Below are positions 1 to 64,000 of a stretch of DNA of 64,000 nt, piece after piece (the stretch's first letter is position 1; each line of letters begins with the position of its first letter). The notes under the pieces were generated by a model that had not been told where the DNA came from, did not search any database, and saw only the letters and a program-made list of their open reading frames with translations. Position numbers and translations under genes: made by a program. This DNA comes from Rhynchopus sp. YZ270_cl-10 (Eukaryota): positions 1,674,001-1,738,000 of the forward strand of contig OZ037842.1 in assembly GCA_964035575.1 (NCBI GenBank), written 5' to 3'.

Positions 1-1866
1 TCATGAGGAAGACCTGTTGCAGGGATGGTGCAGGACAGAAGGGTGCGACCATGGATTTCACACAGAGCACATTTTGGATTACCTGCATTTGACGTATGTA
101 CCGTGCAAAGGGGGAAAAAAAAAGCCCCCCCTTTGAAATTCATTAGGGAAAATTTGTGTGGGGTTGGTAGTTGCAACGAAGCAGACAGATCAGTGAGTTT
201 CTTGCGAAGTGTTTTCTGGATAGTGAAGACTGTCTGAAGGAGGCCCATCTTCGGGGATATTTTTCCTTTCAAAAAAGGGTTGTTTTATTTCTGGGAAATA
301 AAGAAGTAGTATTTCCCTGGGGGTGGTCAACTTCTAAGGGCGTGGATTTCCGATTCGACGGCAATAAAAATATGTGGAGTTCATCCTCGGCAGTCTACAC
401 TAATACAACCAAGCTTTTCAATAAAAAAAAAATCTTCTTTTTTTTAATTCTTTTTTCTTCACAGCGGCCGGTATGTGTGTCCGATGTGCAACAACGAGAT
501 CACCGCCCTGCTTCTCGACGACGGCACAACGCTTGCTGCGGCGGACCTGAAGAAGCGTTTCTACTTTCCACCGTCGTCGATCAGCTTCAAGTCAGACCAC
601 AACATCTCTCTGTTTAAGGAGGAGGCGGAGGTGTGTACCCACTCCCCACACCCCACCCATCAGCGGATAATGGACTTCCGGTCCCAATACACTACGGAAA
701 TTCGTTTTTTTTTTTATTCACCTCCACTTTTTAGTTTCGCGCCATTTTCGTCTACTCAAATCCACCCATTTTTCTCACTGCAAAATAGCGCTTCTCTGTT
801 CCATAAGAGTTTCGATGACATGCTGACTCATTCATACTCATTTTTTTTGTTTTCATTCCCCAGTTTTTCTCAGATGTAAACATCGAAAAATGGATGCACA
901 ACTGCGCGGTTGGGGTCCATATAGGAGAGATTTGGCAGCTTTTTTTTTTTGGCCTCAAAGAGGTTTCCTCTTCACAGCCAGGTAGTCAGTGAGCCAGTGG
1001 GAGCGTATTGCAGTAATAAAAATATCACCACAGAATATTTATTACACACTTTCCGCACAAACCACCCTCCCCCTTCCACAGTCGCTCCCGCTTCCGCTCA
1101 CCGCTATGGTGAATGAGCAGCGTCGTGTCGTTCACCAGGCAGCCTTCCCGACCATCCTCCTGCAGCTGAAGGACAGCAAAGGCTCACCATGCAGCCCCGA
1201 TGCTGAGAGGATACGTGTCCACGTCGGGCACGACTGCGAAGGTGCAGAGCTCTTCAACGGCAAGGCCATGATCCAAAGTGGCGGGCAGTGCACCATATCA
1301 AACATGGTTCTGCAGATCCCTGCCACACAGAACGTCTCCGAAAAGGACGCCGTCACGCTCAGTTTTAAGGTAACAACCCACCCCCTTTTTTTTACAATCT
1401 GAGGCATTCATAAATACAACCCCTCTAGAATCGACAATTCTCCCATCCTCCCTCGTATTTTTTCAAAAAAAAAAAATTCAAAAAATATCCAAAAAACCAG
1501 GTGACCTGCCTTGGAGAAGAACTACCCTGCCACAACTACACAATCACCTCAAGTGTTTACTTCCCTGAGGATGAGCGTGAGGTCTCCCCAGGACTGCAGA
1601 CCTACCGGGAGAAGGTGGCTGCCGCAAAGGCGGAGGAGGGGAAGGCGAAGGCCGAGCCTGTCGTGGAAGAGGTTTCCCCAACAAAGCCTGTCAAGGCTGC
1701 TCCGCAAGAGGACAACAGGAGCGATTCTAACTCAGACACAAACGCGCTCTCCGGGACACTCGAGAAGGAACGCAACGGCTTCGTCAAAGAAAGCAACAGA
1801 CGGGAACGGCGGAAACAACCACAGTCCGTTCAGGACGGTGGCTGTGGTGGATGCGTTGTGGCATGA
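1..1866 (+). CDS. 5'-truncated spliced gene: RING-finger-like protein with C-terminal CaaX motif; exons <1-93, 465-630, 1082-1369, 1501-1866
   Basis: GT-AG joins keep the frame open. Exons 1+2 give CDHGFHTEHILDYLHLTGRYVCPMC, a RING-like C-x-H-x-FH...CPxC pattern. The protein ends GGCGGCVVA* (CaaX). Confidence 0.7.
374..425 (+). repeat. Family B short repeat (TAGTGGAGTTCATCCTCGGGTGTCTACACTAATACAACCAAGTTTTCAAAAA); other copies ~3340, 4781, 4853, 23019, 34476
   Basis: Near-identical ~50-nt text at several positions; forms a hairpin with an A-rich tail. Confidence 0.85.
948..1061 (+). repeat. ~105-bp dispersed repeat (family E), second copy ~54747-54853
   Basis: GGCCTCAAAGAGGTTTCCTCTTCAC...GGGAGCGTATTGCAGTAATAAAAATATCA...ATATTTATTACACACTTT occurs in both places. 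Confidence 0.9.
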
Positions 1867-2499
1867 AGGAATGTAAAGGGATTGGGAGGGGGGGAAAACG
1901 TCTATCGGACCAGAAGTTTGCTTCTAATAAATGGTGTTGAGAAAGCAAAGTCTGCAGAAGATAGACCAGAAATGACTAAGCAGAAGCTTGGATCCATCTT
2001 ACCATTTTTTTTTCTTCTTCTGCATTTGCATTTGCGATGCGTACAAAACAAAACAAAAAAAAACAATATTTCACAAAAAAAATCATGCCCTTCAAAAGCA
2101 AAGGTCAAAGGAAAAAAAAGCAACAACAACAAAAATTGAGCACAAAAAAAAAAATCTCCCCTTTCCACTTTCCCACCCCTGATCTCTTTTTTTTTTTATC
2201 CGTTCTGTCATTTTGTTCCTCTAATGTACTTTTTTTGAATGAGCTCGACTGGGCTGCGTTTTAGCACGTTTCAACTACTCTTTTTTTCTTTTTTCGTTTT
2301 TTTTCTTTTTCTTGAGGAGGGAGGAGGGTCAATATTCTGTGCAGTGTGCATTTTTGTGTCTTTTTTTTGTTCCCAAAGTGAAGACATAAAAAAATCCCCG
2401 AAAACTCTTTTTTCAATACGACTGAGTTTTTTTTTTTTCCAGCAGTTGTGTGTCTGCTGTGAAATGATATGTGAGTTTGTGAGTGTTTTTTTTCCCCCC

Positions 2500-2660
2500 C
2501 CTAGGCATACCTAGAAAGCGAATATGATATTCGCCCTATATTCGGCCTATATTCGGATCCGAATACGATATTCGGATCCGAATATAGGCCGAATATGACC
2601 CAAGAGTTTTGGATCCGAATATAGGGCGAATATCATATTCGCTTTCTAGGTATGCCTAGG
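2500..2660. mobile_element. MITE with ~46-bp perfect TIRs
   Basis: CCTAGGCATACCTAGAAAGCGAATATGATATTCGCCCTATATTCGG at the left end and its reverse complement at the right; the TA within CCTAGG may be the TSD. Confidence 0.85.
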
Positions 2661-3414
2661 CCTCCCCTATTCGCTGTGCGCGAAGACAAAATATGGAGAA
2701 GAATTCCATACCGAAAAAGGATTTTTTTTTCCACAACAGTCGTGCCCGTTGATGCCTCGTTAAAAGAATATCATGTTTGGCTGTGAAGCTAGGTGGATAA
2801 AGATAAATTCATTGTACAAAAGGGAGAAATACAATACATTTTCGGATTCTCTCTGATACAACGAAATTATCAATAAGTAAACACTTCGTCATGGTCTTAT
2901 TGAGGCATAACAAACGGCGACGGCAATGTAGAGGGGTCTTGAGGAGGAAGTGTGAATGAAAAAAAAAATGGAAAAGCTTTTTTCAAAACAAAAACCTGGC
3001 TTGAAGTTGTATTGCCGACTGCTTCTTGTCTATGTCAACATAAAATATTTGGTCTTGGAGATGATGAGGGGGGATTTCTTTTATACCCCAAAATACAACT
3101 AAAGATACGCTGGTGGACAATTCCATCCTTCTTTACTGGGAGGTGTGCTGACTACAACCCTTTTTTAGGTGCACAAAAAAAAAAGGGAAAGTTGTACGCA
3201 ACCTTAACCTCTCCAGTCAAGATTCATATCTTTAACCATTTGTAACGATACCTACTACGTGGTCATTTTTAAAAATCTCGGAACAAAGAGTGTTTCGAGC
3301 CTAGTGACTCCCTTCCTTCCCCCTTAAAATTCTGTCGTGTATCGCATCTTTCGGGGTGCCTGCACTAATACAACCAAAAAAAGTTTTGAAAAAACAACGA
3401 AAACTTTGGGTGAA

Positions 3415-3507
3415 CCACCTGATTTTCCCTGAAATTTGGTGGATGTGTTTGGTGGTGTTTAGAAAACATCTCCAAAACCTCCAAAAATTTCAGGAAAAAT
3501 CAGGTGG
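3415..3507. mobile_element. MITE of the CCACCTGATTTT family
   Basis: TIRs CCACCTGATTTT/AAAATCAGGTGG, flanked by AA/AA; inserted inside a family A hairpin. Confidence 0.85.
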
Positions 3508-3921
3508 AAGCTAAGCATTGAGAGGCTTAGCTTAGGTTCAAATCAACAGCATTTATCTCTCTCTCTCTATTTTTTTCTTTTTATTTTTTTCTTCTTTTTG
3601 CAGTGACAACGCATTTCCTTGTTTTTTTCTTTTCTTTTTCTATGCATTTAAGAGTATCCGCACCCCCTCCCCTGGCGCATCTTGCTAATTCTCTTTCATG
3701 GTAACTAAGCACCCAATCTTACATTCATCTTACATTTTTTATGAACTCTTTTTTTTTTGAAGATACGCGTGCATGAGGCACTGTCATCTTTCAAGAGGGT
3801 TTTGTATTGCTCTCGATCACCTTAGAATATTAACTCAAAAAGTAGCCCATTTGACAGAAAACGAGACGATTTTGGGTGCATGTCTTTGATTATTGACAAA
3901 AAAAGCCTTTTTTTTTTGGTA

Positions 3922-4252
3922 CCGTAAAAATATTTATTCTGGGCCGGAACAAAACTGGAACACCCCAAAAAATCGTCGATTGTTCCAGTTTTGTTCCGTA
4001 CCAGCATTGTTTTGGGGGGGTATCCGTGCCTTGTCAAAAAAAAACGAGGAGTGCGACGAATTTTTTTTGCCCAAAGATGCACTATGCACCTGGGTGGGGT
4101 GGGAATGGGGATAAAAATTCTACCCCAACAGAACTGTTCTGGGCCGGAACAAAACTGGGACACCCCCAAAAACCCCAAGTGTTCCAGTTTTGTTCCGGTC
4201 CAGTATACTTCTGTCTCAGAATAGTTACAGCCCAGAATAAATATTTTTACGG
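3922..4252. mobile_element. Tc1/mariner/pogo-like MITE
   Basis: TIRs CCGTAAAAATATTTATTCTGGGC / GCCCAGAATAAATATTTTTACGG; TA on the left, CA on the right; internal inverted GGAACAAAACTGG repeats. Confidence 0.8.
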
Positions 4253-4570
4253 CAAGTGTTTTGTTTGGGAGTTTGTTTTTGTTATTCGCTCTTTTTTTCT
4301 CTCCATTGACAAAGGGTGCGAGACTTAGGTTCTGTCTTCAAAAAAAAAATTCTTGTTCTCTGTGCGTGTTGCCAGGCCTTTGCTTTTTGATTTTTTTTTT
4401 TTTTTTGACATACGTCATTACCAGTTTGGATTTTATATGTTACATTTTGGTGATTTTGTTGATTGTCATCGTCACACTCTTACATCGTTATAGTGAAAAG
4501 GAAAAGGAAAAGAGGTGAGGTATTGGGCCTTACTACTCTACTCTATTCTTTCCTCTAGATGCAAACCACA

Positions 4571-4680
4571 AAATGGATGTAGGACCCGCATGGTTTCGGG
4601 TCCACCCCACGGTGCACCGGTCATGCACCAAGGTACACTGTCACGAGAGGGCTTTCTTTTTGTATTTCAAGTCAATTTTT
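4571..4680 (+). repeat. Family C ~100-nt multi-stem repeat; copies ~32492-32600, ~57167-57265, partial ~887 and ~22832-22935
   Basis: Shared AAATGGATG(T/C)AGG...GGTRCA..TGYACC..GGTACAC..GAGAGGGCTTT..TGTATTTCAAGT. Confidence 0.8.
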
Positions 4681-5990
4681 CTTCGTATTTTTCATTTGAT
4701 GACATTCGTGCCGCAACCCTCCCGAAGATAGATGCGAAGCGAGGCAGAGGGGATTATACCTCCACCCCCCAAAAAAAATATAGTGGAGTTCATCCTCGGG
4801 TGTCTACACTAATACAACCAAGTTTTCAAAAATAAATAAAACTGGTTTAGCATAGTGGAGGTAGCGTCATCGGGCGTCAACACTAATGCAAACCAAGTTT
4901 TCAAAAAAAATAATTGGTGTTCGTGATTTTACCCCCAAAAAAGTACTGAGGGGGTCAGGAACACCGCAATTTCTCCATTTTCCGCTCCGCTATAAAAGGG
5001 AATTATCCTCAGTGTTCTTTTAGATGAATGAAGAGAAGAGGTTTGAGTTTTCATCTAACCAACTTAATTTTTTTTTATATAATTGTTCTTTGTGTACATT
5101 GTACACAAAAGAACGACCTTTTAATGAGAATTAGCTGAAGGTGGACCAAGCCTAGAGAGGCTTAAGGTCGTCTTATAGTCTTTTCTTGTTTCCAGTTTAT
5201 CTTTGGAAGGTGATTCCATTCATTATTGCAAAGGTTCTTTTTTCCTCTTTTCTTTTAAGGTTCCCAAACGATAACGGTTGTGGAAAAAGGTGTGTGTTTT
5301 TTGTATACTTTCAATTCTGTGAAATGGAAGTATATGAATCTAATTTTGTTCAGCCTCCTGGGGCTGGCCATCTTTCAAGCTTCCCCTTTGTTCGATAGCG
5401 AAAGATGTGTGTACACGAGAGGTACTTTCATCTTACAAGTTTTCTTTGATTTTTATTGTGATTTTCCACCCTAAAAAAAATAGTTTAAATTTCCTTTATT
5501 TTCGCGAATTTGCGTCTGAAGCTGTGGCATTTACCGAAGGGAAAGGAATACATTATTAGCAAGGCTCAGAAGAAGAACAGCAATGCATCATGACAAAAAC
5601 TCTTGCGGTTTTATTTGACTCTCCATTTTTTTCTTTTTTTCATAGAGGTGGGTCAGAACTACACCGCATTCAATAAGTCCCCAATGGTCTTATTATCCAC
5701 ATTTTTTTCCGCAAACCCGCTGCTCAAGGTGACTAAGCAATCCTTGGTTCATCTCACAATTCTTTTTTTTTTTTTTTTTTTGAATTTTTTTTACCCTCCA
5801 TCCGTTGAAGCATCTGCACCAAAAAAAACAACAAGATTGATGCAAAAATCCCCTTCTTCTTCTTCTTCAAAAAAAAAAAATACCTTGTTTTGTTTTATAG
5901 CAGGCATACTGCTGTGTCATTTCTCCGTTTCGGGAGTTTGAGTGGATAATAAAATAGTTTATTGCCGTTTTCTCCGTTTCACCCACATCA

Positions 5991-6046
5991 GGCCGTACCG
6001 TTAACCGCAATAGGTCTCCTAGGCTAAAAGCCTCTGGCCGACAGAA

Positions 6047-6092
<46 letters not shown>

Positions 6093-6112
6093 AAAGGATT
6101 GGCTCCGAAGGG
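5991..6112 (+). rRNA. Isolated fragment (pseudogene) of eukaryotic LSU (28S) rRNA; may extend to ~6237
   Basis: Contains the conserved LSU text GGCCGTACC..CCGCA..AGGTCTCC.AGG...AGCCTCTGG...AACAATGTAGGTAAGGGAAGTCGGCAA...GATCCGTAACTTCGGGAAAAGGATTGGCTC; no flanking rDNA. Confidence 0.9.
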
Positions 6113-7502
6113 TACAGTGTAGATTGCTAGAGGGTTCGCGTTAGTATAGGGTTGATGTGGCTGCGGTCGCGCTCTCGGGTGCAACACTACGGTCTCTGAT
6201 TCTCGACTAACACTGCCTTGGACGCGTCTACAATGAAGTTTTACGGACGCTGTTTCGCTTTTTTTTAAAAATCTGACGACCTCAGCTAGCATTGTGCCTT
6301 ATTAGGTATATCATACCATGCTTTAAATTTCTCTTAGAAAGTTATGAAACAAAACAAAAAAACAAAAATTGGGCGTTGCCGTGTACTATCAGGTTGTTTG
6401 CACAAATGCACCCCCCTCCCCTCCCCTCCTTTTCTTTCCCATTTCACTCAAGCTGTCTCTGACCGGAACACTCCGTAGACGTCGGACGTTTGTTTGACTG
6501 GATTCCAACTCCTAGCGATATTGTTTCTTTATGGTGACTAGGCACGAAGGGCTAAGTATCATCTTACCAACTTATTTTTTTTTTGTGTGAAACACGTGTG
6601 CACTAGATATAGTGGTCTGCTGCGTGTCTTATTGTTCCACCCTCATGCGAGAATAGCATGGGGTTTTCTCGACAGAATATACATTTTTTGAGTAAAACAG
6701 TAAATATTTCCTCATTTCAGTTTCGGTGACGAAGCGAATTACCAACCTTTTTTAGGTGACCACAGAGAGGCTAGAGGCTTAGGTTCATCTTATAAAACTT
6801 TTCTTTTAAAAGCTTGCGTTCCATGATTTTGCGTCCCCCCTCTGCTGACAGAAAGCCGCTAAAGTCAGTAGCAACCACTCTTTGTTCGCTTCTGATCTGT
6901 ACAGCATCCCCCACTAGGATACTCTAAAATGTTACCCCATTTTCCCCCAAAAAAAAAAAAAACACACAATGAACCCAAGAAAGACCATGTGCTGTAATGA
7001 TTGCTTTTGATATAACTTCTTTTGCTTTCCCTGATAAGGGGGTGGTGGTACCACTGTGTGATTTTCATTGGTACGCCCATCGCCTTATCGTTTTTTTTTT
7101 GTGGATACGATTCTCTGATCGATTTTTTTCTTTTTTCTTTTTTGCAGCCCACCCTTTAGGGAGTAAGATGTGAATGGGTTTTGCCTTTTCTTACAATTTT
7201 TTTTTCTTTTAAATCATTGAGTACACATGGCTCCTTTGTTTTGGCGTTTCTGTTTCCTTTTTTTACGTCTCAAGCGAGGAGGAGGCATCTTTCCCAAAAA
7301 AAAAAAAAAATCCCTTATTTGAGGGAGGGAGGTACTTTTTTGTCTCTCTGTTCCTTTCTGTGCGTTTTCTTTCCCGTTTATTTTCAATTTTTGTGAGCAA
7401 TAGAGAGAAGGGGACGCTCTGTTATTCCTGAAAAAAGTTTGGGTACATTTTTAGTGCACCCTTATTATACCTTCTGTTCAGTAGAATAGTTAGTATATGA
7501 AA

Positions 7503-7623
7503 CATAGATGGAACGCCCATATGGGCAGCTGCTAATATGGGCACCCCAAAAAACAGGATATGGGCAATATGGGCGCCCATATTGCCCATATTTTTTGGTG
7601 CCCATATGGGCGTTCCATCTATG
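7503..7623. mobile_element. MITE with CATAG termini and 6-bp TSD
   Basis: 25-bp TIR CATAGATGGAACGCCCATATGGGCA; ATGAAA on both flanks; internal ATATGGGC repeats. Confidence 0.85.
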
Positions 7624-8418
7624 ATGAAACAATTTTGAGCAATAGAGGAAGAGTGACGCTCTGTTACGCGATTACTGCGATTTTTTATATAAAACGAATA
7701 CTGTTGCCGCGTCGAGCCAGTTATTTTTTTTTTCTTTCTTTCAAAAAATAAAAAATCTTTTTTCCCTTTTTTCAGAACTACCATTGAAAACGATGAACCG
7801 TGACAATATACACGACAAGAGTTTAAAAAAAAAATGTGAACCACAGTTGTGGCAACTTCATTAAAATCCTATTTCTTCAGAACTGATTTTTCAAAAAAAA
7901 AAGGAAGGGAGGGCGAGGGGTGCGAAAAAGTTGAAAAACTTTGCGTCCAAATAAGTTTGGACGATTTTGGAAAAAGGGGGTTTAGGTAATTTGGTGCCTT
8001 TGAGATATAGAAAAAAACCCTGCCTTTTTTTGGTGACATTCCGCACAGAACGTGTCCCTCCCTTTCTTTGAAGATGTGTGTGCAGAGGAGCATTCATCTT
8101 AAAAAAAAGCTTTCTTTTTTTGACCATTATTTTGTCAATACAATGAACTCTCCCTCTGGCTTGATCTTTTTTTTTTTGTCGAGTAACTTCCCTTTCTCTT
8201 CCTGTTCTTACGGTTGCCCAGATGGTTTGCTTTTCTTAGAATCTCTCCACAAAAAAAGCACATTTAGTACAGATCTTTACTGTAAAGTTATTTGTCAATA
8301 ATGAAAAAGCTGAGAAAATTAAACTTTGGTGCATGCCCCTTCCTCTAACCCCAAATAATCCCCAAAAAAAGACAACTGTGTGTCCAGAGATATCTTTCAA
8401 CTCTTTTTTGTTTATTTC

Positions 8419-8455
8419 AGGTGACTAAGCAGGAGAGGCTTAGGGTCATCTTACA
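8419..8455 (+). repeat. Family A hairpin repeat (AGGTGACTAAGC-ACAGAGAG-GCTTAGGTTCATCTT), representative copy of >=20
   Basis: Copies near 3511, 3761, 5022, 5139, 5403, 5727, 6532, 6754, 8072, 8419, 20442, 25111, 26591, 28178, 29969, 30267, 30379, 32716, 54121, 55293, 55981. Confidence 0.85.
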
Positions 8456-8732
8456 CACACCTGTTTTTTTTTTCCTCATTTTTCTTTATGCGGCTGTCAC
8501 TGCAGTTTTATTTTTGTTTAGTTTTCCATTTTCAAACTTCTCTTTTTTCCCTAATTAGGTTAGCTACCTTCACCTCCACCCTAAATCCGGATGATGCAAC
8601 ATGCAACCCTCTTTGGAAGCCACAAACCGTTTTTTTTTTTTATTTTTGAAAAAAAGGAGGGAGTACACGGTACACCCTTAGATGCTTACTGTGCTGTAGT
8701 AAGTATATGAAGTTTGTTTTTCTGTTCTAGGG

Positions 8733-10837
8733 CCACCTGATTTTGCCCCCAAAAAAAAAACGGGATTCGGGCCTATACGGCCTCGACGCAGCCTGTACGG
8801 GCCTATACGGCCCTTTACGCGCCTTTACGCGCCTTTACGCGCCTATACGCGGGGCCGAAAATCCAGAAAAAAATTTTTTTTGGGTGGGTTCTAGTGGGGG
8901 AAATTTTGTGGGTGAGGGTTGGGGTAACGTAAAAATGTTGGGAGTGGGTGCCTAAACCCTGAAACTTTACGCACATCTTCAGAATCCTCTTCCGGAGGGA
9001 CAGAATGTCACACGCTCGCAACACCCCTAAAATCGACAAAATGGATATCCTTCTTCCTCACACCGGGGTTGTTGCAACCGTTGCATAAATTTGGTTGCTT
9101 CTTATACAAGTCAGAGTAGCACGTATGGGGATTCTGCTGCAAGTACTCCTTCACCAAACCAAGTGTGTGGATAAGTCCGACGCTTCGCGAAGGAAGGAGT
9201 ACAATACTACCATTCAACGATTTAACAAAATCATTGAATGGACTGCTAAACACTGGGCCGGGTGCAGTGGCCGCCTCAGAGACCCTTGTCATCGACACCC
9301 CAACGGGTTCCCTTTGCGGAAAATTTCGGCAGCTCGCTTCCATAACTTGTTCGCCAAGATCTTGCCAATCAGACGGCGTGTCGCGTCCTCCCACGTCATG
9401 TCGTCGGTCATCCTGATTGCCAGGTGCGAACATCAGCAACGCTGATCTTCGGGCGAAAGAGCTGCTTCTTCGTACGACGGTGGCAATGGCGTTATGCGGC
9501 CGCCACTACGAGGCGATTCGGCCGGTGGGGAAGGTGGACTTACCAGAGGAACAAATGATGTGTCGTCGGACTTGATGAAGAAAGCGACGCTGAACCCGGG
9601 CCTCCTTGGCCACCTGAGGATCCACGCGCGGAAAATGAGTATGTCCTGGACCACATCTTCTCCTTCGGATTTAAGAATCCAACGCTCTGGATGGGATACA
9701 GGACCAGCCGAAGTGGACACGGGGGATACTTTGGAGGTGCGCCAGAAGCGCTCTCGAGTGAAGGTGGCAGCGGGACTCCCACGCCAGGCCTTGACTTCCC
9801 TCACCAGCGATGGTCTCGCCCCGCATGGACCTGCAACGTTTGCCAAGCTTAAGGGCAAGCACCCTACGGCGCACCTACCTTCTGTGCATGGGGACATGAA
9901 GAACCCCTCTGGCCCCGCCGACTTCACCACCAAAGAGGTCATGGCAGCAATCACCAGCATGCCGCGAGCCACTACAGGTGGCCCGTCAAACCTGACAGAT
10001 TCACTCCTCCGCACCTTGTGTGTTGTGCAACCAAAAGCACACCCCTGGCACGCTTGCTGCCCTGGCGAAGGTGCTGTCATCACTGGCAAAAGGCGAGGCT
10101 CATCGCAACTTTCTTCGCTGTGCCAAGCTAGCCCTCATGAAGGTGTCATGAAGGCAAGCCTGGCGATGCGCTCACTCGGTGGATTGATTGGCATCAAAGG
10201 TACTGCAAAGTAAGACCACCTTGCATTGCGTCTGTTCGCATTTAGGCGCAACCTCAACATCGTCATCGTCCAGTCGGTGGGTAGGACGGTGGAGAGGAGC
10301 GCCTAGCACATGACTGCAGCCAAACGGCCATCCACCCCGAGGGGTGGATGGCCGCTAGGCTGCAGTCATGTGTGAGGGTGTGCCACGGTGGGCTCGGACT
10401 TCCGCCAGAACTTTGTCGACCTCATGTGCCTGATCCCCGTACTCTGCGGACGAAGTGGCATCAACGCATCCACCACAACTGGTTGTGAGGGAAGTATTCC
10501 TCAAAGAAATCCAGTCGTCAGCCTCTTCGTCACACAGCCCCCATGCCTAGTCGTCGTCTCCCTCTACGATCTCATCATCCCAGAAAGCGACCTCCTCATC
10601 CTCCGCTTGGCGCAGTGGTGATGCCCAAACAAAGCGGGGCCGAAGGTGTCCCAGGGAGAGGGAAAAGAGTGGCTTTGGCGGGTTGTGGGGGATATGTACA
10701 CGTATAGAGGGAAAAATGGGTGGGGATGTGCCTTTACGGACCTATACGGGCCTATACGGGCTTATACGCGCCTATACGAGCCTATACGCGCCTTTACGCG
10801 CCTATACGCGCCTATACGCGGGGTAAAAATCAGGTGG
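8733..10837. mobile_element. 2.1-kb non-autonomous TIR element (CCACCTGATTTT family) with subterminal GCCTATACGC repeats and captured cargo
   Basis: TIRs at 8733 and 10837; TAGGG repeated on both flanks; 10-mer tandem arrays at ~8770-8850 and ~10730-10820. Confidence 0.85.
9494..10030 (+). pseudogene. Fragment of non-LTR retrotransposon (CRE/R2-group-like) ORF, region leading into the RT domain
   Basis: VAAGLPRQALTSLTSDGLAP...LKGKHP...FTTKEVMAAITSMPRATTGGPSNL resembles the RT domain 0-1 motif 'EV..AI.S.P...A.GPDGL'; no YxDD core seen. Confidence 0.6.
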
Positions 10838-10930
10838 TAGGGTAGAAAAAAGGAGTAACCAACACAAAAAAAAAGTAAAATGTTATACGGGGGCCAGCGG
10901 CGCTACAAGCTCACCAATTCTCTATTTTCC

Positions 10931-10990
10931 CCACCTGATTTTGACCCGAATTTTGGCGGTGTTTGGTGGAAGTTTTGGCCAAAGCTGGTC
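10931..10990 (+). mobile_element. Solo left end of CCACCTGATTTT-family MITE
   Basis: CCACCTGATTTTGACCCGAATTTTGGCGGTGTTTGGTGG matches the left halves of the 3415 and 32363 copies. Confidence 0.65.
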
Positions 10991-10995
10991 ATAGC

Positions 10996-11080
10996 TGTTC
11001 CTCTGAAAATGAAAGTGGAGATTGCACAAACTGTGGCAACACAACCGAGGCAACTACACTACTCCAACAATTTATCAAAA
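10996..11080 (+). repeat. Family F repeat; second copy ~35281-35370 in the last HIBCH intron
   Basis: GAAAGTGGAGATTGCAC.ACTGTG.CAAC..CCGAGGCAA.CTACACTA.TCCA.CAAT.TATCAAAA occurs in both places. Confidence 0.8.
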
Positions 11081-12974
11081 TTAAGTAGGAAAATAGGTCG
11101 GGTTCGTGTGAGTTTCTAAAAATATGGCTGCGTACTTTTCCTCTGCAAGCGTCGTTTTGTCAAATTTATTTTTGATTGATGTGTTGCACGAGAAATCACG
11201 TTTATCTTTTCTCTTCATAAGGAAAAAAAAATCGAGAATGGTTTGTAAATAATGCAGGATGTCCCCCACCCCCTAAAAGGTAAACGTTAGTGCAAAAGAC
11301 TCCACACCAAATAGTTCATTTTGTTGTTGTTGTTTTTTTTTTGAGAACCGAAAGTATAACACAAGAATAAATAAATATAATACAGTAAAGAATACCCCCT
11401 GTAGGAGCAGGGCAGAAGTCATATCCCAGAGAATTTTTTTTTTGTTGCCTTTCTGTTCTCGGGATATGGTGTGTGGGCATCTGAGCAGCTGGGCCCCAGT
11501 AGTAGGTCTTTTTGTAGAGGAAAGGAGTAAGGAGCGGAGAGTGCATTGCATTGTTTGCACCGGGATGTATAGTTGTTGAATTGTCTTTATGCTTTCTCTT
11601 CGAACGGAAAGTATATGAAATCAATTATGACCATTTAAAAGCACAGCTGTGCGCGCAAAGGAGAGATCCCCATCTGCTTTGGTCAGACGTAGCGCTGTGA
11701 CATGAGAGACACATTATTTTTTATACCAAGCATTTGACAAGAGGAAATAGAATCGATGAAAGGGTGCCAGCATTGCACGAAAGCCAGATATCCGTGATAT
11801 CTGCCTTCCTTTTATGCGGTGCCGATGGAGTGAGATTCTCTCCTTTTTGGGAGTGTTTTTTCATTATGGAGACACCTAATTTTTGAAGTGTTATTTGGTT
11901 TTAAAAAAACAGGTCTTCCCTCTCTACTGTCTTACTTTATACCCATTCTCGGCCCTTCCATTTGGAAGTTCCCATTCATAAGTAAAGAAACAAAAAAAAA
12001 AAAAAAATCTCGGAAATATTCACAACCATGGCGGTTGGAGTTGAGAAGATTTCTCTCTCTTTTCCTCTCTCCTCCACAACCCTTTCCTGTAGTCAGCCTT
12101 AGATGGTTATGACACCCCCCTTTCTTTTTTTCTGGCGGGAAAAAAAAAAGTTACTGAAAACAAAAAAAAAAAAAAATAGTCTCGATTGTCAAAATGTTTC
12201 TTCGAAACATTTGATAATACCCAATACAGAATTAGCTCTGTGTTTCTTGAAATAAAGTAAAATAAATGGTTTTTTTTGTAGTGTAAGGCAATATAGCAAA
12301 AGTGTTTGAGGGAAAATGGAACCCTTCATGTACGTCATCCTACCCTGTCATGTGAACCGATCTTACATTTTCGTTGTTATGCTTTCTTACGGGGCTGGCA
12401 TCGTGGGTGGGAGTTGGGGGATCAAATAACTTACATTTTCTTTGCCAATTTTTCTCGCTACAATATTCAAAAGATGCCGCAACTTGACAGCTTCCTCTCA
12501 AAAAAAAAAAAACAAGATATTTTTTTTTCCCATTCTTTCCCTGCTCTTTTATGTCATGTTTTTTTCTTAAAGTCTCTCCCCCTCTGCTCTCTTGAGTGAC
12601 CTGATATTCACTCCCTCTGATGATTGGACGTTAAAGGTCCAGATTTTAAATACGGCCCCCATCAGGGAATACCATTAGGTGTGTTTGAAGGGGGGGAATG
12701 ATTCGCACTTCTTGCGCACTTTTTGGACCCCTTCGTTCAGGCCAGACCATTATTTATACTATAAGGGGTATGCCTGCACACCCACTCATGTGAAAATAAA
12801 GGAGTGGTGCTATATGATAATGTAGATGCCGCAAAGAAGCAAGGCTTCGCATTATATGTGCATCATTGCAAACAAAAGAAGTCAAATTAAGATTTTTTTT
12901 TTTTTTTGCAATTTCATATCTGAGAAAAAGCTGCGACAGTGATCTTCTGACAGCTACTACCCTCCAACAGATTA

Positions 12975-13651
12975 CAGGGTTTTTTCTGGAGGGGGGGCGG
13001 GGGGGCGTGCGCCCCCCCGTCAGACTTTTTTGAGATTTCGAGGGGGGGCGCGCCCCCCCTCGTGCCCCCCCGTGAAATCCGGCGGGGGGGGCGCGGGGGG
13101 GCAGAGTGGTAGGGGTGGGTGACCCACCCCCCTACCACTCTGCCCCCCTTCACCTTCCCCATCATGCTCTCGCGAGCCTCCAGGAAGTAAGGGGAGTAGG
13201 CGTTTCCGTAGCAACATAACTGTTTTGCGTCGAAGGTGACATAGTTTGGCAGTAAAAATGTGCAATTTTAAGCGCAATTTTTAGAAATGTTGCGTACCGT
13301 GGCTTCGCCAGGAACATTTGGATGCCATGACCGCCGTTTCTCTTGTAAATGTACTGAGGTTACTGACAATTCGTGTACCACGTGTGCCTGGTGCAAATAT
13401 CAATGAAGTGCCGAACTCCGCAGTTGGACAAAAAAACAGAGGAATTCTCCGCCGGAGGCCCCAACTTGAGCTGGGTTGCGGACCCGGGCGTGCGAAGTGC
13501 GCCCGGGCTCGACCGAGTTTTGATCTACGAAAACCCACAAAACCTATGTACTCCCCTGTTGCATGGTCAACCGCGAGAAAAAAAATATATGCACTTTTTT
13601 GCCCTGTGCCCCCCCGTCAGCCAAAAACCCCGAATCCTAGAAAAAACCCTG
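12975..13651. mobile_element. Non-autonomous DNA transposon (hAT/P-like termini), 677 bp
   Basis: TIRs CAGGGTTTTTTCT / AGAAAAAACCCTG; 7-bp TSD CAGATTA; subterminal GCCCCCCGTCAG repeats. Confidence 0.85.
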
Positions 13652-15162
13652 CAGATTATCAAAAAAAAAAAAGCAATAAAAAAGCCTCTTTTTTGTACAT
13701 AACATAGAACATAAAGAGGGCGCAAAAATATATAGTAAACGTATTGAAGGTGAAAAAAGAAAAATAGAACCAAATCCCCTAAAAGAGCAAAGTGGTTTCA
13801 TTGTGATGCACTTCCCCTCTCACATATACCTTCAGGAGAGCGCATGTCACGCAGTTTAAGACAGCCTCACATCATCCTAACGAAGGGTTTCTTGCCCACA
13901 CTTTTCAATACGTGCGTGCCTTTCCCCCTCCTCTCTCGCTGACCTTGTCTTAACGACCCTTGGTCATGCTGCAAAAGTAAACAAACAAATAAGCAAAAAA
14001 GTACAAAATAAAGTAGCAAAAGCAAAAACAAAACAAAACAAAACAAACTTTCAAACCCCCCCCTCTCGCTGATGCCTGTACGTTATCAGGTTGCAAGATT
14101 TACTTCCTTTTAGGTAGCCCTAAATTTTTTTTTTTTACGTAAAACGAACACCTTTCCACACACCATTGTTTTGCCTTTTCTCTTCTCTTTTTGCCAATTG
14201 GAGAGGGTTGAGAGGGGAGGTGAACGCCGACTATCGCTATGACATTGTTTTTTTGTTGTTGCTTTTCCCCTCTCCCCTACCCTCTTTCTCAAAGCCTGCC
14301 TGTTTTGGCGGCATTTTGCGCTTTTCAATTTCTCTCTTTTTGTTGGTTGGGGGATTTTTTTTTGAGATTGACAATTTGTTGTTCAATTTCCCCCGTCTTT
14401 TAGGTGAGAACAAGAGGCATGGCTCAGGATCACCTTTTTTTAGTGAGATTGGCCAACTTTGCAAACTATGCAAATATTTTTTTTCCCACAGCCTTCGGGC
14501 GACCATATATGCACACCCGTTCTTTCTTCAGACAGATTTATTGTCGATGTAACAAAAAAAAAACCTAAAAAAAGGAAGTCAGGCCAGAGTCCCGCGCTAT
14601 CAGCAAGGACCCTGCCTTGGAGAAAGGTGTGCTGTCTGTGCCCCTGAGCGGCCAGGGGTAGGGGGGGTCACTAAGGGGGGGTGTTTACATAAAAGTGTCA
14701 CCAAACCCGCTCACCAACGCACGGTACCCCGTACCCTGATGCTGAGTAAATAAACAAATAAAAGAACCTCTGACTGTAAGAGTCAGGGTTTGTTTAGCCT
14801 GCTTTTGGTACACGGTCTTGTCCAGGAATGGTGGAGAATTGAGAGGTATTTTCCCCCCTAGGCAAATGTCTGTGGATCGCAAAACAAACACAAAAAAAAA
14901 AAATACAAATTATTTTACATTTCGTCCCTTCCTTCTTCTCCCTCCACACTGCACAAGAAAAAAAAACCCCCCTTCTCCCCCTCCGTTAGACTCAAAAAAA
15001 AGACAAAGTGTGAAGGCACCTTTGGGGGGTGCCTACACATGCAACCCAAAAAAAAAACTACATTTTTCACCGCAAAAAAAAAAAAAAGAAACGTCATTTT
15101 TTTCTCCTCCTTTTTCTCCCCCTCTCCCTTCTCCGCACTCAAAACTCAGCCTATATACACAA

Positions 15163-17028
15163 ATGGGCATTAAAGGGTTGCTGCAAACAGTAAAACCTGT
15201 TTGCAAGCCATGCCATGTATCAGCGCTGAAAGGGATGACCGTCGGGATTGATGGGTACGTCTGGCTGCACCGAGCGTGCATCAGCTGTGCATACGAACTA
15301 TGCGTCGGGCTTACCACGCAGGCGTACATCACCTATTTCGTGTCTCGCGTGAAGATGATGCTGGCGGAAGGCATCAAATTGGTAGTAGTCTTCGACGGTG
15401 CCGACCTTCCTACTAAGGGAAAAACTGATGAGGACCGTGGCAAAAGGAGGCAGGCACACCACGAGAAGGCGAAGGCGTTTCTAGCGAAGGGAGACAAAGT
15501 GCAGGCAGCGAACCACTACTCGCAGGCATTCGACATCACGCCGGACCTCGCAAGCACTGTCGCAACCATCCTCAAGCGGAACGGGGTGGACACTGTTATT
15601 GCCCCTTACGAAGCTGATGGGCAGCTCGCTTACCTTGCACGGAACGGATTTGTTGATGCGGTGGTAACTGAGGACAGCGACCTCATTGCACATGGCGTGC
15701 CACGTGTCTTCACGAAGATGGACCAGAACGGCATGGGGGAACTCTTCCACATCGACGAAGTTATCAAGAAAGCGCTCTCCGTCACCTCAGCCGAAGGGCG
15801 CTACGAACACTTCCTCAACTTTTGCATCCTGTGTGGCTGTGACTATCTCACGAACCTCAAGGGCCTAGGCCCCAAGAAGGCAGCAGAGTTTGCAAAGGAC
15901 GGTGCCGACATCAATGAAATCATTCTGAACATCGCAGCCAGCGTGTCCTTCTCCTTCACACCAGCCGAGCTTGAGGCATACAAAGACGGCTTTTGGAGAG
16001 CGCTTTTTGCGTTCAAGCATCAACGTGTTATTGACCCTTCTGTGAAAGAGGCGAAAACGTTGACGCCATTGTCAGAGTCGAAAGAGTTGGTGGAATATGT
16101 GACGGAGCATGTGGAAGGGGGTGTGCAGGCGTTGATAGGAGCGGATCTGACCAATGCGCAGGCGGAAGGGTTGCAGGCGTTGACGTTGGACCCATCAACA
16201 CTACAGCCGTACGAAGGCAAATACAACGCGAACCTCGCAGCCAGCAACGTCACCATCGACCTCAACGCTGGGAAAACACTCAAACAAAAGACCCTCGGAG
16301 ACTTCTTCGTTGTCAAAAAGCGTCGTGTCGTGGCAAAGCCTGCAGCACCGACACCTCCTGCTTCGCCACCACCCACACCAAAGACACCAAAAACATCAAA
16401 ACCACCACAAACCCCAATCTACGTCAGCGAGTACTTCGTGAACATAGGGTCCATCCTTGACGAGGAAGTGGCTATGGAAGGCGCATACGAGGCGGTGCTG
16501 TTCAGCAAGCTGTCTGGTGGTGTCCCTCAGACGGCATGTGGACGCAGCTTTTCTGAAGTGTTCGGTGTGGCCTCCGGAACAGTGTCGAACACACCAAACC
16601 CACGAAAGCGCAGACGCACCATCACGCTGTCCACAGGAGAGGAGGTGGATGCGGCAGCTGCTGCAGCTCGTGTAGCACAACTGGCAGAGGTGATAGCCCT
16701 GGACGACTCACGCAGCAGCATCGAAGCGCACGTCCGAAGCAGTGAGTACACAACTGATGAAGATGCGGACAACGACAGCTGTGGGGTGGTTGTTGTGCAC
16801 GACACCGACGTCGTTGACGAAGACCATTCGATGCTTTGTGACGACGGTGGTGCTCATGCTGGCAATGACCCAGCAGAAGAATCCCCTAAGGACACAAAGG
16901 AGGTAGAGGAGGTGAAGGTTGAATCAGAACCCACCCCAACAGAAGAGAAGCACATAGCAGAAGAGGCAGTGGTGGTGGTGGCAAAGAAGGCCCCAAACCC
17001 GTTTGCACGGTTTAGGAAAAAGGTGTAA
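15163..17028 (+). CDS. EXO1: Exonuclease 1 (XPG/Rad2 family), intronless
   Basis: MGIKGLL, GIDGYVWLHR, VVFDG, APYEADGQLAYL, TEDSDL, GCDYLTNLKGLGPKKA; PIP-like QKTLGDFF. True start at 15163. Confidence 0.95.
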   Translation: MGIKGLLQTVKPVCKPCHVSALKGMTVGIDGYVWLHRACISCAYELCVGLTTQAYITYFVSRVKMMLAEGIKLVVVFDGADLPTKGKTDEDRGKRRQAHHEKAKAFLAKGDKVQAANHYSQAFDITPDLASTVATILKRNGVDTVIAPYEADGQLAYLARNGFVDAVVTEDSDLIAHGVPRVFTKMDQNGMGELFHIDEVIKKALSVTSAEGRYEHFLNFCILCGCDYLTNLKGLGPKKAAEFAKDGADINEIILNIAASVSFSFTPAELEAYKDGFWRALFAFKHQRVIDPSVKEAKTLTPLSESKELVEYVTEHVEGGVQALIGADLTNAQAEGLQALTLDPSTLQPYEGKYNANLAASNVTIDLNAGKTLKQKTLGDFFVVKKRRVVAKPAAPTPPASPPPTPKTPKTSKPPQTPIYVSEYFVNIGSILDEEVAMEGAYEAVLFSKLSGGVPQTACGRSFSEVFGVASGTVSNTPNPRKRRRTITLSTGEEVDAAAAAARVAQLAEVIALDDSRSSIEAHVRSSEYTTDEDADNDSCGVVVVHDTDVVDEDHSMLCDDGGAHAGNDPAEESPKDTKEVEEVKVESEPTPTEEKHIAEEAVVVVAKKAPNPFARFRKKV

Positions 17029-17273
17029 AAAAAACTGTGATAAGGGGTTAGGGGTTAGGGGTGTGGTTCGTCTTTTTAGAACGTTTTTTGTCAAAAAAAA
17101 AAAAAATGCATGGGAACTCTCCCCATGATGTAGTGTGTGGTTCAAAAGACTCTATTTCCCCCCAATTTATCTTGGGCAACAGTTGTCCCAACACCCCACA
17201 AAGAAACCCCCAGCTTTATATTCCAGGTGGGGTTGAAGGGAGTTGGGAGTGTGGCTCCGGCCGCAGCCTCAAA

Positions 17274-18418
17274 ATGGTGACCCAAGTGCAGGTGCCGACC
17301 ATGCATGTGTACGACCCAACGTCGACCGGTGAAGGAATGTCGTACCTGCAAAACGCGCCTGTATGTACCTTATGTAGCCTAATAGAGAAAAAGGGGGTCA
17401 GAGTTCCCATTGCCTCAGCTGTGATGCTGTAGGTGTCTTCGCCTTCGTGTGGGGAGGACGGAGCCCATCCTCGGAGGGGTGGCTGTCAACAGTAGTCTGC
17501 GTGGCATGAGTGACCATCCCACATCCATCCCACATCCATCTACACACACACACACACACAGCTGTACAGCCCGACAGGAGCGCGAAAGTTCCAGTTCCCT
17601 GCAGACGTAGGCTTCTGGGACAACCTTGTAGAGTTTGTGAGCAGCACCCCACAGGTACCTAACCCCTCCCACCCATTTGTAAACTTTGCTTTTGACCCAC
17701 CAACCAACAGAAACCCCCGATCTTCCAAGTGACACCGTCGCATCGGCAAGGTGAGGGGCTGCGTGTCAACCAGCAGCTCTTTGCGGGCTTTGTACGTGGC
17801 TGGGAGGAGCAGCACCCGCACCGCGTGACGGTTATGAGCCCTGCGGGGGATACATGCTTCCATGCGTCGAAGCAGTTCTGGAACGACATCACGGCACGTC
17901 TGCGGCGGGGCCCGCAGCTGCGCAGCATACCGCAGGAGAACCTGATTGCGGTGCAGAGCAACCAGGACAACGCGCCACCGATCTACTCGGACCTGAAGTA
18001 CTGGAACGAAGCCGTTGCGCAATGGGAGGCAGAGCAGCGACTCACACCTGCGGACCTTGCTGCGAACAAGCTAGCTCGCGAAAAACGGCGACAACTGCAG
18101 CAAATCCAAGTCGAAAACATGGACCACACACGGACGAAGCACCGACCACGAGAACGCAAGCATAAGTTCCGTGCAGGCTCTGCAGTGGGGTCTTCAGTGT
18201 GCGGGTCAGACGTTGCACCCTCAGACTACGCAGGTGGCGGTACGCGCACCCGCCCCGTGGCTGTGGTAGACGGCAGCCGCGCCTCCTTCTCAGCACACCC
18301 TAACCCCCACCCCCCAGGTGGCGGTGGTGCCATCACCCTCCCCTCCTTCAACCAGAACCAACCAAACGGCGGGTTCTGGAAGTACGGCGTGCTGCACTAC
18401 CATATGCACCAGCATTGA
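17274..18418 (+). CDS. Hypothetical protein; exons 17274-17360, 17562-17654, 17711-18418
   Basis: In-frame GT-AG joins; internal repeat SP(T/A)G...F...FW(D/N)(N/D)(L/I). An extra exon near 17433 cannot be excluded. Confidence 0.6.
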
Positions 18419-18838
18419 AGGGGCTGGGAACGTTGTGTACGTTGTTCGTGTTTTTGTGCGGAAAAAAAAAATGTCCCCAGTTCACCAAGTCCCTCTGGGT
18501 TTTGGTCGATATTATACTTCAATAGAAATTGAATGAATTTAATTCAAAATGTAAGTGAAAGCTCTAGCCCTATTTTGTTTTTGGTGCGTTTCTTGGGAGG
18601 CGGGTCTTTTTGACAGGTGATTTGTACACCACCCAGTCTCCTCGAAGAAAAAAAATCAAAGAAAAGAATGTAGACCGAAACAAACCCTCCCACCCACCCC
18701 CTCTGTAGCATATGAACAACGATACACCTCACTCCTTTCAAAGCAATTTCCCCCTCTTTCAATTTCCCCTCATGCCAATCGTGTCATACAGAAACCAATT
18801 TTTTTTGGAAATTTAAATTCGAAAAAACGGATAATTTG

Positions 18839-20365
18839 ATGGAGTCTGAGGTTGCGTTGTTTTTGAAGAAGCATGGGCTGTCCTCTGCCACAAAGGCGTT
18901 GTCACTTGCAGGCTACGACGACTTGGCAGACCTCCCTGAGCTTGTAGACGACAACGAACTCTTACAGGATGTGGTACGGGTGCCTGCTTACCGTATGAAG
19001 CTGCGCAGACTTGTTCTCGAGTGCTGTCCTGCCCCCTCCCCCGCACAGCCACAACACCGCCAAGACCTCCCGAAGGAACACTCGAGATCGCAGAAGCCAC
19101 GCCAGCCAGACCACTCCCACCTTCGCACCCTCTCCCCGCCGCCACGCCTTGTCGAGCACTCTCAAGAGCACGCTGCCGCAGCCCGCCTGGGCGAAAGTGC
19201 TCACGGCCGCTCCAAGGCTGTGCATGGGAATGGCCACCACGTCGTGAGTGCAGGGCCTAGAGAGGTGCGCATGAGGGAACACAAGGAGCGAGACAACGTG
19301 GCGTCGCTGTGCAGGGCTCCTGCTGCGGAGTCTGTACGGGGTGTGGTGGAGCAACGCAGGTCGTCTGGGTGCTCGGTGCAGTCACAGGGTTCGCTAGGGT
19401 CGTCTGTGTCGTATGGGAGTAGCGGCGGCGGTGGTGGTGTGCACCGGGCTAGGGCGCGGCACGTTGTTACGCCTGCTGTGGCGCATCAGCAGCAGCAGCC
19501 GCAACATCAGCAGCAGCACACCCAAGAAGGCATCTTCCGCAGTGGTTGTGGTGCAGTGGCCAGACCCTGGGCCCAAGAGGAGAGTCTGGTGTCCCTGCCC
19601 TCCCTTCCCTCCCTGCCCAGGTCGCACCACAGAGATGCACAGCGCGACAGAGATGAGACGAGAGACCACAGAGATGCGAAGGCGTGCAGCAGGGAGTATG
19701 TCATAGACGCTGCGAGCTGTGCGTCGAGCGCTGCCGATGCGTTTGTTGCCCCCCCTGCACCTGCGCCTGCTCCTCTTCCTCATGCTCCTGCTCCTGCTCC
19801 TGCTGTGTCTGTACAATACACCCCTTCTGCGCCCTCTGCACCCTCATCCACTCTCTCGTCCACCTTCCCTTCCACCTTGGCACCACAGAAGAAAAGTAGT
19901 ACAAAGAAAACTGCTCGTTCGCCGTGTCCACCGGAGACGCCAGGGATGAAGATGAAGAGAGGGCACGGCGGCGCACGGAGCCCACCCCCACCAGTGTCGC
20001 AGGGGCAGAAGCGGGAGATGGAGACGGCGAGCGAGGGGAAGCTGCTGGAGAATGGGTTTAAGGCGGTGCTGGTGTTGAAGGGGGAGCCGGTGATGTCGTT
20101 TGGGTGGGTGTCGCAGAATAACGACTCGTTGCGGTTCATTGCGGACTCGGGGACGACGGTGGTGAGTCTCGCGTCGGTGCAGACGGTGACAACAGACAGC
20201 GGGAACTGGTTCACGTTGCACCTCCACAACGCAGAGTCCTGGGCCTTTGAGGTGCGCTCCACACCACACTACAATGCGCTGCAGACGAAACTCAGATCTC
20301 TCTTCGCCAACAACGTCGTTCGAGAGGGCGCGAATCTCGTCGCTTCTCCGCTTCAGATACCTTAA
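18839..20365 (+). CDS. N-terminal SAM domain / C-terminal PH-like domain protein
   Basis: VALFLKKHGLS...GYDDLADL...VPAYRMKLRRLV is SAM-like; low-complexity middle; C-terminal beta-rich segment followed by a helix (FTLHLHNAESWAFEV...YNALQTKLRSL). Confidence 0.75.
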   Translation: MESEVALFLKKHGLSSATKALSLAGYDDLADLPELVDDNELLQDVVRVPAYRMKLRRLVLECCPAPSPAQPQHRQDLPKEHSRSQKPRQPDHSHLRTLSPPPRLVEHSQEHAAAARLGESAHGRSKAVHGNGHHVVSAGPREVRMREHKERDNVASLCRAPAAESVRGVVEQRRSSGCSVQSQGSLGSSVSYGSSGGGGGVHRARARHVVTPAVAHQQQQPQHQQQHTQEGIFRSGCGAVARPWAQEESLVSLPSLPSLPRSHHRDAQRDRDETRDHRDAKACSREYVIDAASCASSAADAFVAPPAPAPAPLPHAPAPAPAVSVQYTPSAPSAPSSTLSSTFPSTLAPQKKSSTKKTARSPCPPETPGMKMKRGHGGARSPPPPVSQGQKREMETASEGKLLENGFKAVLVLKGEPVMSFGWVSQNNDSLRFIADSGTTVVSLASVQTVTTDSGNWFTLHLHNAESWAFEVRSTPHYNALQTKLRSLFANNVVREGANLVASPLQIP

Positions 20366-20655
20366 AGTTGAGACAGCGTTTTGTATAATTCGAAAAGGAG
20401 GGTTGATGTTTGCCGGTTTTTTTCTTTTTCGTTCAAGTATAAGGTGGCCAATCATAGGCTTGGGTTCATCTTGTAAACTTTTCTTTTTCCGTTCGATTTT
20501 GTTTGTTCTTTGTTAGAGGTGGGGATGTTTTCTTGTATAGAATTTTAGACGAAATAATCGCACCACCCTTCCCCTTTTGCAAAGAAGGACTCCTAAGCCT
20601 CCCCAAGAGCTGCCCCCACCACTACCACCACACTTCCCAGCAACCCTCACACATC

Positions 20656-22664
20656 ATGACCGATCTTCTGCGGAAAGAGATCGCCGACAAATTAAAGGTA
20701 TGTTCCGTGCACATAGAGGTCCAACAAAAGCTCTCCAAAGGGACAAGAAAACCTCTCCTTTCCCAAAAAAGCTTCTTACATAGCATTTCCTTTGGATCCT
20801 TAGGCACCTACCCACAGTAGGAAACTACGGGTACTCTACTACTCTATATTTCTTGGTGATGTAGAACGCACCCCTCATTCCACCCTTTCACCCCTTCACC
20901 CTTCAGGAACAGTATGGTAGCATCAAATCTGTCTCAGAACAGGAGAAGAACGGGATGCTCAATTTCACATACGAGAACGGTGTGCAGGCGTGGATTAACC
21001 CGTCGGGGATGCGGTTGGAAGTGTGGCCCGGCAAGATTGTATGTACACCCCACGTGAGGACGTCTACTGTCCGCGCCTACATGGTGCCTTGAAACACACC
21101 ACCTCACACAGAGCATTCTGATCGACCTTAGGTCTGGCAAGGCGCGTGTGAAGGACGACGCAACAGGGAAGTTTACGCAGGATTTCGTTGTCCCGGAGAG
21201 TGGGTTGATGAACGGACACCCGGCACCACGTCCAGTGTCGATTGCGACTGCGGATTTGAAGAACGCACCTGTGGCTGTGGCGCCTGCGGTTGCGGGGAAG
21301 CGGAAGAGGGAGGAGTCCTCGTCGTCGTCGTCGTCGTCGTCCGGCTCATCTTCAGACTCCGACTCAGGGTCATCGAGCTCAGGGTCGTCCAGCGATGAGG
21401 TATGCTCGCAGCTTTTTGCAACGTACACATTTCCCCATACCCAGGACAAGATAAAGAAGCCCGCGAAGCGTGTCAAGACTGCCCCCAAGAGCCCCGTCAA
21501 GAAGGCGTCGCCGAAGAAGGCCGCAAAACCTGCAGCAAAACCTGCAAAAGAGAAGAAACCTGCAGCAAAGAAGGCGCCTGTTGTGAAGCGCTCCCCTGTG
21601 AAGAAGAAGTCGCCTGTGAAGCGCGCACCACCTTCGACACCGAAGAAGGAGATCAAACGTGACTACAACAACGACGCTGAGGCTACTCTTGCGATGATTG
21701 TCCTGAAGTTGGGCGAGACGCTTGACCTTGGAGAGTATGTCACCACCACCACCATCCTATTGGAAGTTGTGCTGACCAGCCATTGTTGTGATAGTCGAAT
21801 TCTGTTCGATGAGGAAGTGATTCTCAACCAACGAGGTTTTTCCACAGTTCTGGTGTAACCCGAAAGACTATTTGCTGCTGTGGTAACCTTTTGTATTACG
21901 GCAGGACAAGAAACTTGGCGACCAAATATTGGCGGGGGTTTTCTTGCGGCGACTTTTTAGGTCGCCAATATTACTTGCCCTACTGTATACTTTTTTGGTA
22001 CCGTGCATCTGATGCTGTACGAGAGGTGTAGGATCAGCTCACCTCACCACCACCACACCACCACCACCACACCACCTACCACAGCGCCGCTGCACAAGAA
22101 GAAGCACGTATTGCCCGCGCAGAAGAAGAGGCGAAGAACCAAAAGGCACCAAAGAAGCCGGCACGCGGCAGGTTCCCCGTTAACTACGATGCTCTGGAGA
22201 AGAAGATTGTGACCCTCAAGAGCAAGCTCAAGACCGAACAGGCGAGGCTTGCGATCAAGGACCGGACCGCGGTATGATGAAGCTAAAGCAACAACCTTTT
22301 ATTTCTCATTACACTCCGTTCGGACAACATTTACACCAAGGTTAAAATGCGGGGGAAGAAATCAGTTTTTAGGGGGCTTTTGAGGACAAAATACTGCTGT
22401 GCAACCATTGGTGATGAAGATGACTACTTTTGCTTAGCATTCTTAACTTCTTATTTGTACGACAGTAAATACATTATGCACACCTCTTACCCTTCCGCTG
22501 TACAGGACGTGAGTTTGGGCACCTCGAAGACGAACTACATCGACCCCAGAATTATCCACTCGTGGTGCAAGCGTGAGGAGGTTGATCTGAGAAAGGTGTA
22601 CAGTGCAACCCTCGTGCAGAAGTTCCCTTGGGCTCAGGTCGCAGGAGAGGACTGGAGGTTCTAA
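20656..22664 (+). CDS. TOP1S: DNA topoisomerase IB small (catalytic) subunit; exons 20656-20697, 20907-21038, 21112-21399, 21445-21734, 22085-22271, 22506-22664
   Basis: Last exon VSLGTSKTNYIDPRIIHSWC...KFPWA carries the SKxNY catalytic Tyr; Ser tract and Lys/Pro region upstream; no core domain; all five introns begin GTATG. Confidence 0.85.
21899..21985. mobile_element. Degenerate TA-flanked MITE in TOP1S intron
   Basis: TA-CGGCAGGACAAGAAACTTGGCGACC ... GGTCGCCAATATTACTTGCCCTACTG-TA. Confidence 0.6.
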
Positions 22665-23318
22665 GCCCAATAAGCAGAATTCCAAAAATAAAATTGAAAA
22701 AAAAATAACATTCAGCGTAACCCTGCTAGGGACATCTCTGTAGTCCTACGCTAGCTGCACGTTTTTGAACTTCACTTTGTAAAGGCTAGAGGGCAAAAGG
22801 CTCTGTTTCATAACGGGTCTCAGACGGTTTAAAATGTTTATGTGTGGCCCACTCTGGCCTGCACTTCATTTCTTTCATGGCTTTCTTTTAAGGCACTGTA
22901 CAGTCACGAGAGGGCTTTATATTTCATGGCACATTTTTTTTTGTGTACCGTGCCCTTCATCCTCGCATGCTTTTCTGCACTATCAGCTTTTTCAATGTTC
23001 TTTTTTGCCCGATACAAATAGTGGAGCGGGTGTACACTACTAGCGTCTACACTCATACCAAAGCTTTCAAAAAACCGGGGAGGGTCGGGGGCAGTCCGTG
23101 TGGACTGTACAACATGTGGGGGGCGGGGGGGAGGGCAACTGGGGCAGGGGGGGCAATAATGTATCCAAAAATTTCTTATATTTTTACGATCCGACCAAAA
23201 AATTTTTTTTGACAGAAAAGAAACACACATCTCCCCCTCTTAGCTTGACCTTTTCACCCCCATTCGCAAACCTTTTGCTACCATCAAACACCACCCCCAT
23301 AGTCATACAATTTCAAAG

Positions 23319-24206
23319 ATGTCTTCAAATGACGCAAAGGAGATCAAAACGATGAAACTATATACCGATTTGGACCGGATTGCGAATGAGATGAAGGAGG
23401 CTGGATATGACTTGCAGACTGGCACAATCCCTGTTGATGTGGTGCACAAAGCGACAATGCTGAACTACAGCGGTGTTGCCGGCTGCGAGGAGGTGGTGCG
23501 CCGTGCACAGCTCACCTCCGACAGCACTGTCCTCGACCTTGGCGGCGGTCTTGGCGGCCCTGCCCGCGTTGTCGCCCAGCTCTCTGGCGGCAAGGTGCTT
23601 GCCCTCGAATACCAAGAGGAACTGACAAGCATCTGCAACCAACTCACCCTCCGCTGCCAAATGGACTCCCAGGTCTTCTCACTCCACGGAGACGGCTGTG
23701 GGGCCAACCTTTGCGATAAATTAGAGCGTGTCCCCGCAGGGTTTGCACCAAAGTACGATGCTGTCGTGTCTTGGCTCGCCATCCTGCACATCAGGTTTGC
23801 AGACAGAGCAACCATGTGGGCAAACCTCGCAGCCTCTCTGAAGCCCGGCGCCATGATCTTCGTGGAAGACTTCTACGCGCGTGAGTTGGGGTGTTTCACG
23901 GAAGAGCACAAAACACTTCTGGAGCGTGATGTTGCAGTCCCCGAGGGCCACCTTCCTACCAGAGCGGAGTACGAAGAGCAGGTGGAGGCTGCAGGCTTCG
24001 AAGGGCTTGAGTGGAAAGATATGACCTCAACATGGTCTGAATTTGTTGACACACGCCACGCAGCCTACAGAGCAGCGGAGGACCGCCACAGACGCGTCCA
24101 CCCCGGCCCGACCTTCGACAACATGAACCACTTCTACAGCTCGATGTCCACGCTCTTCAGGTCCGGGGAGCTCAGGGGGGTGCGTCTCGTGGCCAAGAGG
24201 AAGTGA
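23319..24206 (+). CDS. Class I SAM-dependent methyltransferase (sarcosine/dimethylglycine or phosphoethanolamine N-methyltransferase-like)
   Basis: VLDLGGGLGGPAR motif I, YDAVVSWLAILHI, LKPGAMIFVEDF; intronless, 295 aa. Confidence 0.88.
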   Translation: MSSNDAKEIKTMKLYTDLDRIANEMKEAGYDLQTGTIPVDVVHKATMLNYSGVAGCEEVVRRAQLTSDSTVLDLGGGLGGPARVVAQLSGGKVLALEYQEELTSICNQLTLRCQMDSQVFSLHGDGCGANLCDKLERVPAGFAPKYDAVVSWLAILHIRFADRATMWANLAASLKPGAMIFVEDFYARELGCFTEEHKTLLERDVAVPEGHLPTRAEYEEQVEAAGFEGLEWKDMTSTWSEFVDTRHAAYRAAEDRHRRVHPGPTFDNMNHFYSSMSTLFRSGELRGVRLVAKRK

Positions 24207-24464
24207 TTTTTTTTTTTGGGGGAAAAAAATGGGGTCATGTCAGTGTAGACTCCCAGGGGGGTTGATGCCCGAAAAATAAAGTAAAATGTGGAGTGAAATG
24301 CATCATGTATGATGAAAATTGTGGTTCAAAGATTTCAAACAAATTGTGCGTATTTTTTTCTTTTTTTTTTTGAGATGAGATCTCCATTCATTTTTGTTAG
24401 TGAAGCTGGAGTTCATCGCACAAAACTATTCTCACTTTTTTTTTTTACCGAGTGTCTTGAGGAG

Positions 24465-24580
24465 CAGGGGTACAGCTCTGTTTTCTGATTTCTAGCTAGA
24501 TCGGGTCCGATCTGGTAAATTTGGGTCAATTTTTTTTTTTTCACCTAATTTTAGTACAGATCGCCTAGCTACACCCCCTG
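24465..24580. mobile_element. hAT-like MITE
   Basis: Imperfect TIRs CAGGGGTACAGCT / AGCTACACCCCCTG; GTCTTGAG on both sides (3-nt offset on the left). Confidence 0.6.
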
Positions 24581-24822
24581 GTCTTGAGATAATCTATGTA
24601 CCGTCCATATGGGGGCGAAATGGAGAGATACCGTTCACTAACGTTTCCAGGCAACTGATGGACTAGGGGAGAGGGCGAAATACGAAGGATGGGAACACCG
24701 GTAAAAAGGTGTGAGGAACTGATCAAAAAAAAAGGGGGTGAAATTGAATATTTACAGCCTGACACCTAAGAAACCAACACACCCACAACACAGCTCACCA
24801 TACAAACAACAACCAACCAACA

Positions 24823-25839
24823 ATGGGACTTCTTAGCGGACTGCTGTACACTTTCCCCACTGAGCTGGGAAGCAAGCTGTACCTTGTCTTCTGCGGGTAC
24901 AAGGTATGTTCGAGCGCATTCCCTCCTCTTCCTCCCCCTCCCCCTCCCCCACGATACTAAAAGTTACGCACACCGTTTGGTGAAAATATGGTAACTCGAG
25001 TAACAAAGTACAAGACAAAAACAGAATCTTTTTTCACCTTTTGTCCCCTTTTTTTTAACTTTTCTTACAAATCCCCCTCCCCCACGCCCTTTGAGTAATT
25101 CCCTATGTTTGGTTAGTCAACAAAAGGACAGAGGCTTAGGTTCATCTTTATTATTCGTTGTTTTTTTCTGTTTTCGGTGAGGCATTTTGTCAACCTCTCT
25201 TTGCTTCACACCACATAGCATGGAGCCCCTCATCTCCTTTGGTTGAAGCGTCCACACACCACAACACAACCCAAACAGAGCTTCAAGGCCATCGAGTCCG
25301 CCGACACCGAGGATGACACCCAGTGGCTGACCTTCTGGACCGTGCTGTCCTTCGTTCAGTTCGCCGAATTCTGGACCGACATCCTCCGCAGGTGGATCCC
25401 GTACTACAACGAGGCCAAGCTTGCCCTGCTCGTCTGGCTTGGAGCCTTCCGTATGCCCCCCTTTTTAGGTGCCTAAGAAAAAGGATTGGGTTATTATTGG
25501 TGCTCCTGAAAACCCCATTTGCGTACTTGTTGCGCACTTTGTGCACGAAAAATACAGGAATACCCTTTTTTGCGTACGTGTTGCGTAATTATGTGTTTTT
25601 TCCCCACTCATGCCCACCCTTTGCAGCTCGACCGTTTTACCACGTTTTAACTACTCTTTCTTTCTTTCTTGGTTTGTTGGTAGAGAGAGATATGCATCTT
25701 ACCAAACTTTACGACACAAAACACAGGTGGTGCCCACATCCTGTACTCCACCGGAGTGCGCCCCTTCCTCAAGCAGCAGGAGAGCAAGATCGACGAGACC
25801 ATCGAGAAGGCCGAGGCCGGAGCTGGCATCAAGAAGTAA
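24823..25839 (+). CDS. YOP1: TB2/DP1/HVA22 (YOP1/REEP) family ER membrane protein; exons 24823-24903, 25279-25450, 25727-25839
   Basis: YKSFKAIES..DDTQWLTFW..FAEFWTD..WIPYYNEAKLALLVWL..RGAHILY..VRPFL..ESKID. Confidence 0.9.
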
Positions 25840-26391
25840 AACCCCGGGAACACGGGACCCATAACTACTTATAGAGTACACTTGCCTAACTACAGTTAAT
25901 CCCCCCCCACGAAGAAAGGGTGTAGGTCCGTCTCACAGACCGCTTTTTTCCCTTCAATTTTTTTTACGTTCCCCCATTTTTCTCCTGAAGTGTCTTTAAT
26001 TTGCGCAAAGCGGAAAATAAATGCAAAACAAGGAGGCTCAAAGGAAAGTTTTTGTGGTATCGCGACATTCGGAATAACGAAGCCTAACGTACCGTTGATT
26101 CTTTTTGGACAGCTTGTGGACTAAATATTTTGCCCCCCCCATATTATTTAAAGATACTCGCAGGGCCGTAAGCCCCTACCTCCATTACGTTACTCTATTT
26201 TCTTTTTCTTTTTGAAGTTTTCTTTTTGCCACAAATGAAAAAAAGCTTTGAAAAAAAACAACGATTTTAAAAAGACTATTAAAAGAGACCATTTTACCCT
26301 ATGCATTCTTCCCAAAACAATCCATCCCACAACACAACAGGTGAACAACACCAAAAAAAGCACAACCAATCTAACCTCCCCCTCCCCCCTT

Positions 26392-28009
26392 ATGACCGAG
26401 GACATGGATCCTTTTGACATGAACGGCGACGATGCCTGGGGTATGCAAATAAATTCCTTCACTCCCACCTTTTTACAAAAATCTTCACCAAAAAAAAATA
26501 GATCTTATTACCCTCATCTCTGCATTAGTGAGGTTGGTTTCACCCACTAACCTTTTGGGCAACACAGAACACATTAAATCATCCCCCCTAAACTAAGCAC
26601 AAGAGGCTTATGTTCATCTAAAAGACTTTTCTTTCCCCTCCAAAGATTTCCCGACAAATGCCCATATACAATCAATCCGTTCTCCAAATACCCATTGGTA
26701 TCAAGCAAAATAACATTATTTTTGCTTCTTCCTTTGGTACACCCTGCGAACGCCTATTGCCAACCCCTATTAACCCCCTCAGTGTTCGTAGGTTTAATGT
26801 AGGGTGTATAAAAACAGGTGTATTATAAAAACTGTCCTAAACTGTTGGAGTGTACTAAACCAACACTGCCCCCTCCTCACAGATGACGTGAGCTATGGAG
26901 CTGCTCATGAGAACAGCATGGGGCACAACGCGTGGGGCAACCTGTGGGCAACACAGCTCTTTGAGCAGCAGGAGTATCTGAAGCGTGATGATGATTACAC
27001 ACCGCTGACGATTGGCGCGATTGTGGATAAGACGGTGCGGGCACGGGATCCTCGCCGTGTGGCGAGAAAGCGAAAGCGAGAGAAGGAGAACGCGCTGGAG
27101 CCTGCTGCACGCACGGCAAGCGGCAGGACGCTTGACGCGCCTGAGGCGGACGCTGCAGACAAAGAAGAGCGGGAGGACAGAGAGGAGAGGGAGCAGCCCA
27201 GCACCGCTAGCGTGACCCCTGCCACCTCCTCTGATGCAGCTGACGATGATGATGACGACGATGATAACGACAACGACGACGACAACCACGACGACGAGCT
27301 TGCGAACCTCTACGGGTACAAAGACGGCGACATCCTTCCCGGCTCAGCCGCACCCCTCAGCTACAAGCGCGACATCCACCGCCCCGCCACCTGGACCGCA
27401 CGCGAGACCCAGCGCTTCTTCCGCGCTCTCTCCATGTTCAAACTCTCCTTCTCCCTCATTGCAAACTTCTTCCCCGGACGCGAGACCCGCGACATCCGTG
27501 CAAAGTACAAACGCGAGCTCACTGTCAACGAATCCAAGGTCTCCGCGGCACTCCGAAAGCACCGCCCCGTCGATGAAGCGCGCTACAGTGAGTACAAAAA
27601 GGCGTCCGAGACCATCAGAAAGCTCAAGCAGGGCGAGAGCTCCATGAGCAACCAGAACGACACAGAGGGGCTCAACCCGCTGAAGGTATACCCACCACCA
27701 CACACAATACCCACATTGTTTTTCCTCTTCCTTTTTTCCCCTTACATCTCACCCACCCGCCCTCCCCTTCAGGATTACGACTCCTTCGACTGTGTGCACA
27801 TCAACCCCAACGACCCTACCTTCATCCCTGGTATGACGGAGCCTGCACACAGGCCCACACAGGCCGACGCAGCGCTGCAGGGCCTTCTCGACTCTGAGTT
27901 TGCACCGGACACTTCAGACCTGACACAGCTCGTTGCTGAGACGACGAGCTCCATGCCAATCCCCGAGGACATCGACATGGAAGCAGGATGGGATTGGTCC
28001 ACCGGGTAG
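26392..28009 (+). CDS. BDP1: TFIIIB B'' subunit-like SANT/Myb protein; exons 26392-26440, 26883-27685, 27773-28009
   Basis: WTARETQRFFRALSMFKLSFSLIANFFPGRETRDIRAKYKRE matches the Bdp1 SANT signature. Confidence 0.82.
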
Positions 28010-28552
28010 GGGGGGTGATTGGGGGGAGGGGGGAGTGGGGGGTACGGGGTGGGGGGGGTGTGAGTTTCAAGGTGAGGCTTTAACGGTGAGGCCTTTCATT
28101 ATTTTTTTTTTTGATAAATTTTGGGTCGTGCTACCTAAAAAGTGTTGGGGTTTTTGCCTCGTTTTAAAGGCGTTCGAAGGTGGCTAAGCACAGAGAGGCT
28201 TAGTATCATCTTATTTAAAAATGGCGTGTATGAGGGGCTCAGGGCGGCTTCCGTTTTTTAAAAGCATAAAAATCCCTTTCCTTTGTCGCCCCATTTTATT
28301 TTATTTTTCTTCAAGTTCTCTCCCCTATTTTTTATACCATTTAGCAGCGGTACGCAGCACGACAAAATTAAAAAAAGAAGGAAAAAAATACATTTTGCGA
28401 AACTAACCTGCCGGAGAGTTAAAAATGTGTTTCCGCTAAAAAAATCTTGTGTTTGTAGCACGGAAAAAAAAACCCCTTCCCACACATAGATTTCCACAAA
28501 AATAAACAAACAAAACCCACGCTGGTCTTCCATTGTCACCGATTTTTTTTTT

Positions 28553-28630
28553 TTTTGTGCTTTCATCCGGATGGCTGGCATCGTACGTGGGTCAGTCGGA
28601 GGTGACTGCATTAATAACTTCACTTTTTTC
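28553..28630 (+). repeat. Family D hairpin repeat; copy at ~33862-33935, diverged at ~12376
   Basis: TTTTGTGCTTT..CCGGATGGCTG(G/A)CATCGTACGTGGGTC(A/G)GTCGGAGGTG..ATTAATAACTTCACTTT. Confidence 0.85.
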
Positions 28631-31128
28631 CTCTCTCCTGAAAAAGGATTTCAGCAAAAAAAAAAAAAAACAAAAAATTGGATCCTTAGGAAGGGAGGCA
28701 TGGAGTGAAAAATGTGGGAATATACAATACAAAATGGAGAAAAATGCATTGAATTATTGAAATATGCGACTTTTTTCAGTAGCGTTACTAAAGAACGAAA
28801 AAAAAAAAGAACACAAAACAGAACCACCAGCCCTCCCATACCCCTCTATTGATGAGCGCGGTTGAAGCTGCGGTCGAAAACACAAAAAAAATTAAAAAAA
28901 AAACAACTTGTTACTTAGAGAACAAACAGCGCGATTTTCTCTCACAACGTACTTTGGTTCTTTCTAAAAAAAATAAAAAAAAATAAAAAAACAACATAAA
29001 ACAAGTTCTCGGGGATAATAAAACACTCTAGCCTTTTAAAAAGGTGCATACTATGTGCACTATGTTTTTTTTTGTGATGTTTTGTGGTTTTTGGCTTAGG
29101 TCCATCTTCCAAACTTATCTTTTTATCTTCTCGGGGCATGCCTGCATAGTGTGACTGCATTTGTCTGCGATGTGTATCGTGGGCCACATTCTAGTATATT
29201 TTTTCACTAGGAAGAATGGTCATGGTGTCTTCACTGCAGCACAGTGAGGGGCAAAAGCTTCATCTATTATTTTTCATTTTTACCACCATATACTATCAAT
29301 TTATTGATTGCATATGATGAAAATAATTTTTAGTGTCGCTCAAAAACCTCCATTTTGTACTACAAAGAAACACAAAAAAGAACACACACGTTATCTTTGG
29401 CGTGAGCCACACCATTTTTTATGCTATTTTTTTCGCCCCATCTCTGCCTCTTAGAGATGAGGTACGCGCTGTTCTAAACCGAGGAGTCGAGGAGCCTAGG
29501 TCTTGGAGAAAACAGCATTTTATGTTTGAAAGTGTGACCAGCATGGCATATGAATGAATTTTTCTTTGGAACGAATCGGACCGGTATTAAAGGGGGGATA
29601 CTCTCAAGGCCCTGTGGTGGTTATTGTCGAGAAATTTTTTTTTAAAAAAATGAGCAAAAGGCAGTAGTGGGCCACATTTTCGTGATGTTTTTCTGCGACG
29701 GAAAAAAAATAACGTGCTTTGCTTACCGTACCGCTTCCTCCCTCTCCCCGCCCAACGTCTGTTGTGTTCTGTGTTCAATAACACAGAGTTTTTTTTTCTC
29801 CAATTTTTAATCAGTGCTGCACTAACACCCATTTAAGTTTTTTTCTTTTTTTCGCACGTGGTCGTACGTGAGGTGGGCATGGGGTGTGTCGACTTCGCTT
29901 TTATTGAGAAAACAGATAGCCAAGCAATCAGGGCACAGCTATCAGTGTGGTCTCTTTTGTATGCACACAGATGTGTATGCACGTGAGGCATACTCATCTC
30001 AACTGTTCTTTTATTTTAGCTTATTTCGGCTTTGAAAAAAGTGTGCTGCATTCGCAAGGTTCAAAGTAAGTTCTCTAAAGGGAATTTTTATACTTTGTGC
30101 GGGGGGGAAAAAGTGACTGAGAGTATGAGTTGTGAGAGGTTAATAGCAAATTGTACTACCCTTTTTTTTTGGGGCTGGGGGGAGACATCATTTTGTGTAT
30201 TTTTACTCTTTACAGCGTGGACCCACACCCTAAAATAGCATTTTTTTGTTTTTTTTTTTTTTAAATAGGTGACATGAGAGGTTCATATAATCTCAAGGTT
30301 CCTTATTGTTTTCCCTATTGTTTTTTTTTCACTCATGAGTCTTAGGGCAATTTGACAAACTTCTCTTTTTTTTTAAACAGATGTGTGCAAGGAGAGGTGT
30401 TCATCTTTCACGTTTGTCTTCTTGTTTTTTATTTTTGTTGCTTGCTATTGGGTGCAGGTTGCTCCTTTTTGGGTAATGTGTACGGAGAAATACATTCACG
30501 ACGGTGAAGTAAATAACTTGACCTGTGGTTTACTTGTCAAGGCATTTCCTTCACACCGTTGTGTTGTCACTACAAGCACCACACCACCCCTAGAAGGTCC
30601 GACCTGGCAGCGGGGTCCCTCCACTCTAACCTAGGACTAAACAGGAAATCACAGATGCCTCGTTTCCCTCCCCCTTTTTTTTTTAATTCCTAAAAGAAAT
30701 TTTAGTCGCGCTCACGAAATAGTTTTATGACCCAGCTGTTTTTACGAGCAAGGTTTTCAAGGAGATATTTTTTTTGGTCAAAAAAATGGTATTTGCGCTC
30801 AAAGACCAGTTTTGTAAGCACAACTTTAAGGTGCGTGCTGGGGGGTGTTGTTTTTCTTGAAGCTATTGAGAGACATTCTTTTTCCCGCATATTTTTGTGT
30901 CCCCCCTTAAGCGAATTTTCCTCCTTTAAGCGACAGTTTGGGTTCCTCCTTTTTTAAAGGTAACCGTCAGAACAGAGAGACAGCCTTTTTTCTCTCTCTC
31001 TCTCTCTTTTCCCCCTGTACAACGTTTTGACTCATGACCAGAGTACCTGGTATGAAAGGTCAACCGCTTTTTCCTTTCCCCCTTTTTTCCACCCCTTTTC
31101 CACGGTTTCGGAATGATCTTTTTGGCAG

Positions 31129-31654
31129 TTTTCAACTTACCTTCCTTCACCCCCCTGTAAGGGCAACCGTAGGTGAAGTAAGGTATAGTATTGAAATCGA
31201 TGTGGGGGGGGAGTAAAGGGTCAATTTTACAAAACCAGATTTTGAGGAAAATTTTAGCCGAAAATGGGCCCCACGTATAAGGAACCGGGCTCATATTTCT
31301 CAAAATTTAAGTGGTCAAAAAATTATCCAATTTTCGAGATTGACCCCACCACTGCACGGGCGGATCCCAAAAATGCAAATAAGGACCCTTTTTCAACTTA
31401 CCTTCCTTCACCCCCCTGTAAGGGCAACCGTAGGTGAAGTAAGGTATAGTATTGAAATCGATGTGGGGGGGGAGTAAAGGGTCAATTTTACAAAACCAGA
31501 TTTTGAGGAAAATTTTAGCCGAAAATGGGCCCCACGTATAAGGAACCGGGCTCATATTTCTCAAAATTTAAGTGGTCAAAAAATTATCCAATTTTCGAGA
31601 TTGACCCCACCACTGCACGGGCGGATCCCAAAAATGCAAATAAGGACCCTTTTT
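31129..31654 (+). repeat. Perfect tandem duplication of a 261-bp unit
   Basis: 31131-31391 is identical to 31392-31652 by inspection. Confidence 0.95.
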
Positions 31655-32362
31655 AATTTGTTCTCTTGAAATGTCTAATTTCATGTTTTCGCGAAAAAAA
31701 TAACAACTGATCCCTACAAGGGTTGAAGGAAGGTGGTTGAAAATAACAATAACAACAAGAACAACTAATTGCTAAGAAAAAACGGGTGTGATGTGGAAAA
31801 CTCCGCGCGATTTTCGAAACCACCGTAGCATCCTGGCGATTTGGTGGAGGTGCTGATGCGCCTGGTGTGATCGATGTGTTGTAGTCTGTGCATTCTGTGT
31901 TCCTTCCGCACTGCTCCAACGACGACGACAATGTGGGGAGCCTGTGGACAACTACGAGCTGGAACACGCCGAGCCTGCCGAGCCGACGTCCAACAATGCT
32001 CTCGAGCAGATGGTGCTGGATGAAGAGGACAGCGCCCCTTCTTGAACGTTTCAGATGCTGGCGTCCCAGTGGATCTGGCAGCGTACGAAGAGCGTTAACA
32101 TACCTGCAGAAGAGCAGAATGCTGGACGTGCTGTAGATTATTTCTACAGGATGGAGTTCCACATCACACCCCGTTTTTTTTCCGATAGCAATTACTTGTT
32201 TTTTTTTGGGCCGATAAAAAAAGTTTCCGAAATCGTGTTTTTTTTTACGAAATGTAGTTTCAAATTATTTTTAAAAGGACACAGATGCGACGGGGAATCT
32301 AGTCAAATGGTGGTGGTTAGTCGAACCGCAGTCCCTCAAAACTTCAATTTGGGGGTGGTGAT

Positions 32363-32456
32363 CCACCTGATTTTGCTTGAAATTTTGGTGGAGTTTTAGT
32401 TCGGTGGTGTTTAAATACCACCAAAACTGCACCAAATTTCAGGCACAATCAGGTGG
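32363..32456. mobile_element. MITE of the CCACCTGATTTT family
   Basis: CCACCTGATTTTG...CACAATCAGGTGG, flanked by AT/AT. Confidence 0.85.
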
Positions 32457-33948
32457 ATGACGCGTCTCAACGTTTTTTTCAGATGTAAACGAAATGGATG
32501 TAGGACTGCATGGCTGGGTGTCCACCCCCGGTACAGCCGGTCATTGTACCAAAGGTACACTGTTCATGAGAGGGCTTTTTGTATTTCAAGTAAACTTTTT
32601 TTTTTGTGGTTGATGGAAGCGCAAAGAGAGTTCACACACAGCCTTCCCCATACACCATGATTTCTTCCGATGTGTTCTTAGGCACTTCTGGGGGTCCTTT
32701 TCCCTTTATTTTAGCAGATGTATGTGTGCACGAGAGGCACATTCATCTCACAAATTCTCTTCTTTTTTGCGAGTTCGCAAAATAAAATAAAATTTGAAGT
32801 TTGAAATATTTTTGTGCTCCACAACGCAACCACAACTGAGTGATGCAAGTGGTTTTTTTTTTCGAAATGGGACACAAAAACAAAAGCAAAAATCAGACAA
32901 AGCAACACTCACGTATACGATCGTTCATTTTCCCCCCTTATTCTATAGTGTTAATGTCAGTAGTGTATTTTTTTCTCTTTTTTTAGGCTGCGTCAGGAAA
33001 AGGAGTTCTATTGATGAATAGGTTCTCTTCTCAAAAACAAACGGGGGGTGGGTGGGGGGGTAAGGAGCAGACATCGAGTTTTTTTTGTGGCATTTTTTTT
33101 TAGTGTATCAACGATGTGTTACACATTTTTTGAAAAATAAAATGTGTGCATACCTTTCCCTTTTTTGTGTCAAATACACACCATAAGCTCTCAAGAAAAA
33201 AGACATTATTAGGTACAGATCTTTTTTTGTCCAGTAGGTAAGGTGATTGTCGATACAACAAAAAAACAAAAACGGGTGTAGACTACCTGGCAGCGCTCCA
33301 TTTCAGGAAAAAGTACACCTGAAGAGACAATAATTATTGATATTTTTTTTTCGAAAAAACAATAGCCTTCGGGCGACATTGAGTACAGATCCTGCACTAG
33401 CAGGTGATTGTCGACACAACAAAACATGACAAAAAAAACCTCCGTGAGCAACAGCAAACGAGAGAGAGAGAGATAGTAATTATGACAAACAACATTGGTA
33501 TTGTGCGTCAGACTGTCGTCTGTCCGAATCTTATAACCAATAAAGTGGGTTACGTGAAGGACATACCTTGTATTGCCAAACACAACACGTTACCAAAGGT
33601 CACCGTTAACCTTCTTGCAGTTTAGTGACCTTTAGATTACTTCATTTGCATTTTTCCAGATCTGTCCCAATGGACCACACCTGGCAAAACAATCGCAATA
33701 GTTTATTCAACCCTTCAGCGGGAGGGAAATCGCCACATTTCAAAAAATCTCGAATTTTTTTTTCAACAAACAGGGTGGTGACGCGGGGGGGTAGTTTTTG
33801 TTTCTCTCTTCAAAAAAAAGGTTCCACTTTTATCCTCCTTCACAACACTTCTTCCCATTTTCTTTTGTGCTTTCCGGATGGCTGACATCGTACGTGGGTC
33901 GGTCGGAGGTGCCTATTAATAACTTCACTTTCTTTCAGAAACACTACA

Positions 33949-35526
33949 ATGGGTATGCGACGAGTTCATGTTATGACCCGCATGATGGGTCCAGGTGTGC
34001 CACAGACGAGGCAGTGTAGTGGTGAGGCTGAGCCTCCGGTGCTGGTCACTGAAAGGGGGTGTGCGAAGCTTGTGACGTTGAACCGTGTGAAGGCGTTGAA
34101 CTCGCTGAACCATGACATGGTGACGCGTCTGCAGAAGCAGTACCTTGACTGGCAGTCGTCCCCGGGAGACTACATCGTGATGAAAGGTGCCGGTGGGAAG
34201 GCCTTCTGTGCAGGTGGTGACATCGTGGCCGTCGCGAAGGAGACGCCACAGAGCGGCACCTCGCTGCGCCGCGACTTCTTCTTCGATGAGTACAGACTCA
34301 ACTACTGCATCAAGATGTTCCCCCGCCCGCACGTCGCACTGCTGGACGGCATTGTCATGGGTGGTGGTGTCGGGCTGTATGCTTCCCCCCCTTTCTTATC
34401 ATATACTGAAGTAAAGTTTATATTTCACAGTTGATTCTGATGGAATTTGCGAGGGAAAATAAAACAAAAAAAACATAGTGCAGTTCATCCTCGGGTGTAC
34501 ACTAATACAACCAAGTTTTCAAAAAAAACAAAACAAAACAATCTACAGGTCGGTCCACGGATCGCATCGTGTCGTCACCGAAAAAACACTCTTCGCGATG
34601 CCCGAGACGGTATGTCATGCTCCCTTTGCGTTTATGTTTCCCTACTCAACACCAAATAGGGCATCGGTCTGTTCCCTGACGTTGGTGGGTCGCTCTTCCT
34701 TCCGCGCCTGCCGTACGCAGGTCTGGGGATGTACCTTGCACTTACGGGGTACCGCCTGAAGGGTGCGGACTGCCTGCACGCGAACATCGGGACGCACTAC
34801 GTTGCGAGCGAGCGCATTGCTGCGCTGGAGGAGGCGCTGATGGCGGCAGGCTCGCACACGAAGGTGGACGAGCTGATCAAGCTGCATGCCACGGCGATGG
34901 AGGACCTGCCTGCGTTCAGCCTGCAGGACAACCTGAACCGCATTGCACGCACCTTCACTCTGGGATCGCTCGACGCGATCATCGCCGACCTGAACGACGA
35001 CAACGACGACTGGGCAAAGAAGACACTCCAGACGCTCTCCAACATGTCGCCCACCTCCCTCCGCATCACACACGAGCAGCTCGTCCGCGGAGCACGTCAG
35101 GACCCTGAAGAGAACTTCCGCATGGAGGCACGCATGGTGCACGGGTGCATGAACATCTCTGGAGACTTCAACGAAGGTGTCCGTGCGCTTCTCCTCGACA
35201 AGGACAAGAGCCCCAAATGGAACCCCCCTACGCTGGCAGAGGTTTGTGTTTAAATTACTTTCGACGAAATCGTACAGAAAGTTCTCAATGAATTGCACAG
35301 AAAGTGGAGATTGCACCACTGTGTCAACAACCGAGGCAAACTACACTATTCCAGCAATCTATCAAAAAAATACTAATAATTAACACATCTCGGGGCCATA
35401 TTCTACACAAACCTATAGTTATCAAACACACCACATCCCCCACAGACATCGAAAGATTACATCGCCAAATTCTTTGCCCCAAGAGACGACCCGAAGAAGG
35501 AGTGGATGCCAATCAAGTCCGCCTGA
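33949..35526 (+). CDS. HIBCH: 3-hydroxyisobutyryl-CoA hydrolase; exons 33949-34376, 34549-34609, 34660-35241, 35446-35526
   Basis: TLNRVKALNSL, KAFCAGGD, DGIVMGGGVGLSVHG, FAMPETGIGLFPDVG, SPTSL, DFNEGVRALLLDKDKSPKW. Confidence 0.95.
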
Positions 35527-36029
35527 AGGGTTTAACCTTCCATAATTATTGAGTGTGTTAAAAACAGTTTTCCCTTAAATGAGAGGGCGCATGGAAGCCC
35601 CATTGTGCCCCCGTTTAAAAACGTTGAATATGAGCCAAGATGTCCCCCCAAATAACGTGAACGATTTTGGCGAACCTTTAAAACCGTGGTCCACAAGAGA
35701 AAAGCGCACGGCATACACACCGCTTGTTCCCCATACACCATGGTTTTTTTTTTGTTTTGTTTCTTGACACACATCGAGTGCGAACGATAAGATTCAAGAA
35801 CCCACTCCCCTCTCCCCGTCTGTTTTCCCCCACCAGCTTCACTTTTTCGCTCTGCATTACCCTCTTATGCGTCCAAAACGAAGTTCTCAACTTCTGTCAC
35901 TGTAAACATCTTTGTGTGGTTTGGAACCTCTTGCTTCCCGGAGGCTTTGAGTTGGGGTTTTATTTTTTAGTGATAAAAATAAGGTTCCCTAAGTGAATTT
36001 GGGATGAATGTAAAGTAGGGGTAATTATC

Positions 36030-38056
36030 ATAACACCCACGTTACTAATACCCATTTACGATAATACCCACTGGGTATTATCGTAAACTTTTTGGGTATT
36101 ATCGTAAACTTTTTGGGTATTAGTTTTGGGTATTATCGTAAACTTTTTGGGTATTATCGTAAACTTTTTGGGTATTACCCAGGTTGGGTAGTACCCAGGT
36201 ACCCAGGTACCCAGGTACCCAGGTACCCAGGTACCCAGGTACCCAGGTACCCAGGTACCCAGGTACCCAGGTACCCAGGTACCCAGGTACCCAGGTACCC
36301 AGGTACCCAGGTACCCAGGTACCCAGGTACCCAGGTACCCAGGTACCCAGGTACCCAGGTACACGGTACACTGGTGTACAAGGAAAAAAGTCGTGAAAGA
36401 GCAACCACAGCTCCACATGACAAACACAAAAGTGTCCAATCACGTGGGGCATTCATGCACTGAGGAGATAATGTTCCAACAATTTACAAGAAAGATTACT
36501 TAACCTACTGCTGGAAATTGCCAGGTCGTAGTAACACACAAAGTGTGCCTCCGTTCGGGAAGACCGGATATTCTAGAGACCAAAAAGGCCTCAAGAATAT
36601 CTTCCGGTAGTCAAGGTAGAACCGAGTGAACGGCCCAAGACCCCCGTGGAGAAGTTAAATGTTGTAATGCTATCAAGTACAAACTGCGACCACTGTCTTA
36701 CCCTCCTCAATGCATGGTGGAAGATGTCTTTGACAACAAATATCCTGTACCCAGGTACCCATATTCCCAGACCCACGCAGCACTACGTCGCAGTACTACG
36801 CAAAATTTACCACCAGACCCTGTCTTCGTGCACCTGAAGTACAACGCCGCAGACAGGCCAAACATGCGTTGGACTCAGAGGAATGCCCGCTGTGCAGGTA
36901 TCAATGAGAACCAACTCCCAGCAACAAGGGGCGCCTTTTGGCGGGCGTTGTTGAGGGTGTTTGGGGTGCAAAGTTTTCCACAATTTTGATGCGCGGGTAC
37001 AGAAGTGTTGTCTTGTTCTTTCATCTCTAGGAATGTAAATGTCAATCGCGTTTAACTACCACTAGGGCTTGTTCAGTGAACCCACAAGGGGTCGAAGGGG
37101 GTTGGTTATCCCATATCTATCAAAGGTTGTGTCGACCAGGCGAAACCACTATGTTACGCTGTACGTTGTTAAATCCGAAGAAATAACACTTTAGCAGCCG
37201 CAGGAAGTTTGCTAAAAAGAGTGCCTCACGCTACACAAACCACCACCCGCGATTGACTTAGATGTTATAACAAAGAGAATTCAGAACAAAACAACACCCT
37301 GCCCCATACACACTAAATTGTCATGCTTTAAGAGCATGCCTGGGCCAAAATTACTATGACGAAAAGGCAACAAGACCACCCACAAGGAGTGTGAAATGTG
37401 CACTGGTTTTCTGGGGGAACGCAATATTTTCTTGTGTCTAGTCCTCCGCGAGCAGAGGACAGACTTTCCGGAAGGTTGCCAAAGTCGAATTTCTTGCACT
37501 AGCTATGCTCCCTGGGTTAATGGCTATAGCAGTGACTGACTAAATGTTCCCACCCAGGTCTTCGTATGTTGAGGTGTAGAATGTCGGAGACGGAGAAGCG
37601 CAATCGCTGATGCAGTTCAGATTTCGCGATCCTGTGATGAGTGTAAATGTGGGTGTAATTAAGTTATGTCGCTTGGAGAAAGATTAATTGTTAATTGTCA
37701 AGAAAAATGGTTACCCTGAATTTGAGGATGTAAGACAGGGATGCAAAAAGTTGTGTAAAAAAAACCCCCCCCCCATATATTTAGTGAAAATTGTATTTTC
37801 TCTGGGGTCGATGAAACCATACCTTGTCTGCACATTCACCAGCGTGCGAGCGCCTCTGATACCTTGCGCGAGTAGCCAGCTAAATCACATCGTACCTGGG
37901 TACCTGGGTAATACCCAAAAAGTTTACGATAATACCCAAAACTAATACCCAAATAGTTTACGATAATACCCAAAAACTTTACGATAATACCCAAAAAGTT
38001 TACGATAATACCCAGTGGGTATTATCGTAAATGGGTATTAGTAACGTGGGTGTTAT
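36030..38056. mobile_element. 2.0-kb non-autonomous foldback-like TIR element
   Basis: ~160-bp TIRs starting ATAACACCCACGTTACTAATACCC, built of 21-nt TTTTTGGGTATTATCGTAAAC repeats. Confidence 0.9.
36192..36362 (+). repeat. (GGTACCCA)n octamer satellite
   Basis: About 21 perfect copies. Confidence 0.97.
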
Positions 38057-38339
38057 AGTCATTTTCCCTGTAAAGTACTACTTACACATGGTACAAAATA
38101 TTTATGTCACTGTGCATTTTCGCGCAAAACGGCGTGAAATCAGTCCAATCTGACGCTAACTTAGGGGCAGATAAGCTCAATATATTTTGGGCGAGGGGGT
38201 TTATGCACGAACAGCAATAGATAACAAAGATTCACTCGAAAATTACATCCAAACAGATCCTCTATTCCTGTTATTTTTGCTACCCTTTTTTTTTGTGCCT
38301 TTAGCACCGTTTTCGTCTTCGTCGTTCGTTTTTTACACT

Positions 38340-38826
38340 ATGGGAAACCGCCACCCCCGTCGCCACCATGACCACCACCACGGACCGCACCACCACCACC
38401 ACCATGGACATGGTCCAGCTGTCGTGATTGTTCCCGGTATGTCACACATTACAGTATTTGTGGATGGGCTCAACCCCCTTCTTTGACCCCGAGAATAGAC
38501 AGACTCTGAGAATGTAACACTTTTCAACATTTTTTTTTTTGCCCCTACCCACTGACAAGAACAACGCCATCCTCTCTGACTTATAAGGCAAGGGGTCATC
38601 ATAAAAGCCCCGTGTACAATATTGCCAAGTAACAATAATGGATTCACACACTCACACAGGTCACCCGCACCACCACCCTCATGGACCGCACCACGGGCCT
38701 CACCATGGCCATGGACCACACGGACACGTTCATCATGGAGTGGTAGTCGGCGCACACCACGGACACCACGGTCACCATGGTCACCACGGTGGACACGGAC
38801 ATCACGGAGGTCACCATCACCACTAA
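38340..38826 (+). CDS. Small His/Gly-rich protein (87 aa); exons 38340-38436, 38660-38826
   Basis: ATG and a GTATGT..CACACAG intron in phase; codons vary (CAC/CAT), so not a pure microsatellite. Confidence 0.78.
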
Positions 38827-39634
38827 GCAGGACAGTGTGCGGAGTGACCCTCGAAAACGTGGTGAGAACGATGCTTGAGAACTGATGCTTGCTTGTCAAG
38901 TACCTTTTGTTTATACACTGTAATCTGAAAAATAAAATGCAGATCAGGGCAATGCTGCCCTCTTCTGCTTGGCCCCCGCTTTTGGCCCGCGCTCGAGGGG
39001 AACTTCGAGCCACAGAACATATCCTTTGCTTTTCCTTGCTGTTGATACAACGGTTGTTCACAACTGTTTTTTTCTCCCCTTTTATGCTTATTTTGATTCT
39101 CTACAATTGGTTCACACACGAAGTTCCGTTAGTATTTCTACCCACACTCTTGGAACGAAGTGTGCCATGCTGCAAGCAGCTAACCGTCCAGAGGAAACTT
39201 CTTGGCGGATAAGTGTCTTTGACAAAAAAACAACAAAGTATTTTTGTTGAGACACAACAAAAAACAAACAATGTTTCTCTCAATGCCCTTGTTTCGTCTT
39301 GTCCACTTTGGTTATTTTTTTTTTTGTTCTCTTTTTCTTTCTTCCTTTGCTTTTCACTTTTTTAGCAAAAAAAGCAAATGGCCAAAAAAAGTTTTGGGCG
39401 TAGGTACACACCTACTTCCCATTTCTTTTTTTCCCATTTCCTTTTTTTCTTTACAAAAAGAGCAACAAAAAGAGAAACACAAAAGCTACACTTTCTTCCC
39501 TGCTCAACACACACCACCTATTGGGCAATGTCCTGCTCTTAGTAGCTAGCCGCAACTACTTTCAATACACCCTATCTCCCTCTCCAGCTATATATTAACC
39601 CTACCTTTTCCTCCACACTCTCTCTCTTTCAACT

Positions 39635-40257
39635 ATGGGACCCAAGGCCTGGAACCACCCGCACGGACACCACCACCACCACCACCACGGACCCGGTGTC
39701 GTCGCCAGGACGGTCAACGCTGTCGCGCACGCTCTTGACCCCCACCCGCACCACCACCACCACCCCCCGGCACAGAGTATGTTTACGATAGTGTTTAAAC
39801 CGTGGTCCTTTTTGGTATATTGTCGAGAGTTGTTTTTCAAGTGAATTTTGGAGAGTTTTTTTTTTCTCGATAATCCGAGGGGGGGTTTTTTTTTAACTTT
39901 TGATGAATTTGTTTTAACTTTTGTTCATATTCCCTCACTGCAGAGACTGTTATTGTGGAGAAGACCGTCATTGTCAACCAGCCGCCAGCAGCAGCACCAG
40001 TCCCAGCGGCAGTCCCAGCGGGATATCCACAGCCAGCAGCGGCAGCAGTGCCGGCAGGTTACCCACAGCCAGCAGCAGCAGCAGTGCCGGCAGGCTACCC
40101 TCAGCCTGTTGCGGCTCCCGTGACCTATGTTCAGCCACCACCGGCAGCAGCACCAACGGTCGTGGTGGTGGAAGCAGGAAGACCCGGCCACCATCACCAC
40201 CACCACCACCACCACCCACACCGTGGGTGCCACAAGGGACCCCACGGAAGATGGTAA
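39635..40257 (+). CDS. His-rich / PAGYPQP-repeat protein (151 aa); exons 39635-39776, 39944-40257
   Basis: In-phase GTATGT..TGCAG intron; poly-His at both ends; AVPAGYPQP x3. Confidence 0.78.
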
Positions 40258-41037
40258 GTGGTGATTCAGATCCCAAGAGAGAAAAAAAAAATATTTTGTT
40301 TGTTTTGGATGTGTTTGACATTCACCTTTCCCTTTTTTTTTTTTTGAAGCAGCAGTGGCCTTCAGTTTGCTCTCAGGGTGTCAGCGGAACAGAAAAGAAC
40401 TGTTGACAAACCCTATGTAGCATACTGCAGCCGCAACAACCCACCGAACTCAAAACTCTTTTCCTTACACGGTGCGGTCTGTCGTGCTTGGAGTGTGTAA
40501 ATAACGGACTTACCCCCTGAGTCCGACAGTCGGACCCCCTGAGTCCGACAGACGGACTCAGGGGTCCGTCTGTCGGACTCTGGAGTCCGACAGACGGACT
40601 CTGGAGTCCGACTGTCGGACTCTGGGGTCCGACAGTCGGACCCAAAAAAAAAATTTTTTTTTTTTTTGGGCCGAAAAAAAAATTTTTTTTTTGGCCAAAA
40701 AAATTTTTTTGGCCGAAAATCGCCTTGTATAGCCACTACAGTACACATGGTTTTACCAAAATAGCCGTATTTTGGCTGAAAATTTGACTTGAAAATTTTT
40801 TTCATTGTTTGGTCAATCTGAGGTTTTCTTTGAATTTTTTGGGCCATTTTATGACCTACTACACCCAATTTTTGGGGGATTTTTTTTTTCTTGGTCAAAA
40901 AATAGCGCTTGTTGCCTACTACTGGGTATAGGCTTGTTCAGAGGTGTGTATTTGGTGTACCCAGACATGGTCAAAACACATGAATTTTGCGTTTTTTTGC
41001 ATTTTTAGGTTCTCGACCAACCAGGGGGCGACCAATT

Positions 41038-41527
41038 TGGGTACTGGGTACTGGGTACTGGGTACTGGGTACTGGGTACTGGGTACTGGGTACTGGGTAC
41101 TGGGTACTGGGTACTGGGTACTGGGTACTGGGTACTGGGTACTGGGTACTGGGTACTGGGTACTGGGTACTGGGTACTGGGTACTGGGTACTGGGTACTG
41201 GGTACTGGGTACTGGGTACTGGGTACTGGGTACTGGGTACTGGGTACTGGGTACTGGGTACTGGGTACTGGGTACTGGGTACTGGGTACTGGGTACTGGG
41301 TACTGGGTACTGGGTACTGGGTACTGGGTACTGGGTACTGGGTACTGGGTACTGGGTACTGGGTACTGGGTACTGGGTACTGGGTACTGGGTACTGGGTA
41401 CTGGGTACTGGGTACTGGGTACTGGGTACTGGGTACTGGGTACTGGGTACTGGGTACTGGGTACTGGGTACTGGGTACTGGGTACTGGGTACTGGGTACT
41501 GGGTACTGGGTACTGGGTACTGGGTAC
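41038..41527 (+). repeat. (GGGTACT)n heptamer satellite
   Basis: About 70 perfect copies. Confidence 0.98.
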
Positions 41528-41936
41528 CAAGAGAAGGCAGCTTGACAGCAGCGAAGGCGGAGGCTACGGGGAAGACAAGGTATGTAAATGTTTAACTTTC
41601 AGTTACTTGTGTAGATGCAAACAACACACCCAGTGGTTTGCAGCATTTTATTTTCTTGTGTGCTTTCTCTTCTTTGAATCGAAAGTATGTGAACCTTATT
41701 ACATCATGATACAATGCAACGAGGCCGAAACAGCCTCACTAAGGCCTCTGAAAATAAATGTTCAGACTTGGCACTTACTTATGTTTAGGTGCGCCTCAAC
41801 CACACGCTTGAATATATTTAATTTGCCACACCTCAGATAGATTTTCCAGATATGCCTATGTTCAGGTGTTCCAGGCCTCGTCACAAATAGACAAAAAAAC
41901 AAAAGCCAAAACAACAGAGAGAGAGCCAACAATTTT

Positions 41937-43923
41937 TTATCTCACTTGTGTAATAATGTTTAGCCGCGTTTTCGAAATTCCTTCCTGGAGATTACACAAA
42001 ATACAGTAGACATTATCTCCGCACACAAAGAACAAAACAAAACCCATGCCGAGAGTAGGCGCAAAAGCAATGTGGAGGAGATCTGCGCATGCAACCAAAA
42101 GGGTTGCAGTCATAGGACTTCGAGGAACTGTTCACCATACCCAACCTTGACGCCCCGTACTAGGTGGTCATACATCATTTGTCAAATATACTGTAGGAAT
42201 TTCGAAAACGCAGCACAACATTATTGCCCGTGAGATAATAACTATTTATTCGAGTGAAATAAGAACTATTTTATTTCACGCGCCACTAAAAAGGTGCCCG
42301 AGTGCGTTATTTCCCGAGCGAAGCGAGGGGAATAAGAGTGAGAGAGTCACGAGGGTGCCTTTTTAGTGGCAAGTGCAAGAAAATGTTCTTATTTCACTCA
42401 ATATGTAATTTTATTCCACAAGTGAAAAACGTATTTATAGGTGTAAACAGTGGAACGTTGAGCCCACGCTCCACCCCTCACACCACCACACTTCAAATTA
42501 CAGATTATTTATTGCCTCTTACACACATGCCTAAACCCACGCGCAAGTTTGCGGAGATGGAGGATGCATATGACAACTTGTTCGACGACATGAACAGTGG
42601 TGTGCAGTACAGGAAAACATGGGACGATTTCCTCCGTTTCAACAGACTTTCAGGAGCGAACGAGCCCAGGGAAGAACACGTCGTGTCCTTCAGATCACTC
42701 CGTGATCTTTTATTTCACTCCCCCACCCAATCCTTCACGATTTGCGTGAAATAAAACGTGAAATAAAACGAATCTTATTTCACTCACTTTTTCACCTGTT
42801 TACGTTTTTCACGCGTGGTATAAAATTACGTATCGAAAACTAAAGTGAACATTATTTAACTGATGGGTGATTCACAAACTGGAATACGTGATACCCACTC
42901 GCTATCGCTCGTGACATCACTTTTATGATTACACTCACTTCACTCATGAAATCAAAATGCTGAACTCCACTCGCTTCGTGAAGTTGAGCCCCAGTTTGAG
43001 TCACCCACCACCTCGTGAAATAATGTTCACTTTATTTCATGAGATAATAATTATCTAACTCAGTGAAATAAAACTCGTGTAATTTTGCAGATTATATGCC
43101 CTTTGTGTCACTCAATTGTAACCGAGAATGTAAGGCAGTGAGTATTTGATCTGCCCTTTATGTCGCGAAATACTATGTTTGGTGTTTTGACGTCTTCCAA
43201 GCAGATGGATATTCCCTCACTTGCACGCAATCTACCGAGGAACCGACTGCCTTTCTCAAAAGCCAGTACATGTCGGGGTGTCGAGGTCCGTGTCAATACA
43301 AAGCGGACCAAGTCGCTCGAGGTTTGAAAACCGCAAGAACTCGTCCCATTTCTTCTTGTACACCTCCTTGCTTCTCATACCCGCTGAGACTTGGTATCCG
43401 TAAGTGTCATACATCCTGTCCTTCTTCGTTTTGGCAGTGTTTGAGGGGAGTGATGAAAAAGTTCTTTTTTTTACTGAGTGATTTTTTTAACCAAAAGAAA
43501 ACCGACGCAGGAGCTTTTCTGGAACTGTTTTATTCTCCCCACCCCAACAACATCACATTTCAGAAAAACATTGTTTTTTCGTTTTTGTTCACTTTCTTTT
43601 CTTCTCCCTCACACCTGTTTGCTGTGAATTAAATTTTTTCGTTTCGGCCTGGTCGCAAACGCGAGTTTTCCTGGAAGCGCAGGAAAAATGACTGGGGAGT
43701 GTTGGTGGCTCCGTGACGCCACAGAGCCGGCACACTCGTTGAGTGCCTCACAAAACCTCAAATTTATTCCGCTTTGATTTCATTTATTGTCTTCACGCTT
43801 TATCGTTGTTGTTGGGTTGGGAAATAATATTTCATTCTCCCATACATTCTCGGTTACAATTGAGTGACAAAGGGCACATTATCACCCACCTTTGTGGGAA
43901 TTCACAAAATTACACGAGTTTTA
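41937..43923. mobile_element. Nested array of inverted-repeat modules with tyrosine-recombinase-like N-terminal fragments (Crypton-like, tentative)
   Basis: Peptides SGVQYRKTWDDFLRF (+, 42528-42700) and SKEVYKKKWDEFLRF (-, ~43380-43325); direct repeats GAGATAATAA..AGTGAAATAA at ~42232 and ~43041; several IR pairs. Confidence 0.5.
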
Positions 43924-43992
43924 TCCCCTTTTTTTACCACATTAACCTCACCTTTCCCGATAACTGCGTTTCTACACCATACATTTCATTCA

Positions 43993-45377
43993 TTAATCAC
44001 ACTCCACATTTACACTCATCACAGGATCGTGAAATCTGAACTGCATCTGCGATTGTGATGAGAAGCCTCGCCGCGTCTCCGACATTCAGCAACTCAAAAT
44101 CCAAAGAGTATCACCCGCATCAATCCATTCTGAGTTTGCGGACTAAGATCTGGGGTGGAAGGGGGATGGGTACACTTTGTCAGTCACTGCTATTGCCATT
44201 TAACCCAGGGAGCATAGCTAGTGCAAGAAATTCGACTTTGGAAACCTTCCGGAAAGTCTGTCCTCTGCTTGCGGAGGACGAGGCACAAGAAAATATTGCG
44301 TTCCCCCAGAAAACCAGTGCACATTTCACACTCCTTGTGGGTGGTCTTGTTGCCTTTTTGTCACAGTAATTTTGGCCCAGGCATGCTCTTGAAGCATGAC
44401 AATTTAGTGTGTATGGGGCAGGGTGTTGTTTTGTTCTGAATTCTCTTTGTTATAACATCTAAGTCAATCGCGGGTGGTGGTTTGTGTAGCGTGAGGCACT
44501 CTTTTTAACAAACTTCCTGCGGCTGCTAAAGCGTTATTTCTTCGGATTTAACAACGTACAGCGTAACATAGTGGATTCGCCTGGTCGACACAACCTTTGA
44601 TAGATATGGGATAACCAACCCCCTTCGACCCCTCGTGGGTTCACTGAACAAGCCCTCGTGGTAGTTAAACGCGATTGACATTTACATTCCTAGAGATGAA
44701 AGAACAAGACAACACTTCTGTACCCGCGCATCAAAATTGTGGAAAACTTTGCACCCCAAACACCCTCAACAACGCCCGCCAAAAGGCGCCCCTTGTTGCT
44801 GGGAGTTGGTTCTCATGTTTGATACCTGCACAGCGGGCATTCCTCTGAGTCCAACGCATGTTTGGCCTGTCTGCGGCGTTGTACTTCAGGTGCACGAAGA
44901 CAGGGTCTGGTGGTAAATTTTGCGTAGTGTCGCATTCCCTCATGTGTGGGTCACTCACACTTGGCGGTCATGTGCCACTGCGTGGGTCTGGGAATTTGGG
45001 TACCTGGGTACAGGAAATTTGTTGTGGAAGACATCAACCACCATGCATTGAGGAGGGTAAGACAGTGTTCGCAGTTTCTACCTGATAGCATTACAACATT
45101 TAACTTCTCCACGGGGGTCTTGGGCCGTTCACTCGGTTCTACCTTGACTACCGGAAGATATTCTTGAGGCCTTTCTGGTCTCTAGAATATCCGGTCTTCC
45201 CGAACGGAGGCACACTTTGTGTGTTACTACGACCTGGCAATTTCCAGCAGTAGGTTAAGTAATCTTTCTTGTAAATTGTTGGATCATTATCTCCTCAGTG
45301 CATGAATGCCCCACGTGACTGGACACTTTTGTGTTTGTCATGTGGAGCTGTGGTTGCTCTTTCACGACTTTTTTCCT
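43993..45377 (-). repeat. Inverted copy of 36381-37662 (shared ~1.3-kb cargo)
   Basis: Long collinear match with scattered substitutions and indels; mirrored ORFs in the track (e.g. MQEIRLW.PSGKSVLC). Confidence 0.95.
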
Positions 45378-45404
45378 GTTCCTGGGTACCTGTTCCTGGA
45401 CCTG

Positions 45405-45573
45405 GACCTGGGTACCTGGGTACCTGGGTACCTGGGTACCTGGGTACCTGGGTACCTGGGTACCTGGGTACCTGGGTACCTGGGTACCTGGGTACCTGGG
45501 TACCTGGGTACCTGGGTACCTGGGTACCTGGGTACCTGGGCACCTGGGTACCTGGGCACCTGGGCACCTGGGT
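45405..45573 (-). repeat. (CCTGGGTA)n satellite, reverse complement of the 36192 array
   Basis: Tandem octamers with a few GGGCACCT variants. Confidence 0.95.
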
Positions 45574-47589
45574 GTGCCTGTCGGACCCCAGGGTCCGGCA
45601 GTCGGACTCAGGGGTCCGACTGTGAGTCCGACAGTCGGACCCCTGAGTCCGACTGTCGGACTCAGGGGGTCCGACTGTCGGACCCCCTCGGACTCCGACA
45701 AAAGGGTCCGACATTTCCAGGACAGACTGCACCGTGTACCCAAAAAAAAAAAAAATGGGCTTTTTTATATATCGTCTGTTGACTTCAAAGTCCACAGCAT
45801 TGGTGATACCAATACTCAATTTTTTTTGTTTCAAAAAACTGGGCGCGTAACTCTTGTGCACTAAAAGTTTTTTTTTTCTTTCAAGATTTTTATTTTTCAA
45901 AGTAGAACCCCTACTGCCCCCCCCCGCCCTCATCTCAGGGAAAGTCACCTTCTAGATGATCTGAATGCCAAAAGTATTCGGATTTTTTTTTGTTCCTCTT
46001 TTTCTAGTTTTTGTTGTGCTTTCTGAGACAGTGGCGCTCTAACATTATTATTACAACATCTTTGTTTTAACGATACCAATTGCGAAATATCGTGTGTCTT
46101 CCTCCTCTCCCATGTGAGGAGGGCGGCTACGCTTATCTGACACGCTTTTGATCTGGTTTTCTGCCTTTTTTTCTCTCTTTCGGTTTGCTCTGCTTCGCGT
46201 CACAAAGCTTCTTCGCTCTATCTGACAGCAAACAAAAAACACAAAAAAATAATAATAGCCACCTCAGACATAAAATTAACAAAAAAAAAATATGAGGAAT
46301 GAAAAGATCTGGGAGGAAAATGAGGGTGGGATTTTTCCCCCACAAAAAGTATCGAGTGCAAAAAGAGCTTTTTTTTTTTTTTCCTTTTTGAAAAAAAATA
46401 CCATGTGCAATGATAATTCTTGGAATTGTTAAAAAAAATGAATCGTGTTGTGTGTTGTTTTTAGGGCAGCAAAACTTTTTTCTTTTCTTTTTTAGAAAAG
46501 TTTTTTATTTTTTTGGCACCAAGAACAGAATGGGTATAGAAGTCATTGATTCAAAAATCAGGGGTTGAAAAACGAGAACAAGGTGATGCAGGTTGGGTCT
46601 TTTCATTTTCATTTTTCTTCGCTGAAACCGAATATTTTTTCTTTTGTTCCGCTACACAAACATTCATATCATAAGGGAACGACGATGGGTCGCATTACAC
46701 CCTCTCCTTGCCTTCTTTCTATGTATGAACATTTGTTGATAGTGGTCCCGCTAATGGATAACCCCCCTGCATTTTGTACTCTTCACCTGTGTTCTGTCCC
46801 TATTTGAGCCTCCTTCTGTTTCATTTCAGTTTGGCGTTTTTTGTTACCCCAAAAAAACTTTTTTTTTTAAAGGTGAGTTGTTATCTGCTCATGTCACTGT
46901 CTACCCCATTTGAGGCGGCATGGTGACTCTATGTCCTGCTGACAAACTGTTTTTTTTTTCTTCACCTCATGTGGTGGATAGCCACGAAGAAAAACAGCAC
47001 GGATTTGGGAATTGCTGGGTCTTATTTTACTGCATTCCTGCGACATGGTGCACAGAACCTGTCGTCGTGAAATGCATGACCCCGTTTCCCCCACGTTTTA
47101 TGAAAGAAACAAGAGATGCCCCCACTTCAAACGGGTGTTTCATTTTTGTTTTGTTTTTTTGTTTTTGAACGGAACTTTGGAATATTGCAAGACCTACTGT
47201 ACCCCCTTCTCTGCTCCCTTACTTGTTTTTTTTTTATATGTTTCGAACCCACACAGAAACCACCCTCAATGCCAACACAAAAAGCAGCCTTGACTGATTC
47301 TGGATTGTGATTATGTTCTGTATACTGATTATGTTCGTCCGACGAACATTGACGAACCGTCCTTAGACCCAGGACGAACATCGACGAACTTTTGGTTCGT
47401 CGTGTGGGAGGGCCCTTATAAAAAGTGACACTTTTGGTTCGTCGACGAACCAAAAAGTTCGTCTGCACACTATGCTTAGGGGGCACGTAGCTACCTGAGT
47501 AAAATAATGATAATAAGCCTATTCGCCCCAAGTGGGTTCTATGCGATGGTCAACACAACAACACAAAAACCCCGTTGCATTTGATACAT

Positions 47590-48440
47590 TACAGGTCTCT
47601 ATTGAGAGAGGTGGTCTTAGGGGGGTGGGTGAACAATGTTGCGACGCACACGGCAAACGATGGGTATCTCAGTGTTTTGGAAGCAAGTATGTAGGATTTC
47701 TCTTTTGTTTCAGCTACTTTTTATCAGATGTAACCTCTCAACAAATATGCAATATTTCACAGGAATTATCCTTTCATGGTGTGTTCCGGGGTATGGGATT
47801 TTACACATCTTTACAACTCTTCACATACACGTTTGTGAAGATTTGTGAAGAGTTGTGATTTGAAATGAAATTAGTATTTTTCGATACCCCAGAACACACC
47901 ATTTCAAGATATTCCCCCGGTTTTGGACCCAAAGTCAAAGTGCTCTTTTGTTATAAGGAGAGATTGGTTTCTTACTATAAAAACCACGTTGATTTCAAAC
48001 ACACTACACACAGCGAGGCGTTGATCATTGGGGTGAAGGAGGTCCCATGGACATGAAGCGTAGAAGAGAATCCGAATCGAATTCGAGCACCAATATGGCA
48101 GTATGTGTACAACACTTTGTGACGAAGAAAAGGTCGCCTGTTTTGCTTTCTTCTTTTCCCTCTATAAAACGTTTTGTGAATTACAACACCTCCAATCCAC
48201 AGCTTGGTGAGTACTACAGTGTCCGGCCTATGACCTCAAAAGAGAGACATTTGTCGCGTGTGTGGGAGTCCGAAAGAGAACACAACATGAAGGTATGGCA
48301 ACGCTGCCCGGAAAAGCTTCTTAAAAATCTTTCTATAAACTTCTCGCCTTCACCACAGGTGCTTCGTGAGCCGTATTTTGTGATGGTGAAAAAATAGGAG
48401 TATCTCAGGGTGTTGGGCACGGGTACGGACTCTCCTCTGT
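47590..48440 (+). pseudogene. Possible degenerate multi-exon gene (exon-like blocks e.g. 48047-48100, 48203-48292, 48359-48397)
   Basis: Repeated GTATG donors and CACAG acceptors of the local style in one frame; early TAG; no recognisable domain. Confidence 0.3.
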
Positions 48441-48742
48441 ATGCACTTTCGTATTGTCATCGGCCAAATGTGCGAGAAAGCAGCAGGGGTTGTGTGTGGG
48501 GATATTCTCCCCGAACACCTTAGGGTGTGCTTCATTATTTGGGTTGGGGTTGGGGCGGGGGTGAGGTGTGCGGTCCACCTTGCTGTGGACGGCAGGGCCT
48601 TCAAAGTATTAACGAAAAACTGCGATATTCCTTCTCTTTGTCTGTTTCCCCGCCACCCCACCACTACCATCGCACCACAGTGCAGGGAGGCCCAACAGGG
48701 CTTTTTTTTGTGTGTAGGAAGTGTGTAGCAAAGAGAGAAACC

Positions 48743-51700
48743 ATGATGCGAAATTGTGCAGTGTGTTTGGTTACTGTGCTTTTTGGTGCTTTGTGTGATG
48801 CGCAGTCGATTGCGGTGAGCCCAAATGTGCTGACGTTGACGGAAGGGACGACAGATACTTTTGATGTGCGTATGGGATTCGCGCCGATTGCAGATGTGAC
48901 GATCAGCATTGTGGCTTCTGATCCGATGCAGGGAAGTGTTGACCGACCTGAGATCATATTCACATCCGGCAACTGGATGGTGAACGTCCGCGTGCACGCA
49001 ACCGCAACGGCAGACAAAATGGACGACGACGACCAGACCATTCAATTCATCACCACGGTGACAAGCAGCGGTGACCCTCAATACAACGGACTCGTCATGG
49101 ATGACATCCAACTGACGGCGCTGGACATCGACACTGCGGGCATAGTGACACGCACTGACAACAATGCGATGACGAAAGAGAACGGCGGTGTCGTGAACAT
49201 CTTCCTCCAGTTGCTCACCAAGCCCATGGACGACGTCACGTTCACGTGCACCACCTCAGACGCAACAGAGGCAGTGTGCACTACCACGACTGTCACGTTC
49301 ACGAAGTTCACAGACGACTACAACGTGGAGCAATACTTCACCATCACCGGTGTAGATGACTTCCTCGACGACGGTGATGTGGCATTCCAGATCACCATCG
49401 ACTCCCTGACCGGCTACGGCAGCGACGTGAAGCAGGCGACGACAAAGACACTAGACCTCAACAACGAAGACAACGACGTCGCAGGGTGGGTGTTCGACCC
49501 AGCTCTAGGCACGACCCTCACGACGTACGAAAATCAGATTCTTAATGGGGCCGAAATCAGGTTAAAGCTTCAGTCTGAGCCGTTCGACACTGTCACTGTG
49601 ACAGCACGCTGTACAGATCTGTCTGAAGGTGTAATGGTGACTTCACAGCTTGTCTTCCACCCAAGCGTCTGGAACGCGTATCAACCCATTGAGTTCAAAG
49701 GTGTGGACGACAACGTCGATGACGGTGACGTGCAGTACTCCATTGAGTTCTTCTCGTCAGTCTCCACCGATGCCAAGTACCTGCAGGCCAACTTTGCGAC
49801 CTACACAATCACCAACGTCGACGACGATACTGCTGAGGTCAGTGTCGACAAGAAAATGATCTTAGCCACTGAAGACAGAGCAGGCACATTGGACTTCTTT
49901 GTTGCAATCAAGCTCCTCACCGAACCCACCGCAGACGTGACAGTCATCATGACGACGCAAGACGAATCGGAGGTGAAGCTCCACCTGGCCGGTGGTGGCC
50001 CAGCGAGGCGGGTTGACCTCGTGATACCAGTGGCCTCGTACACCCAGACGTTCACAGTGTACACATCCTCAGTGGATGATTTCATTCAGGATGGCGACAC
50101 ACAGACCGGCATCACGTTTCAGGTGCTTTCGGTGGATCCGAAGTACTCGAAGGTACTGGACGATTTGACGGTGTACGTCTTAGACAACGACCTAGCGGGG
50201 TTCACGTTCTGCTCAACCATCGTGCCACTCTCAAGCCCTTGCATCATGAACACGATGCTCTCTGTTACAGAGAAGACGACCACAACAGACATCTACGTGA
50301 AGCTGAATTCAGAGCCCACACACGATGTGTTTTTAGAGCTCTCTTCCAGTGACACAAGCGAGATTGTGGTGAACAAGTTTGGCGGACTTGGAACTACTTT
50401 GGCCTTCAACTCGCAGACGTGGGACACCTTTCAGACCATAACTGTGACGGGGGTGCAAGATATTTTGGACGACGGGGATCAAGTTGCCGACGTTTTGATA
50501 GCAATCTCGTCTGGTGATCCGGTCTACTCGCCGATTGTGCTGGGAGGCATTTCTGTGACGTGTGTGGACACAGACATTGATGAGTGCACAACAGGGGTTT
50601 GCAATGCGGCTTATGTGTGCAATGATCCTGACTTTGAGGACGACTCTTTGCTTGACTTCACGTGTACGTGTCCGCCGCTTTCGTACGGGACGACCACCAC
50701 AGGAACTGACACAGTCTGCTTCAAAGATGAATGTGTTGAGAAGGCAGTAGAATGTTCACAAGTCCTTCAGGCGTGCAGCGATCCTGACAAATCTCTTTTT
50801 GTTACCGATGACTGGGTGTGCCAGTGCATCCTGCCTGCAGTGGGCCCTGATGTGGTCATGGGGCAGACGGCGTGCATCAACGACGAATGCGTTGCGCATA
50901 AAGACGTGTGCACTGCCTTCCAGCAGTGCGTGGACCCAGACCACGCACAACTCAGCGCAGGGGATTGGAAATGCGACTGCACGACAGGTGTTGGCTCTGC
51001 GTTGAACATGGCTGCCACCTGTGTGTACGACGAATGCACTTTGAACACATGTGGTCCGTACCAAGAGTGCACAGATCTGGACACCTACCCTGCGAGCTTG
51101 GCGGACTGGATATGCAACTGCACCGCACCGCATGTCGGGCTGGGGATGGCATCGGCCACAGTGTGCACACTCAATGAGTGCGACATTACAGCAAATGCCG
51201 ACATCTGTGCAGCGATGAATTACCAAACATGCACCGACCCCACGAACGACGCAGATGCAGCACAAGACTGGGTATGCGAGTGTGTTGCGCCTGCCATAGG
51301 CCTTTCTGTGACAGCGAAGGTTGCAACATGCCTGTACGACGAGTGCCTCGTGCAAGCCAATGTGGACCTCTGCAAAGACGCAGTCCTTACCCAGTACGGA
51401 GGGAACGCACTAATACGTGGCCACGGCATTGGGCACGGGTATTCACAGACGTGCCAAGACACGAATACATCTGCGCAGGCGCTTGGAGAAATCGAGTGTG
51501 TGTGTGACGCCCCCAGCCTTAACTGGGCTACTAACGCACCCGCCTCGTGCAACATCAATGAGTGCGAACTCTTTCTGGCAGCTTCGGTACCCCAAATCAC
51601 CCATGCAAAGCACTGTGAAAACAACGCTCAGCTCTGTGTTGACCCGAACACAGAGACAAACGACCTTTCTTCGGAGGATGACTGGTACTGCCAGTGTTCG

Positions 51701-54040
51701 TACCCGTCACGTGGGGACATCGTGCCGATGACAGTTACGCAGTGCACTCTTGATGAGTGCTGGTACAACGAAGCGGTGTGCACTAGCGTGGGACAGACGT
51801 GCGTTGACCTCCACACAAGCCCGACAAACACTTCCAATTGGGGTTGCAACTGCACCGATCCAGAGGTGGGGTTCAATCTCACGTTGCCGGCTGTGTGCCA
51901 GTTGGACGAATGCCAGTTCCAACGCCACATATGCGAGGCGCAGAACCAGATGTGTGTGGATGCCAACAACGCGTCCACGTCTCGCGATGACTGGGAGTGT
52001 CGCTGCGTGGACGCACAGAACCCACAGTACACGGGGTCTGCTGTGCGCGCTCCTGCGGTGTGCATCATCGACGAGTGTATCACTGTACCCTGCGGACCGA
52101 ACCAGCTTTGCTTCGACCCTGACAAGAATCGGACTGCTTTGGGAGACTTTTATTGTGAATGTGATCACCCCTATCTTGGAGATACTAACACTGGGGCAGG
52201 CGCCATTTGCAGGAAGGACGAATGCGCCATCGTCGCCCAGAACAAAACATGCACCGATGTGGGCCAGCGTTGCTCGGACCCGTCTGAGGTCGACAACGAT
52301 TGGACATGCTCATGTGTGCATCCGTACGTGGGCGACCCACGGGTGCGGCTGATGGCGCTGTGTGTCTTCGATGAGTGCACAGACGACAACATCAACATCT
52401 GCGCAAAGAACAACCAAGTCTGCCGCGACCCCCTCAACACCGTGTCGGGCACATGGCAGTGCGAATGTGCATCCCCCTACCAAGGCGCGCCCACGAAGCT
52501 GGGTCTCGCAGAGTGCTTTCTCGACGAATGCAGCATTCCAGAGAACAAGCGCGTCTGCTTCGACGCACGGCAGAACTGTGTCGACAACAGCAACAGCACC
52601 GAGCGCGACTGGGCGTGCGTATGTCTGCTGCCTGCTGTCGGGACTGCGACTGCCAGCGTCGCCTCCTGCATTGTAGACCAGTGTGCACAGCCACAAAATG
52701 TCTGTGGTCCAAACCAAGCATGTGTGCAGGTGGGCCGGCAGTGGAAGTGCGTCTGCCGTCTTCCGTTTGAAGGTGAGAACTTTGGTGGGCCTGCGACCTG
52801 CGCAGTTGACGGGTGTGCAGATGCAAACAAGCAGTTCTGCGAGTCTGCAGGGCAGCAGTGCTCCTCCACCACCACACAGGCGGACTGGTCGTGTGTGTGT
52901 GTTGCGCCCTCTTTTGGTGCACCACGCAACCTCGGCCTTGCGTCGTGCCAGATCGATGAATGCATTGGGAACACCATCTGCGCTGAGAATTCCCAGATTT
53001 GCTCCGATGACAAAATCGTTGGCAACCTGAACAACTGGCAGTGCCTCTGCAACGCACCTGCCAAGGGCGCTGCAACCGCGAACCTGGCTGTGTGCACCCT
53101 GGATGAGTGCCTCGGGAACACAGTGTGCTTTGCTGCTGGACAGGACTGCATTGACCCTACACCCACACCTGCCAGCACAGGGGACTGGGTATGCAGCTGC
53201 CGTGCACCTTTAAAAGCCACGAGCGTTGCGCAGGCTGTAGGCGACTGCACATTGAACGAACGTGAGTGCGGCATACCAGAGGTGCTGGCCACTTGCACGT
53301 CACAGGGACAGCTCTGTGTTGACGCGAACGACACGCCCGACAACTGGCAGTGCGTCTGCACGGGTGCTGTCACTGGCTCGCAGACGATGGGTGCAGCCAC
53401 ATGCGTCAACACATCGCAGCTCAACTCGGCAGGAGAAAACGTCAGCGACGACGACGACGACTCAGGCTTCCCATGGCTCTACGTGATCCTCCCCCTCGCG
53501 CTCGTCTTGATCATTGGCGCGCTCTTCGCATGTGTGTACCGCACTAAACGCGACAAAGACCAACCCCAAGAGGATCTCAGCAAATCACCCGCAACACCTA
53601 CCCGCAGTGCCTACAAGACTTTGGGAGAAGAAGTGGTATGCAAACAATCACGTCTTTCGCACATCTAGCCCACGACCCAAACGTATCCTCCACACTACGT
53701 ATATTTCCCCCGCTCTGGGCTAGACTGCAAAACAGACTTTGTTGATCAACAGTATTTCTTTATCTATTTACACTACACATCACAGAGCCCGTACAAATCT
53801 AACCCCATGGCTAGTCCAGGCAGCCCGCGATCTGTTGACCCAGACCCGTTTGCGGGTGATATCTACAGCTCGCCTGTCAAGCCCGCTCAGAGAAGGGTCT
53901 CCATCGCAGCAACACCCGAGTACGTGGGCACCCCCTCCGGTGTGTCCGACTCGCCATACCCGAACTACCCACGTCTCCCAGTGGAAGACATGCCTGAGGT
54001 AAGCGGCGGGCGCGGGTCAATGCTCCCTACGCGTGTGTAG
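48743..54040 (+). CDS. Type I membrane protein: signal peptide, ~5 Calx-beta/cadherin-like acidic repeats, ~20 EGF-like Cys repeats, TM helix, cytoplasmic tail; exons 48743-53635, 53786-54040
   Basis: MMRNCAVCLVTVLFGALCDA signal; repeats L..EP..DVT....SD..E....F....W...Q......DD...DGD; DEC..C..Q.C.D..DW.C.C units; TM PWLYVILPLALVLIIGALFACVY. Confidence 0.9.
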
Positions 54041-54990
54041 TGGGGGGCTAGAGAGCGGGCCTCCACCTGAGGCACCTTCCTCAACAAGCTGCACTGTCTG
54101 TGCAATTCCCTGTGAAATCAAGGTGACTCAACACGAGAGGTTTAGGGTTAGGGTTATCATATAAACTTTTCTTTTTTTTTTGGGTAAACTAGAGTTTTTT
54201 TTTATTTGCTTCGCAGGGAACATTTTTGTTGATCCCTATACCCATGCTTTCAATTTATTGCATGCATCATATTATGTTAAAATACTTTGCGCAGTGGGAG
54301 AGAGACGGCAAACCAAAAATACCTGATGAACTGTGTGGTCCGCCTCTCTGAGGAGGGGGAGTTCGAAATTCGGATTTTTTTGTGAACACGTATTTTTTGT
54401 GTCAATATATTTTTCCCGTTTTTAGTAGTATTTGTTTCAATTTTCATTAGTATCCATTTTATGGGATGTTTTTCTCTGCCTGGTTTTTTTAATTTAGCGA
54501 GGCGTGTTTACCTCAGCATTTCCGCCTTTTAATTTACTTTCTTTTTTGCAGTTTTACGGTTTTGATAGCATGCGACAGAAACTCCAAAACTGCAAAGTGC
54601 TGCGAACAGGCGAAAGTGCCTAAGTCGCTATAGACGCATTCATCTTTCATTTTTCATTTTTCATTTTGCGGGGTTGCAAAAAACACCTGGCTGTTCTGGG
54701 GTGCATAATACTGTTATTATCCTCGGTGTACGTTCAACTTCACCCTTTTTGGCCTCAAAGAGGTTTCCTCTTCACGGTCCGGTAGTCAGTGGGAGCGTAT
54801 TGCAGTAATAAAAATATCAACACAATATTTATTACACACTTTACGCACACAAACAAAGGATTTTCTTTTTCAATTATAAAGCGCCTATGATGAAGATGGG
54901 CAAACCACCCTACCAAAAAGGCAGCAACCCCCTGCTAGATACATTCCCGTCCAAAAGCAAACAATGTTTTTTTTTTTTTTTGACTGTGTG

Positions 54991-55726
54991 CAGGGCGTTC
55001 GCTATCGCCATCGTTTTTTCCTGATCGTGGCGAAATGCCAAAAACCCCGAAATTTTCGTTTTTTTACTAGTGCTTAAAATAGGTCAAAAAAATTTTCCCG
55101 CCGGAGAGAAGTTAGTTCGTGGGTGAATCCCTGGTACTGAATGGTCAAAAAAAATTTGCGATTTGCGCGTGATCCCTTCCCCAGCACAAGTGATATTACA
55201 GCTGAACTTTCCTGATACTAAAACCAGCAAAACGATGAAGAATTTCATCAATCCCCCCTCACTGAGGGTCTCTTTGTGTTGTTTAATCAAGCAGATGTAC
55301 AAGAGAGAGGCATCCGTCATATGAGACTTCATCCTTATTTTGATTATTTTCAACTCTCTGCCATTGAAGATAGAGTTGACACGAGCAGTGACACCTTCTA
55401 TAACAGGGGGTACGGTACACCTTCAGCAGACTGCAGGATTGAGGAGCGAGCGGGAGTGCTGGGGAAACTTCCTCTCACGGCAGGCGGGTTTACGGATGAT
55501 TTTGAGTACAGTGGACACCCCTCTGCGACCCCCGGAGGGGTCTACAGGGTGGTGGGGAGAAATCTCTCTCTCTCTCTCTCTTTTTTTCCCCCTTTATTTA
55601 TTTATTTATTTATACAGGGTTTCGCCCCGGTGGGGCGAAGCCCTGGGGCGAAATAAAACGTCATTTTTTCAGGAAAAAAATTTTTTAACGAAAAAAAATA
55701 TTTTTCGCCCCGGGGCGAACGCCCTG
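54991..55726. mobile_element. hAT-like non-autonomous element, 736 bp
   Basis: 12-bp perfect TIR CAGGGCGTTCGC / GCGAACGCCCTG; 8-bp TSD ACTGTGTG; subterminal TCGCCCCGG repeats. Confidence 0.92.
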
Positions 55727-56333
55727 ACTGTGTGGTTCTCGGTTAACTTACAGACACAACACTCGAATAAGTCTCTCTCTCTCTCTCTCTCTCGCCGGTA
55801 CTCGGACTTTCCCATAGCTGGAGCAAAAAAAGGTTCCTAGGGTCCTAAAGTTTCTGCTAGAAGGTGTACCGTTATTTGCACCAAACCATGAAATAGAGCA
55901 AAAAGAGAATGGTGCGCATTACACTGCGTTCCGTTCCTACCTTCTTCCGAGGCTTTGTTTTTGTTTTTGTTTTGTTTATAAGATGTGATCATATACGTAT
56001 TCATCTTGCAACCTTTTCTTTTGTTATGTCATCCTTCTGTTACGTATTACGTTGTAGACAAATGTGCTGTTTTTAGGGGCACTATTTTATCTGTATTCGT
56101 CTCCAAAAGAACGCCTCACCCTCCCCCTTTACAGCATGCCTACCTCCCCTTTGGCCCCCCTTACCCCATACACACCAATCACAGAAATTCTACGATAACC
56201 GTTCACATTCCGTATTTTGCACACAAAAAGGTGTTTTCTTTCGCATTATTTGCCTTTAAAGTCCTAAGTGAGGGTTTTGGTTAGGCATCTTTTATTTCCC
56301 TTATAATGCTGATATAACCGCAGTTACGGTACA

Positions 56334-59170
56334 ATGCACGTGAGTGCGTTGTCTTCCCGTTCAAGCTCTGCAGTGTTGACGTGGAACCTGTTCATCGCGA
56401 TTGTGACGTACTACTATTCATGCACCATTGGTGTGGTGAACCTCCTCGATGCGTATGCCAAGGTCCCACAGAAAGGGTTGGATACGATAGCTGGGGCAGC
56501 GTTCTTCTTGGATGCGATCATTGAGACGAAGCTGTCTGTCCCTGAGGCGTCCGTGTTGGTCAAGAAGTGGGTGAATAGCGGCAAGCGTGCCCTCTTGTGG
56601 AGTCTGTTTGCGATGGCTGTGGTGCTGCTTGCGGACTACATTGCGGCCGTGCCGATGGACTTCGTCTTCTTCGCGACAGGGAATGAAGCGTTGCACCGTT
56701 TGAACTACAACCTGCGCCTTGCTAAGGTGTTGAAGAGTCTGCGGTGGGCGCTCTCGGAGGGGTCGTACAGCGAGATGGGCGACGAATCGCTGGACACGTA
56801 CTCCATGCGGCACATCGTGCTGCCCATGTGCAAAAAGGTGTTTCTCTTCGCCATATTCCACATCGCATGCTCAATGATCCACCTCGCGCTGCAGGTGCAC
56901 GTCGCCATCCCAGAGCGCAACGCTGCAGACCGTGACCTCTACGCAGTCACGAACCCTGGGGAGGATTTCGAGGCGTCGGAGCAGTCGGACATCGACCTTC
57001 TCATAGACTCTGTGTACTACACGATGTACAGCATTACTGGGGTTGGTATGATAAGCTTTATATTGCAATTACGAACTCAGGCTGGGGAAATGACATGATC
57101 CTTTACTCCCGATTTTTTTTGACCTTTTGTATTTTCAATTAAACCCTTGGTGAGATGGGAATCACGAAATGGATGCAGGGTCAACATAGTTACCCCACAC
57201 CGGTGTTCTGGTCACGCACCATGGTACACACAGTGTCAAGGGTTTTTGTATTTCAAGTCACATTTGTATTGTGAAGACGATGTGGGGGTCTCAAAACACC
57301 TTCCAACGCAGGCTACGGCGAGCCCTTGATATCGCCGTTGACAAAGATCTATGCTTCGTTCCTCTGCATCGTGGCGTCGCTGTTCAACGGTGCAATCGTT
57401 TCGTACGTGTCTGCATCACTTCAGGAGGAGACCATCGAGATGCGACAGGAGAACAAACTTGTGTCCACACTTGCAGTGCTGCATGTATACTCTATCCCAA
57501 AGCGTCTAGCAAACGAAGTGATAACATACCAGGCACATGCCTGCACGCAGATTGTGGACCCAAAGGACGTCGTGGTGTTGAACGGACTTCCCTGCGAGAT
57601 GCAGATCACCATTGCGTTTCACGTGAAGGTACGTTTGCTGGAGAACTTAGGGATCTTCAAAGGTGTCGACAGCGCGTCTATATCACACCTGGCGGGGGTG
57701 CTGACGAGCGAGGTGTACGCGCCTAGGGAGGTGATTGTGCGGGTGGGCTCGATAGCAGAGGATATGTTCTTTTTGAGTCATGGGTTTGCGGAGGTGGGTG
57801 TCAAGCCGAGCGCGGCTGAGGACATGGCGCGTGTGAAGATCCTGCGTCGTGGCGACTACTTCGGCGAGGTGGGCCTCATCCTGAAGTGCCGCCGCACTGC
57901 CTCTGTCCACGCACTCTCCTTCTGCGACTGCCTCCGCCTCCAAAAACGCGACTTCACCGACGTCCTCAGCAGACGCTTTGACGTCAAATCACAGATCACC
58001 ACCCGCGTCCAACTCATCCTCACAGAACTCAACGAACACCAACGTACCTCCCTTCAACCCGGTGTCACCCACGTTACAAACAAAGACAGACGTGAACTGG
58101 TCGAAAACCTTGACAAAGTGTACCCTTCACGCGATTTCTTACTCGAACCAGACATTGTTGGCTTCAACGCGTCGAGGTCAGGCATGCTGAAGAACTGCCG
58201 CTCCTCTGCAGGGTTCAAGGGGCTGCGTACGAATGCGCCGATTGCGGGTGACTTCTCTGATGATGAGAAGAACTGTCACGTAAAGCTTGAGTCGAAGAAG
58301 ATTGCGTTTGTGAAGGGGACAGCCATGCATCGTGAGGCGTATATTGCGCAGTACAGGATGACGCCGGATGAGATGAAGAAGGCAAAGCGGGCGGCGCTCG
58401 CAGCGCATGTCGACACGGGGGCGTTCCTTGAGGTGTGCGACGACGAGGCGCTGAGCGTGTCAAGCAGCTCCTCCGGCGACTCCGAAGACGGCGACGACAA
58501 GAGCGCCCTCACCTCCTCCTCCTCCGGCGGCAGCAAGGTCTCCTTCCTCGGCAGCGACTCCGCTATGCTCTTCACCCCCGCACCCATCATGAAAACCCCA
58601 CCCAGCTCCCCCTCCGAAACCAAACCCAAAGACATGGGAAGCTCACTCTCACCGAAGCACACATCCGCACTCCGCAGGTCGAACTCTGGGCTCAAAAAAA
58701 GCGGGAAAAGCGTCAAATTCCCCAGCGCCTCTGCGTCTGCGTCTGCGTCTGCTTCTGCGTCCCTTTCTGCGTCAGCTTCGGCATCCGCTTTTCCAGGCGG
58801 AATGAACACACCCTCACAGGATATGTTCACACCGGAGCCACTCGCCAATATGCAGCAGTCTCCTCAACAGTCTGCAGAGTGGGAGGTGTTCCACACAGAC
58901 ACGGTGTCGTCTTCCGACCTGACTGCACAGAAGACAATGCGGTCGAGCCGTGGCATATCTTCAGATGCAATTGCCTCCAAGAGTGACGAGCTGTGGCAGC
59001 GGCCCAAGTTCCTGCCACGTCCTCCCTCAGATCCGCTCTTTGCAGACGCCACTTCACGTGAAGAATGCCGCACCAAGATAGCAGAGATCCTCAACACCAC
59101 ACACCGCCTCGGCAAGCGAATACAAAAGCTAAACTACCGCATGAAGGCATACTCCACGAAGCGAATGTGA
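56334..59170 (+). CDS. Cyclic-nucleotide-binding-domain K+ channel (KCNH/HCN/CNG-like); exons 56334-57045, 57312-59170
   Basis: S4-like LRLAKVLKSLR; filter SITGVGYGE reconstituted across the intron; CNBD GDYFGEVGLI..RRTASV. Start codon uncertain. Confidence 0.9.
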
Positions 59171-60147
59171 AACCCATCCTCTAGCTGGTTTCAGAGTGAC
59201 TTAAAATCACCGTTCTTAGCTCCCCATCTCTGACCCCCCCGCCTTCTGGCGGTGAAAGGGTGGGTGGGTTGCAAACGGAAGGATTCGGGTACGACAACAT
59301 TGGGCAAATAGAAATATGTTTTTTTTTTTTTGTATTCATCCCCCTCCTGTGTTCTTCCCCTCCCGGGACGCCGGACGTCCAGGTGTGCCACAATCCTCAG
59401 GGTCAGCATCGAAGTTGAGTGAAGAAGCACGAAGGCGGGTATGAAGAAGTAGCAGAGGGCAGGTCATCGGCAAAGAGCTCAACGCCACTCACTGAGGCGG
59501 AATGTGTGCGGTGGCGTGTCTCGTTTCTGCGGGGGTGCTGCCGCTCGGCTCTCTGATCCTCTTCGAGCTGTATCTCGGGGTTGTGGCACTCCCTCCCTGT
59601 CAACGTGTTCGCACTGTGCACACCAGGCATACACCTGCGCCCTCTTGGCGTATCTTCCTTTTGCAAAACCCCAGAGAAGTCAGAGCTTTGCCGAAGCTGA
59701 TGTCGTGAGCATCACAACATCAGTGTAGCGTCTTCGCAGACGTGCGAGGTTGCTCACTTCCATCTCGCACACTTCTTGGGATACCACCCGAAGCATACAT
59801 ACAAACTCTGCTGCTTCCTTGGCCTGGTTCATTTTGATTTTTTTTTGTGTGTTTTTTTCCCATTTTCTGACGTAGATTTGGGTGGTTATGTGGGAATTGG
59901 AGCGCCATTCGGCAGAATCGGACTTGCAAGGGTGATTTTTGGAAATGGCCAAATGTTGAAAAAATAATGAAATAGACAAAAACTCCTTAAGAGTCGGATC
60001 CCCTACGCCCCCCTCTCATCACAGTAAAGCACACAAAAAAGCATCCAAAAACAATCACCCTTCCCAAAAAAAAAGCACTTTTGATGCGTTAACCGTACCC
60101 TCTTATTTTTCTTTCTTTTTTTCCCCTCCAACCCTCTACCCTAAACC

Positions 60148-63100
60148 ATGAAGCGCCATACCGTAGTGCAGTGGGAGGACTTCCCCACTGTTGCTGCTTT
60201 GCCATTGTCTTTTGAGGACATTTGTGCGGCCCATCCACGTCTTGCTGAGTACTATAATCCGGATGATGTGTCACGTCGTGCGGAGCGTGAAGCTGCAGCG
60301 GATTTCTTTGTGACAAACTTGTGCGGGAAAGACAAAGCTGCGTTGGCGTTGAAGGAGAAGGTGATCCGGAAGTGGGCAACAATGGGGTTGTTGGAGAAGG
60401 AGGCATCTGTGCCGTTTTCGCTTGGAACAGTGTCGAAGCTTGTAAAGGGGGAGGGGAAGCCTGTGGGTGCGAAGGGTAAGGGGAAGCCTGCAAAGGGTGG
60501 TGCAAAGGGCGAGAAAGGGGCGAAGGTGACGGACACCAATGCAGACGCGCCTGTGCGTATTGTCGGGAGTGAGCCCACATCGCTCTTCGAGACAAAGGTC
60601 CGCATGCACCGTCACGACGCTTTAGTTCAGCGCGAAAAGAGCGTCCAGCAACAGAAGAATGAAGAAACCCTCCGTGAAAGGGAGGACATCAACGAACGCA
60701 GAAAGGCAGGTATGTTTATTTTTTGTGATTTTTTTTTGTAAAATTTTTGAGAGACAGTGCATTGATGTGCCTGGCAGGGAATGCAGGTTGTGCATCGTCG
60801 CGTGCAACATCATTCGCGTTTTTGTTTGTTCCTCTACCCCACCCAACCACCAACACCCCTCAGGCCTGCAACGTGACTTCAAAGATTCCGAGGTGGTGCG
60901 CGGTGTCGTGACACTCATCGACCTTGAGCGGCGCCAGGGTGAGGTCTTCGTTGCTGAGCGCAGCTGCGCAACGTCGTTCAACCTGGACTGGGTCGAGTTT
61001 GGACTGAAGCAAGTCAAGGTGAACGACGAGGTCTCGTGTGTAGTGACGTCTCGCTCAGGCCCGGCACGCGGTGGACGCACACGTGAGCAGGCAATCGGCA
61101 TCCGCCCCGCCATCCCACGCAAGCTCATTGACGACGACATCGTCACCTTCTGCAAAGAGTGCCAGGCGGAGAGCAAGGACCCGGAGAAGATCCTTTTCCG
61201 TGTTCTCACCTCCATCGAGGACTTCCATAATATGTGCCAAAGGCTGAACGAAAAGCCCGAATCCATCTCCTCCTCAGCCGTCCCAGGCAAAGGCCTTAGC
61301 TGGTTTGAATGTGTCATGAGTCTTGTCCAGCTTGCCGCTTTCCCCTACCTTCAGGAGCCTCGCTTCCGCTCTATCATCACAAAGTTCTACCAGCTCATGC
61401 CTCTCACGCCCTTCCCCGCCCTGGTCGAAGAGTGCTGCAAGTTTGCGTCCGACGATGGGAACGTACAGTTCGCCCTCGACATTGGAGTCTTCGTTGACAG
61501 CATGCGGCTGTTCTGCTTCCATACCGGTGGGGTGCACGATTTGAGTGAAAAATACTTTGAGTCCATTGTCGGGCTTTTGGACAGATGTCTCACCGGCACG
61601 ATCGATAAGGTATGTTTTGCATGTATTGTAGTAAAACCTTTGCATCCAACAGAACATTCCTGTGCACTCCGAGGAAAGCCTTCGCGTCTTGTGTGCCTCC
61701 ATCCGCAGTGGCCCTGACGAGAGGAAGCTGTTTCCCTCCTCTGAGTGCTTCCGGCACAACCCATGCAGCACCGAACATCCTCTTCACTACACGCAGCTGG
61801 TATGCAACACACACCGTCCCCATGCCCACCACCACACCCCCCGCAGCCCGACACGCAGTACCTCCCCTGGGAGAACGTGAACGACTACGTTGGCTGCCAC
61901 TTCAACCTGCTGAAGGCAGACTGCTTCTTCCGTGTGGTCTGCAGCATCATGTACCGCCTTGGCTTCGATGGGTATGAGGTACGCGAGCAGGAGCGCAAGG
62001 ACATGGAGTTCAACACCACGCAGGTATGTGCACCGTTCTTTCCCTTCCCCATATCCCCTTGACCCCCTGGATAAAGCCCTGACAACATCCGTGCCATTAT
62101 TGAAGTTAACTATTTTTGTGTTCGTGTTTCACCTCAACACTCCACTCCCTCCCTCCCTCTCCCCACGCAGTACACAGACCTGGGTTTGGTAGGTGAAGCA
62201 CTCGGAGACAAAGGCGTGTGGCTGGCACTCAAGTTTGAGCTTCCAGAGTACTTCGTCCCTGAGAGCAGTCTCGAGAAGGGTGCGCTGATCTGCATTTGTA
62301 TCCTAAACGAGAACGGAGAGCCGCCGCAGGTATGTCGTCAGCAGAGGATGACACCACACCACCTAACAAACACATAATATGATACATCCACATTTTGCTT
62401 CACAGATGTGGTGGGCCACTGTTGCCTTCACCGACATTGACATGTCGACCCGTGGGATGGCTGCTGTGGAGATCATCGACGGCGACCCCCGGCTACTTGC
62501 ACAGCGTCTGCAGATCAATCGTGCCTATGGGAAGTCTGGGGTATGTGCCCAACGCTACACTGCACAGCAGCATCACTACACTACACAACACCACAGCTCT
62601 GCGTCATGTTCGAAACGAAGCTGTTCTTCTACGCATTCAAGCCAGTGTTGGAGGCGTTGGAATACCTCAGAAGGCAGGTACGACTTCCGTTCAACGACAC
62701 GCTGCTCAAGGGGTCGGTGAGGAGCGAGGTCAAGGCCCTGCCGCAGTACGTGCCGCCGTGCTACAAGGATGCGTTCTACAACATCGTGAAGCGCATGCTC
62801 CACTCCTACACCTTCGAGCCCGGCCAGCACAAGGCGCTGCGCTGGTTGCCGCATAGACCGGTCCTGCTTGTCCAGGGGCCGCCTGGCACAGGAAAGAGTT
62901 TCATCGGCTGCAGACTTGTTGAGTGCATAGCGGAGTTCCGCATCAAGCTCCAAAGCGGCGAGCTCAAGAATGAGTACCAACCTCCGATGCAGGGCGAGAA
63001 GGACCGCGAGGATGAGAAGCCTGGCCCCATTTTGGTGTTGACGTACAAGAACCACTCGCTGGATGAGTTCCTGACCGACGTGCTCGACACGGGTGTGTGG

Positions 63101-64000
63101 TGTGGGTCGCTGCGTGATGCGACTCGGTGCATCTGCAAGAGCGGCGGGAACCCGTCGAAGTTCTGCTGCAAGATGTGCTGCGAGCGTCAGGGACACAACA
63201 AGCGCCTGGTGCGTGTGGGTGCACGGTCGCAAAGTCCACGGCTCATGAAGTACAACTTGGCGCAGCTCGCGAAGCCGCGCAACGACCACAAACACAAGCT
63301 GCGCTCCCTGCGCATGGAGGCAGAGCGCCTCTCCATGCAGATCCGCCGCCTCGACAGCGGTGTTGTTGACGACAGCACCATCCGCTCCTTCATGTCCGCC
63401 TACCAGATCGAGGCCTTCACCAAGGAGAACACTGTCTCCACGGAGGCTGCCTGGGCAGAGTGGGTCGCATCCTCGGAACCACTCTTCCCCCCCGCTGACG
63501 ATGCACAAGCGCTTATGGAAACAGGACGTGAAATTCTTCAGCTCTCGGTAGACCCTGTCTCGATTGATGCTGCGGTGGTGAAGGAGAAGAACTACGCGAG
63601 CATGAAGGCGAAGTCGTTTGAGGAGAAACAGGAGCAGAAGGTTGGGGATAAAGAGAACGAGGAGAAGGCGGCCGAGAAGCCACGGAGCGTTGCTGAGACG
63701 ACTGCGGCGATGGCGACAGCTTCAGCAGAGGCTGCGGCTGAGACGGACGAGGGGGCGAAGTCGACTGCACTGCAGTACTCTGGGAAGGGCGCAGACACAA
63801 GCATCGAACACGACATTGTGTCCACCCTACGTGTGAAGCGTGCCTTCTACCAATCCTTCACACCTCAGGCACCCACGCCGCCATGCAGGATCGCCATCGA
63901 GGACGACGACCACCTCGTCACAGCTGCCCTCCAACAGACCGAGGCGGCACAGCAGCACCCCGAAGGTATCCCCGCAGAGGTGCGCACCGGACGTCTCCTC
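60148..64000 (+). CDS. ZNFX1: ZNFX1/Hrr1-like Upf1-family SF1 helicase, 3'-truncated; exons 60148-60709, 60864-61609, 61653-61799, 61847-62023, 62171-62329, 62406-62541, 62597->64000
   Basis: YVGCHFNLLKADCF, FETKLFFYAFKPVLEAL, LVQGPPGTGKSFIG, PILVLTYKNHSLDEFL, LVRVGARS; all donors GTATG. Confidence 0.78.

Follow-up and report, generated by a model that had tools for sequence, protein, structure and literature searches.

The SIDER elements of Leishmania are several hundred nucleotides long. SIDER1 and SIDER2 are high-copy, non-coding and interspersed in polycistronic euglenozoan gene clusters, where they lie in 3′ UTRs and are sense-biased, the sense orientation being about 4-fold more frequent than the antisense one (PMC2689281). 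They originate from the ingi/L1Tc clade and have a 77–79-nt signature in which an HDV-like ribozyme can be present (PMC4035085). The SIRE of T. cruzi is a short non-autonomous element made from the two ends of a longer one (PMC6681497). The AGA-box RNAs of trypanosomatids and Euglena are single hairpins lying in sense in Pol II transcripts, with an A before a 5–8-bp stem I, a pseudouridylation pocket of 5–11 nt located 13–16 nt from the box, and a trinucleotide box 1–3 nt past the stem and 3 nt from the end (PMC2613932). Besides, non-autonomous HLE2 (Helentron/Helitron2) elements insert in a T-T context, have short paired ends and lack TSDs (PMC11417382). In P. papillatum, gene models of retroelement type number ~2500 and dispersed pieces of 28S ~3600 (PMC10161547).

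The stretch of DNA analyzed here (the window, 64,000 nt), from a marine unicellular eukaryote that is probably a diplonemid, holds a ~42-nt interspersed hairpin repeat in non-coding DNA, family A, with two subfamilies, A1 and A2. Its basal stem (C/A)AGRTG pairs with CATCT(T) and is followed by a small bulge or U.U (an internal loop of 1x1 or a 2-nt bulge), a 6-bp upper stem and an ACGAGAG hairpin loop, while A(C/T)AAAC and then a T tract follow the stem; the A2 consensus has just three complete upper stems behind it. An HMM of the hairpin core, made with 14 copies as seeds and searched over the window, gave 14 matches of at least 10 bits, all on the + strand (12 seeds and 2 non-seeds), and at 6 bits or more 16 matches on + and one on −. 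In 30 shuffles in 200-nt blocks there was no match of at least 10 bits, the maximum being 7.4. Leave-one-out searches recovered 11 of the 14 seeds on +, eight of them above the shuffle maximum, missed the other three and recovered none on −. A CM trained on eight copies found nine further + copies in the window at E<1, together with six minus-strand matches (E 0.85–4.6), of which three are + copies read in reverse, two overlap near-palindromes (14395, 24366) and only that at 37406 stands alone. An earlier, sequence-only reading of this DNA had described the motif as recurring on the + strand beyond chance, which these searches bear out; its figure of at least 20 copies holds when partial and degenerate copies are included (23), but not for the strong copies alone (14 at 10 bits or more).

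That reading had also placed every copy on +, and this was confirmed both for the HMM matches of at least 10 bits (14/14) and for the 23 copies listed here (23/23). Near-consensus A1 copies lie at 8419–8458 (24.4 bits, z −2.7; repeat peak 8419–8455), used as the genome-wide probe, and at 28178–28218 (23.9 bits, z −4.0), and a near-consensus A2 copy at 32716–32755 (14.4 bits). Other A1 copies are found at 1970–2006 (copy 1969; 9.5 bits, short loop, basal stem partly broken), 5139–5180 (re-paired in a shifted register), 5727–5761 (deletion in the loop), 6531–6571 (16.4 bits, two broken pairs), 6754–6797 (20.5 bits, outside the training set, with an internal deletion and a duplication), 20442–20478 (compensatory U-A to C-G) and 54120–54166 (compensatory G-C to A-U, GGTTAG duplication). 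A2 copies occur at 5403–5440 (17.9 bits, loop ACGAGAG, one compensatory G-C to A-U), 8072–8106 (short deletion) and 29969–30006 (z −3.0, loop ACGTGAG, a compensatory change). Some copies adjoin the T tails of others: the degenerate A2 copy at 30379–30413, missed in leave-one-out, follows that of fragment 30341, and the A2-like copy at 3761–3789, which runs into a family-B-like 3′ end, follows that of the degenerate A1 copy at 3698–3737 (6.2 bits, four broken pairs). A degenerate copy with an intact basal stem lies at 5022–5063 (13.5 bits) and a weak copy, assigned to neither subfamily, at 54610–54645 (8.3 bits). At 25111–25154 there is an A1 3′ half with a decayed 5′ arm (14.9 bits), at 26586–26626 an A1 copy without its basal 5′ arm (17.7 bits), at 29086–29114 an A1 3′ fragment, and at 55981–56012 a near-palindromic copy with the basal stem alone, missed in leave-one-out. 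Finally, the A1 copy at 3409–3538 (18.1 bits for the 3′ part), its 3′ arm partly duplicated, is split by a ~93-nt MITE (3415–3507) with CCACCTGATTTT ends and a 2-nt AA duplication. Family A itself was rejected as a MITE: it has an asymmetric 3′ tail, no TSD and one orientation, in each of which the true MITE at 3415/32363 differs. TIRs, which the earlier reading had not seen either, a TSD of fixed length and both orientations were not found in family A.

Beyond the window, family A is a genome-wide repeat with sharp, fixed ends and many near-identical copies. Over the probe copy the summed DNA-contig depth is 419,398 at 8424–8439 and 165–455 in the flanks; 594 contigs fall on the probe stretch, 293 of them at least 95% alike and 160 only partly on it. 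So close a likeness makes an independent origin of the copies impossible. Left junctions were seen in at least 78 contigs (three best rows), and distinct junctions number at least ~80. The flanks are T-rich and the same in two RNA runs and one DNA run. T content around the copies is 0.62 downstream and 0.43 upstream versus 0.30 in non-coding DNA; the T-rich tract that the sequence-only reading saw after the repeat is therefore real, and the T-rich upstream side had been missed. As it also stated, no poly(A) tail follows family A in the consensus flanks, and in the T-rich 3′ flank a U tail is indistinguishable from target sequence. Its claim of no TSD stands for the class: over 18 copies the flank score is 6.92 for a copy's own pair and 6.83 for crossed pairs (permutation p=0.37), although in T-rich DNA the duplications of old copies could go unnoticed. 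TSDs were dropped as a class feature; only copy 20442 is clearly flanked by a direct repeat, of ~15 nt, which outranks every other flank pairing. Neither empty sites nor insertion polymorphism were found among the matches listed from public contigs.

The missing TSDs, the T on both sides and the short paired ends common to the longer family B are HLE2-like, and could mark the repeat as a minimal relic of a single-strand DNA element (HUH/Helitron-like or REP-like), recognized as a DNA hairpin and inserted between T residues; the consensus flanks are T-rich on both sides, the exact junction not being fixed by an empty site. We regard this origin as quite improbable, considering that the single-stranded DNA hairpin is weak and without strand preference (−3.5 vs −3.2, + better in 9/17 copies), that no separate 3′ stem-loop follows the right repeat, that there is no CTRR end and that no transposase was seen in the window. 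Elements of these types are not known to follow the gene strand.

As RNA, the + strand folds better in 16/17 copies (mean −9.0 vs −5.9 kcal/mol), and four compensatory pairs were observed versus ~0.6 expected (P=0.001–0.003), so that a sense-strand, RNA-level fold of family A is supported. Selection on each copy in place, the stronger sense of the earlier claim that selection acts on an RNA fold, is not established: pairing survives single changes no more often (11) than a neutral model set to the observed transition rate predicts (10.5, P=0.49), and broken copies are tolerated (3409, with its MITE insertion, 25111, 26586, 29086, 6754). Within the subfamilies, 16/27 changed pairs break the stem, and the loop, reported as kept, is not always so (exceptions 5727, 20442, 1969 and 55981). 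The alternation of AGGTG/AGATG in the outer stem and of CTAAGC/GTGTGC in the inner stem, pointed out before, is split almost wholly by subfamily and thus reflects few events. RNAalifold on eight A1 copies gave an unfavorable covariation term (+1.28), with 1/11 pairs compensated. Pair counts from a MAFFT alignment (A3) were set aside because its A2 rows were 2 out of register, and those from a CM alignment (A5; 85% paired, two-sided change in seven pairs) because it is fitted to the structure and contains training copies and reverse readings. To describe the family as conserved as RNA structure was consequently an overstatement: the four compensatory pairs exceed chance, but most covariation separates the subfamilies and stems are often broken.

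All strong copies are on the gene strand (14/14), and as all genes in the window are on +, gene-sense and chromosome-strand bias are inseparable here. T-tract targeting as the sole source of the bias was ruled out (P=4e-7, from the local T/A run shares of the 23 copies), and an extra step is therefore needed.

Runs X1 and X6 were taken as RNA from their spliced YOP1 joints; neither is on record as RNA. In these runs family A sits inside long transcripts, and one RNA contig (19489–20519) reads through copy 20442. The distances of ~80–170 nt after stop codons proposed before proved accurate for the copies at 20442 (77 nt), 28178 (169 nt, after the BDP1-like stop) and 54121 (80 nt), to which copy 1969 adds one of 103 nt. 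Regarding the two intron copies, spliced RNA contigs confirm the YOP1 intron 1 that holds the first (25111), while the intron 1 (26441–26882) of the BDP1-like gene holding the other (given as 26591) was deduced from GT..AG and the reading frame. Such positions may suggest a cis-regulatory mRNA element kept in place by selection, whatever first spread it, with a protein on the ACGAGAG loop setting the stability or translation of many genes. Copies within 200 nt past a stop are indeed in excess (4/23 vs 1.4 expected, p=0.049), and the single orientation, the better sense fold, the location within long RNA contigs and the proposal that long diplonemid 3′ UTRs are protein-binding platforms (PMC10161547) all fit; the RNA-to-DNA summed depth in X6, 0.43 and 0.28 in family A bins versus 0.11 in a family D bin, is a weak hint, such depth being a poor measure of expression (X1 depths were left out because neighboring bins without family A were equally high). 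On the other hand, the frequent stem-breaking changes, the loops gone in several copies, the intronic copies, the copies lying as far as 6.5 kb from a stop, and the 9/13 gene ends without a copy within 200 nt make this explanation rather unlikely.

The Ur element of nematodes is a stem-loop with UAYYUU. It is intercistronic and directs the SL to the downstream acceptor (10.1101/642082). An Ur-like role, or another splicing or 3′-end processing signal for polycistronic RNA (a stem-masked AG acceptor, or a CTNAY branch point with a U tract), could be read from the AG start after a T tract, the CTTAC/CTCAC-like end before the U tract and an A-like 3′ end ~25 nt upstream of the YOP1 intron 2 acceptor. 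However, the three inferred SL acceptors, like the two intron acceptors confirmed by RNA, consist of A/C-rich sequence with CAG/TAG at its end. Every copy is more than 350 nt away from the three SL acceptors, for which the Ur-type signal was rejected. The consensus of the loose ends in the RNA runs is T-rich genomic flank, with no spliced leader before family A and no poly(A) (59 and 43 contigs, X6); the leading AG as a trans-splice acceptor and a poly(A) site following the stem were both dropped on these consensus flanks, which reflect the majority and could hide minority use. With no copy near the inferred SL acceptors and RNA flanks equal to DNA flanks, the processing element among the candidates of the sequence-only reading is weakened, and we consider it very unlikely.

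A further candidate of that reading, a small RNA encoded in introns, fails as a guide-type RNA on pocket and size, although the geometry of stem, 1 nt, ACA/ATA/AAA, 3 nt and U tract is present in 10/22 copies (ACA 5, ATA 3, AAA 2), with eight more copies one change off ACA. This geometry, and the A preceding a 5–6-bp stem I as in the trypanosomatid model (PMC2613932), would fit a pocket-less H/ACA-like hairpin, in which core snoRNP proteins would bind the basal stem, A(C/U)A and 3-nt tail, and which would be trimmed out as a small RNP or would block exonucleases, and would multiply like snoRNA retroposons, thereby accounting for the sharp ends and sense-only sources. Compared with the model in PMC2613932, no pseudouridylation pocket was found: there are 0–1 nt on the 5′ side and 1–3 nt on the 3′ side versus the 5–11 nt required. 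Considering also the length of 42 versus ~70 nt, the lack of an AGA box (0/22), the mostly ATAAAC ends of young A1 copies and the lack of a snoRNA match in Rfam, such a hairpin is unlikely. Comparison with Rfam 15 linked family A to no known family: in the window scan no gathering-score match overlaps any copy, the region 28150–28240 gave NrsZ only (17 of 76.9 bits) and 32690–32780 gave no match. The sarcin-ricin loop, the U6 ACAGAGA box, the CAB box and the purine riboswitch are what we take to be likenesses of the hairpin, none with Rfam support. The exact pattern had no match in JGI metagenomes, IMG/VR and GTDB genomes, which hold little diplonemid DNA, so that these zero counts are uninformative on conservation. 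No description of such an element was found in the literature searched.

Among the candidates considered, the recognition stem of a short retroposon fits best. We tentatively propose, at a probability approaching but below even, that family A is a very small non-autonomous retroposon with a SIDER/SIRE-like sense bias, ten times smaller, whose fold is selected in source copies. Its fixed ends, near-identical copies, T-rich flanks, single orientation in the window, location in long transcripts and copy decay are shown by the data above. The hairpin RNA would come out of sense read-through transcripts, and the reverse transcriptase of another element would write it back into non-coding DNA rich in U/T, with fold and loop acting as a cis signal for protection, trimming and copying of the source RNA; source lineages would then fix compensatory changes, whereas copies would drift once inserted. 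The one-way orientation could come from a transcription-coupled insertion step or from the loss of reversed copies, as a reversed element would offer A-rich tracts and AG dinucleotides where splice acceptors are A/C-rich. Some 3′-UTR copies may be co-opted, as SIDERs were. Against the retroposon stand the lack of a general TSD and of a poly(A) tail, both usual in target-primed retroposition, and the sharp 5′ end and missing promoter, which need a hypothetical processing step. No partner autonomous element was found in the window; a candidate RT relic at 9734–10210 has no Pfam match and just an atlas lead below 0.9.

Family A has siblings in the window. Family B (~115 nt; 4557–4672 on +, further copies at 32481 and 57153, partial ones at 22890 and 873) starts with AGATG, has CACGAGAGG or a variant close to the 3′ end and terminates in AA(C/T)TTTT, so that both ends are common to A and B. 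The 9-mer CACGAGAGG occurs five times in the window, always on + (three in A, two in B). Some contigs link A with family D, and others a T tract with the 3′ end of B. The sibling families B–F have a single orientation, and a 1.5-kb TIR-associated repeat has both. A match to 28S rRNA, weak at 28 bits and below the gathering score, has the same single orientation as B–F. More speculatively, and rather unlikely in our view, A, B and perhaps C–E could form a diplonemid superfamily of tiny RNA modules with shared ends and the ACGAGAG loop, spread through RNA in the transcribed direction only to thousands of copies and acting as protein-bound UTR units, i.e., a self-propagating post-transcriptional regulon among the smallest mobile elements.

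Abundant among marine protists, diplonemids have polycistronic transcription, very long 3′ UTRs and little transcriptional control; if the copies regulate mRNAs, they would form a genome-wide regulatory code. The strict orientation raises the question of how an element can spread one way only, and at 42 nt a sharply bounded one-way repeat lends itself to reporter assays, pull-downs and structural work.

Bacterial REP sequences are imperfect hairpins of 20–40 nt whose intergenic copies number hundreds to thousands and are read into 3′ UTRs; they occur in either orientation and require TnpA-REP. Family A has one orientation here and its pattern is absent from the GTDB genomes searched. From AGA-box RNAs it differs further in being a decaying repeat, and from HLE2 elements in its much smaller size, its RNA-strand-specific fold and its end structure, one hairpin followed by a 6–7-nt tail instead of a 12–16-nt TIR pair and a separate 3′ stem-loop. 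SIRE, of ~430 nt, has a known tyrosine-recombinase parent (VIPER); for family A no parent or similarity was found, although A may be made from the two ends of B. About a fifth to a quarter of SIDERs are antisense, whereas family A has no antisense copy here, and its ~42 nt form one hairpin without the 77–79-nt signature; judged by this size and the absence of an Rfam ribozyme match, it has no Pr77/HDV-like ribozyme signature. With SIDERs it shares the sense enrichment in a polycistronic cluster (14/14 on the gene strand, which here is the chromosome strand) and the presence in 3′ UTRs. Overall, even if family A were only a decaying micro-retroposon, it would bring the SIDER/SIRE theme to a sister lineage, in an element one tenth as large.

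With an HMM of the hairpin core, built from 14 seed copies of family A, the ~42-nt hairpin repeat interspersed in non-coding DNA, we detected 14 matches of at least 10 bits in the window, all on the + strand, and none at that score in 30 block shuffles. Leave-one-out searches regained 11 of the 14 seeds on + and none on -. A covariance model trained on eight copies of subfamily A1, a check proposed by the sequence-only reading, added nine + copies at E<1, five of them A2-type, and also gave six minus-strand matches, of which three are + copies read in reverse. The claim that every copy lies on + held for all 23 listed copies, while that of at least 20 copies is reached (23) only when partial copies enter. 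A1 has the form AGGTG-A-CTAAGC / GCTTAG-GTT-CATCT and A2 the form AGATG-T-GTGTGC / GCACAT-T-CATCT, with an ACGAGAG loop common to both; the fold z-scores of four copies, with controls, were -4.0, -3.0, -2.7 and -1.6.

Public contigs mapped onto 8040-8500, around the near-consensus copy 8419, gave a narrow repeat peak at 8419-8455, where summed depth, which is not a copy number, reached 419,398 in the DNA run X4 (165-455 beside it) and 227,634 in the RNA run X6 (24.5 beside it). At least 78 left-junction contigs were found for this repeat in the three best rows, a safe lower bound, and the ratio of depths gives a hint of ~10^3 copies genome-wide. The consensus flanks, a T tract ending CA on the 5' side and TAAAC followed by a T tract on the 3' side, are identical in X4, X6 and X1, a second RNA run. 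Family A is repeated across the genome, and its ends are fixed. It lies internal to long RNA-run contigs (positions 1329-1386 of 1850 and 708-748 of 1302), and copy 20442 is read through by an RNA contig; given this internal position and flanks as in DNA, most copies are neither leader junctions nor poly(A) ends.

In RNA folding the + strand was better in 16 of 17 copies, and folded as single-stranded DNA the hairpin was weak, with no strand preference; since the 17 copies share ancestry, the bias says more about the source elements than about any single copy. Pairs were counted in a register set by hand (20 copies and 174 pair cells, with 31 substitutions relative to the subfamily majority, which for A2 comes from just three complete upper stems), and the 27 changed pairs comprised 4 compensatory, 7 wobble-kept and 16 broken. 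The compensatory pairs exceed the 0.6 expected from a neutral simulation (P=0.001-0.003; in A1 alone 2 vs 0.5, P=0.09), and such pairs can also arise by template switching in palindromes. Overall pair keeping was not above neutral with the observed transition rate (11 vs 10.5, P=0.49), and the covariation term of RNAalifold on A1 was unfavourable. The earlier proposal of selection on an RNA fold is partly supported, by compensation and sense-strand folding and not by the broken and kept pairs. Besides, the 5' arm is gone in copies 25111, 26586 and 29086, internal duplications occur in copies 6754 and 54120, and copy 3409 is interrupted by a MITE. Compensation together with broken copies is what one sees in a mobile family whose sources require the fold while its copies decay. 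The most likely reading, which we hold tentatively, is a micro-retroposon in which the hairpin serves for recognition of the RNA.

Signs of use in mRNA, as might be sought in a family functional in place, are weak: four of the 23 copies are found at most 200 nt downstream of a stop codon against 1.4 expected (p=0.049, approximate exon map), and the X6 RNA-to-DNA depth ratio is 0.43 and 0.28 in bins holding family A vs 0.11 in the bin of family D. Family A may be functional in place, but we consider this less likely than the micro-retroposon, which we retain as the preferred reading.

Insertion into T tracts was rejected as the sole cause of the 23/23 orientation (P=4e-7), since non-coding + DNA has only a mild T excess (172 T-rich vs 96 A-rich 20-mers, local T-run share 0.54). 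The sibling families are likewise all on + above 10 bits (B 3, C 7, D 3, E 2, F 2) with HMMs made from these same copies; by contrast, a 1.5-kb repeat is present in both orientations (36191-37662 vs 45567-43993, 90%). Gene-strand and chromosome-strand bias are inseparable here because the window is without a minus-strand gene. TIR-bounded elements at 36017-38069 and 40500-45730 carry GGTACCCA / GGGTACT tandem arrays and the two oppositely oriented copies of the 1.5-kb repeat, and a MITE of ~93 nt at 3415-3507 and 32363-32456 has CCACCTGATTTT ends and 2-nt flanking duplications (AA, AT), its 3415 copy lying within a family A element.

Family B (~115 nt, +; 4557-4672, 32481-32591, 57153-57258, partial 873-950 and 22890-22926) starts with AGATG after a T tract, has two ends that pair, and carries in its 3' part CACGAGAGG or a variant before a terminal AA(C/T)TTTT. 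The 9-mer CACGAGAGG occurs five times in the window, always on +, three times in A and twice in B. The common ends and variable interiors of A and B suggest one machinery that mobilises or binds both. Elsewhere in the genome, contigs link A with family D in both orders, frequently, and a T tract with the family B 3' end. By eye, family B forms a three-way junction with two covarying hairpins, whose loops could pair in three copies (GGT/ACC, GGC/GCC, AGT/TCT), a layout reminiscent of purine-riboswitch scaffolds; its MFE z-scores were not significant and Rfam gave no match for it. At 22898-22924, one X6-only contig (depth 586) runs from the family B 3' end into an A-rich stretch that may be a poly(A) tail close behind the CACGAGAGG motif.

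Family C (374-418, 3347-3378, 4781-4828, 4853-4901, 23019-23069, 34476-34521; +) is a ~45-nt hairpin ending in CACTAATACAACCAAG followed by runs of T and of A; two of its copies lie 30-45 nt upstream of intron 3' ends and could be a source of branch points. Family D, a + strand hairpin with T tracts on either side (28554-28625, 33863-33930, weak 12377-12432), is the highest-depth repeat in 14500-31000 (summed depth 3.3 million in X4, at 28586). Family E (950-1059, 54750-54849; +), of ~110 nt with two hairpins and an ACAAAC end, is the best candidate in the window for a true H/ACA-type RNA. A 28S rRNA fragment at ~5950-6290 on + (Rfam LSU 6059-6283, 28 bits, below gathering) is similar to the 28S pieces found dispersed in P. 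papillatum. A decayed element at 8760-10840 is flanked by CCTATACGCG arrays; its ORF piece 9734-10210, 76% identical to P0121, may represent the first part of an RT domain of the non-LTR type, for which Pfam gave no support.

All genes supported by Pfam, homology or spliced RNA in the window lie on +. The EXO1-like gene at 15163-17028 has as its best named relative a protein (57% identity) under the EukProt code 'Rhum', which we take to be Rhynchopus humris. The YOP1 introns are spliced GT..AG in RNA contigs, and an A-like 3' end at 25697-25726 (CATCTTACCAAAC), ~25 nt upstream of the RNA-confirmed acceptor of intron 2, might be its branch point. In RNA contigs, 18-25 unmatched letters, presumably spliced leaders, precede the AG sites 15149, 23302 and 24793. 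A gene rich in introns at 20657-22664 encodes at its end just the C-terminal domain of topoisomerase IB (PF14370), and in this resembles the small subunit found in the split enzyme of kinetoplastids. Two neighbouring intron-containing genes (38339-38826, 39635-40253) are predicted to encode small His/Gly/Pro-rich proteins, and an exact 261-nt tandem duplication at 31129-31650 is either recent or an assembly artefact. The three putative leader acceptors are A/C-rich, as reported in the diplonemid intron paper for some Diplonemidae, most strongly D. japonicum (PMC12621601). From the all-+ genes, the putative leader acceptors, their A/C richness and the EXO1-like relative, we take the source organism for a diplonemid that transcribes its genes polycistronically.

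Several known element types were compared with family A. It matches no Rfam family, a comparison that the sequence-only reading had proposed; that reading also reported no target-site duplication, an absence that held in general (p=0.37) except for one clear case, copy 20442. No copy lies near the three putative leader acceptors, and a trans-splice signal is considered very unlikely. A stem followed by 1 nt, ACA/ATA/AAA, 3 nt and a U tract is present in 10 of 22 copies; by the criteria in the available part of PMC2613932, an AGA-type guide RNA was rejected (no pocket, 42 nt, AGA in 0 of 22), as was HLE2, whose ends do not fit (criteria from part of PMC11417382).

Our literature search returned no description of such a hairpin repeat, a result that supplementary files could alter; family A is a real, very small one-way repeat, apparently undescribed. 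According to the portion consulted of the genome paper on P. papillatum, this species carries ~10,000 dispersed repeat motifs along with retroelement ORFs and ~3600 28S fragments, and its 3' UTRs are long; no family-A-like hairpin is described in that portion (PMC10161547), while the MEME search in the consulted part of the diplonemid intron paper gave CA- and G-rich motifs only (PMC12621601). The closest parallel is offered by the SIDERs of Leishmania, a family of degenerate, sense-biased retroposons in 3' UTRs (PMC2689281; PMC4035085), and SIRE is a precedent for an element that combines both ends of a longer element (PMC6681497).
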